64,000 bases of DNA. Source: Candidatus Nealsonbacteria bacterium DGGOD1a. Lineage in GTDB: Bacteria; Patescibacteriota; Minisyncoccia; Minisyncoccales; UBA5738. A model generated the notes under the pieces. That model did no database searches and was not told the DNA's origin. It saw only the letters and a program-made list of their open reading frames with translations. The stretch covers positions 753,931 through 817,930 of the forward strand of contig CP092821.1 in assembly GCA_022530585.1 (NCBI GenBank). The letters run 5' to 3'. The translations under genes and the position numbers were made by a program. Shown here piece by piece: positions 1 to 64,000 of this stretch; within the stretch, counting starts at the first letter, position 1, and each line of letters opens with the position of its first letter.

Positions 1-65
1 TCTCTCAATCTTTCGGGATTCCTTAATGTTGTTGTAATTGACCAAGGTTTTTTCATATTTTTAAC

Positions 66-1874
66 TTAACTGGCTATTTTACAATAAAAAACTCTTTCAG
101 TATGGCCGTTTGTTTCACTCTTTCCCGCTGTAAATGCTTTATAGTCTCGTTCAAAAATATCAACATCGCCACGGCTCTTTAATGTATTAATAATTTGCGT
201 ATCACTAATTCTTGCATTTGACCTTCCATCTTTTGATTCCCCTGTATTGTTGTATGAAACTAAAATATGCTTACAATTTGCGTTTCCAATTAGATCGGCG
301 AAAGAGCTGGCAGCTGATTTTAGGCAATAATTACTCTTTAGCTGGGCCCTGTCCATTTTTTTTGCTTTTCCAAAAACTGGCGGCTTTCCCCAGTTCGCAA
401 GATTTTCTAATAAATGGTAAGCATCGGCATATTGACGAGAATTATATGGCGGATCCAAATATAGAACATCGCAACTTAATTTTCTTATGAGCTGATTCGC
501 ATCTGTTTGGTAAATTTCATTATTTAAATTATTTTCAACTTTCAAATCTGGCATTAGGAGGCGTAATGGTTGAATCATGTCTAAATCCTTCCTGTAGGCA
601 TCGTAATGACCAACGGTATTCGCCACCTTATCTACCGCATATATTAGTGAAGTTATTAAAACTGTTTTTTCAACTTCATCTTTCGCAATTTCATCAATCT
701 TTTCGCGGATAACCCCTATTTTTTTCGCATTTTCCAAAGTAAAAAAAGTGTTTCCGAAATTTTCAGAAAAATAATTATCGTATCTTGTATCTAAATTATT
801 CAATAACGCTATTTTCTTAGCTATTTCTTCGCTATTCACCTCCGTGATTCCCAAGAAAGCTTTCAATGGAAGATAATTACTTGTGAGAAGGTCGTTTGAA
901 ATAACCTTGATGTTCTTTTTATTAAATCGATTTCCTACCACGCCCGTTCCGGCGAATATGTCACAAAAAGATTCAAATCCGTTACATTTCTCATTCACAA
1001 TATCCTCGATAAATCCGACTAATTTATATTTGTTGCCCAAAAATCTTCTATTCTGTAGCTGGAAAAAACCTGATTTAATGTCGTTATTATGCGAAAAATT
1101 ATTCTTCCGTTCTTTTTTAATAATATTCGGAGAATAGATCGGTTGATCGTTTTTCAATAAACTGAACAAGGAAATTTGGTTGCCATCGGAAATATAATTT
1201 ATTTCTGATACTTGGGAATCGCTTAGGAAACTATGGGTTTCGCTTTCGCTAATGACAATAAAATCAACAATATTAATACCCATGATCTGCCCGGCTTCTA
1301 ATATTTTATTCAAAACCTCGGAATCATGTTGGCTTGCGTTAACATCTCCTGATGGATGATTATGTATTAAAACAACTCCTGCCGCCCTTAACTCAATAGC
1401 GGGGCCAAATATTTCTCGAGGATGAATTAAACTTTTATCTAAAATACCGATAGATACGATTTCCTTTTTTAAAAGTACATTCCGAGCATTTAGATATAGA
1501 CATACTAGATGCTCCTTTTTCTTATCTCTTATATCAGCTACCAGAGCAACTGCCTCTCGCGCAGATTGAATAATGTTGTCTTTAGGATTTAACTCATCAA
1601 CGCAACGCTTTACTAATGCAACAGCTGAAACAATTTGTAAAGCTTTTGCTTTTCCGATTCCCGGAATTTCTAAAAGATCGGCAACGCTTATATTTAAAAA
1701 ATTTTTACCAAATTTCTTGATTATTTGCCCGGAAAGCTCCTTAACGTTTTTCCCTTTAATTCCGCTGCCAATCATGATAGCTAAAAGCTCACTCTTAGAA
1801 AGAGCATCTGACCCCCTTTCGAGGAATCTTTCTCTAGGTCGATCAATTTTTGGGATGTCCTTTAATTTTCCCAT
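66..1874 (-). CDS. RadC-like (HhH + JAB/MPN) domain fused to D12-class (Dam-like) N6-adenine DNA methyltransferase
   Basis: 602-aa ORF. The N-half has RadC hallmarks (KSELLAIMIGSG, helix-hairpin-helix IPGIGKAKA, JAB motif HNHPSG). The C-half has LGNKYKL, the SAM-binding motif FCDIFAGTGVVG and the catalytic LDPPYN (DPPY) motif of Dam-type m6A methyltransferases. Confidence 0.75.
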   Translation of the reverse strand: MGKLKDIPKIDRPRERFLERGSDALSKSELLAIMIGSGIKGKNVKELSGQIIKKFGKNFLNISVADLLEIPGIGKAKALQIVSAVALVKRCVDELNPKDNIIQSAREAVALVADIRDKKKEHLVCLYLNARNVLLKKEIVSIGILDKSLIHPREIFGPAIELRAAGVVLIHNHPSGDVNASQHDSEVLNKILEAGQIMGINIVDFIVISESETHSFLSDSQVSEINYISDGNQISLFSLLKNDQPIYSPNIIKKERKNNFSHNNDIKSGFFQLQNRRFLGNKYKLVGFIEDIVNEKCNGFESFCDIFAGTGVVGNRFNKKNIKVISNDLLTSNYLPLKAFLGITEVNSEEIAKKIALLNNLDTRYDNYFSENFGNTFFTLENAKKIGVIREKIDEIAKDEVEKTVLITSLIYAVDKVANTVGHYDAYRKDLDMIQPLRLLMPDLKVENNLNNEIYQTDANQLIRKLSCDVLYLDPPYNSRQYADAYHLLENLANWGKPPVFGKAKKMDRAQLKSNYCLKSAASSFADLIGNANCKHILVSYNNTGESKDGRSNARISDTQIINTLKSRGDVDIFERDYKAFTAGKSETNGHTERVFYCKIAS

Positions 1875-1999
1875 TTATATATACTTATTGCATTTACTTT
1901 ACTCTTTTTAAGGCATTTTTTCAATCAGCATAAGGGGGTCTGGACTCCCTAGCGCGGTTGCGTCATTAATGTACTTGTAAAGGAATAACAAGCAAATTT

Positions 2000-3313
2000 A
2001 TGGAACAAACAATATCGTCGCAAATTCATAGCTCTCCGCCACTTATTGCCGCAAATCTCAAATATTGCCTTTATGCGCGGAAATCGACCGAAGCCGAAGA
2101 TAAGCAGGCACTTTCGATTGAATCGCAGGTAAAGGAAATGCTAGAACTTGCGCGGCGAGATAATCTGAATGTGGTTGAAATCAAACGCGAGTCGCATTCT
2201 TCAAAGGAAGTTGGCCAGCGGCCTATATTTAACCAAATGCTGGGCGAAATCCGCCAAGGAAAGTATAATGCCGTATTGACATGGGCACCGGATCGATTAA
2301 GCCGGAATGCCGGCGATTTGGGATCGGTGGTTGATCTTATAGACCAAAAATTATTGCTGGAAATCAGAACTTATGGCCAAAAATTCACCAATAATCCTAA
2401 TGAGAAATTCCTACTTATGATTTTGGGATCGCAAGCCAAGCTGGAAAACGACAATAAGGCCATAAACGTGAAGCGAGGACTACGAACCCGCTGTGAGATG
2501 GGTTTGAGGCCCGGAGTGGCTCCTACGGGCTATCTGAACGAGAAACACACCGACAGGAAATGCCAAGCGCGAATCGACCCGAAACGTGCGCCGATCATCA
2601 AACAAATGTTCGAAAAAGTGGCATACGAACAATTGAGCGGCCGGAAAGTTTATCGCTGGCTTAGGGAAATTAATTTTGAAACCAAAACTGGCAAACCATT
2701 GGTTCTGGCCAACATTTACCTGATATTTAGAAACCCATTTTATTATGGAGAATTCGAATATCCGGTCGGTAGCGGTAATTGGTACACCGGAAAACATACG
2801 CCAATCATTACTAAAGAACTTTTTGATAGGGTTCAATCCACGATAAATGAAAATTTTGTACCAAAAACCGAAAGCAAAGAATTTGCCTTCACAAAACTAA
2901 TAAAATGCGGCCATTGCGGTTCGGGCATCTCGGCCGATGAAAAATTTAAAAAGCTCAAGGATGGCGGCACAAACCGCCACGTTTATTATTTCTGTACCCA
3001 CGCCAGGAACATTGACTGCAAAAACTCACCAATCAACGAGCAATCCCTAATCAGCGAACTCGTAGAACTGATGGACAAAGTCGATCTTGATGAAATCGGA
3101 ATCCGGTCAAGAATCGAGCAAGAAATCGCCAGATTCAACAAATTCAACGCCGGAGTACTTGGCAACAAACAACAAGCCAACAGCACGGAAATCGACATCA
3201 GAAATTACACCAAATACCTCCTCAAAGAAGGAACAATAATTGAGAAACGAGAATTACTCTCCTGCCTCAAAAGCAAACTGATACTTAGGGACAAAAAAAT
3301 TACTCTGGAATAA
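2000..3313 (+). CDS. large serine recombinase
   Basis: 437-aa ORF. N-terminal resolvase catalytic region (YARKSTEAEDKQALSIESQ ... WAPDRLSRN), a central recombinase domain and a Cys-rich zinc ribbon (CGHCGS ... YYFCTH). Confidence 0.85.
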   Translation: MEQTISSQIHSSPPLIAANLKYCLYARKSTEAEDKQALSIESQVKEMLELARRDNLNVVEIKRESHSSKEVGQRPIFNQMLGEIRQGKYNAVLTWAPDRLSRNAGDLGSVVDLIDQKLLLEIRTYGQKFTNNPNEKFLLMILGSQAKLENDNKAINVKRGLRTRCEMGLRPGVAPTGYLNEKHTDRKCQARIDPKRAPIIKQMFEKVAYEQLSGRKVYRWLREINFETKTGKPLVLANIYLIFRNPFYYGEFEYPVGSGNWYTGKHTPIITKELFDRVQSTINENFVPKTESKEFAFTKLIKCGHCGSGISADEKFKKLKDGGTNRHVYYFCTHARNIDCKNSPINEQSLISELVELMDKVDLDEIGIRSRIEQEIARFNKFNAGVLGNKQQANSTEIDIRNYTKYLLKEGTIIEKRELLSCLKSKLILRDKKITLE

Positions 3314-3460
3314 TCAAAAAGCCAAAACCGCAAAAAATGCAGTTTTGGGCTTCTGAATACGGCACTCAACCGGTATGGCTTAACTGGGTAAGGGATATAC
3401 CACTCGGTCACCCGACTTAACATAGGCTGGCTGGCCATCTGGGGCGAAGTTGGAACATTA
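3313..3460 (-). repeat. copy 1 of a ~120-nt structured direct repeat (candidate small RNA with its own terminator), plus a weak tRNA-3'-end-like remnant at 3434-3460
   Basis: Aligns by eye with 4968-5088 (offset 1655 bp). Shared blocks are CTTCTGAATACGGC.CTCA.CCGGTATG.CTTAACTGGGTA and ACTCGGTCACCCGACTTA.CATAGGCT.GCTG, separated by a ~13-nt divergent patch. The flanking GGGGCGAAGTTGGAACA weakly resembles the tRNA-Gln 3' half. Confidence 0.6.
3321..3350 (-). terminator. intrinsic-terminator-like hairpin at the end of repeat copy 1; also sits 8 nt after the recombinase stop
   Basis: GCCAAAACCGCA-loop-TGCAGTTTTGGGC. Read on the minus strand it is followed by a U-run (the plus-strand AAAAA at 3316-3320). 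Confidence 0.5.
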
Positions 3461-3483
3461 TTCAAAAAATAATACGTTTTAAA

Positions 3484-4809
3484 TTACGTATTTATAAGTG
3501 TATTAAGTTGATTTATTATCATATCTCTAATTATTGGCAAATCACGGGAAGAATAACAGCTATTGTCAAAATAAAAATGTTCATCAAACATCTTGCATAG
3601 TTGATCCTCTATCACATGTTCCAAACCAACTAATAAATCTAATTGATTTCCATTTTTTTCACTATCTCCCACATGTCTGAACATCTCCGCCCAATCATAT
3701 GACCAATAATTCTTTAAATTACCCCTAATAGCAAAATTCTGGATAAAAATTTCTCTCTCTTCTATGTCGCTATATAACTTAATAGTTTCTGGCGAAAGCT
3801 TTTTCTGCTCCTCAATAAAATTAACAAGAGCATTGTATAGATTTTGTTCGAACTTTTGACGGCTGTAATCGGGATAGGCTTTAAGCATATAATCCATTAC
3901 AACGACATTCTGTCGCAAGGTACTTATAGTAATATGGCAATATGTCTCTAGCTGATCTTGTGGTTTATCTTTAGGAGATTCTAGTTGAACGGGATCGGCT
4001 TTTTTCTCAATACTTTCAATCCAGCTCTCAAGTAATTCGCACCACTCTGTCCAATTGCTCATTTCCTCAAGCTTCGGTAAAAGCTCAGAATCTAAGTCTT
4101 TCAAAATTGCGTCATCATTGTAATGCCAATGTCGGCGCAAAGTAATAATATATCTATTTAAGAGTATTGCGTGTCGACGAGAATCGTAATAATTAAATGA
4201 ATTTTTCGCTTTATTTTTAATAAATGCTAATTTTTGATCAATTGGTTTAAGTCGACGATTAAATAAGATGCCTCCAATTTTGTTTAAAAATATTTCGGCA
4301 CTTGTTTGATCCAGCTTGCCATCATTTAAAAATTTAAGATAAGTTGTCGCTGACACATCTATGGCCTCCAATACTTCATTTGCGCCGTATCTTCGCAAAA
4401 GATTACCCAATATGGCTTTACCGCTCTCATTAATGGAATAGGGATTTATTTTTGCATCAGCATATTCTTTGATCATTCCTAAAGTTTTATCATCAAGCTT
4501 AGATAAAGATTTTTTCCATTCAAACATCAATTCGATTTGCTCTCGGCGTTCTTGCAACATTTCCAATTGCTTTCGCTGTTTTTCGACGACTGCATTATCG
4601 CTTAATGGCCTATCGCTTTTACCAATATTACACTCATAACAGCTTGTAATAAGATTTGCGATATCGTTTTCCCCACCTTTGGCAACAGGTTCAATGTGGT
4701 CAACCTGTAAAACAACATCGGGCGCTTTACGTCCGCAATAATTACAAGTAAATTTATCCCGCTTAAACACCTCAAAGCGTATTTTTTTGGTTAATGCAAT
4801 CCTTTCCAT
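3484..4809 (-). CDS. HNH endonuclease-domain protein with an uncharacterised ~370-aa C-terminal region
   Basis: 441-aa ORF. The N-terminus CNYCGRKAPDVVLQVDHIEPVAKGGENDIANLITSCYECNIGK is an HNH (beta-beta-alpha-Me) finger with CxxC...CxxC. I recognise no motif in the rest. Confidence 0.7.
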   Translation of the reverse strand: MERIALTKKIRFEVFKRDKFTCNYCGRKAPDVVLQVDHIEPVAKGGENDIANLITSCYECNIGKSDRPLSDNAVVEKQRKQLEMLQERREQIELMFEWKKSLSKLDDKTLGMIKEYADAKINPYSINESGKAILGNLLRRYGANEVLEAIDVSATTYLKFLNDGKLDQTSAEIFLNKIGGILFNRRLKPIDQKLAFIKNKAKNSFNYYDSRRHAILLNRYIITLRRHWHYNDDAILKDLDSELLPKLEEMSNWTEWCELLESWIESIEKKADPVQLESPKDKPQDQLETYCHITISTLRQNVVVMDYMLKAYPDYSRQKFEQNLYNALVNFIEEQKKLSPETIKLYSDIEEREIFIQNFAIRGNLKNYWSYDWAEMFRHVGDSEKNGNQLDLLVGLEHVIEDQLCKMFDEHFYFDNSCYSSRDLPIIRDMIINQLNTLINT

Positions 4810-4967
4810 GTAATATTAACTATCTAATTATCTCAACCTCGATATTTTCACAAAATAACAAAAAAATCAATAAATACAGTTTTATTGGGATGGAATTTTA
4901 AAAATCAAAATGGCCGAGGCGTCTCGGTTACTTGATTTAGCGTATGAAACTTGCCGAAGCAATTGTA

Positions 4968-5088
4968 ATTGAAAAGCCAAAAACCGCAAAAGATGCGGTT
5001 TTTGGCTTCTGAATACGGCGCTCAGCCGGTATGACTTAACTGGGTAGAGTAACTATGCGACTCGGTCACCCGACTTAGCATAGGCTAG
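4968..5088 (-). repeat. copy 2 of the ~120-nt structured direct repeat, immediately 3' of tRNA-Gln
   Basis: Same blocks as 3313-3433. Substitutions inside the predicted stems keep pairing (for example CGGU...GCCG in copy 1 versus CGGC...GCCG in copy 2), and the terminator stem is perfect in this copy. Confidence 0.6.
4976..5006 (-). terminator. intrinsic terminator of repeat copy 2 and the tRNA-Gln transcript
   Basis: Perfect 13-bp stem GCCAAAAACCGCA / TGCGGTTTTTGGC with a 5-nt loop, followed on the minus strand by UUUUC. Confidence 0.6.
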
Positions 5089-5159
5089 CTGCGGGACATG
5101 GATTCGAACCATGATAAACGGATTCAGAGTCCGTTGTCCTACCATTAGACGATCCCGCA
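5089..5159 (-). tRNA. tRNA-Gln (anticodon CUG)
   Basis: Hand-folded cloverleaf. 7-bp acceptor stem UGCGGGA/UCCCGCA with U1:A72 and G73 (typical of tRNA-Gln), D-loop AAUGGUA, anticodon stem ACGGA/UCCGU with loop CUCUGAA, T-arm CAUGG-UUCGAAU-CCAUG. No encoded CCA. Confidence 0.85.
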
Positions 5160-5171
5160 ATTTATAATGCC

Positions 5172-5256
5172 TGATTTAAGATATAAGATTTATGATTTAC
5201 GAATAACTCAAAATTACGGATTCTTCTTAAATCTTGAATCCTAAATCTTAAATCAA
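5172..5256. repeat. AT-rich palindromic intergenic element, family F (GATTTAAGAT arms)
   Basis: Arms TGATTTAAGAT...ATCTTAAATCA. A sibling copy lies at 9184-9258. Confidence 0.7.
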
Positions 5257-5281
5257 ACAATTCGCATTATAGCGGATTGTG

Positions 5282-6220
5282 TCAGACTTTCAAGTAGCGG
5301 GTAATGGCGATCATACTGGAAAAAATTCCCAGTCCGGCGCCGATACCGATCTGGATTCCGATCAGAGTCCAAATTCCGCCAAAGAAATTCTGCCACAAAC
5401 TCATCCCGGGAAGAATTGCGGCCAGCATCGGGCTCAAATACCAGCAAATCGTCGCCGCGATTAAAAATGAAAACACCGCGCCCAAAATGCCGAAAATCAA
5501 CCCTTCAACCAAAAACTGCCCGCGCACAAACCATCGCGACGCGCCCACAAGCCGCTGGATGGCAATCTCGCGGCCGCGGCTCAAAATAGCCGTCCGGATA
5601 GTGTTATAAGTGACAATCACCGATATAAAGCCGAGAATGGCGAACAATATCAACCCGACCTTCTTGGTGTTTTCGGTGATCGCGAAAATCTTTTGGATTA
5701 CTTCTTTTTTTTCGTTATAATTCACGCGGTTCACCATATCCTTATATTCATCCTGCGCCAGCAACGCGGAAACTTCGTCAAACTTCACCGTTGATACCGC
5801 GCTCACATTCAATAACGAAACAAGCGGATTGCCGTTGATCTCATTGAGCGATTCCAACAAAACCGCGTCATTTTGGTGGCGAATCTTGAAATCTTCCAAC
5901 GCCTGGTCTTTGGACACATACTGCACATTTTCAATGCCCGGGATTTGATTGATTTTGTCCTTAACTCTCAAAATGTCGTTTTCGGAAACGCTCTCGTTGA
6001 AATAAACCGAAATATCCGCCTTGGATTGGAATTCTCTGATCAAAAAAGCGCTCACATCCTTCATCTCGAACAACAGCGAAGTGAGCAAAATCGGAATCAT
6101 TATTATGAAAATATTGGCTATCGCGATTCCGCCGTCGCGGCTCAAATTGTGCCAACCCAAACCGATTATTCTTTTGATGGAAGTAAACATAGAGTTCCTT
6201 GAATAATTTTTAATTGCCAA
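5282..6220 (-). CDS. ftsX: cell-division ABC transporter permease FtsX
   Basis: 312-aa ORF with one N-terminal TM segment, a periplasmic loop and three C-terminal TM segments. It lies immediately downstream of ftsE. The true start may be the internal Met (MFTSIKR). Confidence 0.75.
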   Translation of the reverse strand: MAIKNYSRNSMFTSIKRIIGLGWHNLSRDGGIAIANIFIIMIPILLTSLLFEMKDVSAFLIREFQSKADISVYFNESVSENDILRVKDKINQIPGIENVQYVSKDQALEDFKIRHQNDAVLLESLNEINGNPLVSLLNVSAVSTVKFDEVSALLAQDEYKDMVNRVNYNEKKEVIQKIFAITENTKKVGLILFAILGFISVIVTYNTIRTAILSRGREIAIQRLVGASRWFVRGQFLVEGLIFGILGAVFSFLIAATICWYLSPMLAAILPGMSLWQNFFGGIWTLIGIQIGIGAGLGIFSSMIAITRYLKV

Positions 6221-6343
6221 TTTTCAATTTTCAATGAATGATCAATTGCCCAATTTTCAAACAAATACAAAATTTTGCATTCCGTTTGAACTATTGCAAC
6301 ATTGAAAATTCAATGAAAATTAGAAATTGAAAATTGAAAATTT
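6221..6343. repeat. AT-rich palindromic intergenic element, family D (GAAAATTGAAAAT arms)
   Basis: The right arm CATTGAAAATTCAATGAAAATTAGAAATTGAAAATTGAAAAT is the exact reverse complement of 56050-56091. It fills the ftsE-ftsX spacer. Confidence 0.8.
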
Positions 6344-7042
6344 TTAGAGAGCGAACCTTCCCTTCTCTTCGTCGCGGATAACCTTGCCTTTTTCCAGAGT
6401 CACTACGCGTCTTTTAAGTTTATTGACAATCTCGCGGTTATGCGTGGCCAGCACCACGGTCGTGCCCATCTCATTGATTTTGAGCAGAAGCTTTAAAATA
6501 TCCAAAGTGTGATAAGGGTCAAGATTGCCGGTGGGTTCATCGGCCAGCACCACTTCGGGCCGGTGGATCAGCGCGCGCGCAATGGCTACCCGCTGGCGTT
6601 CGCCGCCGGAAAGCTCGGCCGGAAAATTTTTCTCGCGGTCGGACAATTCCACGATCTCCAATATCCGCGGCACATCCCGCCTAATTTCAGTGTCGCTGGC
6701 GCCGATAACTTTCATCACATAGGCGATATTGTCGCGCACGGTCATATTTGGCAAAAGTTTGTAATCTTGAAAAACCGCGCCAATGCTGCGGCGCAAACCA
6801 TTGAGATTCCCTTGCTTCAATTTGTAAATGTTCTGGTCTTTGAATAAAATACTGCCGTTGGTCGGTTTTTCTTCAACCAGCATCAGCTTGAAAAGCGTGG
6901 TTTTGCCCGCGCCCGACCGACCCACCACCGACACAAATTCGCCCGGCATTATGCCAAACGAAACTCCATCCAGCGCCACGATATTGTTGGCGCCCGCGGT
7001 TCGCGAATCATAAACTTTCGTGATGTCGTTAAATTTAATCAT
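6344..7042 (-). CDS. ftsE: cell-division ABC transporter ATPase FtsE
   Basis: 232 aa. Walker [13 protein letters not shown] signature LSGGERQR, Walker [13 protein letters not shown]. Confidence 0.85.
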
Positions 7043-7074
7043 TTGATTGAAACCAATTTACAAATCGCGATTCG

Positions 7075-8143
7075 TTATGCCAGCTTGATTTCCGCTTCGA
7101 TAAATTTGTCCAATTCTCCGTCAAGGACTTCGTCCACTTGCGTCGTTTCCACTCCGGTGCGCGTATCTTTCACCAGCTTGTAGGGATCAAGCACATAGTT
7201 GCGGATCTGGTTGCTCCAACTGGCCGAAACCCGCTCGCCTTTGATCTTCGACAGTTCGGTCTCGCGCGTTTCCCGCATCAGCTGGAACAGCTTCATTTTT
7301 AACAATTCCATGGCCCGGTCGCGGTTTTGCCCCTGCACGCGCTCGGTCTGGCAAGTGGTGAATATCCCTGTCGGGATATGGGTAATGCGCACCGCCGACT
7401 CGCGTTTATTCACATATTGTCCGCCCGGACCGGACGACCGGTAGAAATCAATCCTCAAATCTTCGGGCTTCAATTCCAAATTTTTCAATTCGCTTTTCGG
7501 AAATTCGGGATAAACTTCCACCAGCGCGAATGATGTCTGGCGCAAATGTTTGGCGTTGAACGGAGACAACCTCACCAAACGATGAACGCCGGTTTCTTTT
7601 TTCAAATAACCGTATGCCGTCAATCCTTTAATATATACCGAAACTTCTTTATAGCCAACCCGTCCGTCGGTAACGCCATCGCCAAACGACTCGTGCAAAA
7701 TGGCGGTTTTAAATCCTTTACGCTCGCAATAACGATTGTACATCCGCAAAAGCATCGCGCCCCAATCCTGCGCGTCCTGGCCCCCCGCGCCGGAATGAAT
7801 TGTCAGTATCGCGTTTTCGCGGTCATATTTGCCCGACAAAAAAACAATTTGTTCGATTGCCTCAAGTTTTTTGAGAGCTTGGGCGATCGCTTCGTTGTCC
7901 CCCGCGTCAACCAATAATTCCAGTTCCACTTCCAGATTCTCGAAATCTTCAACCGTTTTTTTCAAACTGGCCAGCTCTTCGCTGACTCGCGACGCCGCAT
8001 CGGGAGAACTCCAAAAATCCGGCCGGGAAGTTTCGATCTCCAATTCTTTTATCTTCTCTTTTTTGGCGCGAAAGTCAAAGACGGTCCATCAAAAGATGGA
8101 GCTTATCCCGCAATTCGTTGATCCGCGAATTTGTGTCCGCCAT
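7075..8143 (-). CDS. prfB: peptide chain release factor 2, requiring a programmed +1 frameshift
   Basis: ORF0 runs from ATG 8143 (MADTNSRINELRDKLHLLMDRL) and ends at CTT TGA C (8080-8074). The +1 frame continues DFRAKKEKIKELEIETS... into the 322-aa ORF, which carries the SPF motif (RLSPFNA) and the GGQ motif (SGPGGQYVNK). Confidence 0.9.
8074..8080 (-). promoter_or_regulatory. RF2 autoregulatory +1 frameshift site CTT-TGA-C
   Basis: The plus-strand GTCAAAG at 8074-8080 is CTTTGAC on the coding strand. Codon 22 of ORF0 is CTT, followed by an in-frame TGA. Confidence 0.85.
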
Positions 8144-8300
8144 AATGGTTTATACAATCCCCACTGCCAATTTACCACACAAAAAACCAAAAGTGAAGCT
8201 TGGTTTTTGATAATTGTGAAATTGAAAATTGATTGTAAATCAAAAATTGATAATCGAAAATTGCAGAAACAACCTTTTGGGTTGTTTTTGCGAATTTGGG

Positions 8301-8373
8301 AGCCGAGAAGAGGGGTCGAACCTCCGACCTGCGGTTTACGATACCGCCGCTCTGCCAACTGAGCTATCTCGGC
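8301..8373 (-). tRNA. tRNA-Thr (anticodon CGU)
   Basis: Hand-folded: acceptor GCCGAGA/UCUCGGC, D-arm GCUC-AGUUGGCA-GAGC, anticodon stem GCGGU/ACCGC with loop AUCGUAA, T-arm GGAGG-UUCGACC-CCUCU, discriminator U. Confidence 0.85.
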
Positions 8374-8475
8374 TTGATAACGGGTTTGCCGCCACGACAA
8401 AATCTTATCACAAGTAAAAGTTTGAAGCAATAAGCCTTATTAAAAAATGCCCTCACGGGCAAGATTTAAAAACTT

Positions 8476-8631
8476 GAGAGGATGATGGGGACGATCGGGT
8501 TTACATCCGGCGCTGTAATTTTTATATACTCACCGGGAAACCCTTTGGACAGCGCTTTCGGAAACTGTCCCGGAGGCGAAGCCTGAAGGACGGTAACCGG
8601 CAACTGTCATATTCTTCCTCATCATTCTCCC
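8476..8631. ncRNA. unassigned ~155-nt structured RNA candidate (multi-helix, GC-richer than its surroundings)
   Basis: A long closing helix pairs GAGAGGATGATGGGG (8476-8490) with CCTCATCATTCTCCC (8617-8631). Nested helices are GGGTTT 8497-8502 / GAAACCC 8537-8543, CCGG 8507-8510 / CCGG 8533-8536, and GGACAG 8547-8552 / CTGTCC 8565-8570. CTGTCA at 8604-8609 is an alternative partner for the last one. No ORF; strand and family are undetermined. Confidence 0.45.
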
Positions 8632-8745
8632 AACTTTCACTTTTTCTCGGTAAAACGCTTATCGTCTTACACCTACATTATACAATACTTTTCTATTATT
8701 TGTCAATAGCAAAACCCGTAACCCCTCACCGGGGTATTTGTATCT

Positions 8746-8783
8746 GGGGTCTAACCCCTGTGTAATCGCAGGGGTTAGACCCC
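8746..8783. repeat. GGGTCTAACCC-type hairpin element (family H)
   Basis: GGGGTCTAACCCCTG-TGTAATCG-CAGGGGTTAGACCCC, with perfect 15-nt arms. Its reverse complement is near-identical to 40471-40508. Confidence 0.85.
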
Positions 8784-8946
8784 TTTAATGGCATTATGAA
8801 TTTAAATTCGAATACTGTTACAGGGGTCGCGCTAAAGCTTCGCAGGGGAACGACCCCAAATGCAAAAAGCGCTACCCCGGTAAGTGGTTACAAAAACCGG
8901 TGGAAACCGAAAATCGGCTTGCCGCCGGCCAAGTTCCCGGGGAAAA

Positions 8947-9177
8947 TCATGGCTGCGGGTTTTGGTTTCCCGGCGTTTCCTTTTCGTAATCCGGCCGTAT
9001 CTTTTTTCCGGGAATGCCCAGAGCCAGAAAAAAACCGCCCGCGATCAAGCTCATAACTGTCGCCACCTCGAATTGCGTTGCGGACAAAACCGAATTCTTG
9101 TGCGCCATTATCCCCAACCCGAACCCGATCAAGATTCCGCCCAGGATTGTAAAAATAAATTTAATGAATCTGTTCAT
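8947..9177 (-). CDS. small hypothetical membrane protein (2 predicted TM helices)
   Basis: 76-aa ORF with two hydrophobic stretches (FIFTILGGILIGFGLGIM, VMSLIAGGFFLALGI). No recognisable family. Confidence 0.4.
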   Translation of the reverse strand: MNRFIKFIFTILGGILIGFGLGIMAHKNSVLSATQFEVATVMSLIAGGFFLALGIPGKKIRPDYEKETPGNQNPQP

Positions 9178-9183
9178 AAATTC

Positions 9184-9258
9184 ATGATTTAAGATTTATG
9201 ATTTAAGGTTCAAGAATGAATTAAAAATCATAAATCATATCTCTTAAATCTTAAATCA
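9184..9258. repeat. AT-rich palindromic intergenic element, family F
   Basis: ATGATTTAAGATTTATGATTTAAG...CTCTTAAATCTTAAATCA; a sibling of 5172-5256. Confidence 0.7.
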
Positions 9259-9317
9259 AAGCGACAAAAAAACGAGATTACTCTATTTTATCACAAACAA
9301 AGATAAAGTCAGGCAAA

Positions 9318-12158
9318 TTAATGTTTTTTGGAAAAATCACAGATGGCTTTGAACTCGCACCACTCGCACTGCCAACCCGGCTTGGCGCGGAAATCGCTTT
9401 TGCTGATTTCCTTGATTATGGAAGCGATCTTGTCGCGCTCGTCAACCACATCTTGCCCGCTCGGAGAAAATGATAACGGCTTGCATTCGTTTAAATAAAA
9501 ATAAGTCAATTTCTCCGCGTTCAAGTCGAATACTTCCTTGGCCGCAATCTGGTAAATCATCAACTGCATCTTGTCTTCGGGCCGCAACCGCTCCTTGGCG
9601 GCGCCGGTTTTGTAATCAATGATTTCAATCCCGCGTCCGCTTTCATCAATGCGGTCAATCTTGCCCGTGATGGAATAGCCGTCGATTTTCAGATTGAAAT
9701 CCTGCTCCAGCGCCGGCACGCCATTGATGGTGTGTATCCTCGGCCGGCGGACCGAAAAATCTTTCCAAAAATTTTTTAACGATTCCAGCCCTTGTTTGTA
9801 ATATGTTTCTTTTTCGCTCTTGCCGTCGTACCATTCGTCGATCCAATTTTTTTTGTAAATATCCGCCAGCTGTTTGAAACTCCCTTTTTTGTTTCCCATT
9901 TCAAACAAGAATTCGTAAAGCGCGTTATGCATTGTTTTGCCATAGCTGAAAAACGCTTTACCGCGCGTGGGAATCCGCAAAATATGGGCAAATTTGTATT
10001 GCATCGGACACTTCTCGAACGCCGCCAACTGCGTGAACGAAAAGTGGCCCGGCAAAACTCCGCGCGCTTGCGGCTTGCGGTAGTTGTTGGCAACGCGCAC
10101 CGTACGCACTTCATCTTCATGGTTGTCGCCGTTATAACCCATTTCATGCAAAAACCGCGAAATCTTTTTGGGTCTTATCCCGCCATAGTCCGCGGCCGAG
10201 GTCAAATACAATCCGCGCCGCGCCCGAGTCATTGCCACATAAAATAAACGCCTTTCTTCTTCCAAATGCGCGTCGCCGGCCGGAACCGGATCGTTTGCCA
10301 ATTCCTCGGGAATTTCGATTTCGTCGCCGCGCGCGCCGGTCGGAAATTTCCGATCAACAAGATTGGCGATGAAAACATACTCGAATTCCAGCCCTTTGGC
10401 GGAATGAATCGTCATGATCTGCACCGCGTCCGGAGTTTTAATCGGATCGAAATTCAATTTGCCTTCCTCTCCGGATTCGATTTCCATATCAAGTTCATCA
10501 ACAAATTTTTTCAAATTGGGATCGATATTGGCCGCTTCAAAATCCTTGATTTTGCCATAAAATTGGCCTATAAAATCAATCTCGCCGCGGCGATCCTGGC
10601 GCACCAATTGCTCCAGATAACCCGAATCTTCCAAAAATGACAGCATCAATTCGGAAACTTTTCTTTCCCGCACGATCGCGCCGTGCTTTGACGCCATTTC
10701 CAGCAATTTGTTGATGCCCGCGATGCCGTGCTCGGTCAGTCCGCTTATCAACGGCAGTTCGTTTAACGACTCATAAATCGATTGGGATTTTTTATACCCG
10801 TACTGGGTAATTTTAACGATATCCGCGTTGGGAATCATCAAAAACGGCATATTGATCACCCGCCACACCGCCGAACTTTCGTGGTAATTGTTTAAAAACT
10901 TCAGGTAGGAAATGATGTCCAGCACCGCGGGCTTGGAATATAAACCTTTTAACGCCATAAATTGCGCCGGCACGCCCGACCGCTCGCACGCGCGCGCGAA
11001 TTGGCCGGCGCTCTCGTTGGCCCGCAGTAAAATCGCGAAATCGCCGTAACCGCAATTTTTTTCCTCCTTTAGAATTTTAATGATTTCATTGACCACGCCC
11101 TGCACTTCCTGCTCCACGCTTTTAAAATGCAAATGCCTGATGACGCCATCGCAATCCGCGTCAGCGATCAAACGCTTGTCTATTTTATCAATAAATTCTA
11201 AACGCCGCGGATTGTTGGCCTGGATAAAATTATAAGCCTGATCCAAAATATTCTGGCATGAACGGTAATTGCGCGTCAGCACCACGCTCTCCGCTTCGGG
11301 AAAATCTCTCTTAAACTGGACGATATTGCCAAAACTGGCGCCGCGCCAGCGATAAATCGCCTGGTCGTCGTCGGCGCATACGGTAAGATTGTTGTTCGGG
11401 GCGGCGATAAGCTTAACCAGCTCGTATTGTATCCAATTGGTGTCTTGAAACTCATCCACCAGAATATATTTGAATTGCTTGCGGAATTTTTCCAGAACCG
11501 CGGGCCGTTTTTTAAAAAGATCAACCGCGTAATTAAGCAAATCGCCGAAATCCAGCAAATTATTTTCCATTAATAAATTCCGATAATGTTCATAAGCGCG
11601 GACCAGTTCAAGCAACCTTTCTTTTTCTTCAACCGCGCCTTTGGCATACTTTAAATAATCCGCGGGAAATATTCCCTGGTCTTTGCACCGCGAGAAATGA
11701 TTGAGTAGGGCGTGGATGAACTTTGCCGGATTGCCCAGCGGTTTGTAATATTTCAACTTCAAGCGGTCAAGATTGTTCCGCACCAAAAGCCACGCCGCGG
11801 TTTGGTCAACCAGCTTGAAATTTCCCGGAATACCGATATCCAGCCCGTTTTGGCGCAAAACCCGCTCGCAAAACGAATGGAAAGTGCATATCCAAAGATC
11901 GGCATAGGCAAGCGACAACAGATCGTCCACGCGGTCTTCCATTTCGCCCGCGGCTTTGTCGGTGAAAGTAAGCGCCAAAATCTCCTCGGGCTTGGCCAAT
12001 CCTTGCTCAACAAGCCAGGCGATCCGGTGCGTGATTGCCCTGGTCTTCCCGGTCCCCGCCCCCGCCACGATCAAAAGCGGCCCCTCGCCATGGGTAACGG
12101 CGGTTTTTTGCTCCTTATTTAACTTTTCCAAATCAATCGCCATACAAAAACTTGACAA
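9318..12158 (-). CDS. UvrD/PcrA-type superfamily-1 helicase fused to a C-terminal PD-(D/E)XK (Cas4/AddB-like, Cys4) nuclease domain
   Basis: 946 aa. The N-terminus has Walker A AGAGTGKT plus ILVDEFQDTN, TRNYRS and the TIHSAKGLEF helicase motifs. The C-terminus has FEKCPMQYKF ... IIDYKTG ... WQCEWCEFKAICD, a C...CxxCx5C cluster typical of iron-sulfur RecB-family nucleases. The start may be the Met at 12143 (MAIDLEKL). Confidence 0.8.
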   Translation of the reverse strand: MSSFCMAIDLEKLNKEQKTAVTHGEGPLLIVAGAGTGKTRAITHRIAWLVEQGLAKPEEILALTFTDKAAGEMEDRVDDLLSLAYADLWICTFHSFCERVLRQNGLDIGIPGNFKLVDQTAAWLLVRNNLDRLKLKYYKPLGNPAKFIHALLNHFSRCKDQGIFPADYLKYAKGAVEEKERLLELVRAYEHYRNLLMENNLLDFGDLLNYAVDLFKKRPAVLEKFRKQFKYILVDEFQDTNWIQYELVKLIAAPNNNLTVCADDDQAIYRWRGASFGNIVQFKRDFPEAESVVLTRNYRSCQNILDQAYNFIQANNPRRLEFIDKIDKRLIADADCDGVIRHLHFKSVEQEVQGVVNEIIKILKEEKNCGYGDFAILLRANESAGQFARACERSGVPAQFMALKGLYSKPAVLDIISYLKFLNNYHESSAVWRVINMPFLMIPNADIVKITQYGYKKSQSIYESLNELPLISGLTEHGIAGINKLLEMASKHGAIVRERKVSELMLSFLEDSGYLEQLVRQDRRGEIDFIGQFYGKIKDFEAANIDPNLKKFVDELDMEIESGEEGKLNFDPIKTPDAVQIMTIHSAKGLEFEYVFIANLVDRKFPTGARGDEIEIPEELANDPVPAGDAHLEEERRLFYVAMTRARRGLYLTSAADYGGIRPKKISRFLHEMGYNGDNHEDEVRTVRVANNYRKPQARGVLPGHFSFTQLAAFEKCPMQYKFAHILRIPTRGKAFFSYGKTMHNALYEFLFEMGNKKGSFKQLADIYKKNWIDEWYDGKSEKETYYKQGLESLKNFWKDFSVRRPRIHTINGVPALEQDFNLKIDGYSITGKIDRIDESGRGIEIIDYKTGAAKERLRPEDKMQLMIYQIAAKEVFDLNAEKLTYFYLNECKPLSFSPSGQDVVDERDKIASIIKEISKSDFRAKPGWQCEWCEFKAICDFSKKH

Positions 12159-12185
12159 AAAAATTATCTATGTTAAACGCTTGTT

Positions 12186-12284
12186 ATGGATATCGGAGAT
12201 TTTATTTTGGGTGTGATAACAGGAATGATGATCGAAATACTGATAATAATGATGGCGATCATCATATATTATGTTCCAAATTAA
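12186..12284 (+). CDS. possible 32-aa hydrophobic peptide (very tentative)
   Basis: ATG at 12186 to TAA at 12282-12284, encoding MDIGDFILGVITGMMIEILIIMMAIIIYYVPN. A TTGACA hexamer lies ~30 nt upstream and a terminator hairpin downstream. Too short to support by composition alone. Confidence 0.2.
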   Translation: MDIGDFILGVITGMMIEILIIMMAIIIYYVPN

Positions 12285-12341
12285 AAGATATCCCTTTTTT
12301 TAAATCCCACTTTTGCATTTTAGCGTAAAATCAAAAAATTT

Positions 12342-12378
12342 AAAAACGCCTCTTACGATTGTCAGGGCGTTTTTGTTT
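12342..12378. terminator. bidirectional intrinsic terminator downstream of the Fe-S operon
   Basis: AAAAACGCC-loop-GGGCGTTTTTG, with A- and T-runs on either side; 23 nt beyond the iscU-like stop. Confidence 0.6.
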
Positions 12379-12400
12379 TATTGTTCGTCAATGTTCAATT

Positions 12401-12994
12401 TTATTGATTATGAATTTCTTCTTCTTTTTGCGTCCAATCTTTGTATTTTTCTTCCACAATATCTTTTTCTTTTTTGATCCGATGATGTTTTTCCTCCAAT
12501 TCTTTGGGAATCGCGCGGTTTTGCTTGGCGTAATAATCAAAAATCGCTTCCGCCAGCGCGTCGGCGGCCAAAACCGAACAATGCAATTTAATCGGCGGCA
12601 GGCCGCCCAAACTTTGCACGATCTCTTGCTTGTCAATGGCAATCGCCTCTTCTAAAGTTTTTTCTTTTGCCAAATCCGTAATCGCGCTGGAAGTGGCAAT
12701 CGCCGCCACGCACCCGAAAGTTTCAAATTTAATGTCTTTGATGATTTCTTTTCCCGCTTTATTCTTGCCCACTTTGATATACAGCCACATCACATCGCCG
12801 CAGACCAAGTTACCCACTTTGCCGACGCCGTCAGGGTTCTTGATCTTGCCATAGTTGTGTGGCCGGGAAAAATGTTCCATCACATCGGCGGTATAAGGAC
12901 CGCTGGCGGCGGTTCTTCCTTTCGGACATACGCCGCATTTGGGTTCGCAAACCGCGCGACTTTTTGTCGTTTTTTTTGTAATTTTCTTAGTCAT
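12401..12994 (-). CDS. iscU: Fe-S cluster assembly scaffold, IscU/NifU N-domain type with N- and C-terminal extensions
   Basis: 197 aa. Three conserved scaffold cysteines in their usual contexts (LVCGDVM, FGCVAAIATSS, LHCSVLA). Overlaps the desulfurase gene by 8 nt. Confidence 0.8.
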   Translation of the reverse strand: MTKKITKKTTKSRAVCEPKCGVCPKGRTAASGPYTADVMEHFSRPHNYGKIKNPDGVGKVGNLVCGDVMWLYIKVGKNKAGKEIIKDIKFETFGCVAAIATSSAITDLAKEKTLEEAIAIDKQEIVQSLGGLPPIKLHCSVLAADALAEAIFDYYAKQNRAIPKELEEKHHRIKKEKDIVEEKYKDWTQKEEEIHNQ

Positions 12995-14204
12995 TGGCTT
13001 TAAACGGCGAAATTTCTCTCAACCTCGTTATTATTTTGGGCAAGGTTTTCAAAACATAATTTACATCCGAATCCTTGGTCTGGCGCCCTATCGACAACCG
13101 GAGCGAGCCGTGCGCCTCCTGGGGCTTTAAACCGATGGCGGTAAGCACATGGCTGGCGGTCAGTTTGGCCGATGAGCAGGCCGAACCGGTCGACGCGGCA
13201 ATGCCGTTGATGTCCATCTGGATGATCATCGACTCGCCCTCCACAAACTCAAACCAAATGTTGGCGTTGCCCGGCAAGCGTTTGGCCGGATGGCCGTTTA
13301 AATGGGAACGAGGAATGTTTTTTAATATCCCGGCGATCAATTTATCGCGCAATTTTATCTGGCGCGCCGATTCTTTGGCCATTTCTTTTTTGGCGATCAA
13401 CGCCGCCTGCGCGAAACCATAGATCGCCGGCACATTCACCGTGGATGAACGCATTCCCGATTCCTGGCCGCCGCCGTGCAATATCGGTTCGATTTTCACT
13501 CCTTGGCGAACGAACAAACAAGCCGCGCCTTTCGGTCCGTAAATTTTTTGCGAACTGGCGGTCAATAAATCAATGTTCATTTTGGAAACATCAATTTCAA
13601 TTTTGCCGAATGATTGCGCCGCGTCGGTGTGAAAATACGCGCCTTTATCGCGGCATATCTTGCCGATTTCGGCAATCGGCTCAATCGTGCCGATTTCATT
13701 GTTGGCGTGCATCACCGAAACCAGCACCGTGTCGGAACGGATTGCCGCGGCGACATCGTCGGGATTTGCCAAGCCGTATTTGTCAACTTTGAGGCGCGTC
13801 ACTTCAAATCCCTGCTTTTCCAGCCACGCCGCGCTTTCCATCACGCACGCGTGCTCAATCGGCGAGATGATCAGATGTTTTCCTTTTTGGCGATTGGCAA
13901 ACATCACGCCCTTCAACGCCAAATTATTGCTTTCGGTGGCCGATCCGGTAAAAATAATTTCTTTCGCCGGCGCGCCGATAACCGACGCGACATCTTGGCG
14001 GCTTTGTTCCAAAACCGCGCGGGCATCCTGGCCGAAAGAATGAAACGACATTGAATTGGCAAAAATTTCCGGCAAAATACCGGCGGCAAGTTTGGCCGCC
14101 CGCGGATCAACCGGAGTGGCCGCGCCATAATCCATATATATCCGCTTGGGTTGCAACTGACGATCGCTTTTATTTTTCTTAACAATTATTTTTTTAACCA
14201 TCAT
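12987..14204 (-). CDS. iscS: cysteine desulfurase (NifS/IscS family)
   Basis: PLP-lysine context SSQKIYGPKG and active-site loop STGSACSS. Start moved to the ATG-ATG at 14204, because the first 8 codons of the track ORF (MHFKFLNN) read into a repeat element. Confidence 0.85.
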   Translation of the reverse strand: MMVKKIIVKKNKSDRQLQPKRIYMDYGAATPVDPRAAKLAAGILPEIFANSMSFHSFGQDARAVLEQSRQDVASVIGAPAKEIIFTGSATESNNLALKGVMFANRQKGKHLIISPIEHACVMESAAWLEKQGFEVTRLKVDKYGLANPDDVAAAIRSDTVLVSVMHANNEIGTIEPIAEIGKICRDKGAYFHTDAAQSFGKIEIDVSKMNIDLLTASSQKIYGPKGAACLFVRQGVKIEPILHGGGQESGMRSSTVNVPAIYGFAQAALIAKKEMAKESARQIKLRDKLIAGILKNIPRSHLNGHPAKRLPGNANIWFEFVEGESMIIQMDINGIAASTGSACSSAKLTASHVLTAIGLKPQEAHGSLRLSIGRQTKDSDVNYVLKTLPKIITRLREISPFKAND

Positions 14205-14228
14205 ATTGTTTAAAAATTTAAAATGCAA

Positions 14229-14306
14229 AAATCAAAATGAAAAGTTAAAATGAAGAAACGACATTTTTAATTTTAAACTGTCATTTTTCATTTTGATTTT
14301 TACATT
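14229..14306. repeat. AT-rich palindromic intergenic element, family E (CAAAATGA.../...TCATTTTG arms)
   Basis: AAAATGCAAAAATCAAAATGAAAAG...CTGTCATTTTTCATTTTGATTTTTACATTTT. Siblings at 14712-14830, 39058-39190, 60336-60458 and 61785-61905. Confidence 0.75.
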
Positions 14307-14711
14307 TTAAATTTTTTTGTTAATTAAATCATCCAAACTCACGGAATCGAGAAAATCGCTGACCGCGGCTTGCATTTTGATCCACAGGCATTTGGTTAAA
14401 CAATCGTTTTGGCGCGGACATTTGCCGTCGATGCACTTAACTTTCGTGGCCGGATTTTCAATGGCGTTAAAAATCTCTCCGATCTTAATTTTGTCCGCGC
14501 TTTTGCCCATAATATATCCGCCGCGCACGCCCTTTTTGGCCGCCACCAAATTCGCTTTCAAAAGCTTGGCGAAAATTTTTTCCAAATAATCCGCGGGCAT
14601 TTTCTCGCGGATGGCAATCTCGCGCACCGACACCGCGCGGTTATCAATTGAATTTTGCGCCAAATAAGCCATCGCCCGCAACCCGTATTGCACCTTGGTG
14701 GATATCTTCAT
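14307..14711 (-). CDS. Rrf2-family transcriptional regulator (IscR-like)
   Basis: 134 aa. N-terminal winged-helix signature MKISTKVQYGLRAMAYLA; first gene of the Fe-S operon. Confidence 0.8.
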   Translation of the reverse strand: MKISTKVQYGLRAMAYLAQNSIDNRAVSVREIAIREKMPADYLEKIFAKLLKANLVAAKKGVRGGYIMGKSADKIKIGEIFNAIENPATKVKCIDGKCPRQNDCLTKCLWIKMQAAVSDFLDSVSLDDLINKKI

Positions 14712-14830
14712 CGTAAATGTAAAATGTAAATATCAAAGATAAAAATGACAATTTAAAAATTAAAAATTACAATTAAACAATTTTAAATTTTACTCTGTCG
14801 CTTTCCATTTTGATTTTTTAACTTCAAATT
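14712..14830. repeat. AT-rich palindromic intergenic element, family E
   Basis: TGTAAAATGTAAATATCAAAGATAAAAATGACAAT...GTCGCTTTCCATTTTGATTTTTTAAC. Confidence 0.7.
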
Positions 14831-14906
14831 ATATTAAAGCCGACTCTTTTCGTCGGCTTTAATATATCATCATTGAACCGCGCCTGTCAAATTGAAAATA
14901 GTTCCT

Positions 14907-15030
14907 TTGAATTGCGAAGCCGTTAAATTCAAACGCTTTAAAGGGGTCTAACCCTTGCGATTATCCCTCGCAAAAGCCTCGGGACAGGCGCGAGGGATAG
15001 ACCCCAAATACAAAGCGTTTCGCAACTCAA
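14907..15030 (+). mobile_element. MITE-like element, family G (TIR TTGAATTGCGAA...; GC-rich GGGGTCTAACCC core), copy A
   Basis: Left TIR TTGAATTGCGAAGCC and right TIR GCGTTTCGCAACTCAA, with core GGGGTCTAACCCTTGCGATTATCCCTCGCAAAAGCCTCGGGACAGGCGCGAGGGATAGACCCC. Near-identical to the reverse complement of 16860-16984. Confidence 0.8.
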
Positions 15031-15035
15031 GATAA

Positions 15036-15668
15036 TTAAGTTTTCTTTTTAAATTCCAAATACGAATAAACAACCAGATAGAAAGACAAAATTATTATCA
15101 AGCCCGTAAAGATTATAAATCCCCATTCACCCAAAAAGATCGTTGCCAAACTTAAAATAGCGATAATCTTAAAAATTTTCGCGCCCAATTTGTTGGTTTT
15201 GTCCCAGACCTTTTCGCTCGACAGAGTCCATGGAGTGCGGATGCCGATGAACCAATTTTGTTTTGTGTTTTCCAAGATCGTAGCGATAAAATAGAAAAGG
15301 ATGGCCATTGCCGGCATAATCGCCGCGGTCATATTAAATTCGATGCCGTTGTTGAACAGAACGGTAAGCGCGTAAATATAGGCCATAAACGCCACGAACG
15401 CGGATATGAATTTATCATAATAATTACCGAACTTCGCGTAATTCTCTTTCAAGGGATCAATCTTGGGCAAGACTAAAAATAATAAAAACATCGCCAAAGT
15501 GATTATGGGCATCAAAAACAACGCCCAAAATTTAGGCATATAACCGTTGGCGTTCCCGTCGCTTCCCCAATGGCTGGCCATCAATTCCGGCATTGCCGCA
15601 TAGAAATACGCGCCCGCGGCAAAACACAAAACTATTGCCGCAAAATCAATTTTTTCAATGTTCTTCAT
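15036..15668 (-). CDS. SdpI/DUF1648-like integral membrane protein
   Basis: Start reset to MKNIEKIDFAAIVL. The MASHWGSDGNANGYMPKFWALF motif and about six TM helices resemble the SdpI/YhfL family. Confidence 0.55.
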   Translation of the reverse strand: MKNIEKIDFAAIVLCFAAGAYFYAAMPELMASHWGSDGNANGYMPKFWALFLMPIITLAMFLLFLVLPKIDPLKENYAKFGNYYDKFISAFVAFMAYIYALTVLFNNGIEFNMTAAIMPAMAILFYFIATILENTKQNWFIGIRTPWTLSSEKVWDKTNKLGAKIFKIIAILSLATIFLGEWGFIIFTGLIIILSFYLVVYSYLEFKKKT

Positions 15669-15672
15669 GAAT

Positions 15673-16829
15673 TTACGGCCTATCGGCAATCCCCTTGTTT
15701 TTGGAGAAAAGATAACGCATGCCGCCCAAACCCCAGACGATCGCGGCAAACGAGAATATGCCGCCGATCACCGGTATGGCGAATAAAATCCAAAGAACGG
15801 CAACGCCGACCAGCGCTTGGGCGGCCGGTGAATCCTGCTTGCTTTTCCAATAGTCTTTGGTAATTTTTCTGCCCACCGCGATCGCGGCCAAAACTCTTGA
15901 CAGAAACAGCGCGGCGATAAAAAGCAAGACTGCCAGTATCGCCACCGGAATGCCGATGATTGTAATCGCCAGCGCAATCGCGGCAATCGGAACCGCGATC
16001 ATAATTATCAATCCCCAGCCAAACGACCGGCCGGGTTTTTTCAAGATCGCCCCGGCAATCTTTGATGTGAGATTTTTAAATAAAAACACCAGCGCCAGCG
16101 CAACCGCCAGATTGATAATAAGACCCATCGCTTTGTCCGCGGCATTTTGCCAAACTGTTTTTCGCGCCTTCGAAAAAACCGTGCCGTCCTTGACCGCGGG
16201 AACGGTTCGATTGACGCCGCCCAAAATCTGCCCGCCCTGATTTGCCAATTCGTTGTCGCTGGTATAGTTCAGCTCGCCGCCAATACGGCTGTCTTTTCGC
16301 AAAGTCAGATTTTTATCGTAAAAATCGGCATTGCCGGCGATATCGCCGTTAATGGATATTCTGTTGCCGGCGCCGGCGATATTGCCGGCGATCCGGCCGC
16401 CGATATCGGCTTGCTGGCCGGCAAAAAGCATTTCTCCGGCGATCGCCGAACCGGCCGATATTGTTTGCGCCGCCACGGTTACATTTCTCCCGCCGCGCCG
16501 CTGATTTTCACAATCTGGCCAACGCACCGCACGCTTCCGCTCACGGCGCCGGTGATCGTGATATTTTGACCGGCGCAAATGATATCGCCGTCGACGGCGC
16601 CGTTAATATCGATATTCTGTCCGGCGCAAATGATATCGCCTTTAATATCGCCGTCAATCATGACCGTTTGGCCGGAAGCTAAAAGCGTTCCATCGACAAC
16701 CTCGCTTTTGGGCACGACAACCTGCGATCCGGTTCTTGCCGCGAAAGCAAGCGCGTCCTTTGGAAACACGAAATTCAGAATCAAAAAAACCGCGAAAAAG
16801 AAACGCGCGAACAAGCGTTTTGTGTTCAT
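15673..16829 (-). pseudogene. secreted bactofilin-like beta-helix repeat protein with a C-terminal multi-TM domain, interrupted by a frameshift
   Basis: ORF 16829-16479 has a signal peptide plus GDIxGDIICAGQNIxIxGAV repeats. ORF 16578-15673 continues the same repeat type (NVTVAAQTISAGSAIAGEMLFAG...) and then 4-5 TM helices. The frames meet at GGA GAA ATG TAA (16490-16479), and the first ~30 codons of the second ORF look out of frame. Confidence 0.6.
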
Positions 16830-16859
16830 ATGTGGTTATTCACCGGTTATTATTTTACT

Positions 16860-16984
16860 TTGAATTATGAAACGCTTTACATTCTGGGGTCTATCCCTTG
16901 CGCCTGTCCCGAGGCTTTTGCGAGGGATAATCGCAAGGGTTAGACCCCTTCAAAGCATTTGAATTTAATGGTTTCGTAATCCAA
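16860..16984 (-). mobile_element. MITE-like element, family G, copy B (inverted relative to copy A)
   Basis: The reverse complement reads TTGGATTACGAAACCATTAAATTCAAATGCTTTGAAGGGGTCTAACCCTTGCGATTATCCCTCGCAAAAGCCTCGGGACAGGCGCAAGGGATAGACCCC...AAAGCGTTTCATAATTCA. It matches copy A almost base for base in the core. Confidence 0.8.
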
Positions 16985-16994
16985 GATATTTTAA

Positions 16995-17726
16995 TCATTT
17001 TACCATTGATGGATGTTTTAAAGAAGCCCGCTTCATATAATGTTCCCTTCTTTCGCCGCTGAATTTCTCGATCGCGTAACGCAACATCATGCGCGGCATC
17101 GTCTTGTAATGCTTGTTCAAAAAATCTTCCTCGGTTTCCCGCCCGCAACGATTGCCGATTTCCCGCAACGCCCAACCAACCGCTTTGTGAATCAAATCTT
17201 CTTTATCGCCAAGCAGAAGCTCGGCAATTTCCAACGCGGCGCGGCAATCGCCATTTTTTATAAAGAAAAATGTCGCCAGTATCGCGATCCGCCGCTCCCA
17301 CAAGCTTTTTGACCTCGCCAGCTTGAAAAGAATGCTTTTGTCTTTGCCCTCCAAATATCCGCCGACGATTTGCGGCGCGGTCAAATCCACCAAATCCCAA
17401 TTATTGACATATTTCGTATTTTTCAAATACAGATCGAAAATTTTTCGTTTTGTTTTATCGTCCCCTTTTTGAAATTTCTTCACCAAAATCAAAAGCGCGG
17501 CCATACGCTCCTCATGAAATTCGCTTTCCAGCAGTTTTCGCGCTTCGTCGGGCGTAATTTCTTCCCAACATTTTTTAATCGCCGCCCGTATTTGCGGCAC
17601 CATCGCGCCCAAAAACTTGTCGCCCTCGGCATATTCTCCCGGCCCGGTCTTAAAAAACCTCTGCAACTCCCGAGCCTTTTCCTTGCTCGCTCCAATTCGC
17701 AATTCTCTTTGTATTTTTTCTATCAT
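16995..17726 (-). CDS. DNA alkylation repair protein (AlkC/AlkD-like HEAT-repeat glycosylase family)
   Basis: Start reset to MIEKIQRELR. The ELQRFFKTGPGEYAEGDKFLG and NNWDLVD motifs are typical of this family. Confidence 0.65.
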   Translation of the reverse strand: MIEKIQRELRIGASKEKARELQRFFKTGPGEYAEGDKFLGAMVPQIRAAIKKCWEEITPDEARKLLESEFHEERMAALLILVKKFQKGDDKTKRKIFDLYLKNTKYVNNWDLVDLTAPQIVGGYLEGKDKSILFKLARSKSLWERRIAILATFFFIKNGDCRAALEIAELLLGDKEDLIHKAVGWALREIGNRCGRETEEDFLNKHYKTMPRMMLRYAIEKFSGERREHYMKRASLKHPSMVK

Positions 17727-17795
17727 ATTTTCCTTTCTTTTGAATTTTAATGTTGATAAATTGCATGAGCCCATCACAATTTATCAACATTAAAA

Positions 17796-18311
17796 TTATT
17801 TTCCCCACTTACAGCCGGTTTTAGACTCAATCGCTTTTGTTTCCGCCGCGGCGATTTCGGTTTTGTATTTTTGATTTTCCGGGTAAAAGCGCGCGATTGC
17901 CAAGCCCTCGGCAACCATCTTTTGATTGATGTTTTCGCTGTCCAAAAATATATAACGCAGTTGCCGGCCATATTGGTCCGAATCTTCGCTGTCCGCTTCC
18001 AGCGATACGGTTTTCCCCAAAATCAATTCCTCCAACCGCAAGCGGCCCGCGTCATAGCACGGATATCCTTTTTCATCCGCGTCGATTCCCAGCAAACGCA
18101 CATGATCGCCGCCCGAAACCACAATTGTATCGCCGTCAAGAACCTTGGTGACAATCGCTTTTTGGACTCGCGCCGGCGCGTTTGAGACCGCATTTTCGTT
18201 TTGCGCGGGAAAAACGGCGATTTGATCGCGGCCAAACCAAGCCGCGGCCGATAAAACCAGAACAAACAGGGCGGCGATTATTGATTTATTTTGTCCGGGA
18301 GTAATTTTCAT
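17796..18311 (-). CDS. secreted or anchored thermonuclease (SNase-like)
   Basis: 171 aa. N-terminal hydrophobic anchor IIAALFVLVLSAAAWF and SNase core VLDGDTIVV...VRLLGIDADE...GRQLRYIF. Its start ATG overlaps the patatin stop (ATGA at 18311-18308). Confidence 0.75.
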   Translation of the reverse strand: MKITPGQNKSIIAALFVLVLSAAAWFGRDQIAVFPAQNENAVSNAPARVQKAIVTKVLDGDTIVVSGGDHVRLLGIDADEKGYPCYDAGRLRLEELILGKTVSLEADSEDSDQYGRQLRYIFLDSENINQKMVAEGLAIARFYPENQKYKTEIAAAETKAIESKTGCKWGK

Positions 18312-19093
18312 TTTTTTATCGCGAGCAAAAGATTTTGAATCTGTTTTGCCGCGTTTTCCCGGCCTTGGGCCGCGATCTTTTCCATTATGAAAAAATCAAA
18401 CCACTTAAACGATGCCACTGCCGGTTTGAAGCAAAAATCGCATTGCCTTTCCTCGAACCCGCTCAATTCTTTCTGGATGATATCCATCGCGCGCGCGGCG
18501 ATCTCGATGCGGTTAATCTTGCCGGCTTTTTCATCGTCGATCCGGTCAACCGCGTAAATCGACGAACCGATCACGAATTCCGCGCCCGCGGCGCGCGCTT
18601 CTCCGGCCGGCAAATTGCGCGTCGCGCCGCCATCGATATAAAATTTGCCGCCGATCTCGCGCGCGGCGAACACTCCCGGATAAGCCGACGATGCCATTAC
18701 CGCGGCCACCGGGTCGCCGGAATTAAAAACTTCCCGCTCACCCGTGGCAAGATTGGTGGCGCAACAAGAAAAAGGAATCGCCAATTGGTCGAATTTTTTG
18801 CCTTTGCACAACTCCGCCAGCGCCAGCTGGATGTATTCCAACGCGCCGTCCGCGCCTTTGGCAAACAGCAGTTTGTTTTTCTTGCCGAAATTACCGATCG
18901 CGTCATCGTAAAATCTATGCAATGTCTCCAAACCGCCGATCGCGTACGCCAATCCGATAATCGCGCCCGCGGAAGTTCCGCAAACGAAATTGATTTTTAT
19001 CCCGGATTTTTCGATTTCTTCAATCGCCCCGATATGCGCCACCCCCAGCGCCCCGCCGCCGCTCAAAGCAAGTCCGATTTTTTTATTGGTCAT
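18308..19093 (-). CDS. patatin-like phospholipase
   Basis: 261 aa. Oxyanion motif LSGGGALG, nucleophile elbow GTSAGA, and a catalytic Asp in YIDGG. Confidence 0.8.
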   Translation of the reverse strand: MTNKKIGLALSGGGALGVAHIGAIEEIEKSGIKINFVCGTSAGAIIGLAYAIGGLETLHRFYDDAIGNFGKKNKLLFAKGADGALEYIQLALAELCKGKKFDQLAIPFSCCATNLATGEREVFNSGDPVAAVMASSAYPGVFAAREIGGKFYIDGGATRNLPAGEARAAGAEFVIGSSIYAVDRIDDEKAGKINRIEIAARAMDIIQKELSGFEERQCDFCFKPAVASFKWFDFFIMEKIAAQGRENAAKQIQNLLLAIKK

Positions 19094-19116
19094 AATGATA
19101 AAGCCGCGAAATAGGT

Positions 19117-20157
19117 TTATTGCGCGCGCAAATACTCGGCGGCGGATTCGGGAGTAATGGTGGAAATTTCGATACGGGCTCCGAATTCAAAACCGGCCAT
19201 AGTGCTGGTTTTGGGCATTATAGTCCAATGGTAATGATAGAAAGAATAATCGCCGCCATCGCTGGGCGCGGTGTGCAAATAGAAATTATACGGCGGATCG
19301 CCCAACCCTTTATATATTTTTTTCATCACCGCGGAAAATATATCGGCCAGACTTTTTATCAAGGCCGGAGTGATCTTTTCAAAATAGGGCGAATGTTTTT
19401 TGGGCGCGATAATCACTTGAAAAGCCGATTTGGGCGCGAACGGGCAAGTGGCGATAAAATCTTTGTTTTCATAAACAATGCGCGCTTTGTCTTTGCGCTC
19501 CCAAGCCGTCATTTCGCAACTGATGCATTTTTTGTTCCTTTGATAATATCTTTTTGAATTGGCCAAAGCATTGCGCACATCGACATCGATCAAGGGGCTG
19601 GTAATAATCTGTGAATGCGGATGCGGCTGGGACGCGCCCGCTTCCACTCCGTGATTGTGAAAAATTGAAATGTATTTCACGAAGTCGCGCTTTTTGAGAT
19701 CCAAATAGCGCGTCCGATAAGCGGCAATCAATTCTTCCACCGCCGCGACATCCATTAGCGCGATATGTTTTTCGTGGCTGCGCGTAACCACCACTTCGCA
19801 AAAACCCGCCGCGTCCATCGAATGATAAAGCGGCCCCACGCGCTGTTTGCAAATTTTGGCGCCCTCAACCGCGCAAAACGCCGGAAATTTATTGGGAATT
19901 ACAGCCAGCGTCCAATCGGCCGGCAACAAAGCCGCGTCGACTTTTTTTCCGTTGGCCAGCGCCATAATCGGCGGCGCCTGCTTTTCCAAATTGCAAAAAA
20001 TACAATCCTGCGGCGTTATGGGCGAATGTATCCGCTCGCGTTTGAACGCCTCGGGCCGCTTGCCGCGGCCGGGCGCGATCACCACCCAGTCCCGGGAAAC
20101 TTCGTCGTAACGCAACTGCGATGGACAGCATTTATTGTTGTTTTCTGTTTGTTCCAT
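19117..20157 (-). CDS. galT: galactose-1-phosphate uridylyltransferase family (HIT-like) protein
   Basis: 346 aa. Zinc motif DCIFCN and active-site motif PHPHSQI (HxHxQ). Confidence 0.7.
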   Translation of the reverse strand: MEQTENNNKCCPSQLRYDEVSRDWVVIAPGRGKRPEAFKRERIHSPITPQDCIFCNLEKQAPPIMALANGKKVDAALLPADWTLAVIPNKFPAFCAVEGAKICKQRVGPLYHSMDAAGFCEVVVTRSHEKHIALMDVAAVEELIAAYRTRYLDLKKRDFVKYISIFHNHGVEAGASQPHPHSQIITSPLIDVDVRNALANSKRYYQRNKKCISCEMTAWERKDKARIVYENKDFIATCPFAPKSAFQVIIAPKKHSPYFEKITPALIKSLADIFSAVMKKIYKGLGDPPYNFYLHTAPSDGGDYSFYHYHWTIMPKTSTMAGFEFGARIEISTITPESAAEYLRAQ

Positions 20158-21007
20158 ATACTCCTTTGATAAGATTTAAACGAATGCGCATCAAATCCTG
20201 GAACATCTTCACCATCGAGCCGACTTTGACGGTACTGCGCGTGTCATTCTTCCACAATATGCCGACTTCCTTGATCCGCAACTTGGCCCGTCGAACAAGC
20301 GCCAGGATTTCCGGATCAAACGCAAACCGGTCGATTTTGCATTTCGGCAAAATTTCCCGCGCGGCCATGGCGGTCATTGCTTTGAAACCGCACTGCGTAT
20401 CTTTGATCGCCCAAGTGCCAACCATGATATTGGTTAATAATCCCCAACCCTCCCCCAAAAACCGCCGGATCATCGGCTGGGGCGGCTCAAGCTTCGCGCC
20501 TTTGGCATCGCGCGAACCGATTACCACATCATAACCTTCTTTGAAATATGGCAGGAGTTTTTCCACCTGTTCGATTGGCGTGGAATTATCCGAATCGGTG
20601 AATAATCTGACCTGGCCCTTGGCCGCCAACATTCCCTGCCGCACCACATAACCCTTGCCGTGGTTTGCCCGGTTATCAATCAATTTCAAATTGCCCACCT
20701 TGCCGATCAGCGCCTCCACCGCGGCCGCGGTCCCGTCTTTTGACCCGTCATTGACTACGATAATCTCGTAAGCATACGGTTGTTTTTTTAAATAATCGCC
20801 GATCGCGGTCAAAGTCCGCGGCAAACGCTGTTCTTCATTGTATGCCGGCACCACCACCGAAAGATAGACATCCCGATTGGCGGCGGATCGAAACGATCTT
20901 GGCGCTCCGCCGGCCGCCCGGCCGCGGCCGCGCGCGCCTCCCCTGCCGCTTAGATTGCCCTTGCTTCTTCCATTCACCTTATTGATTTCACCATTGTTGC
21001 TGATCAT
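20132..21007 (-). CDS. family-2 glycosyltransferase (dolichyl/polyprenyl-phosphate sugar synthase-like) with an RG-rich N-terminal tail
   Basis: 291 aa. VVVPAYNEE, VVNDGSKDGT and DSDNSTP (DxD) motifs. Overlaps the galT start by 26 nt. Confidence 0.75.
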   Translation of the reverse strand: MISNNGEINKVNGRSKGNLSGRGGARGRGRAAGGAPRSFRSAANRDVYLSVVVPAYNEEQRLPRTLTAIGDYLKKQPYAYEIIVVNDGSKDGTAAAVEALIGKVGNLKLIDNRANHGKGYVVRQGMLAAKGQVRLFTDSDNSTPIEQVEKLLPYFKEGYDVVIGSRDAKGAKLEPPQPMIRRFLGEGWGLLTNIMVGTWAIKDTQCGFKAMTAMAAREILPKCKIDRFAFDPEILALVRRAKLRIKEVGILWKNDTRSTVKVGSMVKMFQDLMRIRLNLIKGVYGTNRKQQ

Positions 21008-21120
21008 TATTTTGCGTTATTGTTCGTTATTGCTTTTCGTCCCTTTTTATAATCTACCACAAAACCCGGTTCCAAACAAAAACGGAAGCCTTGTCTCTGT
21101 TTTTTCAAAAATTATATTAC

Positions 21121-21276
21121 TTTGAATCGCGAAATAGCGAATTTTGAAATCAATTTTTTTGCGTAATCGCCAGAAATTTGATTTCAAAATTAGCGCGGTA
21201 ACCGCCGCGTTCGGTGAAAATTGACTTCCCAAAAGCTGAAGTCAAATTTCCCCAAACGCTAGTTTCGCAATTCAAA
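21121..21276. mobile_element. MITE-like element, family G variant (same TIRs, different core)
   Basis: Left TIR TTTGAATCGCGAAATAGCG and right TIR CGCTAGTTTCGCAATTCAAA. The core contains the nested inverted repeats AATTTTGAAATCAA/TTGATTTCAAAATT and AATTGACTTC/GAAGTCAAATT. Confidence 0.65.
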
Positions 21277-21294
21277 GGAAATCAATTGGCTGAA

Positions 21295-22095
21295 TTAGTT
21301 TTTAAATTCGTCTTCATTTGGCGATTCGGGTTCATCGATTTTTGTCAGAATACGGGCGCCGTCGGGAAAAATCGCGATAGTGTGTTCAAAGTGCGCCGCC
21401 CAGCCGCCGTCTTTAACGCGGTAAGTCCAGCCGTTCTTGTCGCGGTAAATATCCGGATTCCCGGCGGTCACCATCGGCTCCGGACAAAAAACCATACCGA
21501 CTTTAATCGCCGGCCCTTTGTGCCGCCGGCCGTAATTCATAACTTGAGGATCCTCGTGCAGGCTTTTGCCAATGCCGTGTCCGCACAAATCCGAAATCAC
21601 ATGAAATCCTTGGCTTTCCACATAGCGTTCAATGGTGTTGCCCACATCGCCGAAAGTATTGCCGGCGCGGGATTTTTTTATGGCGTATTTCAGCGCTTTT
21701 TTGGTAATGCGCAGCATGCGCCGTGTTTCCGGCGCGGCCTCGCCCACCGCCACCGACAGCGCGGTATCGGTGTGGAATCCTTTATAAACCATACCCACAT
21801 CGACCGTGACCAAATCTCCGTCTTTAACAATTCTTTCGGAAGGAATCCCGTGCACCACCTCGTCGTTGATGGAGACGCAGGTCGCGGCCGGAAAACCGCC
21901 GCCGCCCGAATTCTCGGGCAAACTGAAAGATGGTTTCCCGCCGCACTCGAAAATCAATTTCTCCGCCAGATTATCAATCTCTTTGGTGGCAATGCCGATT
22001 TTCACTTCATCTTTCAAGCGCGCCAAAACCGAGGCCAACAGCTTGCCTCCTTGAGCGATTATTTCCAAATCTTTGGGTGTTTTAATGTAAATCAT
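21295..22095 (-). CDS. map: methionine aminopeptidase type I
   Basis: 266 aa. Metal-ligand contexts VVHGIP, DVGMVYKGFHTD, CGHGIG and FCPEP...EHT. Last gene of the spc-type cluster. Confidence 0.85.
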   Translation of the reverse strand: MIYIKTPKDLEIIAQGGKLLASVLARLKDEVKIGIATKEIDNLAEKLIFECGGKPSFSLPENSGGGGFPAATCVSINDEVVHGIPSERIVKDGDLVTVDVGMVYKGFHTDTALSVAVGEAAPETRRMLRITKKALKYAIKKSRAGNTFGDVGNTIERYVESQGFHVISDLCGHGIGKSLHEDPQVMNYGRRHKGPAIKVGMVFCPEPMVTAGNPDIYRDKNGWTYRVKDGGWAAHFEHTIAIFPDGARILTKIDEPESPNEDEFKN

Positions 22096-22143
22096 TTTTT
22101 GACAAAACTGTCCCGCCTTGGCGGGACAGCAGATATCCTGGCA

Positions 22144-22932
22144 TTAAATTTCGTAAACTTTAAAACACGGCCCCAGCGCGTCCAAAATGTCGGAAAAAAC
22201 ATTTTCCACATATTGGTCGGCATTGATCTTTTTCAAATTAAAATTCCGGCTGCGGTAATAATCTTCAAGCGGCGCCATAGTTTGGTCATATTCTTCCAAG
22301 CGCAATTTTATGGTTTCCACATTATCCAAATCGCGATGAATCAACCGCGATCCGTCGAGCGGACAGCGCCTCAAATTGGCATTTTCCGGAATATAAAGTA
22401 TGGAATGGCGCATCAATTCGCAAATTCGGCGGTTGCTGTTGCGAAAAATCGTCTGTTCCCGCGGCAGATCAAGAAAGAAGATATGAATGTTTTCCTTGCC
22501 GTAGAGTTTTTCCAAAAAAGGAATTTCGATTTCAGCTTCCGGCAATGACCGGGGAGATCCGGATAATATGAGCGACTTGCCCAGGCTGTGTATCTCGGCC
22601 ATTCTTTTATTCATCAGGCAAGCCGTGAATTCCACCGAGCACAACACGCCTTTGCGCCTCTTCTCAAGTTCGACATCGATAGGATATCTCTTGCCCTCGA
22701 TTTCAATCGCTTCGCCGGATTTCGCGTTCTTGAATTTTTCCTCAAGCACGCGGCTGGTATCCAGATTGTAGAAATAGAATTTAGACGCCAACAATTCCGA
22801 CTGCGTGCCTTTGCCCGCGCCCGGAGGGCCGAAAAGCAATATCACTTTCTTGATATGGTTGCCGGAGAGATTGTTGGAAGATGCGTTGCCGCCTTCGGCG
22901 GACTTGGAAATTTCTTTGTTAAAAAGTTTCAT
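22144..22932 (-). CDS. adk: adenylate kinase with a ~30-aa N-terminal extension
   Basis: 262 aa. P-loop LFGPPGAGKGTQ, in the canonical secY-adk-map position. Overlaps the secY stop by 14 nt. Confidence 0.7.
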   Translation of the reverse strand: MKLFNKEISKSAEGGNASSNNLSGNHIKKVILLFGPPGAGKGTQSELLASKFYFYNLDTSRVLEEKFKNAKSGEAIEIEGKRYPIDVELEKRRKGVLCSVEFTACLMNKRMAEIHSLGKSLILSGSPRSLPEAEIEIPFLEKLYGKENIHIFFLDLPREQTIFRNSNRRICELMRHSILYIPENANLRRCPLDGSRLIHRDLDNVETIKLRLEEYDQTMAPLEDYYRSRNFNLKKINADQYVENVFSDILDALGPCFKVYEI

Positions 22933-24199
22933 ATTCGCGCATTTGAAGCTGGGCCCTGATTTGTCGCACAGTTTCCAGAATAACGCTAACCGCGATCAAA
23001 AGCGATGTGCCGCCGATCAAAAAACTGAATGAATTGATGCCCGTAAACGATCCGATCACCTGCGGCATAATCGCGATTATTCCCAAGAACACCGCGCCCA
23101 CAAGAAGCACCCGATTCAAAATATAATGCAGAAAATCGGCGGTCGGGGTTCCGGGACGAATGCCGGGAACAAACCCGCCCATCTTTTGCAAATTATTCGA
23201 TATTTGTTTAGGGTCGAATGTCACCGCGGTATAAAAATAAGTGAAGAGCACCACCAACAGGAAATAAGAAGCCATATAGAACGCGCTGTCGGCCTGGAAA
23301 AGATTGACGGTCGCCTGCGCGACACTGCCCACCCATCCGGGCGAAGAAACCAGAAAATTGGCGATCATCGACGGAAACAGCAATATCGAAAGCGCGAAGA
23401 TAATCGGAATCACGCCCGCCGGATTGATATTCAACGGCAAATAGGTTGATACCCCGCCCACCATTTTCATCCCCCGCACGCGTTTGGCGTACGACACGGG
23501 AATGTTGCGCCGCGCTTCATTGACCAATACCACCGCGGCCACCATCGCGATCGCCATCACGAAAAACGCGATGTAGCCGGGAATCATCGACGGATCATAA
23601 GCGGACGCCATTTGTTGGACATTCTTCGGAAAATCGGCCACGATGCCGGCAAAGATCAAAAGCGAAACGCCATTGCCGATCCCCTTTTCGGTTATCAATT
23701 CGCCCATCCACATCAAAAGCATCGATCCGGCCGTGATCGTCAGAAGCGCCGCGACCATTACCAAGGGCGAGGAAAACTCCACCACATTCTGGCGTTGCAG
23801 CAATATCATCATCGCGTAACCTTGCAATAATGCCAGAGGAACCGTAGCGACGCGCGCATATTGGTTAAATTTGGTCCGGCCCGCTTCGCCTTCTTCTTTA
23901 TACATCTTTTCCAGCGTCGGGAAAATCATTGTCAACAACTGCAAAATAATGATTGCCGTAATGTAAGGCCCGAGCCCGAGCATCGCGATCGAAAGCCGGT
24001 CCATTGATCCGCCCGTAAACGCGCCTAAAAGCTGGAACATTTGGAATTGGCCGAAAAATATTTTCAGCTGGTTGACATCGATTCCGGGAATCGGGATATT
24101 GCACATCATCCGGAACAGCGCGAAAGCTCCCAGCACAAAAATGATCTTGTTGCGCAAGTCCTTGATCTTAAAAGCCTGAATTACAGTTTGGTACCACAT
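22919..24199 (-). CDS. secY: preprotein translocase subunit SecY
   Basis: Start reset to MWYQTVIQAFKIKDLRNKI, because the upstream 31 codons of the track ORF read into a repeat. Ten TM helices, in the canonical position after rplO. Confidence 0.9.
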   Translation of the reverse strand: MWYQTVIQAFKIKDLRNKIIFVLGAFALFRMMCNIPIPGIDVNQLKIFFGQFQMFQLLGAFTGGSMDRLSIAMLGLGPYITAIIILQLLTMIFPTLEKMYKEEGEAGRTKFNQYARVATVPLALLQGYAMMILLQRQNVVEFSSPLVMVAALLTITAGSMLLMWMGELITEKGIGNGVSLLIFAGIVADFPKNVQQMASAYDPSMIPGYIAFFVMAIAMVAAVVLVNEARRNIPVSYAKRVRGMKMVGGVSTYLPLNINPAGVIPIIFALSILLFPSMIANFLVSSPGWVGSVAQATVNLFQADSAFYMASYFLLVVLFTYFYTAVTFDPKQISNNLQKMGGFVPGIRPGTPTADFLHYILNRVLLVGAVFLGIIAIMPQVIGSFTGINSFSFLIGGTSLLIAVSVILETVRQIRAQLQMREYETF

Positions 24200-24202
24200 C
24201 TC

Positions 24203-24338
24203 AAAATTTAAAATGCAAAAATCAAAGATCAAAATTAAGGAAAATATGTCGTTGAAATTTTCTTCAAAAATTTTAACTCCAAAATTTTTCATTTTCCCGC
24301 CAGAGGCGGATGCGCCTCAGGTGCAGATCTTTCAATTT
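24203..24338. repeat. palindromic intergenic element, family A (AT-rich arms plus the GC double hairpin CCCGCCAGAGGCGG.TGCGCCTCAGG.GCA)
   Basis: Fills the rplO-secY spacer. Siblings at 25559, 26092, 26789 (inverted), 31176 (inverted) and 31653 (inverted). Confidence 0.85.
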
Positions 24339-24773
24339 TTAATTTTTTACGCTGCCTCCCGCTTTCTCTATCTTCTCCTTCGCCGATTTGGAAACTTCGC
24401 AATCCTCGACAATCAAATTCTTGGTAATTTCTCCCGTACCCAGTATCTTTATTTCGGGATATCGACCCGAAACCCGGGGCGCCAAATTCATTTCCACCAA
24501 AGTTCTGGGATTGACTTTCTGGCCGTTTTCAAATTTTGATTCAAGCTCCTTGATATTCACAATTTCCGCCTTAACGCCAACTCTATGGTTTTTATAACCC
24601 CTCAATTTGGGATAACGCTTCAAAACATCCCTGATGATGGGACGAAAATTGCGGCCCGATCTTGCGGTCTGGCCCTTGCCGCCGTGGCCCGAATAAGTGC
24701 CGCGCTTGCCTCCGCGGCCGACGCGCTTCCGGGATTTGACGGCGATTTTAGCGGCTAATTGATGTGTCTGCAT
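24339..24773 (-). CDS. rplO: 50S ribosomal protein L15
   Basis: 144 aa; KSRKRVGRGGKRGTYSGHGGKGQTARSG. Directly follows rpsE with no L30 gene between them. Confidence 0.9.
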   Translation of the reverse strand: MQTHQLAAKIAVKSRKRVGRGGKRGTYSGHGGKGQTARSGRNFRPIIRDVLKRYPKLRGYKNHRVGVKAEIVNIKELESKFENGQKVNPRTLVEMNLAPRVSGRYPEIKILGTGEITKNLIVEDCEVSKSAKEKIEKAGGSVKN

Positions 24774-24856
24774 GATAACCTTGAATAATTTTCAATTTCC
24801 AATTTTCAATTTTCAATTAAAAATCCGGAAATCGAAATTCAGTATAAATTTAAAAA
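24774..24856. repeat. partial family D element (TTTTCAATTT arms) filling the rpsE-rplO spacer
   Basis: AATAATTTTCAATTTCCAATTTTCAATTTTCAATTAAAAATCCGGAAATCGAAATTCAG. At 83 bp the spacer is too short to hide an L30 gene. Confidence 0.6.
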
Positions 24857-25558
24857 TTATTTTTCCGGGACGACTTTTTCTTCAGCAATCGGCGTGATGA
24901 TTTCCGATTTTTTGGAAGTTTGAAGTTTCAGATATTCAAAAGCTTTTAAAGTCGCGCGCGCGTTGTTCAATTTATTTTTAGTCGTACCCAACATTTTGGA
25001 AGAAATGTCTTTTATCCCGGCCAACTGGCAAATCAAGCGCACCACGCCGCCCGCCATCAAACCGCGCCCTTTGCGCTGGGGTTTGATGATAACCTGGGCG
25101 GGACCGACTTTGGCAACCGCTTCGTGGGAAATCGTTCCCTTGACCACCGGCACGATCACCATATTCTTTTTTGACTGAATGGTCGCTTTTTCGACCGCTT
25201 GAGCCACATCCAAACCGGAAGCGACTCCCAAGCCAACTTTGCCCGCCTTATTGCCGCTGATCACAATCGCGCGAAAACGCAACCGCCGCCCTCCGGCGCG
25301 GGTATGGGAAACTCTCGACAAATCAAGCAGTTTGGAATCCATACCGTCGCGATCCTTCTCTTCGCGCTTGCCGTAACCTCCCCGCGATCTGCCGCCGCCG
25401 AAACGGCTGTCGCCTTTGGGCCGCGAAAACCGATTGTCCTGGCCGCGAAAACCGCTCCGGTCGTTCCGGGGCGCAGTTTGCGCCGCCGGCGGCGTTGCCG
25501 GAACAGCCGCAACCTGCGGCGCCGTTCCTTTTTGTATTGTTTGTTGTGTTGCTTCCAT
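24857..25558 (-). CDS. rpsE: 30S ribosomal protein S5 with a ~75-aa low-complexity RG-rich N-terminal extension
   Basis: 233 aa. The conserved S5 core starts near LLDLSRVSHTRAGGRRLRFRAIVISGN. Confidence 0.9.
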   Translation of the reverse strand: MEATQQTIQKGTAPQVAAVPATPPAAQTAPRNDRSGFRGQDNRFSRPKGDSRFGGGRSRGGYGKREEKDRDGMDSKLLDLSRVSHTRAGGRRLRFRAIVISGNKAGKVGLGVASGLDVAQAVEKATIQSKKNMVIVPVVKGTISHEAVAKVGPAQVIIKPQRKGRGLMAGGVVRLICQLAGIKDISSKMLGTTKNKLNNARATLKAFEYLKLQTSKKSEIITPIAEEKVVPEK

Positions 25559-25707
25559 GTTTCAAATTTAAAATGCAAATATCAAAGATCAAAATTAAGG
25601 AAAATATATATCGTTGAAATTTTCTTCAAAAATTTCAACTCCAAAATTTTTAACTTTCCCGCCAGAGGCGGGTGCGCCTCAGGCGCAAATCTTTCAATTT
25701 TGATTTT
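25559..25707. repeat. family A palindromic element (rplR-rpsE spacer)
   Basis: TTTAAAATGCAAATATCAAAGATCAAAATTAAGG...CCCGCCAGAGGCGGGTGCGCCTCAGGCGCAAATC... Confidence 0.85.
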
Positions 25708-26091
25708 TTAGAATTCCAATCCTCCTTTGCGCGCGCCTTCCGCCAAACTCTTCACTCGGCCGTGATAACGGTAAGCTCCCCGATCAAACACAACTTGTTT
25801 GGCTTTCAATTCCTGCGCGGCTTTGGCGATCGACTCGCCAACCGTAAACGCCAACGCGCATTTCTCGGACAACTCGCCTTTCCGACCGGCCGCTTTTACC
25901 GCCTTCAAATCGCTGCTGACCGCCAATGTCACTCCTTTTTGGTCGTCAATCAACTGGGCCAGAATGTGCTTGTTTGACCTGAATACGCACAACCGAGGTT
26001 TTGCCGCCGTACCCGAAATCCGGGCGCGAACGCGGCGATGCCGATCCGTTTTCCGCTGTATTTTATGCTTGATTTTATTTCTGATGCTCAT
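25708..26091 (-). CDS. rplR: 50S ribosomal protein L18
   Basis: Start reset to [14 protein letters not shown]. The [19 protein letters not shown] motif is present. Confidence 0.9.
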
Positions 26092-26242
26092 CGTACCTAA
26101 TTTAAAATGCAAATATCAAAGATCAAAATTAAGGAAAATATATCGTTGAAATTTTCTTCAAAAATTTCAACTCCAAAATTTTTAACTTTCCCGCCAGAGG
26201 CGGATGCGCCTCGGGCGCAGATATTTCAATTTTCAATTATCT
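26092..26242. repeat. family A palindromic element (rplF-rplR spacer)
   Basis: Same consensus as 25559-25707, including CCCGCCAGAGGCGGATGCGCCTCGGGCGCAGAT. Confidence 0.85.
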
Positions 26243-26788
26243 TTATTTCGCGCCGGCGGCCGCTTTCTTGCCAACCTTCTTGCGCACCTTTTCGCCGACA
26301 TAACGGATTCCTTTGCCTTTATAGGGCTCCGGCGGCCGAACCCGGCGAATCTGCGCCGCCACCTTGGAAACCAGTTCTTTGTCGCAACCCGACACGCTGA
26401 TAATATTTTTTTCAACTTTAAAAACAACTCCCGGTTCGGCATTGATCGCGACCGGATGGGAAAATCCCATATTCAAAACCAAACCCTTGCCTTCAATCGC
26501 CGCGCGGTACCCGATTCCCTCAATTTGCAATTGTTTGACGAAATCCTGCGTTACTCCCTGAACCATATTTGCCAAATGCATTCTGACCGTACCCCACATC
26601 GCGCGCGCAACCTTGCTTTCATTGGCGGGATTCACCGTTAAAACCGACGCTTCCTTGGTAATTAAAACCTCCGAACCGAAATCACGCGATAATTGCCCTT
26701 TCGGACCTTTTACCGTAATGTTCGCGCCGTCAATGGCGACATCGACTCCGGAAGGTATGATTATTGGTTTCTTGCCTATTCTGCTCAT
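26243..26788 (-). CDS. rplF: 50S ribosomal protein L6
   Basis: Start reset to MSRIGKKPIIIPSGV; the MRLRRRYFNFKLSK prefix of the track ORF is translated repeat. Confidence 0.9.
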   Translation of the reverse strand: MSRIGKKPIIIPSGVDVAIDGANITVKGPKGQLSRDFGSEVLITKEASVLTVNPANESKVARAMWGTVRMHLANMVQGVTQDFVKQLQIEGIGYRAAIEGKGLVLNMGFSHPVAINAEPGVVFKVEKNIISVSGCDKELVSKVAAQIRRVRPPEPYKGKGIRYVGEKVRKKVGKKAAAGAK

Positions 26789-26942
26789 TTTACTTAATTT
26801 AAAATTGAAATATCTGCGCCTGAGGCGCACCCGCCTCTGGCGGGAAAATGAAAATTTTTGGAATTGAAATTTTCAAAGAAAATTCCAACGACATATATCT
26901 TCCTTGATTTTGATCTTTGATTTTTAAACTTTTAATTTTCTA
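26789..26942. repeat. family A palindromic element, inverted orientation (rpsH-rplF spacer)
   Basis: ATCTGCGCCTGAGGCGCACCCGCCTCTGGCGGG...CTTCCTTGATTTTGATCTTTGATTTTTAAAC is the reverse complement of the 26092 copy. Confidence 0.85.
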
Positions 26943-27347
26943 TTACCAGATCTCGCAAAGCATTTCTCCGCCGATGTTCTGTTTCTTGGCTTCATATTCG
27001 GTCATCAATCCCTTGGAAGTCGTGATTATTCCTATGCCATGGCCCTGTTTCACTCTTTTGATATCGCTCGCGGCCACATAAACCCTCAAACCCGGCTTGG
27101 AAACCTTTTTGTAACCCGAAATTGCCGGAATTTTATTCGTGTATTTCAACGAAATCTCCAGGCAAGGATGCGTTTTGCCGGTCTTTTTTATTTTCCGGCT
27201 CTTTTTTTCCACGCCCGCGACAAGCCCTTTTCTTTCCAGAATTTTGGCAATGGCGTATTTTATGCTCGAATACGGCACCGCCACCAACGGCTTTTCCACC
27301 GCCTGCGCGTTGCGGATCATTGTTAACATATTTGCGACTGTATCCAT
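26943..27347 (-). CDS. rpsH: 30S ribosomal protein S8
   Basis: 134 aa; MDTVANMLTMIRNAQAV. Confidence 0.9.
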   Translation of the reverse strand: MDTVANMLTMIRNAQAVEKPLVAVPYSSIKYAIAKILERKGLVAGVEKKSRKIKKTGKTHPCLEISLKYTNKIPAISGYKKVSKPGLRVYVAASDIKRVKQGHGIGIITTSKGLMTEYEAKKQNIGGEMLCEIW

Positions 27348-27381
27348 GTTTCAAATTTAAAATTTAACTTTTAATTTTTTA

Positions 27382-27567
27382 TTACCAGCTGCTTTTCGTC
27401 ACCCCCGGAATCAAACCTTTGTTGGCCGCCTCGCGGAAACAAATCCGGCATAAACCGAATTTCCTCATATAGCCGTGCTTTCTGCCGCACTTAAAACATC
27501 TGCGCACGACCCTTGATTTGAATTTGGGAGTCCTTTTTGATTTGGCGATTTGTGCTTTTGTTGCCAT
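27382..27567 (-). CDS. rpsN: 30S ribosomal protein S14, zinc-ribbon (type Z) form
   Basis: 61 aa; [23 protein letters not shown] (CxxC...CxxC). Confidence 0.9.
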
Positions 27568-27605
27568 ATTAATAATTCAAAATGTAAAATTTGATTTTTC
27601 AACTT

Positions 27606-28166
27606 TTAACTTTCTCTGATCGGGAATTTAAGAAGTTTGAACAGAGCCGCGCCTTCTTCCTTGGTTTCCGCGGTCGTCACTACCGTAATTTCAAAACTGA
27701 AAATAAAATTTATTTTTTCCGGCGAAATCTCCGGAAACGCGATATGTTCTTTTATGCCAAAGGTCAAATTGCCGGCCTGATCGATCCCTTTCGGGGGAAT
27801 ACCCTGAAAATCGCGCGACCGGGGCAAGGCCACCGTGATCACTCTTTCCAAAAAATCATACATTTTACCGCGCCGCAAAGTCGATTTGGCGCCGATATTC
27901 TGGCCTTCGCGGATCTTAAAACTCGAAATTGAGTTCTTCGCCTGCGTTACCATCGCTTTCTGGCCGCAAATTTGGGTAAGGTCGCGGGCAACCGCTTCCT
28001 GAATTTTTTTCTGTTCATCCTTGGTTTTGCCCGAAACCAAACGGCCAAAACCGCAGTTGACCACAACTTTTTCAATCTTGGGAACCTCCATTTCGTTGCG
28101 ATAGCCGAACTGCTTCATCATTGCCGGCACCGCTTCCTTTTTATATTTTTCCAATAAATAAGCCAT
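27606..28166 (-). CDS. rplE: 50S ribosomal protein L5
   Basis: 186 aa; in the canonical position, with the SFKIREGQNIGAKSTLRR motif. Confidence 0.9.
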   Translation of the reverse strand: MAYLLEKYKKEAVPAMMKQFGYRNEMEVPKIEKVVVNCGFGRLVSGKTKDEQKKIQEAVARDLTQICGQKAMVTQAKNSISSFKIREGQNIGAKSTLRRGKMYDFLERVITVALPRSRDFQGIPPKGIDQAGNLTFGIKEHIAFPEISPEKINFIFSFEITVVTTAETKEEGAALFKLLKFPIRES

Positions 28167-28323
28167 AAACTCTAATAAAATCCGAAATACGAATTACGAA
28201 ATCCGAAACAAATTTAAATTTTCAAAATTATAATGTTCAAAACGGATAATTAGATTCGTTTTGAAATTTGAAAATTCGTGCTTGTTTCGAATTTCGAATT
28301 TCGATATTCGATATTTGCATCTT
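28167..28323. repeat. palindromic intergenic element, family B (CGAAATCCGAAAC / GTTTCGAATTTCG arms)
   Basis: ACGAAATCCGAAACAAATTTAAATTTTCAAAATTATAATGTTCAAAACGG...GAAAATTCGTGCTTGTTTCGAATTTCGA. Siblings at 32097, 34202, 36800 and 39707. Confidence 0.85.
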
Positions 28324-28647
28324 CTATATCTCGGCCAGGCACTTTCTGCAAATCCTGACCGTCTTTTTGCCGCCATTCTCGCCGCCTTCGATCACTTTAT
28401 ATCCGACTCTCGCCGCCTTGCCGCATTTGGGACAAATAAGCTTCACATTGGACGCGTCGATGGATTTTGGCAAGGAAACGATCTGGCCCTTTTGCCCCTG
28501 TTGTCTCGGTTTTTGGCTTTTTTTGGCGATATTCACGCCCTCCACCACGATCCGCCCGTTCTTGGGCAACGCCGTCAAAACCTTTCCGGTCTTGGCGCGG
28601 TCTTTCCCGGATATCACCAACACATTGTCGCCTTTAATTATCTTCAT
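28324..28647 (-). CDS. rplX: 50S ribosomal protein L24
   Basis: 107 aa; MKIIKGDNVLVISGKDRAKTGKV (KOW motif). The C-terminal CPKCGK...CRKC zinc-ribbon-like tail is noteworthy. Confidence 0.9.
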   Translation of the reverse strand: MKIIKGDNVLVISGKDRAKTGKVLTALPKNGRIVVEGVNIAKKSQKPRQQGQKGQIVSLPKSIDASNVKLICPKCGKAARVGYKVIEGGENGGKKTVRICRKCLAEI

Positions 28648-28737
28648 ATATAAACTTTAAGCGTAAGGCGAAAAGTGTAAAGTAAGAATTCGAACCCGTA
28701 TTTTTACTTTGCACTTTGCGCTTTTAACTTTGCACTT
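28648..28737. repeat. palindromic intergenic element, family C (AAGCGTAAGG / CTTTGCGCTT arms)
   Basis: AAGCGTAAGGCGAAAAGTGTAAAGTAAGAATTCGAACCCGTATTTTTACTTTGCACTTTGCGCTTTTAAC; sibling at 32984-33062. Confidence 0.75.
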
Positions 28738-29109
28738 TTATACCAGTTCTTCGGCCAACGCCGCCACTTTATCGTAACCCTTCTCTTTTAATTCCTTGGC
28801 AACCGGTCCAAAAATCCTTCCGCCTTTGGGTTCCATTGTCTTGCCTTCCAAAACCACGCAGGCGTTGTCGTCGAAGCGCACATATGTGCCGTCTTGGCGT
28901 TTGTACTCTTTTTTCTGCCGAATGATCACCACCCGCACTTTTTCGTGTTTCTTAACCATCTTGCGCGGATCGGCTTCTTTGACCGCGGCCATTACCACAT
29001 CGCCCACCGCCGCGTACCGCCGGCGCGTACCGCCGGACACATGAAAACACTGGACGATCCTTGCCCCTGTGTTATCCGCGACCTTAAGCATTGTTCGAAG
29101 TTGAATCAT
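28738..29109 (-). CDS. rplN: 50S ribosomal protein L14
   Basis: Start reset to MIQLRTMLKVADNTGAR. Confidence 0.9.
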   Translation of the reverse strand: MIQLRTMLKVADNTGARIVQCFHVSGGTRRRYAAVGDVVMAAVKEADPRKMVKKHEKVRVVIIRQKKEYKRQDGTYVRFDDNACVVLEGKTMEPKGGRIFGPVAKELKEKGYDKVAALAEELV

Positions 29110-29196
29110 ATTAATATCGCCTCTTTTCGGCGTCTGAATAATCAAAGTTTAAAACGGAGTAATTGTACTATAAAAATTAAAAAAATGCAACCCTGC

Positions 29197-29469
29197 CTAC
29201 TCGGCGGTTTTAACTTCTTTTTCTTCCGCCTTGGCCGCGGCGATCTTTCCGGCCACTTTCCAGCGCTTATCGGCCGACATCGGACGGCATTCCTCGATCA
29301 CCACCGCGTCGCCAATCTTGTATTCGCCGGTCTCGCAATGAGCTTTATATTTCTTGCTCACCTTATACCGTTTGTGGTATTTCGGATGTTCCTTTAAACG
29401 CTCGACCAAAACCACCACGGTTTTAGCCATTTTGTCGGACACGACTTTTCCTGTTAATTGATGCTTCAT
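29197..29469 (-). CDS. rpsQ: 30S ribosomal protein S17
   Basis: 90 aa; [20 protein letters not shown]. Confidence 0.9.
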
Positions 29470-29577
29470 ATCTAATTCAAAATTTAAATATCAAAATGTA
29501 AAATTGTTGTGTTGAAATTTTCCTTGAAAATTTTAACTATATATCTTCCTTGATTTTGATCTTTGATTTTTTAACTT
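29470..29577. repeat. family A variant lacking the GC double hairpin (rpmC-rpsQ spacer)
   Basis: AATTCAAAATTTAAATATCAAAATGTAAAATTGTTGTGTTGAAATT...CTTCCTTGATTTTGATCTTTGATTTTTTAAC; nearly the same as 30396-30512. Confidence 0.75.
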
Positions 29578-29769
29578 TTAATTTTCTATGGTTTCGTTTT
29601 GCAAAGTTTTTATTCGCGCGACATCCAGCTTTATCTGCCGGACTTCTTTCAAATTCTTCACTTTGCCCGCCGACAAATCAAATCTCAACTCGGCCAGCTT
29701 GGCAAGTTTTTCATCCAGTATCACGGCTAATTCTTGTTTATTTTTTTGGCGCAATTCGGAAGTTTTCAT
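29578..29769 (-). CDS. rpmC: 50S ribosomal protein L29
   Basis: Start reset to MKTSELRQKNKQELAVILDEKLAKLAELRF. The upstream 38 codons of the track ORF lie in a palindrome. Confidence 0.85.
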   Translation of the reverse strand: MKTSELRQKNKQELAVILDEKLAKLAELRFDLSAGKVKNLKEVRQIKLDVARIKTLQNETIEN

Positions 29770-29972
29770 TTTATGTGATTTCAATATGCTTAGGGCTCTT
29801 CCACAAATAAGTTCCTTAGATTGGTTATCAGATTTGTCCCAGATTTCGTTTTTTCCGACCGAGCAAGATTTGAGATGTAGCAATGGCTACATTGAAAATC
29901 TTGCGACCGAAGAAAAACGAAAGATGGGGCGAATATGGAAGCAAGATGGGGAAGTTATTTGTGGAAAAGACC
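29770..29972. repeat. single-copy ~200-nt long imperfect palindrome filling the rplP-rpmC spacer
   Basis: On the coding strand the outer arms CTTTTCCACAAATAACTTCC / GGAACTTATTTGTGGAAGAG pair. The inner arms TTTCGTTTTTCTTCGGTCGCAAGATTTTCAATGTAGC / GCTACATCTCAAATCTTGCTCGGTCGGAAAAAACGAAA pair around a CATT loop. Confidence 0.8.
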
Positions 29973-30395
29973 TTAGAATTCTTTTTTGACAAATCTGGTT
30001 TTGATCGGCAATTTATCGCCGGCTTTCTCAAGCGCCTCGCGGGCGATATCTTCTTTAACGCCATCCAGCTCGAACATCAAGCGTCCGGGTTTCACCACAA
30101 AAGCGTAATGGTCGACTCCTCCCTTGCCGCCGCCCAAAGGCACTTCTTCGCCTTTGCTGGTTACCGGCTTGTCCGGGAATATTCTGATCCAAAGCTTGCC
30201 GCCCTTCTTCAAATATCTTAAAATCGCCCGGCGGCCCGCCTCGATCTGGCGCGAAGAAATCCATTTTTCCTCAAGCGCTTTCAAACCGAAACTGCCGTAA
30301 TTCAACTCGGCTCCGCGGTACGAAAGACCGATACCGCGGCGGCGGCCCTTCTGCCATTTGCGATGCTTAACTTTTTTCGGCATTAAAATCGACAT
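29973..30395 (-). CDS. rplP: 50S ribosomal protein L16
   Basis: 140 aa; [17 protein letters not shown]. Confidence 0.9.
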
Positions 30396-30512
30396 ACTGA
30401 TAATTCAAAATTTAAATATCAAAATGCAAGATTGTTGTGTTGAAATTGTTTACAATTTCAACGATATATATTTTCCTTAATTTTGATCTTTGATTTTTTA
30501 ACTTTTAATTTT
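30396..30512. repeat. family A variant lacking the GC double hairpin (rpsC-rplP spacer)
   Basis: AATTCAAAATTTAAATATCAAAATGCAAGATTGTTGTGTTGAAATTG...TTTTCCTTAATTTTGATCTTTGATTTTTTAAC. Confidence 0.75.
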
Positions 30513-31175
30513 TTACAGCTTTTCCCCTTTGTACACCCACACTTTTATTCCGATAACGCCGTAGGTGCAATGCGCTTCGGTCAGCTCGTAATCAATATCG
30601 GCCCTAATGGTTTGCCGCGGCAAACGCCCCTTGCCAAGCCACGCCGTGCGCGCGATTTCAACACCGTTCAACCTTCCCGCCACCTGAACCCTCACTCCCT
30701 GCACATCCCGCGAACCCATAGCCTTCTCTATCGATTGTTTCAGAACCTTCAAATAAGGCATCCGCTTCTCGATTTGCGCCGCGATTGATTGGCCGATATA
30801 AGCCGCCGACGCCCAAGGATTCGTGATTTCTCTGATTTCAACGCGCAAATCCGCGCCGTTCTTTTTTGTTTTGCCGGTTTTCGCGCCCTTGAAAATCAAT
30901 TTCTCCAATTTCTTCCGCAACTCCTCGATCCCTTGCCCCTGGCGGCCGATAATAAGACCCGGGCGCACGCATGAAATTATCACATTCATTTTGCCGGGAA
31001 ACCGGTCGATCTCGACCTCGGAAATGCCGATGCCCGCGAGGCGCTTGTGAAGGAATTGGCGTATCAGAAAATCTTCTTCCAACATCGCGGGAAATTTCTT
31101 TTCGTAATAACCGCGGGAATACCATCCCGAGCTATCTTTTATTCTGAATCCTTTTGGGTGAACCTTGTGAGCCAT
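30513..31175 (-). CDS. rpsC: 30S ribosomal protein S3
   Basis: Start reset to MAHKVHPKGFRIK; the MRLRRRYLNFKFAI prefix of the track ORF is translated repeat. Confidence 0.9.
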   Translation of the reverse strand: MAHKVHPKGFRIKDSSGWYSRGYYEKKFPAMLEEDFLIRQFLHKRLAGIGISEVEIDRFPGKMNVIISCVRPGLIIGRQGQGIEELRKKLEKLIFKGAKTGKTKKNGADLRVEIREITNPWASAAYIGQSIAAQIEKRMPYLKVLKQSIEKAMGSRDVQGVRVQVAGRLNGVEIARTAWLGKGRLPRQTIRADIDYELTEAHCTYGVIGIKVWVYKGEKL

Positions 31176-31283
31176 AATAGCAAATTTAAAATTTAAATAT
31201 CTGCGCCTGAGGCGCACCCGCCTCTGGCGGGAAAATAAAAATTATCGATTTAAAATTTTTCTTTGAAAAATTTCGATATATAA
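31176..31283. repeat. family A palindromic element, inverted orientation (rplV-rpsC spacer)
   Basis: ATCTGCGCCTGAGGCGCACCCGCCTCTGGCGGGAAAATAAAAATT...TTGATTTTGATTTTTGATTTTTCAAC. Confidence 0.85.
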
Positions 31284-31652
31284 TTATTCTTTGATTTTGA
31301 TTTTTGATTTTTCAACTTTTAACTTTTCTTTAAGTATCATCGTGATATGGGCCGTTCTTTTTTGCAGTTTGTCGGCGCGGCCGCGCGATCTGGGAAAAAC
31401 TCTTTCCGACATCGGGCCGTCGTTGACCATCAATCGATCAATATAAAAATTATTCGGATCCAATTTATAAGTATTCTTCGCCGTCGCCATTGCCGATTGC
31501 AAAAGCTTCAATATCGGCAAACTGGCCTTCTTGGCGGTAAATCTCAAAATCGCTTCGGCCTCGGTCGTCGATTTATATCTCACCAGATCCGCCACCATCC
31601 TCACTTTCCGGGCGGTGATCTTTAAATTTCGTAATTTTACCGTGATTGCCAT
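31284..31652 (-). CDS. rplV: 50S ribosomal protein L22
   Basis: 122 aa; LKITARKVRMVADLVRYKSTTEAEAILRF. Confidence 0.9.
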   Translation of the reverse strand: MAITVKLRNLKITARKVRMVADLVRYKSTTEAEAILRFTAKKASLPILKLLQSAMATAKNTYKLDPNNFYIDRLMVNDGPMSERVFPRSRGRADKLQKRTAHITMILKEKLKVEKSKIKIKE

Positions 31653-31775
31653 ATTAATAAATCAAAATTTAAATATCTGCGCCTGAGGCGCACCCGCCTC
31701 TGGCGGGAAAATGAAAATTTTAACGATATATTATTCCTTGATTTTGATTTTTCAGCTTTTAGCTTCGCGCTTTCT
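31653..31775. repeat. family A palindromic element, inverted orientation (rpsS-rplV spacer)
   Basis: ATCTGCGCCTGAGGCGCACCCGCCTCTGGCGGGAAAATGAAAATTTTAACGATATATT... Confidence 0.85.
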
Positions 31776-32096
31776 CTATTTCTTCTTTGTCGATGCCGCG
31801 ACGGTTGCCGCTCCGGCGCTCGCCTGCTTGGCTTCAAGATCCTTTTGCATCTTCCCGCCGTGGCGATGGAATTTGGTCGTCGGAGAAAATTCTCCCAGCT
31901 TATGCCCCACCATTTCTTCATTGGGCTTGACCGAAATGAATTCTTTGCCGTTATGAACCGCGAACGCCAGCCCGATCATTTCGGGAACAATCGTGCTCCG
32001 GCGCGACCAAGTCTTAATAACCGCGATGCCGCCCTTTTTGACTTTTTCCATTAACTTCTCGTCCACGAAAGGACCTTTTTTTAAGCTTCGTGCCAT
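31776..32096 (-). CDS. rpsS: 30S ribosomal protein S19 with a short Ala/Lys-rich C-terminal tail
   Basis: 106 aa; [15 protein letters not shown]. Confidence 0.9.
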
Positions 32097-32209
32097 ATTT
32101 TTTCTAAATTTGAATATCGAATATCGAAATTCGAAATATGAAATTCAGTTTGATTATTTGAAAATTCGGGTTTGTTTCGGATTTCGTGCTTCGGATTTCG
32201 TGCTTTTAT
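32097..32209. repeat. family B palindromic element (rplB-rpsS spacer)
   Basis: GAATATCGAATATCGAAATTCGAAATATG...GAAAATTCGGGTTTGTTTCGGATTTCGTGCTTCGGATTTCG. Confidence 0.75.
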
Positions 32210-32983
32210 TTATTTCGCTCTTCGTTTAACAATTAACTTGCTGGTCCACTTTCTCGGATTGCGGGTCCGGACGCCCATTGCCGGTTTGCCCCACGGAGTC
32301 TTGGGATGCCTCAATCCGATACCCGTCCGTCCCTCGCCGCCGCCATGCGGATGGTCGCAGGGATTCATCACCGAACCGCGCACCGTCGGCCGCCATCCTT
32401 TCCTTCTCATCGCGCCCGCGGTATGATAATTCTCGAATCGGTATTCCGGATGCGAAGCCTTGCCGATCGACGCGTAACATTCCGCCGGCACTTTCCTCAC
32501 TTCTTTGGAAGGCATCTGCAATTGGACGAATTGGCCTTCGGTGGCCATCACCCGCGCCGCCGATCCGGCGGACCTTACCATCTTCCCGCCTTTTCCGGGC
32601 TGTAATTCGATATTAAAAACTTCGGTGCCGACCGGAATATTTTTCAACATTACGCGATTGCCGGTTTTAATCGCCGCGGTTTCGCCGCAAATGATGTCTG
32701 CCCCCGCCGCCAATTCGTCGGCCGCCAAAATATAGCGCCGGTCCCCGTCATCGTATTTCACCAATGCCAGATACGCGGTGCGGTTCGGATCGTATTCCAT
32801 GGCGATCACTTTTCCCGCGATTCCGAATTTTTCCTGTCCAAAATCAACCACGCGGTACATCCTTTTGACGCCGCTGCCGCGATGGCGAACCGTGATCCGA
32901 CCGGAAAAATTCCTGCCGGCCTTGCTTTTTAACGGCCTCAGCAAATGCTTTTCCGGCCTTTTTTTGGATAATTGGGTTTTCAT
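32210..32983 (-). CDS. rplB: 50S ribosomal protein L2
   Basis: 257 aa; GRITVRHRGSGVKRMYR ... MNPCDHPHGGGEGRT. Confidence 0.9.
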   Translation of the reverse strand: MKTQLSKKRPEKHLLRPLKSKAGRNFSGRITVRHRGSGVKRMYRVVDFGQEKFGIAGKVIAMEYDPNRTAYLALVKYDDGDRRYILAADELAAGADIICGETAAIKTGNRVMLKNIPVGTEVFNIELQPGKGGKMVRSAGSAARVMATEGQFVQLQMPSKEVRKVPAECYASIGKASHPEYRFENYHTAGAMRRKGWRPTVRGSVMNPCDHPHGGGEGRTGIGLRHPKTPWGKPAMGVRTRNPRKWTSKLIVKRRAK

Positions 32984-33062
32984 ATATAAACTTTAAGCGT
33001 AAAGGAAGAATTCGAATTCGTATTTTCACTTCGCGCTTTTCGCTTTTAGCTTCGCGCTTTTT
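32984..33062. repeat. family C palindromic element (rplW-rplB spacer)
   Basis: AAGCGTAAAGGAAGAATTCGAATTCGTATTTTCACTTCGCGCTTTTCGCTTTTAGCTTCGCGC. Confidence 0.7.
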
Positions 33063-33479
33063 CTATTTGGGCAAAACTTCAATGCTCTGGCCTTCCTTGA
33101 TTTTCACGATCGCCTTGCGATAGCCCGGTTCCGTGACAATTCCGCGGCCGCGCCGGCGCCGCTTGCCGGGGACATTCACCACATTCACGCCCGTGACTTC
33201 CACTCCGTAATAATTCCCAACCGCGCGGGCAACTTCTTTTTTGTTCGCGCCGCTTGCCACCTTGAAAACATACTGGTTGATTTTCACAAGCTTTGAAGCC
33301 TTTTCGGTCACATGCGCGTGTTCCAAAACCCGCATTGCCTGTCCGCTGACCTTGCGAACGGTTTTAACGCTCTCGCCCGTTTTGGCGGCGACGGCTTTTT
33401 TTTCTTTTTTTACCGCCGCGCCTTTTTTAACGCCGGAATATTTGCCGCCCTCTTTTTTGAATATGTCGGTGATTGCCAT
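33063..33479 (-). CDS. rplW: 50S ribosomal protein L23 with a ~40-aa Lys/Ala-rich N-terminal extension
   Basis: 138 aa. The core is HVTEKASKLVKINQYVFKVASGANKKEVARAV. Confidence 0.85.
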   Translation of the reverse strand: MAITDIFKKEGGKYSGVKKGAAVKKEKKAVAAKTGESVKTVRKVSGQAMRVLEHAHVTEKASKLVKINQYVFKVASGANKKEVARAVGNYYGVEVTGVNVVNVPGKRRRRGRGIVTEPGYRKAIVKIKEGQSIEVLPK

Positions 33480-33481
33480 AA

Positions 33482-34201
33482 CTATTTCTTTTTATTCACG
33501 GGTTTCTTCACGGTTTTGACGATCTTTACCGCTTCCTTTTTCTTGCTTTCGGCCGGCTTTTTGGCCGCGATCGCGCCAATATCGCTGATCGCTCCCACCG
33601 GCATCAACAAACATTTGGTATTCAACAAATCAAGAACATTGAGCTTGGCCGCTTCAATCGTTTTCACATCGGCAAGATTGCGGCTCGCCAAAATTTCGTT
33701 TTTGGCCGCCGCGGGCAATGCGATCATTATCTTTCCCTTTTTGAAATTATCGTTGACTTTTCTGACGCTTTCCAAAACTCGGAGCATTTCTTTGGTTTTG
33801 GGCTGGCTGACCGCCAAACTTTCCAAAAAGAACAGCGAATTGGCCGAAACTTTGGCCGTCAATATCATCGCCAAGGCTTTTCGTCTCATTTTCTTGTTGA
33901 TTTTTCCGCCGTAAATCTTTTCATTGGTCGGGCCAAAAACCACTCCTCCATGGCGCCATTGCGGCGATCTGATCGATCCCTGGCGCGCGCGGCCGGTACC
34001 CTTCTGCCTCCACGGTTTCTTGCCGCCGCCGGATACTTGGCCCCTGCCTTTCGTATGCGCCGTTGACTGCCGCCGGTTATTCATCTGGGTCGTCGCCACC
34101 TGATAAACCAAATCCCGGTTCATCTTGACTTCGAACAAATCTTTCGGAAGTTCAATCGTCCCCGCGGCTTCCCCTTTTTGATTGTATGTCGTAACTTGCA
34201 T
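33482..34201 (-). CDS. rplD: 50S ribosomal protein L4 with a Lys-rich C-terminal tail
   Basis: Start reset to MQVTTYNQKGEAAGTIELP; the upstream 44 codons of the track ORF lie in a family B repeat. Confidence 0.9.
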   Translation of the reverse strand: MQVTTYNQKGEAAGTIELPKDLFEVKMNRDLVYQVATTQMNNRRQSTAHTKGRGQVSGGGKKPWRQKGTGRARQGSIRSPQWRHGGVVFGPTNEKIYGGKINKKMRRKALAMILTAKVSANSLFFLESLAVSQPKTKEMLRVLESVRKVNDNFKKGKIMIALPAAAKNEILASRNLADVKTIEAAKLNVLDLLNTKCLLMPVGAISDIGAIAAKKPAESKKKEAVKIVKTVKKPVNKKK

Positions 34202-34354
34202 AAAACTTAATAATTTCGAATATCGAATGTTCGAAATCCGAAACAATTTTCTAATTTTCAAAATTCGAATGTTTAAAACTGGAATTCCGTTTCGGTCATT
34301 CGATATTTGAAAATTCGAATTTGTTTCGAACATTCGAATTTCGTGCTTCGGATT
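34202..34354. repeat. family B palindromic element (rplC-rplD spacer)
   Basis: TTCGAATATCGAATGTTCGAAATCCGAAACAATTTTC...GAAAATTCGAATTTGTTTCGAACATTCGAATTTCGTGCTTCGG. Confidence 0.8.
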
Positions 34355-34951
34355 TTATCCGCGTATTTCCAATAATGTTCCTTTTCTTCCCGGAACCGCG
34401 CCCAAAATTGCCATCAAATTCTTTTCCGCGTCAACCATCACGATTTTCAAATTTTTCACGGTAACCCGGTCAACGCCCATCCGTCCCGGCATCTTCTTCC
34501 CTTTGCGGATCGCCGCGCCGCCCATTCCCACCGAACCGACATTGCGCAATTCGTGCTTGGTACCGTGCGTGCAGGAAAGTCTTCCTTTAAAACCATGCTT
34601 TTTAACCGCCCCCTGGAAACCCTTGCCTTTGGAAAGGCCGGAAACTTTAATGACATCTCCCTCTTTGAAACTGTCCACCTTGACCGAATCGCCGGCTTTC
34701 AAATCCAAACCGCCGTCAACGCCCCGATATTCTTTAATGGTCCGAAACGGCTTTCCCGCCTGGCTCTTTTTGACGCGCTTTGAATCAATATCGCCAAATC
34801 CCAACTGCACCGCCGCGTAACCGTCGTTTTCCTTGGTCTTTAATTGCGTCACCCGGCAAGGTCCGGCCTCGATCATCGTAACCGGCATCCTTTTGCCGCC
34901 GGCGGCGAAGATCTCCGTCATTCCGATTTTTTTTCCTAAAATGAATTTCAT
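34355..34951 (-). CDS. rplC: 50S ribosomal protein L3
   Basis: 198 aa; MKFILGKKIGMTEIF ... KGKGFQGAVKKHGF. Confidence 0.9.
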   Translation of the reverse strand: MKFILGKKIGMTEIFAAGGKRMPVTMIEAGPCRVTQLKTKENDGYAAVQLGFGDIDSKRVKKSQAGKPFRTIKEYRGVDGGLDLKAGDSVKVDSFKEGDVIKVSGLSKGKGFQGAVKKHGFKGRLSCTHGTKHELRNVGSVGMGGAAIRKGKKMPGRMGVDRVTVKNLKIVMVDAEKNLMAILGAVPGRKGTLLEIRG

Positions 34952-35055
34952 GTTGGCAGTTTAACAATGGAAAACCGGGCATAGCCCGGTCCCAACTATG
35001 GCTATTTCTTTAATATTTGATTTCAATATACCGAATCCAAAAGCGATTATTACGA

Positions 35056-35406
35056 TTACATTTTAATCTCAATATCCACGCCCGCCGGCAAAGTGAGATT
35101 CCGAAGCGAATCAATGACCTTGGGCGTCGGATTCACGATGTCCAGCAAACGCTTGTGCACCCGAATCTCGAATTGCTCCCGCGCGTCTTTATGGACAAAT
35201 GTCGACCGGTTCACGGTGTATTTGTGAATCTCGATCGGAAGCGGTATCGGCCCAAGAATCTCGGCGCCATAACGATTTATCGTCTCAATGATCTGCTTGG
35301 TGCAATTATCAACCACCTTGTGATCGTATGCCCGAAGCTTAATCCTCAATTTGGGCCTGGAAGTTTCCTTGATCTCTTTATTTTTCTTTGTAATCGTTGA
35401 TGCCAT
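35056..35406 (-). CDS. rpsJ: 30S ribosomal protein S10
   Basis: 116 aa; LRIKLRAYDHKVVDNCTKQIIE ... RSTFVHKDAREQFE. Confidence 0.9.
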   Translation of the reverse strand: MASTITKKNKEIKETSRPKLRIKLRAYDHKVVDNCTKQIIETINRYGAEILGPIPLPIEIHKYTVNRSTFVHKDAREQFEIRVHKRLLDIVNPTPKVIDSLRNLTLPAGVDIEIKM

Positions 35407-35497
35407 TTGTCTGCAATTCCATTAAATTTGCTTTTGGAATTTCCTTTTAAAAGTTTTGTTAATCGCGAGATTAATCATACGCGATACCGGCTTTGGC

Positions 35498-36697
35498 TTA
35501 CTTTACTATCTTGGTTACCACGCCCGCACCCACGGTTTTGCCGCCTTCGCGGATGGCGAATTTGGATTTCTCTTCCAGCGCGATCGGATTGATCAATTTC
35601 ACATTGAAAGTGACCGTATCGCCGGGCATCACCATTTCAACTCCGGGATTCAAAGTTACCTCGCCGGTCACATCGCAGGTGCGAACATAAAACTGTGGCT
35701 TGTAACCGCTGAAGAACGGAGTGTGGCGGCCGCCTTCTTCCTTGGTCAAAATGTAAACTTCGGAAGCGAATTCGGTGTGGGGAGTGATCGAGCCGGTCTT
35801 GGCAAGCACCTGGCCGCGTTCAACATCTTCCTTTTTCAATCCGCGCAACAAAATACCCACATTGTCGCCCGCCCGGCCCTCATCCAAAATTTTCTGGAAC
35901 ATTTCGATCGAAACCGCCGTGCTCTTGGAGGTGGGTTTGATGCCAACCAATTCAATTTCTTCGTTGGCATGCACGATGCCGCGTTCGATTCTGCCCGTTG
36001 CCACGGTTCCGCGGCCGGCGATCGAAAACACATCTTCCACGGCCATCAGGAAAGGCTTGTCGGTGTCGCGCACCGGCTCGGGGATATACTCGTCAACTTT
36101 ATTCATTAAATCAAGGATCGGTTTCACCGCCGGATCATCAACGGTTTTCGCGTCAAGCGCTTTCAGCGCGGACCCGCGCACGAAAGGAATTTCATCTCCG
36201 GGGAAATGGTATTTCTTCAATAATTCACGCACTTCGGATTCCACCAAATCAATCATTTCCGGATCATCCACCATATCGCATTTGTTCAGAAACACCACCA
36301 AGGACGGCAAACCGACTTGGTGCGCCAGCAAAATGTGCTCGCGGGTTTGCGGCATCGCGCCGTCATTGGCGGAAACCACCAAAATACCGCCATCCATCTG
36401 CGCCGCGCCGGTGATCATATTTTTGATGTAATCGGCATGTCCCGGGCAATCAATGTGGGCATAGTGTCTTTTGTCGGTCTCATACTCCAAATGCGCGATG
36501 TTAATCGTCACGCCGCGCTGTTTCTCTTCGGGAGCCGAATCGATCTGATCGATTGACTTCATCGCCACCTTGTTTCCTTTCAAGTTTAAGGAATGCAAAA
36601 TCGCCGCGCTCAAAGTGGTCTTGCCATGGTCGACATGGCCGATGGTGCCAATGTTCAAATGAGATTTGCCTCTGACGAATTTTTCTTTTTCTGCCAT
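35498..36697 (-). CDS. tuf: elongation factor Tu
   Basis: 399 aa; [27 protein letters not shown]. Confidence 0.95.
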
Positions 36698-36799
36698 AGG
36701 TTTTTTGTTATAAATATAGTTAAAAACTTAAATTAAAAAATACAAAAAATCGCAACAATCTTATTTTACTCATTTTCGGGAAAAAGTCAAATCCCTTGC

Positions 36800-36948
36800 G
36801 AAAAATCCGAAACCCGAAGCACGAAATCCGAAACAAATCCGAATTTTCAAAATTATAATGCTCAAAACGGGCATTAAATTCGTTTTGAAAATTTAAAAAT
36901 TCGTGCTTGTTTCGAATTTCGATATTCGATATTCGAAATTGTTTTAAT
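36800..36948. repeat. family B palindromic element within the 251-bp fusA-tuf spacer
   Basis: ACGAAATCCGAAACAAATCCGAATTTTCAAAATTATAATGCTCAAAACGGG...GTGCTTGTTTCGAATTTCGATATTCGATATTCGAAAT. Confidence 0.85.
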
Positions 36949-39057
36949 TTACTTCCTCTTCCCCGAAATAACTTCTTGGGCGACATTGCCGGGAACTTCT
37001 TCGTAATGGTCGAATTCCATCGTGAATGTTCCCCGGCCCTGCGTCAGCGAACGCAGATTCGTGGCATAACCGAACATTTCCGCCAGCGGCACTTTCACAT
37101 TGATGATTTTGCTTTCCATCTGGTCGTCGGAATTTTCAATCTTGCCGCGGCGCGACGACAGATCGCCGATCACATCTCCGAAAAATTCTTCGGGAATCGT
37201 CACCTCCAATTTCATTATCGGTTCAAGCAATATCGGATTGGCTTTTCTGGCCGCGGTTTGCAACGCCATCGAGCCGGCAATCTTAAACGCCATTTCCGAC
37301 GAATCAACTTCGTGGAACGAACCGTCGTATAGCGTCGCTTTCATATCCACCATCGGATAACCGGCCACCACGCCCTTGGCCATGGCTTCCTCAATGCCTT
37401 TCTCGGTCGGTTTGATATATTCTTTGGGAATGACGCCGCCTTTGATCTCGTCCGCGAATTCAAATCCTTCGCCGCGTTCCTTGGGCTCGAGCCTGATCCA
37501 TACATCGCCGTACTGGCCGCGGCCGCCGGATTGCTTGACGAATTTACCCTGCGCTTCGGAATTGGTTTTGATGGTTTCTTTGTATGCCACCTGCGGGCGT
37601 CCCACATTGGCTTCAACTTTAAATTCGCGGCGCATCCGATCAACCAAAATATCCAGATGCAATTCGCCCATGCCGCGGATAATAATCTCGTTTGTTTCCT
37701 GGTCGGTTTCCACGCGGAAAGTCGGATCCTCATCGGACAGCTTCTTCAACGCGAAACCCATCTTCTCCTGATCGGCTTTGGTTTTGGGCTCGATGCGAAT
37801 CGAAATAACCGGCTCCGGAAAAGTAATCTTTTCAAGAATGATCGGATGGTTTTCGTCGGAAAGGGTGTGCCCGGTGGAAGTGTTTTTCAAGCCAACGGTC
37901 GCGGCAATATCGCCGGCATACACATCATCGATCTCGGTACGGTCATTGGCATACATCCGCAACAAACGGCCGATCCTTTCCTTCTCTCCCGTGGTCGTGT
38001 TTAAAACATAGGACCCTTTTTTCAAATAACCCGAATAAACCCGGAAGAATGTCAGCGTCCCGACATACGGATCCGCCGCCACTTTAAACGCCAGCGCCGT
38101 GAACGGTTCATCGTCGGAAGGTCCGCGCAAAACTTCGGCCTCGCCCTTCACCTCCATACCTTTCACCGGCGGCAAATCCAAAGGACTGGGCAAGTAATGG
38201 CAAACCGCGTCAAGCACCGGCTGAACGCCGGTGTTTTTCAGGGACGAACCATAAAATACCGGAATGATCGTTCCCTTCATCGTGGCCGCGCGCAAAACCC
38301 GGCGCAGATCGTTCAAAGCGATTTCTTCCCCGGCCAGATAGCTGTTCATTAAAGTTTCATCTTCCGCCACGATCTTTTCAATCAATTTGGCGCGCCATTC
38401 ATTGGCCATTTCCACCATATCCGCCGGAATTTCTTCCTCAACCACATCTTGGCCGTTATCGCCGTTAAAACGCACCGCTTTCATCGTCAGCAGATCAACC
38501 ACGCCGCTCAACGCGCTTTCTTCTCCGATCGGAATATTCGCGGCCACGGCGTTTTTGTTCAATTTTTTCCAAATGGACTGCAAACTGCGTTCAAAGCTGG
38601 CGCCTGTCCTATCCATCTTATTGATGAAACAGATGCGCGGCACGGAATATTTGTCTGCCTGGCGCCATACGGTCTCGGATTGCGGCTGGACACCCGCGAC
38701 GCCGTCAAACACCACCACCGCGCCGTCCAGAACGCGCAAAGCGCGCTGCACTTCGGCGGTAAAGTCGATGTGTCCGGGGGTATCGATAATATTAAAACGG
38801 TGTTCGTTGGTTTTCTGCTTGCTTAAATATTCGCCCGGAGACCAGAAACAGGTCGTTGCCGCCGAAGTGATGGTAATGCCGCGCTCGCGCTCCTGCGCCA
38901 TCCAGTCCATAATGGCCGCGCCTTCGTGCACCTCGCCGATCTTGTGCGACAAGCCGGTGTAAAACAAAATCCGCTCGGATGTGGTGGTTTTGCCGGCATC
39001 GATATGAGCGATTACGCCGAAATTGCGATATTTTTCAATTGGAGCAAGTCTTGCCAT
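36949..39057 (-). CDS. fusA: elongation factor G
   Basis: Start reset to [25 protein letters not shown] (the upstream 8 codons of the track ORF lie in a repeat). About 702 aa. Confidence 0.95.
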
Positions 39058-39190
39058 AAAAATACAAAATGTAAAAATCAAAAATCAAAATGACAATGCA
39101 AAATTTAAAAATGCCGCGATATGGACATTTTACAACTCTGCGTTGTCATTTTCCATTTTGATTTTTCAATTTTAAATTTAATAATATTCC
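39058..39190. repeat. family E palindromic element (rpsG-fusA spacer)
   Basis: AAAATGTAAAAATCAAAAATCAAAATGACAATGCAAAATTTAAAAATGCCGCGATATGGACATTTTACAAC...GTTGTCATTTTCCATTTTGATTTTTCAATTTT. Confidence 0.8.
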
Positions 39191-39238
39191 GCAAAAAACG
39201 GAAAGGCGATGTCCGCCTTTCCGTTTTTTCTTTTAAAA

Positions 39239-39706
39239 TTAAAACTTGAAATGTGCGAACGCTCGGTTTGCCTCGGCCATACGGTGCGTATCCTCTTTTT
39301 TCTTGATGGCCACGCCCGTGTTATTGGCCGCGCCGATCAGCTCCTCGGCCAATTTGATCTTCATCGGCTGGCCCTTCTTTTTGCGCGCCGATTCAAGCAG
39401 CCAGCGAACCGCCAGCGCCTGTCCCCTTTCCTTGACCACCGGTTTGGGCACTTGATAGGTCGCGCCGCCGACGCGCTGGGATTTAACTTCCAAAAGCGGG
39501 CGGGCGTTTTCCAAAGCCAAATTGAAAACTTCCAGCGGATCTTTCTGGGTTTTCTCTTTCATTATATCCAAAGCGCCGTAAACGATCTTCTTGGCCGCGT
39601 TCTTCTTGCCCTTTTTCATTATGTGATTAATGATCTGGGAAATTAAAACGCTGTTATAAATCGCGTCCGGAGCAATTTCTTTTTTTGTATTTTTCTTGCC
39701 GCTCAT
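39239..39706 (-). CDS. rpsG: 30S ribosomal protein S7
   Basis: 155 aa; [23 protein letters not shown] ... AHFKF. Confidence 0.9.
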
Positions 39707-39859
39707 AATAAGCTAAATTCGAAACACGAAGCTCGAAATCCGAAACAAATCCGAATGTTCAAAATTATAATGTTCAAAACGGGTATTGAATTCGTTTCGA
39801 AATTTGAAAATTCGTGCTTGTTTCGAGTTTCGATATTCGAGATTCGAAATTAGAAATTT
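39707..39859. repeat. family B palindromic element (rpsL-rpsG spacer)
   Basis: CTCGAAATCCGAAACAAATCCGAATGTTCAAAATTATAATGTTCAAAACGGG...GTGCTTGTTTCGAGTTTCGATATTCGAGATTCGAAAT. Confidence 0.85.
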
Positions 39860-40270
39860 TTACTTGCCCTTTTTGACTCCGTACTTGGAACGCTCCTGCT
39901 TGCGTTTTTCCACTCCGGTGCAATCAAGCTTGCCGCGCACGATATGGTAGCGCACGCCCGGCAAATCTTTCACGCGGCCGCCGCGAATCAAAACGATGGA
40001 ATGTTCTTGCAATTTGTGGCCTTCGCCCGGGATATAAGCCGTGACTTCCATGCCGTTGGTGAGCTTCACCCTGGCCACCTTGCGCAACGCCGAATTCGGT
40101 TTCTTGGGAGTCGAAGTAAACACTTTGGTGCAAATGCCGCGCTTCAAAGGCGAACTGTAATTCCGGCCCCGATTTTTCAAAGTGTTGAAACCAAACGCCA
40201 GCGCCGGCGATTTGGTTTTATGCACGCGCTTCGTCCTTTTGTGTTTTATCAGTTGATGAATGGTTGCCAT
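39860..40270 (-). CDS. rpsL: 30S ribosomal protein S12
   Basis: 136 aa; [12 protein letters not shown] ... [19 protein letters not shown]. Confidence 0.95.
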
Positions 40271-40404
40271 CTTAACAAATTTAAAATTAAAAAATCAAAA
40301 TTAAAAATTTTGGAGTTATATATCCCCCAAACAGAATATAATTACCACATTAAAAAACAAAAGTCAAACTTTCCCGGAGCAATCCCTCACTGGGAACGGA
40401 ATTT

Positions 40405-40508
40405 CAAGGGTCTATCCCTCGTTAATGCGAGGGTTAGACCCTTGAAATTCACCCCGAATGCTTTCTTGCCAGGGTCTAACCCCTGCGATTACACAGGGGA
40501 TAGACCCT
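40405..40508. repeat. two tandem family H hairpins (GGGTCTA.CCC / GGG.TAGACCC)
   Basis: 40405-40444 is CAAGGGTCTATCCCTCG-TTAAT-GCGAGGGTTAGACCCTTG. 40471-40508 is AGGGTCTAACCCCTGCGATTACACAGGGGATAGACCCT, which matches the reverse complement of 8746-8783. Confidence 0.85.
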
Positions 40509-40571
40509 TAAAATACAAACCCCAGTGAGGGGTTACTTCCCGGAAACAACCGCTTCGCCAGATCTAAAATT

Positions 40572-40614
40572 AAAGGGGTCTAACCCTCGCGGTAACGAGG
40601 GATAGACCCCTTTA
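40572..40614 (-). terminator. family H hairpin acting as the probable terminator of the giant fibre gene
   Basis: AAAGGGGTCTAACCCTCG-CGGTAA-CGAGGGATAGACCCCTTT; on the minus strand it is followed by TTTAATTTTAG. A further 8-bp hairpin CGAAGGTT/AACCTTCG lies at 40626-40651, right after the stop. Confidence 0.5.
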
Positions 40615-40659
40615 ATTTTGTGGCGCGAAGGTTAGACCTTTGAAACCTTCGAAATCGCG

Positions 40660-43600
40660 TTAAAGGCTTTCCCCGCTTTCGGAGACATCTTCGCTCCCTC
40701 CGACAGATTCGGATATTTCTTCTTCGGATACTTCTTCTCCAGATACTTCTTCTCCAGATACTTCTTCCGAAACTGTATCGTCCGCGGTTTCCTCCTCTTC
40801 CAACTCTTCGCCGTCCGCGGCGGGATCAATCGTTTCTTGCGCCGCTTCGCTTGCCGCATCGCTTTTGTCATTTTCGTCTTCCGCCGCGCCTTCCTCGTCA
40901 TCGGCGCTATCGGAAGACCCCGTGTTCTCGACAGAATCGCCAGCGGGCGCAGGATCGCCTTCGTTTGAAGATTGGCCATTGTTATTTTCCAAATTTCCGG
41001 CGGCGGAACCTGTCTCCGGCGATTCGCTTGATCCCGTATTTTGGGCCGGTTCGTCGCCGCAAGCCCCCTCGGTTTTTTCCCAAACGCCATTCTCGATCCA
41101 AGTGCAATAGACTTCTCCGGTCGCTTTATCCACCATTTCCAATTGCTCGACCCGCGCGGTCTTGGCGCTGAAAGTTTCCACCACCACCCTTCGCAAGCTG
41201 GCCGCGCCATCATAAATCGCCAGCCCCAAAGATTCCAAGATATTTCTCACCTTGGCCAGCAAACTGTTTTCGGATTCTTCCGCCGAATCAACAGTCGTGG
41301 TGGAATTTATCAACCCTTGTTCGGTCAACTGCAAACTTATATTGTCAATCCGCGATTGCTGGGCTTTGGCCACTTCCAACAGATAGGCGGTGAATTTGGG
41401 ATAATCAAGCGACAGATAGCCGCTGGCGTTTTGGCCGACAAGTTCGGGCATCACCGCCTGCACTTCCTGCGCGATCATACCGATCTCGCGCTGGGCACCA
41501 AGATTCTTGGCCGCGTCCAGAGAAGTGTCCCAGTTATAATAAATGCCGCGCAGTTTGCTCAAATTTCCGATCACATCCATCTCGTCGGCAATCGATCCGA
41601 TATTGATTTTCAGCCGGATATCCGACGATGAATTGGTCAATACGCCGTCGGCATCCGAATACACCGCGCGATTGCCCTCGCCGGCAAGCGTCCCAATCCC
41701 CACATTGCCGGCCCCGTCGATGCGCAGGCGTTCGGCAATCGCCGCCCCGCCCGTTCTGGTCCAGAAAGTCAATGCCGATGTTTCACTCCCCGATGTTGCC
41801 GTGGTCAAAAGATTGCCAATCCGGCCCGTGAGCTCATCCGTCCCCGCGCTGTCTTCGGCGTAAAAATTAATTAACCCGCCAATGCCGTCCGCCGCCGTGC
41901 CCGAAGTTTGCCGCCGCAAGCGCAAAACCTCCGCCACGGTATCGGTGGTAGCGGGATTGATGGACAGATACCCGGCAATGCCATTCGTGGAACCGCCGTA
42001 AACACCAAAGCTGTTCGTGGAATTGCCGTAAACGCCATAGCCATTCGTGGAACCGCCGTAAACACCAACATTGTTCGCGGAAAGGCCATAAATGCCATAG
42101 TTGTTCGTAGAACTGCCATAAATGCCATAGCTGTTCGTGGAATTGCCGTAAACGCCAAAGCTGTTCGTGGAACCGCCACGGACACCATAGCTGTTCGTGG
42201 AAAAGAAATTACCCGCGTAATAGGTTCTTCCCCGAATCACATAGCGCAGGCGAACATCGGTATTCGTCCAGCTGGCGCCGTCGGCAGAAGTCGCGCCCAT
42301 ATTTGACGACGCATCCGAATCCAAAATAATGTTCCCGCCCGTCGGCGCGGCGCTATATTTCAACACCAGCCAGTATTTTGTCCCGCTTACCATCGTGTAG
42401 CTCGTGCCCATCGACAAGATTTGATAACTTGTTGTGAGCGTGCCGAATTTAACGCTATTGCCTGTCGCCAGCGCGGCCCCGGTTGGTTTTGACGGCGAAC
42501 CGCCGTCATCGGCGTAAATGTAGCCGGTGAGAGTTGCCGTGGTATTGGTAATATCCGCGCTTTCCTTAACCCTGACGGTGAAATCACCCATTGTGTGCGC
42601 GTCGCTGGCGGTAAATTGCACCGCCTGATACATTGTCGCCATTGTCGCGTCCGTGCCGGTGAACGCCGAACCGTCCTGCAAATCAGACGCGGTTTGCGAC
42701 GCGTTAATCGACGGATAGGTTTCCTGATTAACCGTCTGCGCCGAATTGATATTCCCGGCCACATCCAACTTATACCCCGCCGCCGGACTCGTCGTGCCGA
42801 TGCCGACATTGCCGTTACCTAAAAGAGTCATTACCGTTGTTTGCCCAGTAAAAGGCGCAACACCTCCATCATGTACCCTAAATTGCATATTATTTGCCGC
42901 ACCTCCACCGCCCTGAAGACCGTTTGAATAGATTGAATTATAGCGAACATCGGAGTCCGATCTTCCCATACGAATCTGTTCAACTGTTTGGCCAATAGTT
43001 GTTGCCGCGCGTGAATATATAGTTCCTACTACATCAAGTTTCTGCACTGGACTCGTCGTCCCAATCCCGACATTGCCGGAAGAATCAATGCGCAGGCGTT
43101 CGTCCCAGCTTCCCGCGTTTCTTGTCGCGAATGCCAGCGCGCCGCTTTGCGCTCCATCCGCATGGCTCACGCCCACCAAATCAATGCCGGCAACGGTTTG
43201 CACCGCGCCGCTTAAATTCGCCTGCCCGAAAGCAAGACCGATGGTATTGTTGGCGGTGGTATCGGTATTCACGATCCCCAGCAAACTCGCGTCGCCGATA
43301 TCCGTGCTGGAATTTGCCCCGGCAACATTAAACTTGTAATTCGGCGTTGTCGTGCCGATGCCCAGGCGGCTGTTGGTATCATCCCAATACATTCCGTCAA
43401 ACGCGGTCCACGCGCCGGCGTTGTTGTAGAGCAGTTGGCCTTCCGCGCCCGAAGGCAGAGCGCCGCCCGCGGTAAGATTGACGCCGTTCCAAACCAAATT
43501 GCCCGAAACATTGTAGAGCCTGTCGACAATCGTTTCCGGCGCGGTGGTCTGCGCCAACCGCAACCGCCCGTTCACATCCAACAACTCCGCCGGCGTTGTC

Positions 43601-46600
43601 GTGCCGATGCCAATATTGCCTTTCAATATTGTTTTAGTGATTGAATCATTACCCAGCACTACGCTGTCAGAACCGGCTCCCGTAGCATTATAACCAATAA
43701 CAATTTCATTAGTATCGCCATCGGCCAACGCTTTAGTGTTTGTTCCCAAGTAAATTGAATAACCAGATGTTTTATTATTATCAGAACCATCGGAAATATA
43801 TCTGCCGGCATTATTGCCAAAAGCCGAATTATACGCGCCAGTAGTGTTGTTTAGCAAGGAGTTGGTTCCAAGCGCAGTATTATAATATCCCGAAGTATTA
43901 TAGCGAAGGGAATAGCGTCCGACGGCAATGTTATTATAACCGGTAGTATTATCCCTAAGAGAACTGCTTCCTATACCAACAAGAAAAGATGACTGATTAA
44001 CATTCGACGCGGTGCTCCCTGTCGTTAAATTACCGGCACCTGACCCCAAAAAAAGATTATCGCCGCTGGGCGTAACTATTCCATTATTGCCATACTCAAA
44101 ATTGTGCAAAAATATTGCACCGTTTTTGGTGATCATCCCGAACTGGTTGGTATTGGTAGTGTTATCCAAATCCAAATTCCCCGCGGCAACATCCAACTTG
44201 TCCCCCGGCGCGGTCGTGCCGATGCCCAGCCTGTTGGTGGCATTATCCCAATACATTCCATCAAACGCGGTCCACGCGCCGGCGTTGTTGTAGAGCAGTT
44301 GGCCTTCCGCGCCCGAAGGCAGGGCGCCGCCCGCGGTGAGATTAACCCCGTTCCAAACCAAATTGCCCGAAACATTGTAGAGCTTGTCGGTTGTCGTTGC
44401 CGGCGCGGTGGTTTGCGCCAAGCGCAGGCGCCCATTCACATCCAGCAACTCCGCCGGACTCGTCGTGCCGATGCCGACATTACCGGTGCTTCCGTCCATT
44501 CTTACAATTTCGCTTGTTATACCCGAATCACCCCCACCAAAAAATGCCAGTGATCCCTTTCCGCTCGCGCTAATATAATTCCTAATCGCCCCATAAGAAA
44601 AGCCATTAACAACTTTAAATAACAATTGATTATACTCACCTACATTATTAATATCGGATTCCAAAGTTAAAAGCGTTGTATCTGTTACGGCGGTATTATT
44701 AACATGTAGCGTTGATCCCGGCGTCGTCGTCCCAATGCCGACATTGCCGCCTAATGGTTGTAAGGCAATATCCCGAGTAGTATTACCGCTGGTGCGCGCT
44801 TGTATCCAATAAGGGTAAGGGCTGGCATTTAACAACCCCATGGCTAGTTCAGATCCCTCTGATCTAAATATAGTTCCAGCAGTCGCACCCCAAGTTAAAG
44901 AAGCAGCTGTAGTACTAGGAGCTGCCACATGAAGCGTTGCGGCAGGACTCGTGATCCCGATACCCACATTGCCCTGAATTATCATTGACCCTGCCCCCGG
45001 ATCAGTACCAACATAACCATTACCCAAAGAAAGACCACCCGTAGAATTTAATCGCAATTTCTCCGTCCTTGATGTGCTTCCCAAAGCTGTGGTTTCAAAA
45101 CCAATATATACCCCGTGAGCGCTGGTAGTAAATGATTCGGCGGCATAACCAAATATCCCTGCGTTATTAGCCAACGCTGTGCCATCCCAACCGCCCCAGC
45201 CAAAGAACCCCATTCTGTCCCCAGTGCTCAAAGCCAAAGGTTCTGAAACAGTACCTCCATAACGGCGGAAAAAAAATTGCGATCCAGCTGAGGCGATATT
45301 GCTGTATGTATCAACCCCGATTTGCGCGGTGGTACCATTATTAACTACATGAAGTTGACCTAACGGTTCCGTCGTGCCGATGCCCAGGCGCGAGTTGGTA
45401 TCATCCCAATACAAGCCGGAAAACGCGGTCCACGCGCCGGCGTTGTTGTAGAGCAGTTGGCCTTCCGCGCCCGAAGGCAAAGCGCCGCCCGCGGTAAGAT
45501 TGACGCCGTTCCAAACCAAATTGCCCGAAACATTGTAGAGCCTGTCGACAATCGTTTCCGGCGCGGTGGTCTGCGCCAACCGCAACCGCCCGTTCACATC
45601 CAACATTTCCGCCGGACTGGTCGTCCCAATGCCAACATTTCCGCTATTATCTATTCTTAACCTTTCACTCATTGAGCCATCAGTTTTCCCAGTCTTCAAC
45701 ATAAATACAGTTCCGCCACCAGACTCTCTTAATGAAGTTAGCTCGGAAGAACCGTAACCCGCACCAGTTGTGGCGCTGTTAGTAAATTTCAGAGTCGTGG
45801 CTGTATTCGCTGTTGCAAAGTTAGAACGCAACTGGAGAATAGTCGTTTCTGCACCCGCAGCACCTCTAACAACCTCAAGTGGGTTCCCCGGACTCGTCGT
45901 CCCGATGCCGACATTGCCGGCACTCGAAATTCGCATTGCTTCGGTGCTACTGGCCGAAAAAGAAAGGTCTCCATTAGACTGACGAGCGATTATTACATCA
46001 GCCAATGCTGACCCCGAACCAAGCTGTAATTGGCCAGTTAAAAGTTGCGCACCAGCAAAACCCCCCAGCGACGAAGTCTTTGCCGTTATAGCGCCCACCA
46101 CATTTATGCTCCCCGTAGCACCTGCAGCGAACCCGGTACCGACCTGCAATGTATACTCCGGACTCGTCGTACCAATACCTAGCCGGCTGTTGGTATCATC
46201 CCAATGCAGGCCGGAGAACGCGGTCCACGCGCCGGCGTTGTTGTAGAGCAGTTGGCCTTCCGCGCCCGAAGGCAGGGCGCCGCCCGCGGTGAGATTGACG
46301 CCGTTCCAAACCAAATTGCCCGAAACATTGTAGAGCTTGTCGGCAATCGTTTCCGGCGCGGTGGTCTGCGCCAACCGCAACCGCCCGTTCACATCCAGCA
46401 ACTCCGCCGGACTCGTCGTGCCGATGCCGACATTACCGAGATTATCTATGGTCATTCTTGTCGCAGCACTTTCACCGTTGTTTCGTGTGCCAAATTTCAA
46501 ACCAAAACTATAATCTCCATCTGTCGCGTTAACTTTGTATCCTCTAATATAAGGAGCGCCGTCCAAGAAAGACCCGCCGCTAGTATATTTTCCAGTAAAA

Positions 46601-49600
46601 GTAATCATCCCGCCAACACCAGCGGCGTAAGCCGTATCATCGCTCGCAACAATACTTGAACCGCTCGCGCCACTGGTCACCGTAGCGTGAGAATCAAGCC
46701 TACCAAGGGGTCCCGTCGTGCCAATGCCCACATTGCCGGTACTTGAAATTCTCATCCATTCTGTATTACCAGCATACAATTTAAAATCACCCGAAGCATA
46801 TGTGCTCCCAACTTGAAAACCATTAGAACCTATCCCCATAACGCCAGATGAATTTAAGTAGGCACCACCTCCCGTAGCATAAACAGCGGCAGAAGCCATA
46901 ATAGCTCCCACTACATCTAATTCACGTGTCGGTGCCGTCGTGCCGATGCCCACTCTTCCCGCGAAGGTGGAAGTGGCGCTGGCGTTAAATGTGCCGTTCA
47001 CATCCAGCGTGTATCCCGGCGCGGTCGTCCCGATACCTACATTGCCGGTGCTCGGGTCAAACACAATGCCCGCGGTTGAGGTGGCATTCCCGACACGGAA
47101 CCCTCCGTTCACATCCAGCGTGTATCCCGGCGCAATCGTCCCGATACCGACATTGCCCGTACTATCGATTCGTACTTGTTCCACCCCCTTAGGCAAGAAA
47201 CTTATATATCCGTCTGTTGCTGAACTATGTGTTTTAAGGCTCAATTTATTATAACCTTGCGCAGTCAATTCATTATTTACATCACTGCCAATATAAGTAT
47301 TTACTGTGTTGTAATACACTTTATTCGTACTACCCCCCACTCTAACATCTCCGACTACCTGTAAAGCTGTGACCGGCGTCGTCGTCCCGATACCCACTCT
47401 TCCCGCGAAGGTGGAAGTGGCACTGGCGTTAAATGTGCCGTTCACATCCAATGTGTATCCGGGACTGGTCGTGCCGATCCCCACATTGCCGGAACTGTCA
47501 ATGCGCACCTGTTCCGTATTGTTTGACACAAGAGAAAAATAACCATTCGCCGCAAGATTTCCAACTTTGAGATTTGTTAAAACACCGCTCCCAGAGTTTG
47601 TATAAACACTTCCCGTTGTTCTTATAGTCCCAGCGACATCCAACGCTTGGCTTGGCGTTGTCGTGCCGATGCCCAGCCGGCTGTTTTCGTCATCCCAATA
47701 CATTCCGTTAAACGCGGTCCACGCGCCGTTGTTGTTGTAGAGCAGTTGGCCTTCGGTACCGACGGGCAAAGTGCCGCCCGCGGTAAGATTGACGCCGTTC
47801 CAAACCAAATTGCCCGAAACATTGTAGAGCTTGTTGGCGATATCCGCGGGCGCGGTGGTCTGCGCCAAGCGCAACCGCCCGTTCACATCCAACAGCTCCG
47901 CCGGACTGGTTGTTCCAACCCCGAAATAACCGGCGGTAACATATGTATTTCCGGTTCCGTTGGGCGTAATGGCAATACCGCCATTTAAAACCGTGGTTGT
48001 AATGCTTGGCGTTGAAATTCCGTCCGATAAAATCACCGGCGAATTATCGGTAGTTCTAAATGTCTTTTCTCCCGTAAGAATAATATTGCCTTTAAGACGA
48101 ATCTGCCCCCCGCCGGACGGCGTCGGATTAAGTTCGATATCTCCGTCACCGGTAGTTTGTAAAATTAAATTTTGGTCGATATCGGCCGAAACCACAACAC
48201 TGTCGGCCAAATCGGTTTGCAATACTTTTTGCCCATCCACATAAATAGAGCCCGGTCCGACATATATGCTTTCCCAAAAATTTGTTGGGGAGCCAAGGGA
48301 ATAAGTGTCATCGGCCGACGGTACGATATTGCCTGATATAGCCATGTTTCCGGCAACATCAAGCTTTTCCGCCGGACTCGCTGTCCCGATGCCCACATTG
48401 CCGGTGCTCGGGTCAAACACAATGCCCGCGGTTGAAGTGGCATTGCCCGCCCGGAACCCGCCGTTCACATCCAAAGTGTATCCCGGGCTGGCCGTACTAA
48501 TGCCCACATTACCGCTACTATTTTGGATATATAACCTATCTGCCGCTCCAGCATAAAGGCTCAAATCTTTTGCCGCTGTAGTACCAACAGCTATGGCTGA
48601 CCCTGATGCCGAAAGAACATAATTTCCATTGACTCTATAATTAGAGGAGTTTGTTGTTCCACTAACATCAAGCGCATACCCCGGACTCGTCGTGCCGATA
48701 CCTAACCGGCTGTTGGTATCATCCCAATGCAGGCCGGAGAACGCGGTCCACGCGCCGGCGTTGTTGTAGAGCAGTTGGCCTTCCGCGCCCGAAGGCAGGG
48801 CGCCGCCCGCGGTGAGGTTAACGCCGTTCCATAAGAGGTTGCCCGAAACATTGTAGAGCTTGTCGGCAATCGTTTCCGGCGCGGTGGTCTGCGCCAACCG
48901 CAACCGCCCATTCACATCCAACAACTCCACCGGACTCGTCGTGCCAATCCCCACATTGCCGGCACTATTGATAGTTACACCTGAAGATAATGAACCCGCC
49001 GTCCCAAGGTACATTCTGTCATCAAGATTATAATAAAATATATTTCCTCTTGCTATGACATCTTTGTCACCAAATTGAATACCCGCAACACCAGCCGTCC
49101 CAGCGCTAGAACCTTCACCTGCAAGTATTGCAAATATAGAATTAGAATCAGCTGTAGCATTACTTTGGAATATACCAACTTGACTTCCAAGAGTCGGAAT
49201 AGTGCCTGAAGTTAAAACCGCATGGAATGGGCGTTGTGGCGCAGTTGTTCCAACACCAACATTGCCATTGTTCAAAACCACCAAGCCTGTTCCGGACGAA
49301 CCCCCGATCTGCGCGACGGTTGAGGTGGAAGTATCCGCCCCGACCACATGCAATCTCGAAGACGGGCTCGTCGTGCCGATGCCCACATTGCCAGTGCTAT
49401 CAATTCTCATTCCCTCCACCAAACTTCCAGAAGAATTGCCATAAGATAATTGGAGATAACCTGCCGGATTGCCGGATGTAGAGTTTTCCTTGCGGCCCGC
49501 AATCGCGCCGAAACCGGCCAGAGTAGTCCCAAAATAAGATCCACCCATAGTTAACGAACCGCCTTTATTGATACCCATGGCGCCGTTGGAAGTTAACAAC

Positions 49601-50217
49601 GCGGTTCCCCATGAATCGGTAACTTGGTTTTGGCCGTTAACATGCAACAGGCTTAGGGGTGCGCCCGGATAGCTGTTCGGCGCGGCCGTGCCGATACCCA
49701 CATTGCCGGAAGGATCAATGCGCAGGCGTTCGGCCCAGCTTCCCGCGTTCCTTGTTGAAAACGCCAGCGCGCCGCTTTGCGCTCCATCCGCATGGCTCAC
49801 GCCCACCAAATCAATGCCGGCGACGGTTTGCACCGCGCCGCTTAAATTCGCCTGCCCGAAAGCAAGGCCAATGGTATTGTTGGCGGTGGTATCGGTATTC
49901 ACGATCCCCAGCAAACTCGCGTCGCCCACATCCGTGCTGGAATTTGCCCCGGCAACATTAAACTTGTAATTCGGCGTCGTCGTCCCAATCCCCAGACGGC
50001 TGGTGGCATCGTCCCAATACATTCCGTCAAACGCGGTCCACGCGCCGGCGTTGTTGTAGAGCAGTTGACCCTCCGCGCCCGAAGGCAAAGCGCCGCCCGC
50101 GGTGAGATTAACGCCGTTCCAAACCAAATTGCCCGAAACATTGTAGAGCTTGTCGGCAATCGTTTCCGGCGCGGTGGTCTGCGCCAACCGCAACCGCCCG
50201 TTCACACGCCGTTCCAA
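40660..50217 (-). CDS. C-terminal 3,185-codon part of a giant tail-fibre-like surface protein (GNVGIGTT-repeat fibre, Hep_Hag-like stretch, S74 intramolecular chaperone domain, acidic tail)
   Basis: There is no ATG start: the first start-like codon is the TTG at 50217, inside the duplicated 95-bp segment. The ORF contains 7 copies of the ~95-aa module ...AELLDVNGRLRLAQTTAPETIADKLYNVSGNLVWNGVNLTAGGALPSGAEGQLLYNNAGAWTAF..WDD..SRLGIGTT.P. It ends with the SSDIRLKINIG...GMIAQEVQAVMPELV signature. Confidence 0.85.
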   Translation of the reverse strand: MERRVNGRLRLAQTTAPETIADKLYNVSGNLVWNGVNLTAGGALPSGAEGQLLYNNAGAWTAFDGMYWDDATSRLGIGTTTPNYKFNVAGANSSTDVGDASLLGIVNTDTTANNTIGLAFGQANLSGAVQTVAGIDLVGVSHADGAQSGALAFSTRNAGSWAERLRIDPSGNVGIGTAAPNSYPGAPLSLLHVNGQNQVTDSWGTALLTSNGAMGINKGGSLTMGGSYFGTTLAGFGAIAGRKENSTSGNPAGYLQLSYGNSSGSLVEGMRIDSTGNVGIGTTSPSSRLHVVGADTSTSTVAQIGGSSGTGLVVLNNGNVGVGTTAPQRPFHAVLTSGTIPTLGSQVGIFQSNATADSNSIFAILAGEGSSAGTAGVAGIQFGDKDVIARGNIFYYNLDDRMYLGTAGSLSSGVTINSAGNVGIGTTSPVELLDVNGRLRLAQTTAPETIADKLYNVSGNLLWNGVNLTAGGALPSGAEGQLLYNNAGAWTAFSGLHWDDTNSRLGIGTTSPGYALDVSGTTNSSNYRVNGNYVLSASGSAIAVGTTAAKDLSLYAGAADRLYIQNSSGNVGISTASPGYTLDVNGGFRAGNATSTAGIVFDPSTGNVGIGTASPAEKLDVAGNMAISGNIVPSADDTYSLGSPTNFWESIYVGPGSIYVDGQKVLQTDLADSVVVSADIDQNLILQTTGDGDIELNPTPSGGGQIRLKGNIILTGEKTFRTTDNSPVILSDGISTPSITTTVLNGGIAITPNGTGNTYVTAGYFGVGTTSPAELLDVNGRLRLAQTTAPADIANKLYNVSGNLVWNGVNLTAGGTLPVGTEGQLLYNNNGAWTAFNGMYWDDENSRLGIGTTTPSQALDVAGTIRTTGSVYTNSGSGVLTNLKVGNLAANGYFSLVSNNTEQVRIDSSGNVGIGTTSPGYTLDVNGTFNASATSTFAGRVGIGTTTPVTALQVVGDVRVGGSTNKVYYNTVNTYIGSDVNNELTAQGYNKLSLKTHSSATDGYISFLPKGVEQVRIDSTGNVGIGTIAPGYTLDVNGGFRVGNATSTAGIVFDPSTGNVGIGTTAPGYTLDVNGTFNASATSTFAGRVGIGTTAPTRELDVVGAIMASAAVYATGGGAYLNSSGVMGIGSNGFQVGSTYASGDFKLYAGNTEWMRISSTGNVGIGTTGPLGRLDSHATVTSGASGSSIVASDDTAYAAGVGGMITFTGKYTSGGSFLDGAPYIRGYKVNATDGDYSFGLKFGTRNNGESAATRMTIDNLGNVGIGTTSPAELLDVNGRLRLAQTTAPETIADKLYNVSGNLVWNGVNLTAGGALPSGAEGQLLYNNAGAWTAFSGLHWDDTNSRLGIGTTSPEYTLQVGTGFAAGATGSINVVGAITAKTSSLGGFAGAQLLTGQLQLGSGSALADVIIARQSNGDLSFSASSTEAMRISSAGNVGIGTTSPGNPLEVVRGAAGAETTILQLRSNFATANTATTLKFTNSATTGAGYGSSELTSLRESGGGTVFMLKTGKTDGSMSERLRIDNSGNVGIGTTSPAEMLDVNGRLRLAQTTAPETIVDRLYNVSGNLVWNGVNLTAGGALPSGAEGQLLYNNAGAWTAFSGLYWDDTNSRLGIGTTEPLGQLHVVNNGTTAQIGVDTYSNIASAGSQFFFRRYGGTVSEPLALSTGDRMGFFGWGGWDGTALANNAGIFGYAAESFTTSAHGVYIGFETTALGSTSRTEKLRLNSTGGLSLGNGYVGTDPGAGSMIIQGNVGIGITSPAATLHVAAPSTTAASLTWGATAGTIFRSEGSELAMGLLNASPYPYWIQARTSGNTTRDIALQPLGGNVGIGTTTPGSTLHVNNTAVTDTTLLTLESDINNVGEYNQLLFKVVNGFSYGAIRNYISASGKGSLAFFGGGDSGITSEIVRMDGSTGNVGIGTTSPAELLDVNGRLRLAQTTAPATTTDKLYNVSGNLVWNGVNLTAGGALPSGAEGQLLYNNAGAWTAFDGMYWDNATNRLGIGTTAPGDKLDVAAGNLDLDNTTNTNQFGMITKNGAIFLHNFEYGNNGIVTPSGDNLFLGSGAGNLTTGSTASNVNQSSFLVGIGSSSLRDNTTGYNNIAVGRYSLRYNTSGYYNTALGTNSLLNNTTGAYNSAFGNNAGRYISDGSDNNKTSGYSIYLGTNTKALADGDTNEIVIGYNATGAGSDSVVLGNDSITKTILKGNIGIGTTTPAELLDVNGRLRLAQTTAPETIVDRLYNVSGNLVWNGVNLTAGGALPSGAEGQLLYNNAGAWTAFDGMYWDDTNSRLGIGTTTPNYKFNVAGANSSTDIGDASLLGIVNTDTTANNTIGLAFGQANLSGAVQTVAGIDLVGVSHADGAQSGALAFATRNAGSWDERLRIDSSGNVGIGTTSPVQKLDVVGTIYSRAATTIGQTVEQIRMGRSDSDVRYNSIYSNGLQGGGGAANNMQFRVHDGGVAPFTGQTTVMTLLGNGNVGIGTTSPAAGYKLDVAGNINSAQTVNQETYPSINASQTASDLQDGSAFTGTDATMATMYQAVQFTASDAHTMGDFTVRVKESADITNTTATLTGYIYADDGGSPSKPTGAALATGNSVKFGTLTTSYQILSMGTSYTMVSGTKYWLVLKYSAAPTGGNIILDSDASSNMGATSADGASWTNTDVRLRYVIRGRTYYAGNFFSTNSYGVRGGSTNSFGVYGNSTNSYGIYGSSTNNYGIYGLSANNVGVYGGSTNGYGVYGNSTNSFGVYGGSTNGIAGYLSINPATTDTVAEVLRLRRQTSGTAADGIGGLINFYAEDSAGTDELTGRIGNLLTTATSGSETSALTFWTRTGGAAIAERLRIDGAGNVGIGTLAGEGNRAVYSDADGVLTNSSSDIRLKINIGSIADEMDVIGNLSKLRGIYYNWDTSLDAAKNLGAQREIGMIAQEVQAVMPELVGQNASGYLSLDYPKFTAYLLEVAKAQQSRIDNISLQLTEQGLINSTTTVDSAEESENSLLAKVRNILESLGLAIYDGAASLRRVVVETFSAKTARVEQLEMVDKATGEVYCTWIENGVWEKTEGACGDEPAQNTGSSESPETGSAAGNLENNNGQSSNEGDPAPAGDSVENTGSSDSADDEEGAAEDENDKSDAASEAAQETIDPAADGEELEEEETADDTVSEEVSGEEVSGEEVSEEEISESVGGSEDVSESGESL
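41329..41628 (-). other. peptidase-S74 / intramolecular-chaperone auto-cleavage domain coding region
   Basis: SSDIRLKINIGSIADEMDVIGNLSKLRGIYYNWDTSLDAAKNLGAQREIGMIAQEVQAVMPELVGQNASGYLSLDYPKFTAYLLEVAKAQQSRI. This matches the S-D-x-R-x-K ... G-x-I-A-Q-E-V ... P-E-L-V pattern of endosialidase and tail-spike C-terminal chaperones. Confidence 0.8.
41978..42207 (-). repeat. ~9.5 tandem 24-bp units encoding the octapeptide repeat (S/N)STN(S/G/N)(Y/F)GVYG
   Basis: Protein: STNSYGVRGGSTNSFGVYGNSTNSYGIYGSSTNNYGIYGLSANNVGVYGGSTNGYGVYGNSTNSFGVYGGSTNG. The plus-strand DNA unit is GTTCGTGGAA..GCCGTAAACGCC.AAGCT. Confidence 0.85.
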
Positions 50218-50300
50218 ACCAAATTGCCCGAAACATTGTAGAGCTTGTCGGCAATCGTTTCCGGCGCGGTGGTCTGCGCCAACCGCAACCGCCCGTTCAC
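50111..50300 (-). repeat. perfect 95-bp tandem duplication (50111-50205 = 50206-50300) at the junction of the two giant ORFs
   Basis: Both copies read ACGCCGTTCCAAACCAAATTGCCCGAAACATTGTAGAGCTTGTCGGCAATCGTTTCCGGCGCGGTGGTCTGCGCCAACCGCAACCGCCCGTTCAC. AC dinucleotide microhomology lies at the boundaries. Confidence 0.95.
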
Positions 50301-53300
50301 ATCCAACAGCTCCGCCGGACTCGTCGTGCCGATGCCCACATTGCCGGTGCTATCAACACGCACCCGTTCATTGCCGGCGGTGCTTAAAGTAATATAGCCA
50401 TCAGTATGGGTTGCCGCATTGCCAGATGACAGAGTTAAAGGATAGGCACCGGTGGCGGTGGCAGAACCAAAGCTATATTTAGCTCTATTAAAATTGGTCA
50501 TATAAACCCCCCTGTTCGTTCCGCTCATCACCAGATCATTAGTTACTATATAAGCATTAGAACTTATCGTACCAGCAACATCTAATTTCACAGAAGGCGC
50601 CGTCGTGCCGATGCCGACATTGCCGGTGCTTGGGTCAAACACAATGCCCGCGGTTGAAGTGGCGTTCCCGACGCGAAACCCGCCGTTCACATCCAGCGTG
50701 TATCCCGGACTCGTCGTGCCGATGCCGACATTGCCGGCACTATTAATTCTCATACGCTCAGCATTGCCTGCCGCAACACCTATCGTTGGCGTAGTGACAA
50801 AAGAAATCAAAGTCGGAGCTGGAAGCGACCCACCCACCGTACCACCAAAATAAAGTTCATCTCTTGACGCATCGCGACTATCAGCGGATAAAACGGAAAT
50901 ATTGTAAGTATTGTCATAAGAAGGAATTGCAATACGCCCAAGTTTTCTAACATTTGCCGATAAAGTAGTCGTATTCAAATCCGCCCCAATTAAAATGCCA
51001 CCGGTAGCGCTTCCAGATTGCAAAGTAGTAATACCAAGCACATTTAACTTTGAAGAGGGTTCCGTCGTCCCGATGCCCACATTGCCGGTGCTCGGGTCAA
51101 ACACAATGCCCGCGGTTGAAGTGGCGTTCCCGACGCGGAAACCGCCGTTCACATCCAGCGCATACCCGGGACTGGTCGTGCCAATGCCCAGGCGCGAGTT
51201 GGTATCATCCCAATACATTCCGGAGAACGCGGTCCACGCGCCATTGTTGTTGTAGAGCAGTTGGCCTTCCGCGCCCGAAGGCAGGGCGCCGCCCGCGGTG
51301 AGATTCACGCCGTTCCAAACCAAATTGCCCGAAACATTATAGAGCTTGTCGGCAATCGTTTCCGGCGCGGTGGTCTGCGCCAACCGCAACCGCCCGTTCA
51401 CATCCAGCAACTCCGCCGGACTCGTCGTCCCGATCCCGACATTGCCGGAATTTGATACGATAAATTTCACGGCATTGGCCGAATTATCCAATCTGAAAAT
51501 GCTTTTGGCGACCGCCATCGCGGCGCCGGCGTTATCGTTTGAAAAAACAGAATCCACCGTTAACGACGAATTGCTTGCTATCGAAACAACGGTTTTGGTT
51601 TCTCCACCAACGGTAATGTTGTCTCCGATACCAACTTGCGTTGTAAAATATGAACTCGTTCCGGCAACAATAGCGGAGCCCGCGCTGGTCGCCACCGTTC
51701 CGGAAGCGTTAAAACCGGCGGGAGCTTTAGCCGTCAATCTTGATAATTTTGTTGAAATCCCCCCAATGCCGATACTGCCGTCATCGCCAATAAATAATCT
51801 GGAAGTATTTGCGGTTGATCCGCTTGGAGTGGTGTAAATATTATACGAAGTTCCATGGCCGGCGGCAGTCCAATCTTCAGTAGTTTTGGCAATGGCAAAC
51901 GCGCCCCGGCCGTAAGCGGAACCATCCCAGCCGTAGAAATTATGATAACCCAGCTCCGCGCCGGTAAGCGCCGCGCCATCTATATCGCTTGGGTTCCCTC
52001 GTTTATATGTGTTAAGACCATTGGCATAATTACTCTGCGTCCAAAAATATAAATTGAGATATCCGTTGGAATTTTTTGATCCGAATTTTCCTCTGGAAGC
52101 GACTTGAAGCTCGCCGCCGCTCGTGATCTTGAATCTTTCGTTGTCTTCGCCGTCGTCAGCCACAAACAAATCCGCGCTGTCAAAATAAGCGGTCAGGCCG
52201 GAAGCGGTTTCCCCCAAATATCTGCCGGAAATATAAAGATGGGTATCGTCGGTAATTGAAGCAACTCCGAATGTTTCCGTCCCGATTTTAATCGCGTCCC
52301 CTTCCTCCAATTCGCTGGTGAACAATGTTCCGGTTCCCGTCACCAACGCTTGCCCGGTCCCTATCGCCACCGTGCCGGTAAGAGTGGAAAATGATTTTCC
52401 CTTAAGGTTGAGAATCGTCTTCGGACTGCTCGTGCCAATCCCCACATTGCCGGCGAAATAGCCATTGCCGTCGCGGTCAACGAAAAACTTCTGAACTCCG
52501 GCGACGCCAACGCCCAAAAGCGGCGCGCCGGCAATGGCGCTGGAAGGATTTATCAAAACGCTGGATTGGGCAAAATCGGTCGACAGCGGCTGGTAAGTGA
52601 ACACCGCCTGCCCCGAAGTTGACATTCCGGAAGTGTTGATGTTGGCGACATAGATATCGTTGAAGCGGTGCGCGGCGTCGCCCAAACTCGCGCCCAAATC
52701 GGTTGCCGGAGAAATATCCCCTGAAGATGATATTCCGGCCAGCACCGCTTTGCCGTCGGAATCAATCGAAGACACCACATTACCCCCCGAATCCGCGATC
52801 TGGAATTGGTAGGTGCCGGCGTCATCGCCAAGAACCACCCGGGCGCCGCCGCCGGTGGTGAGTTTCAAAAGATTCGCGGTTTCATTGTCGATCGATTCCG
52901 CGCCGGCGCCGAAATTCAGCCGGCCGCCGGAAACCGTGATGTCGCCGGACAACCGGATGTCGCCGGTCGCGTCAACCGCGTATGTCCCATCGGCCAGTTT
53001 GGCCGCGGTGGCGCCGTTCACCGCGTATAATGCTTGCGTCCCATCGGCGATATCCACCGTGGTCGTGCCGTCGGTAATTTGAGTTTTTCCGCCCGCGCCG
53101 GCTTGCAAAATTAAATCTTTGCTCGCGCCCGTGGTAATCCGGCCGGCATCGACAAACGACAGTTGGCCGCTTTCCAAAGTCGTGGACGCCACATCCAGCT
53201 TGCCCGCGGCGTAGATGTCATACCATCTTTGAGACGAGCTTCCCAAATCATAACCCAATGTTGAATCAACGAACGGAACGATGCTGGCGGCGTTGTCCGT

Positions 53301-54707
53301 ATCGCCCACCACCAGATTGCCGGTGCCGTTGGGCGCGAAAACCAGATTGCCGTTGTCGGTGGTGTAGAATGTGCCGCCGCTCGTCAAAGTGATGTCGCCG
53401 TCCAATACCAGATTGCCGGTTGAATCAATATAGTTGGTATCGGTATGAAATTGCACCGCGCCCGTGCCGTTGGGATTGACGAGCAAATTCGTGTCGGCAT
53501 CGCGGGTGGAAATGGTGGAAGACTTGATGGCGATGTTGTCGGCTTGCAAAGCAACCCCCGATCCGCCTTGGATCACGGACAATACCGCGGCCGTGGTGGT
53601 CGCCGAAAAAGCCGCCGCGCCCGAATAGGTCTGGCTGCCGGACACCGTGAAATTGCCGCGCACGACCGCGTCGCCGCCGGCGCTAACCGTGAAATTGCCG
53701 CTCCCGATATCCAGCGAACCGCCGGTGATCGCGCCATGGCGGTTCACCGTGAAACTGCCGCCGCCGATATCCAAAGTGTTGGCGCCCAAATTATCCGGCG
53801 GATTGTAACTCTGTCCCAGCGAATAATTGGGCCGGTCCGAATCCATCTGGCGCAGAATTTGATTAACTCGCGCTTTGGTGCCCTCATCGGCGACAACGGT
53901 ATTGACTTGAGTTTGTATTTCTTTGGTATGAATGGTTTGAATCTCCTTGGTTTGCACTTCCTTAGTCTGTATTTCTTTTTCCGGATAAATGTTTTGGACG
54001 ATTGGCGCCGGCTGATTTTCAGAGGGTCTAACCCTCTGATCATCTTCCAAAAATTCTTGATCGTTGGAAATTTGGCCATTCATCGACAATTGATCATTGC
54101 CCGGAGAATCTTCTATTCCCAGCCAGCGGCGCGCCGTGTCGCGAATATGGTTTTTGATTCCGTCGAAAAATGAGGACAACGACGCTTGCCCCGCCTGCGC
54201 CAAATTTTTAGTGGAATAAAGCCCGTTTTGCAAAGATCCGGCCGCGGCGCTTCCGGCCGCGGAAACTCCGCTTCCGGTCGAATGAACGCCGCGCGCCAAA
54301 GACCGCGCCGCGGTTTCGCCCAACCCCGCGGTTTGTTTGGCCGAATTTTCAACAAGGCCGCCCGCGGCAACGGCAACGGCGGTCGCGTTATTTTCTGTTT
54401 TTACCGCGAAATTTTGAGCAAAATCAACCGCGGCTGATTTCGCGTCCGAAACAAACTCCAGCGCGGCGGGAAACACCTCGTTTTCAACCGCGGCAATTCC
54501 TTGGACAAACTGGCGCGGCGCCATTTGCGCGGCATCCCGGAAAAAATCGGCAAAACCAAAAGCGCGGTCCCGCAAGGAATCGGACGGATAAAATTCAACC
54601 GCGGCCCAAACGATTTGATACGCGCCCGCGCAACACAAAAATACCAAAAATGCGAACGCAATTTTCGTGAAAATTTGCGGTTTTTGATTATTTGGCTTTC
54701 TCTCCAT
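50202..54707 (-). CDS. N-terminal 1,501-codon part of the giant tail-fibre-like surface protein (signal-anchor, Ala/Ser-rich linker, KEIQT repeats, beta-helix-like segments, GNVGIGTT repeats)
   Basis: ATG at 54707. MERKPNNQKPQ plus a hydrophobic helix IFTKIAFAFLVFLCCAGAYQIVWAAV. It ends inside a conserved module (...LYNVSGNLVWNGV*) only because of the 95-bp duplication. Confidence 0.85.
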   Translation of the reverse strand: MERKPNNQKPQIFTKIAFAFLVFLCCAGAYQIVWAAVEFYPSDSLRDRAFGFADFFRDAAQMAPRQFVQGIAAVENEVFPAALEFVSDAKSAAVDFAQNFAVKTENNATAVAVAAGGLVENSAKQTAGLGETAARSLARGVHSTGSGVSAAGSAAAGSLQNGLYSTKNLAQAGQASLSSFFDGIKNHIRDTARRWLGIEDSPGNDQLSMNGQISNDQEFLEDDQRVRPSENQPAPIVQNIYPEKEIQTKEVQTKEIQTIHTKEIQTQVNTVVADEGTKARVNQILRQMDSDRPNYSLGQSYNPPDNLGANTLDIGGGSFTVNRHGAITGGSLDIGSGNFTVSAGGDAVVRGNFTVSGSQTYSGAAAFSATTTAAVLSVIQGGSGVALQADNIAIKSSTISTRDADTNLLVNPNGTGAVQFHTDTNYIDSTGNLVLDGDITLTSGGTFYTTDNGNLVFAPNGTGNLVVGDTDNAASIVPFVDSTLGYDLGSSSQRWYDIYAAGKLDVASTTLESGQLSFVDAGRITTGASKDLILQAGAGGKTQITDGTTTVDIADGTQALYAVNGATAAKLADGTYAVDATGDIRLSGDITVSGGRLNFGAGAESIDNETANLLKLTTGGGARVVLGDDAGTYQFQIADSGGNVVSSIDSDGKAVLAGISSSGDISPATDLGASLGDAAHRFNDIYVANINTSGMSTSGQAVFTYQPLSTDFAQSSVLINPSSAIAGAPLLGVGVAGVQKFFVDRDGNGYFAGNVGIGTSSPKTILNLKGKSFSTLTGTVAIGTGQALVTGTGTLFTSELEEGDAIKIGTETFGVASITDDTHLYISGRYLGETASGLTAYFDSADLFVADDGEDNERFKITSGGELQVASRGKFGSKNSNGYLNLYFWTQSNYANGLNTYKRGNPSDIDGAALTGAELGYHNFYGWDGSAYGRGAFAIAKTTEDWTAAGHGTSYNIYTTPSGSTANTSRLFIGDDGSIGIGGISTKLSRLTAKAPAGFNASGTVATSAGSAIVAGTSSYFTTQVGIGDNITVGGETKTVVSIASNSSLTVDSVFSNDNAGAAMAVAKSIFRLDNSANAVKFIVSNSGNVGIGTTSPAELLDVNGRLRLAQTTAPETIADKLYNVSGNLVWNGVNLTAGGALPSGAEGQLLYNNNGAWTAFSGMYWDDTNSRLGIGTTSPGYALDVNGGFRVGNATSTAGIVFDPSTGNVGIGTTEPSSKLNVLGITTLQSGSATGGILIGADLNTTTLSANVRKLGRIAIPSYDNTYNISVLSADSRDASRDELYFGGTVGGSLPAPTLISFVTTPTIGVAAGNAERMRINSAGNVGIGTTSPGYTLDVNGGFRVGNATSTAGIVFDPSTGNVGIGTTAPSVKLDVAGTISSNAYIVTNDLVMSGTNRGVYMTNFNRAKYSFGSATATGAYPLTLSSGNAATHTDGYITLSTAGNERVRVDSTGNVGIGTTSPAELLDVNGRLRLAQTTAPETIADKLYNVSGNLVWNGV

Positions 54708-54872
54708 AACCCATTTCCAAGCACAACTTTCCTTATCTTAAATTATACTCTAAATACGCCGCGCGCGCCACTGTGGATAACCGGCGATTTTAAAGCGGAA
54801 AAACAAACGCTTTTCACCGCCGAGCCGTTACCGGCAAAACAACCTCCCGCGACCCCTGTAATCAAAAAGGCC

Positions 54873-54911
54873 AAAAGGGTCCGACCCTTTTTAAAAGGGT
54901 CGGACCCTTTT
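54873..54911. terminator. 39-nt perfect palindrome; a bidirectional terminator-like hairpin between the M50 protease gene and the giant gene
   Basis: AAAAGGGTCCGACCCTTTT-T-AAAAGGGTCGGACCCTTTT; 40 nt downstream of the M50 stop. Confidence 0.55.
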
Positions 54912-54952
54912 GATTAACAAAACGCGCATCCCGGCGAACGATTGCGGCGCAA

Positions 54953-55585
54953 TTATTCCAACGCGACTCCGGTGATTATCTGATATAAAAACGCGATAAT
55001 CGGCCAGATAACGGGCAAAAAGAAAAATATAAACACCAACAAAAAAACCGGTCCGTATTTCTGCAAAAAGATTTTGAAATCCGTTTGCGACGGCGGCAAA
55101 AACGCGAACAAAATATGCGAGCCGTCCAGCGGCGGAATCGGAATGAGGTTGAAAACCGCCAACCCCAAATTAATGATCACCACCGACTGCGCCAAAGTGT
55201 AAAAACCGGCGCTCACCGGGTCCAAAATTACCGGCCAAAACCTTAATATCAAACCGAAAATCGCCGCCAGAGCGAAATTCGCGGCCACGCCCGCGACCGC
55301 CACCTTGACTTGGCCGTATTTTTGGTCGCGGAAATTATAAGGATTGATCGGCACGGGCTTGGCCCATCCGAAAATGAACGGCGACCGCAGCAAGGTCAAC
55401 AGCAAAGGCAAAAAAAACGACCCGACCCAATCAAAATGCTTCAACGGATTTAAAGTTAAACGGCCGGCGTATTTTGCCGTGGGATCGCCCAGCGAATTTG
55501 CCACCGCGCCGTGCGCCACCTCGTGGATAACCACCGAAAAAATCAGCGCGATAATTGAAAAGATTAAAATTAAAATTTCAGCCAT
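54953..55585 (-). CDS. site-2 protease family (peptidase M50) membrane metalloprotease
   Basis: 210 aa; HEVAH (HExxH) in TM1 and NLIPIPPLDGSH (the LDG motif). Confidence 0.75.
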   Translation of the reverse strand: MAEILILIFSIIALIFSVVIHEVAHGAVANSLGDPTAKYAGRLTLNPLKHFDWVGSFFLPLLLTLLRSPFIFGWAKPVPINPYNFRDQKYGQVKVAVAGVAANFALAAIFGLILRFWPVILDPVSAGFYTLAQSVVIINLGLAVFNLIPIPPLDGSHILFAFLPPSQTDFKIFLQKYGPVFLLVFIFFFLPVIWPIIAFLYQIITGVALE

Positions 55586-55596
55586 GGAATCCCCGA

Positions 55597-55700
55597 ATAA
55601 TTTTCAATTTTCAATTTCTAATTTTCATTGAATTTTCAAATAAATTCAAATAAAGATTAGAAATTTAATAGAAATTATGAATTAGAAATTAGAAATTTAT
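55597..55700. repeat. family D palindromic element
   Basis: AATAATTTTCAATTTTCAATTTCTAATTTTCATTGAATTTTCAAAT...ATTAGAAATTAGAAATTT. Confidence 0.75.
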
Positions 55701-55780
55701 TCGCTTGTATATTAGCACAAGCGCCAAGTCTTGCCAATTTCCGATAAATAGCATATAATTGCTTTGTTAACAAAATATCC

Positions 55781-55978
55781 ATGTCAAAAATTTGCGCATT
55801 GTGCGGAAAACAAGGAATGATGACCTGGTCGCGCGTCCGCTTGAGGGCAACCAAGTTCAACCCCACCGCCAAAAGAAAACAATATCCCAATTTGCAATCG
55901 ACAACTTTGCCCACCGGGGAAAAAGTAACCGCTTGCGCCAAATGCATCAAAGCATTGAACAAAACCAACGCCAAGTAA
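55781..55978 (+). CDS. rpmB: 50S ribosomal protein L28
   Basis: 65 aa; the MSKICALCGKQ...R..T.....YPNLQ pattern is typical of L28. Confidence 0.7.
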   Translation: MSKICALCGKQGMMTWSRVRLRATKFNPTAKRKQYPNLQSTTLPTGEKVTACAKCIKALNKTNAK

Positions 55979-56049
55979 AACCACGAGGTTTATTCGGTGT
56001 TGATTGCAAACCCGTTACAAAGCGGGTTTGTTATGTAATCAGTTGAGTT

Positions 56050-56177
56050 AATTTTCAATTTTCAATTTCTAATTTTCATTGAATTTTCAATGTATCGATG
56101 AACCAAACGAAACACAATGCGGCATTTTGTTTGAAAATTGGAACATTGGATATTTTTTGAAAATTGAAAATTGAAGA
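56050..56177. repeat. family D palindromic element
   Basis: ATTTTCAATTTTCAATTTCTAATTTTCATTGAATTTTCAATG...TTTGAAAATTGAAAATTGAAG. Its left arm is the reverse complement of 6302-6343. Confidence 0.8.
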
Positions 56178-56191
56178 TTGTTTTCAGGAAT

Positions 56192-56262
56192 CGGGTTGTA
56201 TTACAACGGCAGTATGTGCCCTTGGGGTGGGTACGATCCGGGTTCAATTCCCGGCAGCCCGA
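56192..56262 (+). tRNA. tRNA-Pro (anticodon GGG)
   Basis: Hand-folded: acceptor CGGGUUG/CAGCCCG, anticodon stem UGCCC/GGGUA with loop UUGGGGU (G37), T-arm CCGGG-UUCAAUU-CCCGG, discriminator A. The D-stem has one mismatch. Confidence 0.75.
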
Positions 56263-56310
56263 CAAACAAAACGAGCCGCATTTGAAAGAATTTTAAAGAC
56301 TGGCGCGGCG

Positions 56311-56341
56311 CCGGCGAAGTCCGGCTTCGCCGGATTTTTTG
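56311..56341 (+). terminator. intrinsic terminator after tRNA-Pro
   Basis: CCGGCGAAG-TCCGG-CTTCGCCGG followed by ATTTTTTG. Confidence 0.7.
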
Positions 56342-56406
56342 TTGTTTTCCCAAAACCGTTGATTGGGCGTTTGAAGGCGCGGAAAAAATTCAATATACTT
56401 GATTTA

Positions 56407-58932
56407 ATGGATATTTTTTCTTACTCGACAAAAACAACGGATGAGATTCTTTCAAAATCGGGCGCCGATTTAAAAAACGGCCTTGACGCGCAAACCGTCG
56501 CGCGGCGGCGAAAAAAATACGGCAAAAACAACATTGCCTTGAAAGAAACCGCGGGGTGGCATATTTTTTTCCGCCAATTCAAGTCGGCGTTCGTTTATCT
56601 CTTGATCGCGGCCATAGCCATCACCTTTTTCCTGGGCGAATGGGTCGACGCGCTGATGATCTTGATCTTTCTGGCGATCAACGGCGGTTTGGGATTCTAC
56701 CAAGAATTCAGCTCGGAAAAAACCGCCCAGCTATTGAATAAATTCGCGTTGCCCCGGGCTAAAGTGTTAAGAAACGGAAAAACGGAACAAATAACCGCCG
56801 ATGCCTTGGTTCCCGGAGACATAGTGATACTTGAAACCGGCAACCGGGTACCGGCCGATTTGCGGTTGATCGAAACGGACAATATGATTATTGACGAAAC
56901 GATTTTGACCGGCGAATCGGCTCCGGTTCATAAAAATTCCACAACCCTGAAAACAAAACCTGCCTCTTACGGTCAAGCCGCCAACTTGGCGTTTTCGGGC
57001 ACCGACATCCTTAAAGGCGAAGCGCGCGGCATAGTAATCGCCACGGGCGAGGATACGGCTTTCGGCCAAATCGCCAAACTGGCCGGTGAAACAATAAAAG
57101 AAAGCGATTTCGAAAAAGGCATCCGGCGTTTTTCGCAATTCATTTTGAAACTGGTCGGAATAACGCTTTTGGCGGTTTTCTCCGCCCATTTGCTTATCAG
57201 CCGCGACGGCATCGATATTTTTGAACTGGTAATTTTTTTGGTGGCTTTGACCGTAAGCGTCATTCCCGAAGCCCTGCCGCTGGTAACCACCTTTTCCCTG
57301 TCTCGAGGCGCCAAACGGCTGGCAAAGAAAAAAGTCATCGTCAAGCGACTGTCCGCGATTGAAGATTTGGGAAGCATGGAAATCCTGTGCAGCGACAAAA
57401 CAGGCACATTGACGGAAAACCGCCTGGCGATCGCCGATGTTTATTCGCAAAACCGCGATCAAACAATATGGATGGCCAATCTGGCGTCTTCATTTGAATT
57501 GGAATCGAGAATTGAACCGTTTGACATCGCACTGGAAAAAGGATTGTCCATCGAACAAAAAAATAAAATCAAAGCGGCGGTTAAAATATCGGAAAATACT
57601 TTCGATCCCGAATCAAGGTTGAATTCGGCGGCGGTTTCGGTCGATGGCAAGATTTTTCTGATCAAAAGAGGCTCTTCGGAAGCGATTATCGCGTCGTGCG
57701 CAAGGTTGGCGAAAACCGAGAAAGAGAATATCAATGAATGGATAATCCGGCAGGGCAAACAAGGCCGCCGGGTTTTGGCCGTTGCCTGCCGGGAATTCGA
57801 AACCGGCGGCAAAAAAAACTTCGACTATGACCGCCGGCTTTCCCGGCGCGATTTTATATTTGCCGGAGTTATTTCCTTTGTTGATCCGATCAAAAAAAGC
57901 TCGTTTGCCACCGTCAAACAAGCGGAAAAACTCGGCGTCAAGATAATCATTATAACCGGCGACAGTCCCGAAGTCGCCGGAGCGGTCGCTTGCGAGATTG
58001 GTTTGATCGAAACGCCGGGAAAAGTGATAACCGAAGAGCAGTGGCGCCGGGCAAACGCCGAAAAACGCCGTTATTTTTTGGAAAATTACCGCGTGTTCGC
58101 CCGCGTCACGCCCGAAGGAAAATTCGCGATCATTGAGGCGTTGCGCGGCGCGCATACGATCGGCTTCTTGGGAGAAGGCATCAATGACGCCGCGGCGTTG
58201 AAAATCGCCGGCGTATCGATGGCGGTCAACAGCGCCTCCGATATCGCGCGCGAAGCCTCGGATATTATTTTGTTGGAAAAGAATTTGAATGTCGTCATCG
58301 AAGGCATCAGAGAAGGCCGCCGAATATTTGCCAATACCGCCAAATACATAAAATCAACGCTGGCATCCAATTTTGGAAATTTCTTCGCCGTGGCTATCGC
58401 TTCCTTGATAGTCGATTTCCTGCCAATGCTTCCGATCCAAATACTGCTGGTCAATTTGCTGTCCGACGCCCCGATGATCTCGATTTCCACCGATACGGTT
58501 CAGGAAAATGAACTCAAAGCGCCCAAAAAATATCAAACCAACGAAATTATCATCATTTCCATGATCCTGGGTATGGTCAGCACGGTTTTCGACTTTATAT
58601 TTTTCTCGTCTTTTTACCGCGTCTCCCCGGAAATCCTGCGAACCAATTGGTTCATCGGCAGTATTTTGACGGAATTGGCGCTGTTGTTTTCCATCCGCAC
58701 CACAACAAATTTTTTGAAAGCAAAACGCCCTTCGCCGCCGATAATCGCCTTGAGCGCCGCCACTTTAATTCTGACCGTCGGCCTTCCCTATACGGCTTTC
58801 GGACAGGAAGTCTTCCGATTCGTCGCGCCGGCGCCGGCTCATCTGGGATGGATATTTTTGCTGGTGTTCGCGTATTTCGCCGTTTCCGAAGCGGTAAAAT
58901 TGCTTTATTACAGAAACCGGGCAAAAGCTTAA
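56407..58932 (+). CDS. cation-transporting P-type ATPase (MgtA/Ca-ATPase-like)
   Basis: Start reset to MDIFSYSTKTTDEIL, because the track ORF runs through the tRNA-Pro gene. TGES, CSDKTGTLT, ITGDS and GEGINDAAAL motifs are present. Confidence 0.85.
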   Translation: MDIFSYSTKTTDEILSKSGADLKNGLDAQTVARRRKKYGKNNIALKETAGWHIFFRQFKSAFVYLLIAAIAITFFLGEWVDALMILIFLAINGGLGFYQEFSSEKTAQLLNKFALPRAKVLRNGKTEQITADALVPGDIVILETGNRVPADLRLIETDNMIIDETILTGESAPVHKNSTTLKTKPASYGQAANLAFSGTDILKGEARGIVIATGEDTAFGQIAKLAGETIKESDFEKGIRRFSQFILKLVGITLLAVFSAHLLISRDGIDIFELVIFLVALTVSVIPEALPLVTTFSLSRGAKRLAKKKVIVKRLSAIEDLGSMEILCSDKTGTLTENRLAIADVYSQNRDQTIWMANLASSFELESRIEPFDIALEKGLSIEQKNKIKAAVKISENTFDPESRLNSAAVSVDGKIFLIKRGSSEAIIASCARLAKTEKENINEWIIRQGKQGRRVLAVACREFETGGKKNFDYDRRLSRRDFIFAGVISFVDPIKKSSFATVKQAEKLGVKIIIITGDSPEVAGAVACEIGLIETPGKVITEEQWRRANAEKRRYFLENYRVFARVTPEGKFAIIEALRGAHTIGFLGEGINDAAALKIAGVSMAVNSASDIAREASDIILLEKNLNVVIEGIREGRRIFANTAKYIKSTLASNFGNFFAVAIASLIVDFLPMLPIQILLVNLLSDAPMISISTDTVQENELKAPKKYQTNEIIIISMILGMVSTVFDFIFFSSFYRVSPEILRTNWFIGSILTELALLFSIRTTTNFLKAKRPSPPIIALSAATLILTVGLPYTAFGQEVFRFVAPAPAHLGWIFLLVFAYFAVSEAVKLLYYRNRAKA

Positions 58933-58951
58933 AAGGCTTTCATAAATCTCC

Positions 58952-59005
58952 TTTAAATTGCGAAACTTTAAATTCAAATACCTTAAAGCGTTTCGTGATT
59001 CAAAG
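58952..59005. mobile_element. core-less family G MITE remnant (TIRs only)
   Basis: TTTAAATTGCGAAACTTTAAATTCAAATACCTTAAAGCGTTTCGTGATTCAAAG. Confidence 0.6.
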
Positions 59006-59051
59006 AAATTTCTGAAATTACGCGGCGCGTTATGGCGATGTTTCGCCAAGA

Positions 59052-59103
59052 CAGGGTTACTAAAAAATCCCTCGACAAGCTCGGGATTCTTTAGTAACCC
59101 TGT
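59052..59103. terminator. bidirectional hairpin between the convergent ATPase and Adk-like genes
   Basis: CAGGGTTACTAAAAAATCCC-TCGACAAGCTC-GGGATTCTTTAGTAACCCTG. Confidence 0.5.
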
Positions 59104-59261
59104 GAAAAAGTAATTCCACAAATATAGGTGGGTGCCAAGGCCTCCGCCACGGCGAAGAACCATTTCAAGCTCCCGTGGATGTTGTGTTGGAAAACTTTTA
59201 TTACAGGGTTGATATGAGTATACCCCGCCCCAATCCCCTGTCAAACAAAGTTATCAACAGC

Positions 59262-60335
59262 CTAAAGGCCAAGAGTTTGCACCAGTTGTTTGATCAGCGA
59301 GACGGCCACGGCCGGGGCTTGGAGGCTCACGGAAAGGCGGCCTTCGTCGTCTTTCACGGTCCAGGGGCTTTCTTTGACAACCACCTTCTTGTTGGCGGCA
59401 TCCCACTCGTAAGTGTAACCCGAAGTCAATTCATAGTCGTCGACATAATCCTTGGCGGCTTCAACCGGTATGGCATTGCGCAAAAACATTTTGGGGAGGC
59501 CGTGCAATTCCATGGCTTTTTCCATTAATTTCTGGTCGGTCTCCAAACGCTGGCGGATGGGCTCGATCCCCAACTCGTCGCCTTCCTTGGCCACCAATTT
59601 TTGCTTGCCGAAACCGGAACACGCCGGATTGTCGCAAATCAAATAAAATTCTTCCGTTTTTTCATCGTAATCGACATTAGCCGTGGGCAACAATCCTAAA
59701 TTGCGCGATGTGTTGCAGGCCGGACAAATCCGGCGGCCGGCGATGCGGCCGGCGATCACATTGGTCGGCACATCGATAAACGCCATAATATCCGCATCGT
59801 CGCGGGCGCCGATAAGCTCGCGGAAAAACAGCGAATAAGACACTTGGTCCATATCGCGCGGAAATCCGTCGATGAAAATCGTTTTCTTTGATTTCTTGGC
59901 GATCTCCATTTTAATCAGGGCCAGGATCAATTCGGTCGGCAAAAGCGTTTTTGTGTCGCGGCCTTCAATGGCCGGGATCAATTTTTCCACCGCGATCCAG
60001 CCGCGATAATTTTTCTTAAGGTATTCGGTAATTTCCCGTTTCTTGGATTCATCTTGAATATCCTTGGAAATCGCGCGGATCATATCGCCCACGGAAAAAT
60101 GCTCAAGTTTGTCGGCGCCCAGCAATTCGGCCAGCATTTTGGAATAAGTGCCTTTGCCGGAATTTTTTTTGCCCAAAAGATAAACAATAAAAGTGTTATC
60201 CTTGACATATTCCTTCAACTTTTCGATTTCCTCCCCGGCCTTGTAATAAAAATAATCCTTGCGCTCCTTGGCGTCGGTTAAATTGAATTTTTGCTCCTTG
60301 CCTTCCATTTTGGTTTTGAATATTGGGAAATCCAT
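59262..60335 (-). CDS. atypical long adenylate-kinase-family protein (second Adk-like paralogue)
   Basis: 357 aa; P-loop LLGKKNSGKGTYS, a LID-like zinc knuckle RRICPACNTSRN...CDNPACSG, and a unique ~110-aa C-terminal region. Confidence 0.55.
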   Translation of the reverse strand: MDFPIFKTKMEGKEQKFNLTDAKERKDYFYYKAGEEIEKLKEYVKDNTFIVYLLGKKNSGKGTYSKMLAELLGADKLEHFSVGDMIRAISKDIQDESKKREITEYLKKNYRGWIAVEKLIPAIEGRDTKTLLPTELILALIKMEIAKKSKKTIFIDGFPRDMDQVSYSLFFRELIGARDDADIMAFIDVPTNVIAGRIAGRRICPACNTSRNLGLLPTANVDYDEKTEEFYLICDNPACSGFGKQKLVAKEGDELGIEPIRQRLETDQKLMEKAMELHGLPKMFLRNAIPVEAAKDYVDDYELTSGYTYEWDAANKKVVVKESPWTVKDDEGRLSVSLQAPAVAVSLIKQLVQTLGL

Positions 60336-60458
60336 GAATTTAGTTAAAAATTAAAAAACCAAAGATCAAAATGACAATGCAAAATGTTAAAATGTCGCGA
60401 TTTAAACATTTTTCAACTTTAAATTGTCATTTTCCATTTTGATTTTTGCATTTTACAT
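60336..60458. repeat. family E palindromic element
   Basis: GATCAAAATGACAATGCAAAATGTTAAAATGTCGCGATTTAAACATTTTTCAACTTTAAATTGTCATTTTCCATTTTGATTTTTGCATTTTACATTT; it is the reverse complement of 61785-61905. Confidence 0.85.
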
Positions 60459-61361
60459 TTACTTTTCCGTTTTAAGAAAAAGGAGATTGCCATCGGTTTT
60501 AAACATAATATCGCCGTTTTGGTCGGTTCTCAATGTTTTAATATCATACTTTGCCAACAAATCCAAGGTCTCTTGATGCGGATGTCCGTAAGAGTTGTTC
60601 GATCCCGCGGAAATCACGGCCGCGGCGGGAAACAGCGCCGCGGTAAACGCCTCGTCGGCCGAAGTCTTGCTTCCGTGGTGCGCCACTTTCAAAACATCGG
60701 CCGGTTCGGGATCGACCGAAAGCGCGGCTTTTTCTCCCTTAACGGTGGCATCGCCCGTGAATAAAAACGATCTCCGGCCGTAAACCAAGCGCGCCACCAC
60801 CGAAGAATTATTGGCGCTTTGGCCGGAATTTAAATCGCCCGCCGCCGGCGCCAGAATTTTCAAAACGCAATCGGGATCAGCCCCGAGAACAAGCATCCGG
60901 CCCGGCCGCGCGATCACCACATTGGCGCCTTCCCCGACGATCAAATCGCTCCATTCTTCGCTTTCCGCGTTATCTTTGGCGACTCCCGACCAAATGATAT
61001 TGCGCACTTGATAATTCTTAAGCACCGCCAGCAATCCGGACAGATGATCGCGATCGGCATGGGATAAGACCACCCAATCAATATCGCGGTCATAAAATGG
61101 CATCGCGGACCCCAACTTCTCCAACACCGCGCCGCCGGGTCCGCCATCAATCAAAATCTGAACTCCGTTGGGCAATTGAGCGAAAGCCGCGTCTCCCTGG
61201 CCCACATCAAAAAATTTCACTTCAAGATACCGCCTCTGCGAATTGCCAATCACCGCCAGCCAAACAAACAAATTGGCCAGCGCCAATCCCAAAACCAGCC
61301 ATTTTATCCATTGATCTTGTTTTTCGCCCGCTTTTCGCGAATTTTCGCCCGGTTTCTCCAT
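60459..61361 (-). CDS. ComEC/Rec2-related metallo-beta-lactamase-fold protein with an N-terminal TM anchor
   Basis: 300 aa; FFDVGQGDAAF, LSHADRDHLSG, VAHHGSKTS. Confidence 0.7.
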   Translation of the reverse strand: MEKPGENSRKAGEKQDQWIKWLVLGLALANLFVWLAVIGNSQRRYLEVKFFDVGQGDAAFAQLPNGVQILIDGGPGGAVLEKLGSAMPFYDRDIDWVVLSHADRDHLSGLLAVLKNYQVRNIIWSGVAKDNAESEEWSDLIVGEGANVVIARPGRMLVLGADPDCVLKILAPAAGDLNSGQSANNSSVVARLVYGRRSFLFTGDATVKGEKAALSVDPEPADVLKVAHHGSKTSADEAFTAALFPAAAVISAGSNNSYGHPHQETLDLLAKYDIKTLRTDQNGDIMFKTDGNLLFLKTEK

Positions 61362-61441
61362 TCGACTATTCTAACACATCGCCCAAATTTAAAGCGCCGG
61401 CTTTAAGCCCGCGCTTTAAAATTTGATTTATTTTTTAAAAA

Positions 61442-61627
61442 CTATGCCGCGGCCGCGGCTTCCGCCTCCGCCTTGCCCATAATTTTAAACATCTTGGTGC
61501 CGCAAACCGGGCATTCGCCGGTCATCGCCTGGCGCACCATTCCGCCCTTGCCCTTCATCTCCACGGGTTTCTCGTTCTTCATTTCCTGTTTGGCCTTGCA
61601 CTTAACGCAATATCCGATTGTTGCCAT
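61442..61627 (-). CDS. small zinc-ribbon protein (DUF5679-like)
   Basis: 61 aa; CVKCK...CPVCGTKMF. Confidence 0.5.
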   Translation of the reverse strand: MATIGYCVKCKAKQEMKNEKPVEMKGKGGMVRQAMTGECPVCGTKMFKIMGKAEAEAAAAA

Positions 61628-61784
61628 GATATTATTTATTATTTATTATTTTTACTTATTCGAACTTATCCAAAATAAATCCGATATGCCGGTTTGATTG
61701 AAACGACCTTTAACCGGCCTAGATTGCTTTGCTTTATATAGAGTAATTGAGCTTAAAAATTAAGTCAAGGGCGATAAATTAATT

Positions 61785-61905
61785 AAAAATGCAAAAATCA
61801 AAATGAAAAATGACAATTTAAAGTTGAAAAATGTTCAAATCGCGACATTTTAACATTTTGCATTGTCATTTTGATCTTTGATTTTTACATTTTACATTTT
61901 ACATC
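61785..61905. repeat. family E palindromic element
   Basis: AAAATGCAAAAATCAAAATGAAAAATGACAATTTAAAGTTGAAAAATGTTCAAATCGCGACATTTTAACATTTTGCATTGTCATTTTGATCTTTGATTTTTACATTTT. Confidence 0.85.
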
Positions 61906-61951
61906 GAACGCGGTTTATTCTAATATGAAGCCATCTTAATCCCAATTTAAG

Positions 61952-62111
61952 GGGTCTGTCGCCGAATTAGCTTCAGAACGAAATTTTCAGTTTTCGAGCG
62001 AAAAGAATGAAGAATGAGGAGGCATATTTAAGCTAAATCCGGCGACGAATGATGAATTCTTTGCAGCCGAAAAATGGAAATTGCAGTTGAAGCTAATTCG
62101 GCGACAGACCC
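61952..62111. repeat. perfect 24-bp inverted repeat enclosing 112 bp, ending 8 nt before the ppaC start
   Basis: GGGTCTGTCGCCGAATTAGCTTCA (61952-61975) and TGAAGCTAATTCGGCGACAGACCC (62088-62111). Confidence 0.85.
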
Positions 62112-62119
62112 AAAAGAAT

Positions 62120-63043
62120 ATGCCACAAGAAAAAATTTATGTTATCGGGCATAAATCGCCCGATACCGACACGGTTTGCTCGGCGATCGCCTATGCCGAA
62201 TATCTCAAAAAAAACAAGGTTAACGCGGTGGCCGCGGTTTGCGGCGATTTGAATCCGGAAACCAAATTCGTGCTGGATTATTTCAAGGTCGGCAAACCCC
62301 AAAAAATGACTTCCGCCTCGGGAAAAACCCTGGTATTGGTCGATCATAACGAAACCGGCCAGATGCCCGAAGGCGCGGATACGGCCAGGATTATCGAAGT
62401 CATCGACCATCACAAAATTTCTTTCCAAGGGAACGAACCGATAAAATTCCGCACCGAACCGGTTGGATCAACCGCGACCATTGTCGCCGGAATAATGCTG
62501 GCCGACAAATTCAAAATCACCAAGCAATTGGCCGGGATTCTGGTTTCGGCGATATTGTCCGACACCGTGGTTTTCAAATCGGCAACCACCGCCGAAATTG
62601 ACGCTAAAACCGCCAAGACGCTTGGCAAAATCGCCAAAATATCCAATTTAAAAACTTTCGGCATCGAAATCAAAAAACAAAAAGCCAGCCTGAAAGGACT
62701 TACCGCGGAACAAATTCTACATTCCGACTATAAGGAATTTGATGCTAACGGAAAGAAATTTGCCGTCGGCCAAATCGAAGTAGTGGACATAAGAGAAGCC
62801 AAAAACCGCACGGCAGAGATCCTTCGGCAAATGGAAAGCAACAATACGGAAAACAATTTGGCGTTCACCGTACTGATGGCCACCGATATCATCAATTGCG
62901 GATCCCAACTCTTAATTGCCGGCGATGCCGCGCCGATCGAAAAAGCTTTCGGCAAAACCTGCGCCAATAACGCGATTTATATGGAAAATATGATGTCTCG
63001 CAAAAAAGACCTCCTGCCGCCCGTAATGAAAGCAATCGGTTAG
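62120..63043 (+). CDS. ppaC: manganese-dependent inorganic pyrophosphatase (family II, DHH)
   Basis: Start reset to MPQEKIYVIGHKSPDTDTVCSAIAYAEY; DHNE and DHHK motifs present. Confidence 0.85.
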   Translation: MPQEKIYVIGHKSPDTDTVCSAIAYAEYLKKNKVNAVAAVCGDLNPETKFVLDYFKVGKPQKMTSASGKTLVLVDHNETGQMPEGADTARIIEVIDHHKISFQGNEPIKFRTEPVGSTATIVAGIMLADKFKITKQLAGILVSAILSDTVVFKSATTAEIDAKTAKTLGKIAKISNLKTFGIEIKKQKASLKGLTAEQILHSDYKEFDANGKKFAVGQIEVVDIREAKNRTAEILRQMESNNTENNLAFTVLMATDIINCGSQLLIAGDAAPIEKAFGKTCANNAIYMENMMSRKKDLLPPVMKAIG

Positions 63044-63112
63044 CCGCTCAATATTGCCAAAAGCGAATTTGTTGAGGTTTGACCTCAACTTTACCTCAAC
63101 TTTAGGAATAAT

Positions 63113-63174
63113 CTTGAATTGCGAAACGCTTTTGCATTCGAGGTATTTGAATTTAATGGTTTCGTAATTTAAAG
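63113..63174. mobile_element. core-less family G MITE remnant
   Basis: CTTGAATTGCGAAACGCTTTTGC + ATTCGAGGTATTTGAATTTAATGGTTTCGTAATTTAAAG. The second part matches the long arm of 16860-16984. Confidence 0.6.
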
Positions 63175-63191
63175 CAATAAGCAATAACAAT

Positions 63192-63770
63192 ATGTTTACC
63201 GGAATAATAACAAATTTGGGCAAAATCGCGGAAATAACCACCGCGAAATTGGTTGTTGAAACCGGCGCGGATTTTTGCGCCAAGCTGGAAATCGGCGCCA
63301 GCGTCGCGATCAACGGCATTTGCCTGACGGTCACGGTTTTTGACAAAAGTTCTTTTGCCGTGGAAGTAATGCCCGAAACCGTGAAACGCACCAATTTGCA
63401 ATACCTGCGAATCGGCGGCGAAGTAAATCTGGAAATGCCGGCCACCGGAGAATCGTTTCTGGCCGGCCATATTGTCCAAGGCCACATCGACGGCATCGTC
63501 CAACTGCGGAGCATAACCGATGACGGCAACAGCCGCGTATTAAAATTTGCCGTGGATAAAACCTTAGTTAAATATATCGTCGAGAAAGGCTCAATCGCGG
63601 TCAACGGCGTTTCGTTGACCGTAATCGAAGCGGGAAACGATTATTTCACCGTCGGCATCATCCCCCACACCTGGGACGCGACCATGTTCCACAATTTCAA
63701 AACCGGAGATTTTGCCAATATCGAGGTTGATGTTCTGGCAAAATATATTGAAAAACTAATCAAAAAATAG
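63192..63770 (+). CDS. ribE: riboflavin synthase (alpha chain)
   Basis: 192 aa; MFTGIITNLGKI and the internal repeat GHIVQGHIDG. Confidence 0.85.
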   Translation: MFTGIITNLGKIAEITTAKLVVETGADFCAKLEIGASVAINGICLTVTVFDKSSFAVEVMPETVKRTNLQYLRIGGEVNLEMPATGESFLAGHIVQGHIDGIVQLRSITDDGNSRVLKFAVDKTLVKYIVEKGSIAVNGVSLTVIEAGNDYFTVGIIPHTWDATMFHNFKTGDFANIEVDVLAKYIEKLIKK

Positions 63771-64000
63771 ATGAAAGATATTAAAGACATAAAAATCGCC
63801 GTCATCAGCGCCGCTTTTCACAAAGAAGTCACCGATAACCTCGAAAAACATTGCGTTGACACCCTCAAAGAAAAAGGATTGTCCGACAGCCAAATCGAAA
63901 TCACAAAAATTCCGGGCGCGCTGGAAATACCGCTGATGGCCAAAAAAATGGCGAAGAAAAAAATTTATGACGCGATCATCGTCTTTGGCGCGATCCACAA
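63771..64000 (+). CDS. ribH: 6,7-dimethyl-8-ribityllumazine synthase, 5' part (truncated by the window end)
   Basis: The ATG at 63771 comes right after the ribE stop. Hand translation gives MKDIKDIKIAVISAAFHKEVTDNLEKHCVDTLKEKGLSDSQIEITKIPGALEIPLMAKKMAKKKIYDAIIVFGAIH. It is absent from the ORF track because there is no stop inside the window. Confidence 0.75.
   Translation, partial: MKDIKDIKIAVISAAFHKEVTDNLEKHCVDTLKEKGLSDSQIEITKIPGALEIPLMAKKMAKKKIYDAIIVFGAIH

Follow-up and report, generated by a model that had tools for sequence, protein, structure and literature searches.

The tRNA-Gln locus and its repeat

In the genome of Candidatus Nealsonbacteria bacterium DGGOD1a, a Minisyncoccales (CPR) MAG, a gene encoding an HNH-domain protein lies between two diverged copies of a repeat of about 120 nt, one of which is attached to tRNA-Gln. 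The questions of what the repeat represents, and of how the gene came to lie between its copies, were examined in a window of 64,000 nucleotides (contig CP092821.1), to which the coordinates below refer. A preliminary description of this DNA had offered two readings, namely (a) that the repeat is a small structured RNA co-transcribed with tRNA-Gln and subsequently duplicated, or (b) that the copies are scars of an insertion at the tRNA that delivered the HNH gene. The explanation considered moderately probable here is that the repeat unit is the integrase-proximal end module of CPR large serine recombinase (LSR) integrative elements, which dock at the CCA end of tRNA-Gln, and that recombination there introduced the 1.66-kb HNH segment.

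The tRNA-Gln(CUG) gene is on the minus strand (5088/5089-5159; identified by ARAGORN, and with 65.8 bits against the Rfam tRNA model). It does not encode CCA, the corresponding position reading CTA (5086-5088). About 105 nt upstream of the gene is TTGAAA-16-TATAAT (5266-5293, minus strand), which matched 11 of 12 positions in a consensus scan and may function as a promoter. The host genes ftsX, ftsE, prfB, tRNA-Thr and a uvrD-type helicase have a GC content mostly between 42 and 55%, against 28-38% in the HNH gene. All DNA beyond tRNA-Gln is a foreign island, comprising the HNH and LSR genes, restriction-modification genes, a transposase and phage remnants. The remainder of the island opens with a RadC-Dam methyltransferase fusion (66-1874, minus strand) and, past the window, contains an AlwI-type restriction enzyme, an N4/N6 methyltransferase, an ISL3 transposase, NucS_C, a terminase-like gene and a ParB-MTase. 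No partner att site (a P arm joined to the native trailer), tRNA fragment or module was found at its far end (L005:20650-21065).

The presence of two same-strand repeats around the HNH gene was confirmed, at 3312-3430 (copy 1) and 4968-5088 (copy 2), both on the minus strand and with copy 2 beginning where the tRNA-Gln(CUG) gene ends on its 3' side. The identity of roughly 85% estimated previously was borne out by BLAST (85.7% over 126 nt, E ~1e-34); the mean column identity with flanks included is 84%, and 70 of 82 positions match within the 82-nt body. A count of conserved 16-18-mers across the window gave exactly two occurrences, against an expectation of 0 to 0.5, and no third copy was found within 10 kb past the window start. 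As described, the only ORF between the copies is that of the 441-aa HNH protein, with 158 nt upstream and about 50 nt downstream, and both copies close with a strong terminator hairpin and T-run.

In copy 2, CTA is followed by hairpin A (5053-5083), a linker and hairpin B (5013-5032), and the copy closes with a terminator whose stem spans 4976-5006 and whose T-run extends to ~4971. It scores 108 bits with covariance model R1 and is an orphan, in that no recombinase gene lies behind it. Copy 1 opens with CCA, followed by hairpin A (3396-3425), which is weakened by a 2-nt deletion, the linker, hairpin B (3357-3376) and the terminator, and scores 90 bits with R1. Its terminator (3322-3348), with 11 pairs and CTTTTTGATT, has the GC-containing stem-loop and U-run of an intrinsic (Rho-independent) terminator, and is bidirectional, being common to the convergent recombinase gene. 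Homology between the copies ends at ATTA, which is the position of the recombinase stop codon in copy 1. The unit starts at the tRNA CCA position, which has become CTA in copy 2 but is CCA in relatives and in copy 1. The window repeat opens with CAGC(C/T)A and has only CAG plus CCA in common with the tRNA. The AT-rich spacer upstream of the HNH gene (4810-4967, minus strand) contains a second terminator-like hairpin, CCGAGACGCCTCGG (4914-4927). A small ORF within the repeat was rejected on direct reading, given stops in every frame of both strands and the 2-nt indel between copies.

Linkage of the repeat to a large serine recombinase

The recombinase gene encodes a 437-aa protein (2000-3313, plus strand), the stop codon of which abuts the copy 1 terminator. 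The protein has the full LSR domain set, i.e. Resolvase (PF00239, 2.3e-20), Recombinase (PF07508, 2.3e-15) and Zn_ribbon_recom (PF13408, 2.8e-07), and matches the phrog_95 integrase family (1.8e-62). It has more than 8000 homologues, the best 120 of which are 76-97% identical and are distributed among many CPR lineages.

The uninterrupted arrangement exists in relatives. At locus L115, tRNA-Gln is followed by the unit, a terminator and a convergent LSR gene, the product of which is 81% identical to the window LSR by tblastn (79% over the full alignment). In L105/L106, which have the same ftsEX synteny (FtsX 68% identical), tRNA-Gln is followed by one module, a different terminator and then other genes. 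The L105 module thus follows the tRNA in the absence of any neighbouring recombinase, an arrangement equally consistent with an element owned by the host. In L008 the last LSR codons are retained after the module. A third LSR relative (78% to the window LSR), identical on 24 contigs (L160-L168), has only the first ~28 nt of the unit following a pseudo-tRNA end, at an assembly-break junction. The order there is pseudo-T-arm, CAGCCR, TCATATGCTAAGTCAGGTGACTGAG, then cargo and LSR. Rightward of CAGCCR these sequences are identical, whereas leftward of it they have diverged; two contigs end exactly at this point, and in L160/L161 the unit sequence lies on the mobile side of it. In L107 and L160, homology to the unit stops after GACYGAG, as expected for the outer edge of a recombinase half-site, which supports the end-module explanation. 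Collectively, these comparisons tie the repeat to the neighbouring serine recombinase and not to the HNH gene.

Pattern scans of genome and metagenome collections returned one real relative (L008), with L007 and L009 being chance matches in coding DNA. A scan of viral contigs with a 14-mer returned 93 stretches, none of the 80 listed being confirmed by BLAST, and degenerate patterns identified only L128 (the L115 contig) and one chance match in a terminase gene. Covariance model R1 found no additional full copies in 36 sources. Contexts retrieved for P0227 came from ten near-identical places and contributed one junction and no new full module. The trailers in L124 and L133 (LSR 47% and 62% identical, respectively) are too diverged for alignment.

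The HNH gene as probable cargo

The HNH gene (3484-4809, minus strand; GC 28-38% in 300-nt windows) encodes a 441-aa protein with an N-terminal HNH domain (Pfam HNH 1e-13; phrog_16986 6.8e-64). One explanation for its position is that the protein is a free-standing homing endonuclease, whose cleavage at tRNA-Gln or close to it would have been repaired by copying in the gene along with a version of the target resistant to cutting. A low-GC gene between target-like repeats would be consistent with this, and there is precedent among related genomes. GIY-YIG cassettes with an intact replacement tRNA-Gln are present inside an older, split tRNA-Gln in L104, L111 and L114, and a LAGLIDADG-like ORF adjoins the tRNA in L105. 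However, a homing nuclease gene would be expected to be consistently linked to its target locus, with presence and absence alleles, and no such linkage was observed for the HNH family. Members of ~420-450 aa are conserved at full length in Patescibacteria, Bacteroidota and Vibrio, and the nearest homologues (64% and 56% identical) are found in a different, conserved gene order (helicase, 257-aa protein, YceG, HNH) with neither a tRNA nor the unit close by. Moreover, repair-based homing does not generate 120-nt direct repeats, and the repeat here is linked to the recombinase instead. The homing explanation is accordingly regarded as very unlikely; the HNH family is a widespread, generic cargo and not a tRNA-Gln homing enzyme. 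A guide RNA for the HNH protein of the HEARO/IscB type was also considered and rejected, since the protein has no RuvC domain and the unit has no Rfam match.

A proposed end module and insertion route

Directly 5' of copy 1 is a sequence that resembles a T-arm, GTTCCAACTTCGCCCCAGATGGCCAGCCA (3428-3456, minus strand), and which is a candidate P-type recombinase arm. The likeness of GGGGCGAAGTTGGAAC to the tRNA 3' half, to which the preliminary description drew attention, is not significant taken alone, as 520 of 5000 shuffles score equally (p ~0.1). The distance from GTTC to the end of CCA is 29 nt in copy 1, L160 and L161, compared to 24 nt in real tRNA-Gln genes. The zinc-ribbon motif is reported to be located 5 bp further out in the attP half-site of serine integrases than in attB (Rutherford et al. 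2013). The 29- versus 24-nt arm spacing would agree with this 5-bp rule under a provisional placement of the att-site centre and motifs.

In the proposed module, the tRNA CCA position is followed by ~28 nearly invariant nucleotides (..TATGCTAAGTCRGGWGACYGAG), which may be the arm bound by the recombinase, then by the rest of hairpin A, a free linker, and conserved hairpin B with the bidirectional terminator, which also ends the convergent LSR gene. When situated behind tRNA-Gln the module would replace the tRNA trailer, and its terminator would keep transcripts started at the tRNA from extending into the integrase gene in antisense. Since copy 1 has retained the LSR and is preceded by the pseudo-T-arm, it looks like an intact attP, whereas copy 2, as an orphan module joined to a real tRNA, looks like attL. 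The combination suggests that a 1.66-kb segment (module, spacer, HNH gene and P-type arm) was inserted between the tRNA and a resident module. Insertion would have proceeded by recombination in or at the module, which would explain why direct repeats bracket the HNH gene. The simplest route would be homologous recombination of the Campbell type, involving either a small circle or a second element that was deleted afterwards; action of the LSR in trans is less likely. Since the repeats would be two copies of the LSR-element end-piece beside tRNA-Gln, the HNH gene would be inserted cargo as opposed to a self-homing gene. Reading (b) of the preliminary description was right in kind, in that the repeat starts at the tRNA 3' end, the insert is foreign and of low GC, single-copy arrangements exist (L105 and L115), and tRNA-Gln is repeatedly targeted in related genomes by nuclease cassettes and serine-recombinase islands, including the GIY-YIG cassettes of L104, L111 and L114 and a second LSR family that overlaps the tRNA antisense in L103 and L109. 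The HNH gene is probably not the agent of insertion.

Several observations count against the end-module explanation. Copy 1 looks like attP rather than attL, and a pair of hybrid attL and attR sites with a far-end partner was not found at the island. An intact attP-like site in the chromosome is not the canonical product of attP x attB recombination and would call for a further, hypothetical event, involving either a second element or homologous recombination. Junctions of excision or integration were not observed. Homology of 120 bp between attP and attB is not needed by serine integrases, and is usually absent. Additionally, conservation extends to hairpin B, at 55-80 nt from the junction. 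This is too far for a core site, so something else must constrain it.

Structure, conservation and a possible RNA role

The conservation of the unit bears on whether it functions as RNA. Between sequences, the hairpin blocks are conserved at 22-25 of 28 positions and at 21-22 of 28 plus 6-7 of 8, compared to 2-4 of 15 in the linker between them, and compared to 38% (saturation) at LSR third codon positions. The two hairpin blocks are thus under purifying selection relative to the neutral linker and the saturated third codon positions. In the structure model, built from five distinct sequences, 98.8% of cells are paired, with one compensatory pair per hairpin. The substitution of U.G by C-G in the CGG(U/C)...GCCG stem, noted previously, was confirmed (columns 64/70). 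Other structural claims needed correction. A patch of ~13 nt, described as completely different between the copies and forming a hairpin tip, is in the comparative model the 3' strand of a stem and the start of the variable linker, the true tip, GUGA, being invariant between the two copies. The changes in the terminator stem described as compensated comprise an A-to-C substitution and a 1-nt deletion, and not a true double substitution. While whole copies fold at -46 to -48 kcal/mol (z ~-5), this is driven by the terminator hairpin; with the terminator removed, the structured body of ~90 nt folds no better than shuffled sequences (z -1.6 and -0.2). Nor is the asserted selection on both copies evident, since copy 1 has ~10 private changes at positions that are invariant in other window-type copies, albeit every model pair but one survives them.

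These data were considered in relation to a host-encoded structured RNA, i.e. a 3' trailer co-transcribed with tRNA-Gln and freed by 3' processing, which mobile elements target or copy and of which the two copies are a gene duplication. The conserved hairpin blocks and compensatory pairs are as such an RNA would require, as is retention of a GNRA loop (GUGA to GAGA). Furthermore, the three substitutions in copy 1 stems all change C to U and give G.U, tolerated by pairing on the tRNA-sense strand only, the promoter-like site and terminator frame a transcript of tRNA plus unit, and the L105 unit is in conserved host synteny without a recombinase. However, all of the covariation comes from one divergent homologue, equally good results were obtained with 21 of 500 shuffles, and a long-range pairing incompatible with the two-hairpin model scores equal to it. 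Searches of Rfam returned only the tRNA at gathering score across the whole window; at E up to 10 over 3200-5300, only chance sub-threshold matches were obtained (miRNA, IS128 and ohsC models, on terminators or AT hairpins). The unit is also absent behind tRNA-Gln in the equally close relatives L103, L104, L109, L111 and L114, the truncated ~28-nt versions in L107 and L160 fit a DNA site better than an RNA, and in L160/L161 the sequence belongs to the mobile side. A host-owned RNA is on this evidence rather unlikely. As to reading (a) more generally, the conserved hairpin blocks with one compensatory pair each stand in its favour, but the support for pairing derives from one divergent homologue, a DNA dyad fits equally well and Rfam is empty. 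With only five sequences and no Rfam match, an RNA function of the unit is possible but not demonstrated. A disguised tRNA, SRP or tmRNA was rejected on the negative ARAGORN and Rfam results, and a riboswitch or group I intron on the lack of any Rfam model match.

An RNA role and the end-module explanation may be combined. LSR elements across the CPR could carry a two-hairpin RNA module that, once integrated, becomes the new trailer of tRNA-Gln and is transcribed from the host promoter, serving in tRNA 3' maturation or in control of read-through; this is a speculative proposition, to which fairly low probability is attached, as is its corollary that the RNA would be switched on only when the element is integrated. 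A different proposal is that unit and terminator form a conditional terminator, an attenuator or riboswitch-like leader that tunes antisense read-through into the recombinase or HNH gene, and hence integrase expression. UAUGC (columns 7-11) has two possible partners, GCAUA at 31-35 and GCAUA at 55-59; both pairings fit the five sequences, and that with 55-59 excludes the base of hairpin B; the unit, moreover, always precedes a terminator, with a convergent LSR gene following in copy 1 and L115. However, no ligand-binding family was matched, both window copies have U or C at column 55, which weakens the alternative pairing, and the proposal is pure inference from five sequences, making it highly improbable.

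Comparison with known systems and implications

The locus resembles the att sites of serine integrases (phiC31, Bxb1, A118/LI, SPbeta), in that the neighbouring gene encodes every LSR domain, a sharp junction beside the integrase 3' end marks the start of the conserved ~28-nt arm, and homology ends ~25-28 nt from that junction. The candidate pseudo-arm exceeds the arm on the tRNA side by 5 nt, which would parallel attP versus attB. The locus differs in that the repeats extend over 120 nt with 86% identity, where attP and attB normally share a short core, in having a second conserved hairpin outside any core site, and in that no far-end partner site was found. As with tRNA islands of tyrosine integrases, a foreign, low-GC island adjoins a tRNA, direct repeats bracket an insert, the tRNA is reused in relatives, and incoming DNA carries a replacement of the displaced sequence. 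However, the window has a serine recombinase only and no tyrosine integrase, which places it outside that class; in addition, the repeat contains the last 3 nt plus CCA of the tRNA and is otherwise trailer, and the recombinase is outside the repeat-bounded segment.

The unit shares with 3'ETS-leuZ of E. coli its same-strand position directly 3' of a tRNA, an intrinsic terminator and conserved hairpins, but travels with a mobile element. CPR bacteria are not known to have the Hfq/RNase E context of 3'ETS-leuZ. Homing cassettes and tRNA group I introns of Patescibacteria (PMC13011429, the main text of which does not mention 'Gln') are similar in having a nuclease gene beside a tRNA, and relatives of the present locus have GIY-YIG genes in the tRNA-Gln anticodon loop with a replacement tRNA; in contrast, the window has no match to group I intron models, and its HNH family is not tRNA-linked elsewhere.

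Mobile elements of CPR/Patescibacteria are poorly charted. The locus ties a widespread and unusually conserved LSR to a docking point at the tRNA-Gln CCA end and to a conserved end module, and so offers a testable attP/attB pair for a lineage without genetic tools. Docking of LSR elements would also explain the mosaic of nuclease and defence genes around tRNA-Gln in these genomes. If the module is indeed an expressed RNA, then the element would be adding an RNA of its own to the transcription unit of a host tRNA.

Duplication of the unit beside tRNA-Gln

The tRNA-Gln(CUG) gene (5089-5159, minus strand) is followed directly at its 3′ end by one copy of the unit (copy 2; 4968-5088, minus), in which a body of ∼80 nt precedes a long hairpin and its T-run, and a further copy on the same strand (copy 1; 3312-3430) lies beside the gene for a large serine recombinase (LSR; 437 aa, 2000-3313, plus). 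Between the copies lie only an ORF of 441 aa (3484-4809, minus), whose product has an HNH domain at its N-terminus, and the flanks of this ORF, 158 nt on the upstream and about 50 nt on the downstream side. Coordinates, alignment and BLAST therefore agree with the preliminary description, in which an element attached to tRNA-Gln was repeated on the same strand with only the HNH gene and its 158 nt in between, and the roughly 85 percent identity estimated there by eye is close to the values obtained: 84% mean column identity in an alignment including flanks, 85.7% over 126 nt by BLAST (E about 1e-34) and 70/82 matches in the 82-nt body. The 16-18-mers conserved in both copies occur exactly twice each within the 64 kb, and no third copy was found in the 10 kb past the window start. 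A ∼13-nt patch, initially thought to be completely different between the copies and to form a hairpin tip, is partly conserved and lies outside any hairpin tip.

The unit starts at the CCA position of the tRNA, which reads CTA in copy 2 and CCA in copy 1. Because CTA rather than CCA is encoded at the functional tRNA-Gln (5086-5088), the live tRNA needs CCA addition; CCA is encoded in copy 1 and on the related contigs L105, L103, L115 and L008. Between a promoter-like site and tRNA-Gln there is also a long AT-rich inverted repeat (5166-5259), where sub-threshold matches to models of plant miRNA precursors were dismissed as chance matches to a long hairpin.

Homologs of FtsX place the organism in Minisyncoccales (CPR/Patescibacteria). 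On the host side of tRNA-Gln lie ftsX, ftsE, prfB, tRNA-Thr and a UvrD-PD-(D/E)XK helicase, mostly at 42-55% GC, and in the opposite direction the tRNA is followed by the HNH gene (28-38% GC), the LSR and a RadC-Dam fusion. The island continues past the window with an AlwI-type restriction enzyme, a methyltransferase, an ISL3 transposase, NucS_C, a terminase-like gene and a ParB-MTase, and no partner att site was found at its far end. The terminator of copy 1 adjoins the LSR stop codon and is therefore read as bidirectional. Elsewhere in the window, two huge adjacent ORFs of 3185 and 1501 aa (40660-54707, minus) with many diverged internal repeats (a 300-nt unit nine times, 51-nt motifs 29 times and a 30-nt tandem array at 41954-42233) probably represent a giant repetitive surface protein, and a family of AT-rich repeats, each about 50-115 nt long (AAATTTAAAATGCAAAAATCAAAATG... 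and its complement), occupies a dozen intergenic sites, including 14206-14314, 24779-24839, 39060-39180, 60347-60473, 61775-61900 and others.

Association of the unit with the serine recombinase

More than 8000 homologs of the window LSR have E < 1e-30; the 120 best listed show 76-97% identity, with Paceibacterota, Nomurabacteria, Staskawiczbacteria, Portnoybacteria, Nealsonbacteria and Shapirobacteria among the lineages named; its conservation is unusually high for an integrase. The uninterrupted, single-element arrangement that was sought in relatives is present on the IMG/VR contig L115, which carries an intact tRNA-Gln(CUG), one unit, a terminator and a convergent LSR (81% identical to the window LSR by tblastn, 79% over the full alignment); this corresponds to the copy 1 side without interruption. 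An identical LSR on 24 contigs (L160-L168; 78% to the window LSR) is found in the order pseudo-T-arm, CAGCC(A/G), TCATATGCTAAGTCAGGTGACTGAG, GTAC.., PIN_12, 91-aa gene, LSR. These contigs agree fully rightward of CAGCCR, fall into two diverged variants leftward of it, and in two cases stop exactly at this point; the window repeat starts at CAGC(C/T)A, the same place as this junction. L008 retains a clean 21-nt tRNA-Gln 3′ fragment, a unit (77/82 to copy 2), a terminator and the last LSR codons only, and the LSRs of L133 (62%) and L124 (47%) are convergent to tRNA-Gln or its fragment, with diverged trailers. Several independently assembled contigs start or stop precisely where the T-arm begins, within the module or at the CAGCCR junction (the starts of L002, window 5117, and L004, window 5022, and the ends of L163 and L168), a hint of alternative joins among strains at these points.

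We read the unit, with moderate confidence, as the integrase-proximal end module of a family of LSR elements docking at the CCA end of tRNA-Gln, a confidence that applies to this class of explanation and much less to any exact history. The module would take the place of the tRNA trailer and put a terminator between the tRNA gene and the integrase gene convergent to it.

Constraint and proposed fold of the unit

The LSR genes of the window and L115 are 79% identical as protein and 69% as DNA, and their third codon positions, at 38.5% identity, are saturated. At that distance the hairpin A block retains 21-22/28 plus 6-7/8 matches and the hairpin B block 22-25/28, whereas the linker retains 2-4/15, and the two hairpin blocks are therefore under purifying selection and the linker is neutral. 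With hairpin A as CUAUGC-UAAG-UCGG-GUGA-CCGA-GUG-GCAUAG and hairpin B as AUAC(C)GGC-UGAGC-GCCGUAU, 98.8% of cells are paired across five distinct unit sequences, and there is one compensatory pair per hairpin (G-C to A-U and G-C to U-A), with the GNRA loop kept and all covariation coming from L115. Shuffles were as good as this model in 21/500 cases, a mutually exclusive long-range pairing scored equally, and the body without its terminator showed no folding advantage over shuffled sequence (z -1.6 and -0.2). The hairpin A pattern would be equally expected from a DNA dyad bound by a dimeric protein. The Rfam search proposed at the outset returned no family for the unit, and a covariance model of it (R1) found no further full copies.

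The earlier suggestion that RNA structure is under selection in both copies was not borne out, since copy 1 alone is altered at about ten positions that do not vary among the remaining three window-type copies, one of these alterations being a 2-nt deletion in hairpin A; selection in both is thus not established. The three stem changes in copy 1 are all C-to-U, each giving G.U on the tRNA-sense strand. Hairpin B is conserved too far from the junction for a core site, which is the main fact that the end-module reading leaves unexplained and which keeps RNA readings alive. One of these, a host-owned trailer RNA that elements have copied, is doubtful; another, a conditional terminator controlling read-through into the integrase, is hardly likely at all.

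The tRNA-Gln locus in relatives and the HNH family

Among contigs with FtsX at 68-74% identity, ftsE-ftsX-tRNA-Gln synteny is kept and divergence is sharp after the tRNA. L105/L106 have a single unit (76/82 to copy 2) with a different terminator and then other genes, and L107 has the unit reduced to its first ∼25 nt. A second LSR family (505-510 aa, with 26% identity to the window LSR) is represented at L103:6968-8500 and L109:5767-7284 (minus); its ORF is antisense to tRNA-Gln and reaches into or through it, and the L103 ORF also contains a T-arm copy (TTGGTTCGAATCCAAGAC, 7384-7400). HTH and GmrSD/Mrr-type defence genes come next. In Minisyncoccales relatives an older tRNA-Gln is split at the anticodon loop, with a GIY-YIG gene and an intact replacement tRNA-Gln inside (L114:1262-1766; L104:7155-7670; L111:3041-3437), and a GC-rich hairpin of ∼30 nt (ccccgccatagcgggatcccgctggggcggg) is inserted into the D-loop or T-loop of the pseudo-tRNA parts; the arrangement looks like a nuclease cassette bringing its own target replacement. 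The tRNA-Gln locus is an insertion hotspot at which the unit is not universal.

The HNH protein matches phrog_16986. Its family, with members of about 420-450 aa, is conserved over the full length at roughly 37-65% identity in Patescibacteria, Bacteroidota and Vibrio. The closest homologs of the window protein (64% and 56%) share the gene order helicase/257-aa/YceG/HNH, with no tRNA or unit nearby. The HNH gene is cargo and not a tRNA-Gln-specific homing enzyme, and homing by the HNH protein as the source of the arrangement is very unlikely. Downstream of HNH homologs in two species of other Patescibacteria, a non-coding stretch of ∼500 nt is conserved (L153:6330-6906; L157:6360-6950), adjoining in L157 an FGE-sulfatase-domain gene (6948-8138), then bAvd (8249-8584) and a reverse transcriptase (8920-9831), and may be part of a diversity-generating retroelement.

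Arm geometry and a possible route

The distance from GTTC to the end of CCA is 24 nt in real tRNA-Gln genes and 29 nt in copy 1, L160 and L161. Structural work on LI integrase (Rutherford et al. 2013) reportedly places the outer motif of a serine-integrase attP half-site 5 bp further out than that of attB. If this rule holds, the sequence before copy 1 would be a P-type arm and the tRNA T-loop/acceptor strand a B-type arm; the resemblance of that sequence to the tRNA 3′ half, remarked upon previously, is by itself not significant (520/5000 shuffles as good). The P′ arm would then correspond to the ∼28 nt that follow CCA, with its outer edge directly after GACYGAG, where homology stops in L107 and L160. 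Beside the unit in L008 (∼753-780, minus) and L107 (∼4507-4540) lies a motif, GATTCGAAC(C/G)GC(C/A)CTAGGGCGACCGAG, that has GGGYGACCGAG in common with hairpin A, and a shorter (A/G)ACCGAGAC occurs also in the window spacer hairpin (4914-4927) and the L133 trailer; both may be partner att arms.

With the unit as an end module, copy 1 with its P-type arm and LSR would be attP-like, and copy 2 on the real tRNA attL-like without an integrase; the stretch that copy 2 shares with copy 1 ends at the place expected for the LSR stop codon. A canonical attP × attB event alone does not yield the window topology. The insert would span a single repeat period, about 1.66 kb long (module, 158 nt, HNH and about 50 nt including the P-type arm), and the simplest route would be Campbell-type homologous recombination through the module, involving a small circle or a later-reduced second related element.

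Events in which an att region is duplicated at a tRNA hotspot are already known, and 'Gln' is absent from the main text of a 2026 study of Patescibacteria tRNA introns (PMC13011429). What appears undescribed in the literature searched is a serine-integrase family of CPR bacteria that docks at the tRNA-Gln CCA end, together with its very high conservation and its two-hairpin end module.

Follow-up and report, generated by a model that had tools for sequence, protein, structure and literature searches.

The genes of a universally conserved ribosomal-protein cluster in an uncultured small-genome bacterium of the Minisyncoccales (Paceibacteria, candidate phyla radiation, CPR) are separated by long palindromic spacers, which raises the question of whether these spacers are regulatory signals or mobile DNA. 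We analyzed the 24 junctions from rpsL to secY, on the minus strand of a 64-kb stretch of DNA (hereinafter, the window), with gene boundaries re-derived. The spacers reproduce exactly, at all 24 junctions, the lengths given in a preliminary description of this DNA. Spacers of at least 79 nt are found at 21 of the 24 junctions, namely (in nt) rpsL-rpsG 153, rpsG-fusA 181, fusA-tuf 251, tuf-rpsJ 91, rpsJ-rplC 104, rplC-rplD 153, rplW-rplB 79, rplB-rpsS 113, rpsS-rplV 123, rplV-rpsC 108, rpsC-rplP 117, rplP-rpmC 203, rpmC-rpsQ 108, rpsQ-rplN 87, rplN-rplX 90, rplX-rplE 157, rpsH-rplF 154, rplF-rplR 151, rplR-rpsE 149, rpsE-rplO 83 and rplO-secY 139.

An artefact, whether wrong start codons that hide coding sequence or assembly errors at repeats, has a practically negligible probability. 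In-frame upstream extensions of open reading frames do exist (e.g., in rplD, rpsC and rplF), but the corrected starts are borne out by independent gene calls (JGI), which yield the same proteins, and by comparison with a close relative, L087 (genes with 91.5-98.4%, about 96%, DNA identity to the window), where the stretches of similarity have their edges precisely at the stop codon and the chosen ATG. Identical spacers, in the canonical gene order, were found again in independent assemblies. Together, these observations refute the artefact.

Foldback repeats at the gene junctions

Long imperfect palindromes are present at 18 of the 24 junctions and short remnants at two more, which confirms that the operon is saturated with foldback repeats. 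The elements are non-coding, hairpin-forming and 80-180 nt long; within the operon, family A is represented by eight copies, B by five (as counted previously), C by two, D and E by one each, and there is one 183-nt MITE. In the AT-rich families, both arms are built of degenerate 7-nt tandem words (e.g., AAAGATC, TTTCGAA and AAAGCGC), and Tandem Repeats Finder detects arm periods of 7 or 14 in almost all families, in agreement with the earlier account of imperfect palindromes with tandem-word arms. Copies at different junctions share 84-96% identity over 107-150 nt and occur in both orientations. Folding, which had been suggested as a check, predicts single hairpins for the long spacers (z -4.5 to -10.4 against dinucleotide shuffles), with the outermost helix starting a median of ~3.5 nt past the stop codon and ending a median of ~6 nt ahead of the ATG. 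Mismatches in the stems are strand-symmetric, with no sense-RNA bias (182 G.U vs 203 A.C, p=0.31). In the central hairpin of family A, pairing is kept through a double change from G-C to A-U (9 vs 6 sequences), which implies that some force maintains palindromy.

All the elements of the cluster described below are on the minus strand. Family B fills the rpsL-rpsG spacer (39707-39859; 91% identity to the fusA-tuf copy over 138 nt; hairpin dG -48.8, z -6.6) and the 5' part of fusA-tuf (36802-36944; nhmmer E 1e-44), and is found in a diverged form at rplC-rplD (34202-34354; nhmmer E 3e-36; z -6.6), as a derivative at rplB-rpsS (32097-32209; inverted match to the fusA-tuf copy, 95% over 44 nt; nhmmer E 9e-13) and at rplX-rplE (28167-28323). 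At these five junctions L087 contains, respectively, an unrelated family, an unrelated 'TTCCAAT' family (with ~100 nt downstream still conserved), an inverted A-type element and, at the last two, A-type elements. Family C is located at rplW-rplB (32984-33062; 83% identity to the rplN-rplX copy; nhmmer E 1e-18), where L087 has an unrelated family, and at rplN-rplX (28648-28737; nhmmer E 5e-25), where the element is orthologous in L087, L089 and L007 and the spacer is just 4-15 nt in L090-L095. The family D foldback upstream of fusA (39060-39179; 54-nt arms, 78% complementary) has an orthologous copy in L087 and shows 84-86% identity to copies at 60338-60461 and 61780-61900. The family E element (TGAAAAT words) at rpsE-rplO (24774-24856) has 90-93% matches at 6197-6238, 55595-55644 and 56049-56091; in L087, this spacer is 24 nt long and the C-terminus of S5 is different.

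The A-type elements, identified by repeat comparison or nhmmer, come with and without a 30-nt GC double hairpin (TGCGCCTGAGGCGCA + CCCGCCTCTGGCGGG). Those with the hairpin are located at rpsS-rplV (31653-31775; insert missing from the orthologous copies of L087 and L089), rplV-rpsC (31176-31283, 5'-truncated; 84% identity over 150 nt to the rpsH-rplF copy; the L087 spacer is 44 nt) and rpsH-rplF (26789-26942; z -5.1) and, inverted, at rplF-rplR (26092-26242; 95.6% over 137 nt to the rplR-rpsE copy; an unrelated family in L087), rplR-rpsE (25559-25707; also in L089; the L087 spacer has only 17 nt, which correspond to the outermost parts of the element on both sides) and rplO-secY (24200-24338), where precisely the 30-nt insert is missing from the L087 orthologue. 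Those without it are at rpsC-rplP (30396-30512; nhmmer E 2e-23; an unrelated family in L087) and rpmC-rpsQ (29470-29577; nhmmer E 3e-24; orthologous copies in L087, L089 and L093). Thus, of the eight double hairpins claimed previously, six exist (24296-24325, 25658-25687, 26190-26219, 26815-26844, 31202-31231 and 31678-31707, irrespective of strand; 0.00 matches expected), in a set of A-type elements that does number eight. The insertion point, between TTTT and GAT, is identical in all six copies, and the double hairpin is absent from every other genome in the comparison; it is a secondary insert nested in family A and specific to this species. Analogous nested pairs of GC hairpins are found in L091 and L095.

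The rplP-rpmC spacer harbors the 183-nt MITE (29790-29972), immediately 3' of the rplP stop codon, with terminal inverted repeats (GGTCTTTTCCACAAATAAC / GGCTCTTCCACAAATAAG), a duplicated (C)TAA on its flanks and a strong predicted hairpin (dG -67.2, z -9.6). It is unique in the window and found in L001-L004 only, and the empty site in L087, taa-GCATATTGAAATCACATAAA-atg, is identical to window positions 29770-29789. The terminal inverted repeats and the duplicated target are clear evidence of transposition. A search for target-site duplications, also proposed previously, was positive for this MITE and yielded none at the AT-rich families.

Outside the operon, elements are present at all nine positions listed previously, but these belong to families D, E and F, never to A, B or C. 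Family D is found between iscS and rrf2 (14212-14316) and at 14715-14830, 60338-60461 and 61781-61898; family E between ftsX and ftsE (6221-6343) and, flanking rpmB, at 55595-55668 and 56049-56180; and family F (GATTTAA words) at 5163-5271 and 9180-9258. No member of families A, B and C (15 copies) was detected outside the 16-kb operon in the 84 kb searched (the window plus a 20-kb flank). Repeats thus occur at 18 of 24 junctions of the ribosomal-protein cluster vs roughly 10 elements in 68 kb elsewhere; in one relative, family A is also located between non-ribosomal genes.

Conserved non-repeat spacers

The statement that most spacers are filled by a few families holds for the 18 long palindromes but not for tuf-rpsJ, rpsJ-rplC, rpsQ-rplN and the 3' ~100 nt of fusA-tuf, which are predicted promoter or leader regions conserved among relatives; all are on the minus strand. 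The best gene-strand promoter match (10/12), a predicted sigma-70-type tuf promoter (TTGACT-N16-TAAAAT, 36763-36790), is conserved in L087 and L007. The tuf-rpsJ leader (35407-35497; z -0.8) shows no repeat matches, and its 3' 60 nt are identical in L087. The rpsJ-rplC spacer (34952-35055), also free of repeat matches, contains a conserved GC hairpin, CCGGGCTATGCCCGGTTTT, shows 97% identity in L087 and is long in every relative and outgroup (66-421 nt). In rpsQ-rplN (29110-29196; no repeat matches, one difference in 87 nt from L087), the motif TTGCAT-N17-TACAAT, conserved in L007, is likely to be the spc-operon promoter. Directly 3' of rpsG is a GC hairpin followed by a T-run that resembles an intrinsic terminator (39193-39229; AAAAAACGGAAAGGCGG...CCTTTCCGTTTTTT), is not a repeat and is conserved in L087. 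With this hairpin and conserved predicted promoters before rpsL, tuf and rplN, the cluster does not conform to the single polycistronic mRNA assumed previously.

Turnover of the repeats among relatives

Counting junctions of at least 60 nt among the 24 from rpsL to secY, we found 21 in the window, 19 in L087, 16 in L089, 13 in L090, 17 in L091, 11 in L092, 19 in L007, 10 in L093, 9 in L094 and 12 in L095, that is, 9-19 in each clade relative (62-98% protein identity), vs 2-6 in outgroups. The trait is thus restricted to one clade of Minisyncoccales. Neither the clade nor the outgroups show Shine-Dalgarno motifs.

In the sister-genome comparison called for in the preliminary description, the spacers proved to be polymorphic, not conserved, with elements present or absent or replaced by others. 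The window and L087 carry unrelated families at eight junctions. Presence or absence is clean at rplP-rpmC and rplR-rpsE, and the centers of elements are deleted at rplE-rpsN, where a 38-nt remnant (27568-27605) matches the A-type outer arms at both ends of a 111-nt element of L087, and at rpsN-rpsH, where a 34-nt remnant (27348-27381) does the same for a 122-nt element. Even in L002 and L004, at 99.7% identity to the window, the rplX-rplE element is swapped for an A-type one, with SNPs clustered at the edges of the swap and a 14-nt (2x7) indel in the adjacent rplE-rpsN remnant. Beside swapped spacers, the upstream gene is more diverged in its last 45 nt (Mann-Whitney p=0.0098). Families are common across the clade, even to genomes separated by an old divergence, yet shuffled among junctions; family D, for example, is shared with L007 and L095, at 62% protein identity to the window. 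No repeat-bearing junction is long throughout the clade, each measuring just 1-29 nt in one or more members, and the changes seen comprise gain, loss, center deletion, slippage by 7-nt units and secondary invasion by GC hairpins.

Probable origin and tolerance of the repeats

The elements could be domesticated RNA, that is, co-transcribed hairpins that serve as RNase III sites, 3' stabilizers of each cistron or devices for keeping or tuning translational coupling, with selection maintaining long hairpins in the ribosomal-protein mRNAs of a lineage without Shine-Dalgarno sites. With 40-60 bp, the predicted stems reach the length that RNase III needs, the predicted hairpin base adjoins both stop and start codons, a lost element is often replaced by another, and the compensatory pair in family A and the strong enrichment in the cluster point the same way; the confinement of families A, B and C to the 16-kb operon could likewise reflect a function tied to these mRNAs. 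We nevertheless consider domestication unlikely: the junctions are short in one relative or another, elements occur in both orientations, the stems show no G.U bias, families unrelated in sequence occupy the same junction, and spacers of 1-10 nt suffice in outgroups that also lack Shine-Dalgarno sites. The previously proposed recruitment as RNase III sites, stabilizers or uncouplers is therefore unsupported.

Conserved autoregulatory leaders or attenuators, like those of the E. coli S10, spc and str operons, fit a minority of spacers, namely tuf-rpsJ, rpsJ-rplC, rpsQ-rplN and the 3' part of fusA-tuf, which are non-repetitive, conserved in L087 and L007, and contain promoter-like or hairpin motifs. 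As a general explanation, this is very improbable: individual sequences are repeated at many junctions, no Rfam family reaches the gathering threshold (E<=1 gives hairpin noise only), and for the repeat-bearing junctions leaders are refuted by the lack of spacer conservation between sister genomes. Folded recombination sites similar to attC, with integron-style exchange of single genes or spacers, would account for imperfect palindromes (60-150 nt) that separate co-directional genes, for structure being conserved over sequence and for whole-spacer swaps between near-identical strains. Such sites are hardly credible here, given that the element ends lack GTTRRRY/RYYYAAC core sites, the 84 kb searched encode no integron integrase, all relatives have the genes in the same order, and the intervening genes are essential ribosomal-protein genes, not cassettes.

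It appears probable, instead, that the elements are MITE/REP-type foldback repeats that move or recombine at the DNA level and are co-transcribed and tolerated, and that they have colonized the narrow gaps between stop and start codons in one clade of Minisyncoccales. Different repeats at the same gaps in close relatives have the look of fast-moving selfish DNA, not of regulatory signals, and since no junction needs its element, the elements would be selfish or neutral rather than required. The AT-rich families may have spread mainly locally along the operon, either through a trans-acting enzyme or, as in gene conversion, through copying between AT-rich spacer ends of similar sequence. We detected no transposase able to move these families in the 84 kb searched, which encode only one ISL3 transposase and a serine recombinase, located in a mobile island. 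The conversion-like route fits the swapped tracts, which include a few coding bases on their flanks and are not accompanied by target duplications; recombination-like patches seem to be at least part of the way in which the AT-rich families spread or swap.

Foldback repeats presumably co-transcribed with the operon genes might be tolerated because the lineage does not use Shine-Dalgarno sites, because the elements leave the region ahead of the ATG AU-rich, and because the palindrome folds back, so that the upstream stop and the next start both remain just a few nt from the foot of the hairpin. On terminating at the upstream gene, a ribosome would then open the lowest part of the stem and expose the next start, preserving coupling. 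The earlier suggestion of selfish invaders similar to MITEs and REP elements is supported by the polymorphisms among sister genomes and by the terminal inverted repeats and duplicated target of the MITE.

Spacers and foldback families of the str-S10-spc cluster

No gene array of bacteria is more conserved or more tightly packed than the str-S10-spc cluster, and genomes of the candidate phyla radiation (CPR) are regarded as streamlined. On the minus strand of the window, the genes follow the order rpsL-rpsG-fusA-tuf-rpsJ-rplC-rplD-rplW-rplB-rpsS-rplV-rpsC-rplP-rpmC-rpsQ-rplN-rplX-rplE-rpsN-rpsH-rplF-rplR-rpsE-rplO-secY-adk-map; the S3 protein has a 99%-identical NCBI entry labelled 'Minisyncoccales bacterium'. 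The gene for L30 (rpmD) is absent between rpsE (24857-25558) and rplO (24339-24773), in the window and in every relative fetched, as is typical of CPR. With the starts placed by homology, the spacer lengths of the preliminary description were exactly reproduced: between rpsL and secY, 21 of 24 junctions measure 79 nt or more, and the spacers in this stretch add up to 2,868 nt, ~18% of the cluster, compared with 361-490 nt in outgroup CPR genomes. The possibility that the spacers are coding and the starts misplaced was ruled out, the limits of homology being the stop codon and the ATG, and so was an assembly artefact, given that independent assemblies agree and the gene order is canonical.

Most of these spacers are indeed filled by repeats, as had been proposed, with the exception of tuf/rpsJ, rpsJ/rplC, rpsQ/rplN and the 3' ~100 nt of fusA/tuf, which consist of non-repeat sequence conserved in relatives; rplD/rplW is tight (2 nt). 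Family A is represented by eight copies (rpsS/rplV, rplV/rpsC, rpsC/rplP, rpmC/rpsQ, rpsH/rplF, rplF/rplR, rplR/rpsE and rplO/secY) and two remnants (rplE/rpsN and rpsN/rpsH), family B by five (rpsL/rpsG, fusA/tuf, rplC/rplD, rplB/rpsS and rplX/rplE), family C by two (rplW/rplB and rplN/rplX), and families D and E by one each (rpsG/fusA and rpsE/rplO, respectively), whereas rplP/rpmC contains a unique 183-nt MITE. The elements are 80-183 nt long (80-160 nt in the main families, which are AT-rich), within the ~500-bp limit for MITEs, carry no conserved ORF and are present in 2-8 copies per family in 64 kb. Copies from different junctions are found in both orientations and are 84-96% identical over 107-150 nt. 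Each long spacer forms one long hairpin (z from -4.5 to -10.4 against dinucleotide shuffles), with the outermost helix starting a median of ~3.5 nt past the stop codon and ending a median of ~6 nt short of the ATG. The inverted repeats extend over the whole arm, with 71-97% complementarity, and in almost every family Tandem Repeats Finder resolves the arms into 3-7 degenerate words of 7 (or 14) nt.

By nhmmer, families A, B and C amount to 15 copies, every one within the 16-kb cluster; the remaining 48 kb of the window and the 20 kb of extra flank contain none. The earlier statement that the same families occur outside the operon therefore holds for D and E but not for A, B or C, the outside set being limited to D, E and F. 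A metagenome scan with the family A arm, in a collection that evidently lacks the source sample, returned 5 loci, 3 of which are in ribosomal-protein operons of relatives; another lies between the gene for a 315-aa protein and a 471-aa ORF (a putative glycyl-tRNA synthetase, as read without a family search), so that family A is not strictly tied to ribosomal genes. Elsewhere in the window, rpmB (L28, 65 aa; 55781-55978, plus strand) is a real gene flanked on both sides by family E elements, the longer antisense ORF at 55675-55974 being spurious, and an ORF of ~61 aa with two CxxC motifs (DUF5679; 61442-61627, minus strand) adjoins a family D copy.

Turnover among relatives and traces of mobility

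We compared the same cluster across ten clade members and six outgroups; mean ribosomal-protein identity to the window ranges from 98% down to 62% for the clade relatives and from 49 to 59% for the outgroups. Junctions of at least 60 nt number 21 of 24 in the window, 19 in L087 (GCA_049302415.1) and, in the other clade relatives, 19 (L007), 17 (L091), 16 (L089), 13 (L090), 12 (L095), 11 (L092), 10 (L093) and 9 (L094), as opposed to 2-6 in the outgroups, where spacers are mostly 1-10 nt. Long spacers are a clade trait. Spacer length and content at individual junctions are not conserved across the clade, and every repeat-bearing junction measures 1-29 nt in at least one clade member. The family-by-junction matrix shows families A, C, D, E and G to be common to several genomes, at different junctions, and family D is common to L007 and L095 despite their deep divergence.

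The comparison of sister genomes that the preliminary description had suggested revealed both empty/filled and swapped junctions, e.g., rplP/rpmC, rplR/rpsE and rplX/rplE. Between the window and L087, in which gene DNA is 91.5-98.4% identical, unrelated families are found at eight junctions, and the last 45 nt of the upstream gene are more diverged beside swapped spacers (p=0.0098). The rplR/rpsE spacer is 149 nt in the window and 17 nt in L087, where the 17 nt correspond to the extreme ends of the element, which is present in L089; the L087 state looks like a deletion across the hairpin base. Conversely, the short window spacers rplE/rpsN and rpsN/rpsH are the outer arms of full L087 elements. 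Replacement is also seen among near-identical strains: L002 and L004, 99.7% identical to the window, contain a family A-like element in rplX/rplE where the window has B, with four SNPs in the final 10 nt of rplX and a further two in 55 nt of rplE, compared with ~1 per 500 nt elsewhere, and with a 14-nt (2x7) indel in the spacer that follows. The C-terminal end of S5 (rpsE 3' end, 24857-24900) differs between the window and L087 in sequence and in length (702 vs 708 nt), and adjoins a junction that holds a family E element in the window and none in L087.

The rplP/rpmC spacer is 203 nt in the window and 20 nt in L087, the difference being the 183-nt MITE (29790-29972). This element has 19-nt terminal inverted repeats (GGTCTTTTCCACAAATAAC / GGCTCTTCCACAAATAAG), is located directly 3' of the stop codon and, by comparison with the empty L087 site, is flanked by a duplicated (C)TAA. 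For the AT-rich families, comparison of filled and empty sites revealed no target duplication, only short repeats that belong to the arms. Public gene callers place a 133-aa ORF (29588-29989, plus strand) antisense to rpmC and through the MITE; it has no Pfam match and is absent where the MITE is absent, and is thus almost certainly spurious.

The window and the 20-kb flank encode no transposase or recombinase other than a serine recombinase and a transposase of the ISL3 type; both genes belong to an apparent mobile island, the ISL3 gene lying ~14 kb past the left end of the window. The ISL3 ends and one terminal repeat of the 183-nt element both begin with GGCTCTTC, and the similarity stops after 8-11 nt. 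Neither an autonomous partner with the ends of the AT-rich families nor a RAYT (Y1 transposase) gene was found in the 84 kb, and a GTAG-type head is absent, the GC-rich modules nested in family A starting with CCCGCC or TGCGCC. A phage origin was rejected because no copies were present in viral contigs (queries: GC module, B core and MITE terminal repeat), and so were attC-like sites, given that the element ends lack R''/R' core motifs (RYYYAAC ... GTTRRRY) and that the 84 kb encode no integrase domain. The mobile-island-like region adjoins tRNA-Gln (window 66-5087 and L102 11810-20650). Its part in the window encodes a RadC-Dam fusion, the serine recombinase and an HNH protein between two copies of a ~115-nt direct repeat (3314-3483 and 4810-4930). 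The part beyond encodes an AlwI-type restriction-modification pair and the ISL3 transposase, together with NucS-like and terminase-like proteins and a ParB-methylase. At the other side of the cluster, two giant genes (40660-54707; 3,185 and 1,501 aa, called by JGI as one 4,650-aa protein), the first with a Peptidase_S74 domain, separate the M50 peptidase gene from rpsL; in L087, L090, L091, L092 and L095, the M50 gene is directly upstream of rpsL.

GC-rich palindromes and conserved regulatory sequence

In an alignment of 26 family A-like copies from the window, L087, L089 and L007, the 30-nt GC double hairpin occupies one fixed insertion point, between TTTT and GAT, in six window copies (rather than the eight counted previously), and is absent from the orthologous L087 and L089 copies and from every other locus fetched. 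At rpsH/rplF, ~20 nt beside the insert have likewise switched to the sequence of another copy, which points to patch transfer between paralogous elements. L091 has its own GC hairpin pair, TCCCGCTCCGCGGGA and TCCCGCCCCGGCGGGA, nested in an AT-rich foldback element at rpsE/rplO, and L095 a GC-rich palindrome, CCCCGTTAGAAAC..., similarly nested at rpsH/rplF; nesting of GC hairpins into foldback arms is therefore recurrent. A second GC-rich palindrome family, GGGTCTAnCCC...GGGnTAGACCC, has 12 half-sites against 0.01 expected. It comprises six hairpins (8747-8782, 14944-15004, 16887-16947, 40408-40441, 40472-40507 and 40576-40609), three of them in tandem within the 389-nt region upstream of rpsL; the hairpins are often bordered by a motif that recurs in the form TTGCGAAAC...TTGAATTTAA.

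The cluster had been described as producing a single polycistronic mRNA. The spacer upstream of tuf contains a promoter (TTGACT-N16-TAAAAT), the one upstream of rplN a TTGCAT-N17-TACAAT motif, and a terminator-like hairpin is present on the 3' side of rpsG. These conserved promoter motifs, together with the hairpin after rpsG, indicate several transcription units instead. Internal promoters in every element were considered and judged unlikely: a consensus scan gave only weak 9/12 matches in AT-rich sequence, and the clear promoters are the conserved, non-repeat ones. On the 3' side of rpsJ, a GC hairpin is followed by a T-run, and both are retained within the clade; the rpsJ/rplC spacer (34952-35055) is 66-421 nt in every CPR genome compared, outgroups too, possibly serving as a leader or attenuator that separates S10 from L3. 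A search of Rfam 15, which includes ribosomal-protein leaders, yielded no spacer match at the gathering score and only three tRNAs in the window; at E<=1, there were only sub-threshold matches to miRNA-precursor-like hairpins.

Probable selfish repeats, possible functions and known systems

The presence/absence polymorphism, the family swaps and the dispensability of the elements at every junction favor the selfish MITE/REP-like option raised in the preliminary description, and we consider it likely that these are DNA-level foldback repeat families of the MITE/REP kind that colonize, swap and decay in intercistronic gaps, where they are co-transcribed and tolerated. A domesticated role of the elements as RNA appears unlikely to us: although pairing in the central hairpin of family A is preserved where G-C is replaced by A-U (9 vs 6 sequences), a double change, and the ribosomal-protein cluster is a strong hotspot, both suggestive of some constraint, a required RNA function is at odds with the same dispensability, with the occurrence of elements in both orientations and of unrelated families at the same site, and with stem mismatches that are strand-symmetric, as shown by a test for sense-RNA selection on 81 palindromic spacers (182 G.U vs 203 A.C in sense RNA; p=0.31). 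No Shine-Dalgarno motifs were detected upstream of these genes in any genome compared, outgroups included; therefore, AU-rich insertions destroy no ribosome-binding site. A palindrome would, moreover, be the sole type of insertion that keeps the stop codon next to the start codon once the mRNA is folded: on terminating upstream, a ribosome would melt the base of the stem and free the next start. This could account for the tolerance of the elements.

A more far-reaching possibility, which we regard as very doubtful, is that the foldback elements make up a self-renewing intercistronic system specific to this lineage without Shine-Dalgarno sites. The elements would spread and replace one another without a transposase, by gene conversion that is templated by hairpins or microhomology and directed at the gaps between stop and start in highly transcribed operons; the hairpin would clamp the stop and start codons together, such that coupling by termination-reinitiation persists despite 100-180 nt of insertion, and the 7-nt words of the arms would set the register in which a host factor binds single strands or hairpins.

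Under the selfish-repeat interpretation that we favor, even the str-S10-spc operon can absorb selfish palindromes, and the repeats added to the cluster turn over between genomes at the species boundary. The cluster also offers a natural experiment in coordinating the translation of neighboring genes without Shine-Dalgarno sites, across long structured spacers. A full-text literature search yielded no account of palindromic or MITE-like repeats for CPR/Patescibacteria, nor one of such repeats for ribosomal-protein operons, and such repeat families are now described for CPR bacteria. Strains could be told apart by these hypervariable spacers, which lie in a locus that is universally present. Gene callers call for caution here, having extended ORFs into repeats and predicted spurious antisense ORFs.

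Several known systems share some of these features. The Correia/NEMIS elements of Neisseria are non-coding palindromes, 100-155 bp long, whose ends are 26-bp inverted repeats and which have an IHF site and duplicate TA; they often reside in operons, are co-transcribed into long hairpins and vary in presence between strains. The elements described here are likewise non-coding palindromic repeats that form long hairpins inside operons and vary by strain, but have no sequence similarity to Correia/NEMIS, possess other ends, lack a TA duplication in the AT-rich families and belong to a CPR host; in addition, the whole arm is a tandem array of 7-nt words, and the many coexisting families, unrelated in sequence, supplant each other at a given site. 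The ERIC/IRU repeats of enterobacteria, imperfect palindromes of ~127 bp that occur, in either orientation, in transcribed intergenic sequence within operons, differ in sequence and are a single family without tandem-word arms, at a far lower density per operon. The MIRUs of Mycobacterium tuberculosis similarly fill intercistronic gaps from stop to start, but as direct tandem units with short ORFs in one orientation, in contrast to the palindromes found here. Long inverted arms of short degenerate tandem subrepeats, with size varying by gain or loss of units, are also characteristic of the foldback (FB) transposons of Drosophila and other eukaryotes, which are eukaryotic, of kilobase scale and sometimes gene-bearing; the resemblance is not taken to mean common descent. 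Integron attC sites, 57-141 nt long, are imperfect palindromes that separate co-directional genes and conserve structure more than sequence; unlike attC, the present elements lack R'/R'' core sites, an integrase is absent from the 84 kb, and the genes on either side stay put. REP, BIME and REPIN sequences are intergenic, transcribed hairpin repeats, GC-rich imperfect palindromes of 20-40 nt that frequently form inverted doublets, with a GTAG head recognized by an associated RAYT, and are site-variable between strains (PMC3116915, PMC2817692). The foldback elements resemble them in being intergenic, hairpin-forming and strain-variable at a given site, and the 30-nt GC double hairpin has the look of two short GC palindromes joined as a doublet; nevertheless, the main families differ from REPs in composition, length and the lack of a GTAG head and of a RAYT in the 84 kb, and the GC doublet occurs only inside family A-like elements. 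What is distinctive here is the combination of arms built of tandem 7-nt words, saturation of the most conserved bacterial operon and replacement of families at fixed sites.

Follow-up and report, generated by a model that had tools for sequence, protein, structure and literature searches.

A giant mosaic fibre gene in the probable chromosome of a Nealsonbacteria epibiont, with repeated modules and capping loops as likely seams of exchange

The window, a 64-kb stretch of DNA from a 1.16-Mb genome, is most likely part of the chromosome of Ca. Nealsonbacteria DGGOD1a, a CPR epibiont of Methanothrix. It probably carries one intact, giant, mosaic fibre gene (40660..54707, minus strand, from the ORF list and translations), in which exchange takes place at module and capping-loop seams and whose apparent frame break is artefactual. 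All features given below lie on the same strand. An identical matching locus is present on contigs of the DGG/OR benzene-degrading culture. The gene is located upstream of rpsL, with the ribosomal operon genes for S12, S7, EF-G and EF-Tu downstream; two terminator-like hairpins between its stop codon and rpsL (40518..40588) are no more than matches of a consensus scan. The phage context suggested by the term 'fibre gene' was rejected, as this is a cellular gene adjoining a ribosomal-protein operon and no phage genes surround it. A DNA-level search of a phage collection with the fibre gene gave no match. At the protein level, matches to PHROG tail fibres were obtained.

In the window the gene is split into two ORFs of 1501 aa (50202-54707) and 3185 aa (40660-50217). 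The frame is broken by an exact tandem duplication of a 95-nt unit (50111..50300, units at 50111-50205 and 50206-50300). When one unit is taken out, a single uninterrupted ORF of 4,650 codons results, which differs from the intact 4,650-aa gene of JGI contig Ga0310376_1000018 by the sole change L1927V. The duplication was sought in two other assemblies, JGI and JARDUI, and is absent from both. The original prediction attributed it to exchange between modules; this origin was not supported, since a duplication of 795 nt or more would be expected from unequal exchange, and the junction (GGAACGGCGT|GTGAACGGG) has a microhomology of 1 nt only. Modules M2 and M5 have an exact 100-nt repeat in common, whose final 95 nt coincide precisely with the duplicated unit, and ABySS contigs were joined to close the source genome (supplement of the source paper). 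Together these fit an untrimmed k-1 contig overlap, where k=96 is deduced from the unit and the source paper gives no k values. The duplication is probably such an assembly-finishing artefact and not biology.

The gene product is probably a giant, homotrimeric, cell-surface fibre, predicted to consist of an N-terminal membrane anchor, a shaft of ~4,000 residues and a C-terminal S74 chaperone/autoprotease. The hydrophobic signal/anchor segment at aa 14-35 (FTKIAFAFLVFLCCAGAYQIVW; 54603..54668), with basic residues before it, was read from the translation, and a Pfam scan of the first 1,501 aa found nothing. A Peptidase_S74 intramolecular chaperone/autoprotease domain is encoded at 41437..41625 (Pfam PF13884, E 4.8e-12, 46.4 bits against a cut-off of 22), with the catalytic motif SDIRLK, of the SDxxxK type, at aa 4330-4335 (41608-41625). 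Past the S74 cleavage site follows an acidic, low-complexity C-terminal tail (40663..41055; E 17.6%, S 12.8%, D 7.6% by translation and composition). Near the distal fibre end, repeat search and translation revealed a run of 30-nt tandem repeats encoding the decapeptide STNSYGVYGx (41954..42233). The shaft would be made of beta-helix units parted by ~37 GNVGIGTTxPxxxL capping loops: the protein contains 37 motifs of the G[IV]G[TI]..P...L type, and the 28 DNA matches of the capping-loop motif GGCAATGTNGGNATYGGNACGAC in a motif scan span 41687..52451, with none elsewhere in the window.

Eight modules are distributed along the gene, each of them predicted to be one capped beta-helix unit of 92 residues, eight copies per protein. 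Every module coordinate of the original prediction was confirmed. The sequence ACSCCGTTCC occurs at 43481, 44345 (ACCCCG variant), 45503, 46298, 47792, 48821, 50111, 50206 and 51307, with 0.3 matches expected in shuffled sequences, and a 38-nt module-specific pattern has exactly 8 matches in the 64-kb window, all within the fibre gene. Repeat search returned one family of 300-nt copies with spacings of 864, 1158, 795, 1494, 1029, 1290 and 95+1101 nt. That the spacings are multiples of 3 is true but constitutes no extra feature; it is automatic for copies that code for the same peptide within a single ORF. The modules are M1 (aa 1088-1179, 51171..51446; repeat search and alignment), M2 (aa 1455-1546, 49975..50345; repeat search), which holds the 95-bp duplication, M3 (aa 1885-1976, 48685..48960; module alignment), M4 (aa 2228-2319, 47656..47931), the most divergent copy with 80-85% pairwise identity to the others, M5 (aa 2726-2817, 46162..46437), which has the 100-nt exact repeat in common with M2, M6 (aa 2991-3082, 45367..45642), M7 (aa 3377-3468, 44209..44484) and M8 (aa 3665-3756, 43345..43620). 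Pairwise identity over the 276-nt module core is 80-94% (mean 88%; mean dS 0.36, mean dN 0.07), and the longest exact inter-module repeats reach only 80-125 nt. The eight copies are thus in place, but the description 'near-identical' was overstated, and 'similar' is the better word. The module edges are sharp, and just outside the two GIGTT motifs identity falls to random.

The cassettes between modules are 173-406 aa long and differ in content. They had been described as divergent; not all of them are unrelated, as C1, C3 and C4 have sub-blocks in common and C2 and C8 share a 0.6-kb block. The double occurrence of the latter was borne out, its landmark AACTTGTAAT being found at 43331 and 49961 only. 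Block A, which starts with M2 and continues through ...TTTPNYKFNVAG...ERLRID, covers aa 1455-1642 (49687..50345); block B, starting with M8, covers aa 3665-3852 (43057..43620) and, in repaired coordinates, is 6,630 nt away from block A (both from repeat search). The two blocks have a nucleotide identity of 93.4% and a dS of 0.205. A 300-nt repeat pair 6630 nt apart is 94% identical.

The modules are mosaics of one another. Of 276 informative site pairs among the eight copies, 149 violate the four-gamete test; Rmin over the 276 nt is 10 or more, and a PHI-like permutation gave p=0.012. A rather unlikely alternative is that the modules are a repeated structural domain, produced by recent internal duplication and kept by purifying selection, with recombination incidental and not diversifying. 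It is favoured by a dN/dS of ~0.2 among modules, by three population assemblies that show no length variation, and by many unrelated giant proteins in which 2-9 copies of the unit recur at scattered places. However, it leaves the four-gamete failures unexplained.

The differences among the three assemblies over ~35 kb are all inside the fibre gene. Within modules, all 23 of 23 differences carry an allele found in another module. At 13 of 14 sites, an M2 tract of ~160 nt has the same base as the second copy of the 0.6-kb block, and a 7-nt patch of M3 at 48817-48838, in which NLLW replaces NLVW, is specific to the window. These conversion-like patches vary between samples of one culture. They could be consensus or polishing artefacts caused by mis-mapped reads of other modules; in the source genome SNPs were edited to the majority (supplement of the source paper).

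The 'rapid' length variation of the original prediction was not seen: the three population assemblies, which are perhaps not fully independent, are collinear and contain no length variant. A dedicated high-frequency variation system, with rapid length or antigenic variation and the 95-bp duplication as an ON/OFF frameshift switch, is improbable. Homologues do carry frame-breaking lesions (a 10-nt deletion in the last module of L094, an IS insertion in L100), short-read contigs break at the borders of the fibre gene, and the patches just described differ between samples. Against such a system stand the collinear architecture and the duplication itself, which bears an exact k-1 overlap signature and is absent elsewhere; modules of ~88% identity with exact runs of at most 125 nt would also be a poor substrate for frequent exchange. 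Moreover, the window has no silent cassette archive, no site-specific recombinase or reverse transcriptase was found with the gene among the window ORFs scanned, and the substitutions are not confined to adenines.

Mis-assembly of a repetitive region as the source of the repeat architecture, of the cassette order or of both is highly improbable. The ABySS contig joining has likely left at least one join artefact (the 95-bp duplication), and the JARDUI assembly has an 82-N gap in cassette C4. Nevertheless, the three assemblies agree base for base outside the small patches, typical reads exceed the exact repeats (at most 125 nt) in length, the repair leaves an uninterrupted ORF over the full length, and this type of architecture recurs in homologues of unrelated samples.

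Exchange at the seams of one intact gene is also argued for by comparison between Nealsonbacteria lineages. The syntenic orthologue L097 has 2,409 aa and 2 modules. One of these links the counterpart of window aa 651-1178 (96.5% nucleotide identity) to that of aa 3081-3223 (97.7%), such that the upstream flank of M1 and the downstream flank of M6 are joined via a single module. At most a few nucleotides from the GIGTT motifs, identity between L097 and the window drops from 93-98% to the random level. The dS of shared fibre segments is 0.07-0.22, compared to 0.69-1.34 for S12, S7, EF-G and EF-Tu. Neither the M1-flank/M6-flank junction nor module-bounded segments with a dS 6-15 times below that of housekeeping genes between species are explained by a merely repeated domain. 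For segments at ≥90% identity, 25 of 31 ends lie ≤8 aa from a capping motif against 14% expected (p=3e-16), a statistic that is inflated by the bias of BLAST segment ends towards conserved motifs. Selection for foldable junctions, without homology-driven exchange, could give the same breakpoint pattern. The homologue L101, from the same culture, contains the same sub-blocks in shuffled order, which the repeated-domain alternative likewise leaves unexplained; L101 could be a paralogue, or a gene of a second co-resident Nealsonbacteria species, instead of an allele. In L098 five modules are drawn from two clades. Orthologues measure 2,409, ~2,500, 3,547+ and 4,650 aa, with module copy numbers of 2, 4-5 and 8, and the module matches 25,294 cluster representatives, many of them 2-7 kaa long.

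The proposal that modules serve as in-frame exchange seams, together with the short GNVGIGTT-coding motifs, is borne out by the module mosaicism, the alleles shared with other modules, L097 and L101. The recombination idea is thus supported on an evolutionary scale by sequence comparison, and the evidence points to mosaic evolution between lineages, not to a fast programmed switch. Homologous recombination at module or capping-loop seams would give in-frame products, because the modules share 276 nt, and each capping loop ~23 conserved nucleotides, in the same frame. According to the sequences, past events comprised gene conversion among modules, the loss, gain and re-ordering of whole inter-motif cassettes, and the import of kilobase segments between Nealsonbacteria lineages otherwise only ~80% identical. 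The mechanism may be RecA-type homologous recombination, the fibre may mediate attachment to the Methanothrix host, and cassette content may tune specificity. It is suggested, tentatively and with well under an even chance, that the fibre is a host-recognition and attachment organelle whose cassettes are swapped between co-resident Nealsonbacteria via module/capping-motif recombination, re-tuning host range. If so, host range (e.g. for different Methanothrix strains) would be re-tuned in the way that phages swap tail-fibre segments, and the gene would represent a cellular equivalent of receptor-binding-protein mosaicism in phages, as well as the first candidate for a specificity determinant in a CPR-archaeon symbiosis.

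In phage tail-fibre genes, as probably in the gene described here, fibre segments are exchanged horizontally at conserved junction sequences. The fibre described here resembles S74-terminated phage fibres and spikes (T5 pb1, K1F endosialidase) in its S74 intramolecular chaperone and its PHROG tail-fibre matches; unlike phage tail-fibre genes, the Nealsonbacteria gene is chromosomal and cellular and adjoins rpsL. With Periscope proteins and other repeat-length-variable surface proteins it shares highly similar intragenic DNA repeats and big differences in orthologue length. However, assignment to a Periscope-type tandem array of near-identical repeats was rejected: copy number does differ, but the modules are dispersed (spacings 795-1494 nt). 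With differing cassettes between dispersed modules, exchange alters content as well as length. As in Neisseria pilE/pilS, Borrelia vlsE and Anaplasma msp2, conserved segments surround variable cassettes and conversion tracts are visible; unlike in those systems, the visible donors are either further modules of this gene or alleles from other lineages. Silent-cassette antigenic variation was rejected within the 64-kb window, where no module or capping-motif match was found outside the gene. A diversity-generating retroelement target was also rejected, as the differences among modules and assemblies involve all bases; no reverse transcriptase domain was found among the subset of window ORFs scanned.

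The closest characterised relatives are the MAT trimeric fibres of Bdellovibrio. A sequence search of the PDB gave matches to these fibres only (single-sequence E 6.5e-9). The module profile matched Bd2133 (8OND) at 2.8e-11 and the capped beta-helix domain of Bd3182 (8OJN) at 1.6e-6, in the latter case end-to-end over the whole module, and the capping motifs match the capping loops of both solved chains position by position in the alignment. An AF2 model of the module (pLDDT 88) was compared with the PDB by Foldseek; the best 12 matches are all MAT fibres, although weak (E ~0.03, TM 0.27). As in the S74 subgroup of MAT fibres (Bd3182), beta-helix shaft units are bounded by the same capping-loop motif, the C-terminus is an S74 chaperone/protease with SDxxxK, and a secreted or anchored N-terminus is predicted. 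Members of that subgroup have a signal peptide followed by a conserved ~130-aa beta-rich N-terminal domain; in the fibre protein here, an N-terminal hydrophobic segment is visible in the translation. The MAT family has been called mosaic, with ends 'swapped out in evolution' (Caulton et al. 2024, PMC10769870). In contrast, the mosaicism found here is not limited to the tip: it affects the shaft over its full length and is seen at capping motifs and across species, and a single capped unit is employed at eight scattered positions of the shaft. The protein is also ~5 times longer (4,650 aa against roughly 800-1,150), and the window holds a single such gene where the Bdellovibrio family numbers 21. 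Like Bdellovibrio bacteriovorus, the owner of the fibre is a bacterium that attaches to another cell, but here the host is an archaeon.

The giant gene is the largest gene in the window, where it occupies positions 40660-54707 on the minus strand. The repeat search grouped 300-nt copies at 43336, 44200, 45358, 46153, 47647, 48676, 49966 and 51162, with a partial copy at 50061, into one family; it also returned a 300-nt pair, 6,630 nt apart and 94% identical. The eight modules (M1-M8) of the original prediction were confirmed, and both of its sequence landmarks lie where it had placed them. The spacings of the modules are divisible by three because all copies share one reading frame. A 38-nt module-specific pattern matched eight times in the window scan, every time within the giant gene. 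The modules had been described as nearly the same in nucleotide sequence; they are clearly related, but the 276-nt core shows a pairwise identity of 80-94% (mean 88%), with a mean dS of 0.36 and a mean dN of 0.07. The longest exact runs between modules measure 80-125 nt, and module similarity begins and ends sharply at the two bounding GIGTT motifs. Other repeats in the gene are a tandem array with a 30-nt period at window 41954-42233 (decapeptide STNS(Y/F)GVYG(G/N), about nine units), near the distal fibre end and upstream of the S74 domain, and short KEIQT/KEVQT peptide repeats at window 53900-54000 (aa ~240-265), in the N-terminal stalk before the beta-rich shaft.

In the window the gene is split into ORFs of 1,501 and 3,185 aa by an exact 95-nt tandem duplication at 50111-50300, with the junction sequence GGAACGGCGT followed by GTGAACGGGCGG. 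The duplication is absent from the other two assemblies of this population, JGI Ga0310376_1000018 and JARDUI010000018 (DGG-1A metagenome), and the JGI contig carries a single 4,650-aa gene that differs from the repaired window gene at one residue only. No record of the 1,501-aa ORF was found in public assemblies, which is consistent with a frame break peculiar to one assembly. The duplication had been attributed to exchange between modules; this is not supported, as the smallest duplication expected from unequal exchange is 795 nt long. Slipped-strand origin was also rejected, since the microhomology at the junction is 1 nt only and the internal GAACGG repeats have a spacing of 83 nt instead of 95. 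M2 and M5 share a maximal exact repeat of 100 nt, and its final 95 nt are precisely the duplicated unit, with coincident 3' ends. De Bruijn contigs overlap by k-1 nucleotides and break at shared (k-1)-mers, and k=96 is a common setting of ABySS. The genome was reported to be closed with ABySS 1.3.7 contigs of several k values, mapped onto a 5-contig MAG, and an in-house gap resolver. Two k=96 contigs joined untrimmed would give exactly the observed 95-nt duplication. The frame break is therefore probably non-biological, a finishing error in the published 'closed' genome that makes its largest gene look like a pseudogene, and since an untrimmed k=96 join fits the duplication, the giant gene is treated here as intact. 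A related gene on contig L094 (~83% nucleotide identity in the modules) has its frame broken by a 10-nt deletion, GGCAATT^CGGGGTC, in the last module (L094:7834-8175), a few bases from the position where the window duplication ends. The deletion may be a genuine lesion or an error of assembly.

Exchange among the modules is indicated by the four-gamete test, which was failed by 149 of the 276 pairs of 24 biallelic informative sites, by an Rmin of at least 10, and by a PHI-like permutation test (p=0.012). When the window is compared with the other two assemblies over ~35 kb, differences are confined to the giant gene. All 23 inter-assembly differences in modules carry an allele that other modules have at that position, and in JARDUI a tract of ~160 nt in M2/block A equals block B, 6.6 kb distant, at 13 of 14 differing sites. 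These allele-sharing differences and the M2 tract are conversion signatures, which consensus mis-mapping could mimic. The non-repeat N-terminal part at window 53163-53584 also differs between JARDUI and the window (24 differences in 420 nt); outside this part and the modules, the rest of the 35 kb is identical between the two. No paralogue of 53163-53584 exists within the window, and the homologue on contig L098 agrees with JARDUI at 12 of these 24 sites, blockwise. The pattern points to haplotypes that recombine or to a consensus built from mixed strains.

Comparison with other lineages shows clear inter-species mosaicism of the giant fibre gene. The syntenic orthologue (P0007/L097) comes from another culture, on a 300-kb contig where S12-S7-EF-G-EF-Tu follow directly downstream of it, and encodes a fibre of 2,409 aa with two modules. 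The S12, S7, EF-G and EF-Tu genes are 79-87% identical to those of L097 at the nucleotide level (dS 0.69-1.34). Four segments of the fibre are far closer to L097: aa 651-1178 (96.5%, dS 0.11), aa 1455-1642 (93.1%, dS 0.22), aa 3081-3223 (97.7%, dS 0.07) and aa 3934-4650 (96.1%, dS 0.09). At each boundary of a shared segment, identity is lost no more than a few bases from a GIGTT motif. A single L097 module links the flank upstream of M1 in the window to the cassette downstream of M6, which is the kind of in-frame, module-mediated junction that had been predicted. This junction module is a patchwork on a fine scale, with no single clean crossover found inside it. Strict concerted evolution, in which every window module would resemble the other window modules more than any foreign one, holds against L094-L096 but fails once L097, L098 and L100 are added; with these three included, the modules form two clades, in which the window copies interleave with those of L097. 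In L100 (syntenic orthologue of the same lineage as L097; ENA ERZ27315046) the gene (L100:6699-15202) is split by a DDE transposase, ORFs of 767 and 1,733 aa surrounding the oppositely oriented (IS4/IS5-like) transposase gene. Sample ERZ27315046 also holds a short contig, L012, with an S7 gene identical to that of the window. Homologues on L098 and L099 have 4-5 modules and another genomic context, and the N-terminal region of L098 is 97.5% identical to that of the window gene. L101, from the same DGG-1A metagenome, carries window sub-blocks at 88-97% identity in changed order. The culture was reported to contain two Nealsonbacteria ASVs with 16S identity of 91.2%, possibly with different Methanothrix hosts. 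Of 31 internal ends of shared segments (≥90% identity), 25 lie no more than 8 aa from a capping motif (GNVGIGTTxPxxxL) versus 14% expected (p=3e-16), a result somewhat inflated by the bias of BLAST ends to conserved motifs.

The proposed role of modules as in-frame recombination seams thus stands, and the general seams are the short capping motifs, beyond the eight long modules, a point the original prediction missed. Its tempo, like its account of the duplication, does not: the three assemblies of the population are collinear and give no support to rapid variation. No silent cassettes were found in the 64-kb window. A DGR was rejected as an explanation, since the substitutions are not adenine-specific; nothing DGR-like was seen at the window gene. 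Two contigs with homologues, L098 and L102 (ENA ERZ25039527), do have DGR components, the accessory protein bAvd and an RVT_1 reverse transcriptase, which follow the fibre gene at a distance of a few kb (L098:25837-28387 and L102:3398-7715), in L102 after an FGE-sulfatase/C-type-lectin-like ORF; the repeat search found no TR/VR pair.

The window is bacterial chromosome. Downstream of the giant gene, on the same strand, are the genes for S12, S7, EF-G, EF-Tu, S10, L3, L4 and more ribosomal proteins, then SecY; upstream are those for an M50 peptidase and a cation ATPase. Phage origin was rejected, as the phage collection gave no DNA match and the flanks consist of ribosomal and housekeeping genes. 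The flanking genes are identical on contigs of the OR/DGG-B methanogenic benzene-degrading culture. Papers on this culture describe Ca. Nealsonbacteria DGGOD1a, which lives as an epibiont on Methanothrix, and its closed genome of 1.16 Mb, the most probable source of the window; those on the organism name pili, holins and peptidoglycan-binding proteins and do not mention the giant gene. In older or other metagenomes, the short-read contigs of this organism (L006, L007, L008, L010-L014) end within ~100-260 nt of the giant-gene borders; because they stop there, the gene was never assembled from those data. A perfect hairpin with a 20-bp stem and a T run at window 54871-54913, between the M50 peptidase gene and the giant-gene start, is probably a strong terminator that sets the fibre gene apart as its own transcription unit. 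The G+C content is 51-55% in the giant gene (window 40000-54000) versus 44-49% in the flanks and a published genome mean of 45.8%; the high value may stem from Gly/Ala/Thr-rich composition or foreign ancestry. At window 66-4809, adjoining tRNA-Gln (5088-5159), a RadC-JAB/Dam-methyltransferase fusion ORF, a large serine recombinase and an HNH endonuclease ORF are clustered and may be a mobile-element remnant.

An exhaustive HMMER search matched the module to 25,294 protein cluster representatives, many of them proteins of 2-7 kaa with dozens of motif matches; several carry 2-9 dispersed full-length module copies. A word-indexed search with the module gave two fragments only, and the search of genome contigs gave only distant relatives (28-44% identity over the whole module, at most 63% over half), the source genome not being among the matches. 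With ~25,000 matching representatives, many of them giants, seam-guided mosaicism may be general to this class of very large, mostly unannotated proteins. The literature searched held no link of S74 fibres, or of the mosaic adhesive trimer (MAT) fibres of Bdellovibrio, to Patescibacteria. A MAT-like fibre of 4,650 aa is a concrete candidate determinant of attachment and specificity. Its segments move among co-cultured species, and these are reported to follow different variants of Methanothrix.

The giant gene is a MAT/tail-fibre-like S74 fibre gene in a CPR epibiont of an archaeon. Its product starts with basic residues followed by a hydrophobic anchor; the sole Pfam match, Peptidase_S74, lies near the C-terminus (catalytic motif SDIRLK at aa 4330), and the PHROGs matches are tail-fibre families. 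A sequence search of the PDB matched only the Bdellovibrio MAT fibres Bd2133, Bd3182, Bd1334 and Bd2439. A profile built from the module plus 26 diverse homologues matched Bd2133 at 2.8e-11 and aligned end-to-end with the C-terminal beta-helix domain of Bd3182 (1.6e-6). AF2 modelled the module with confidence on the profile alignment (pLDDT 88). The model, a lone extended chain, matched the PDB weakly, with MAT fibres in all top 12 places (E ~0.03). A single-sequence model of module plus cassette was uninformative (pLDDT 44). By analogy with MAT fibres, we infer that the giant fibre would trimerise, be displayed at the surface and bind the host. The Bd3182 domain was described as a trimeric beta-helix with a surface cleft between two 'capping loops' that carry a conserved motif (Caulton et al. 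2024, PMC10769870). The GNVGIGTTxPxxxL motif of the giant gene aligns with these capping loops, and the giant fibre is five times longer than the characterised MAT/S74 fibres.
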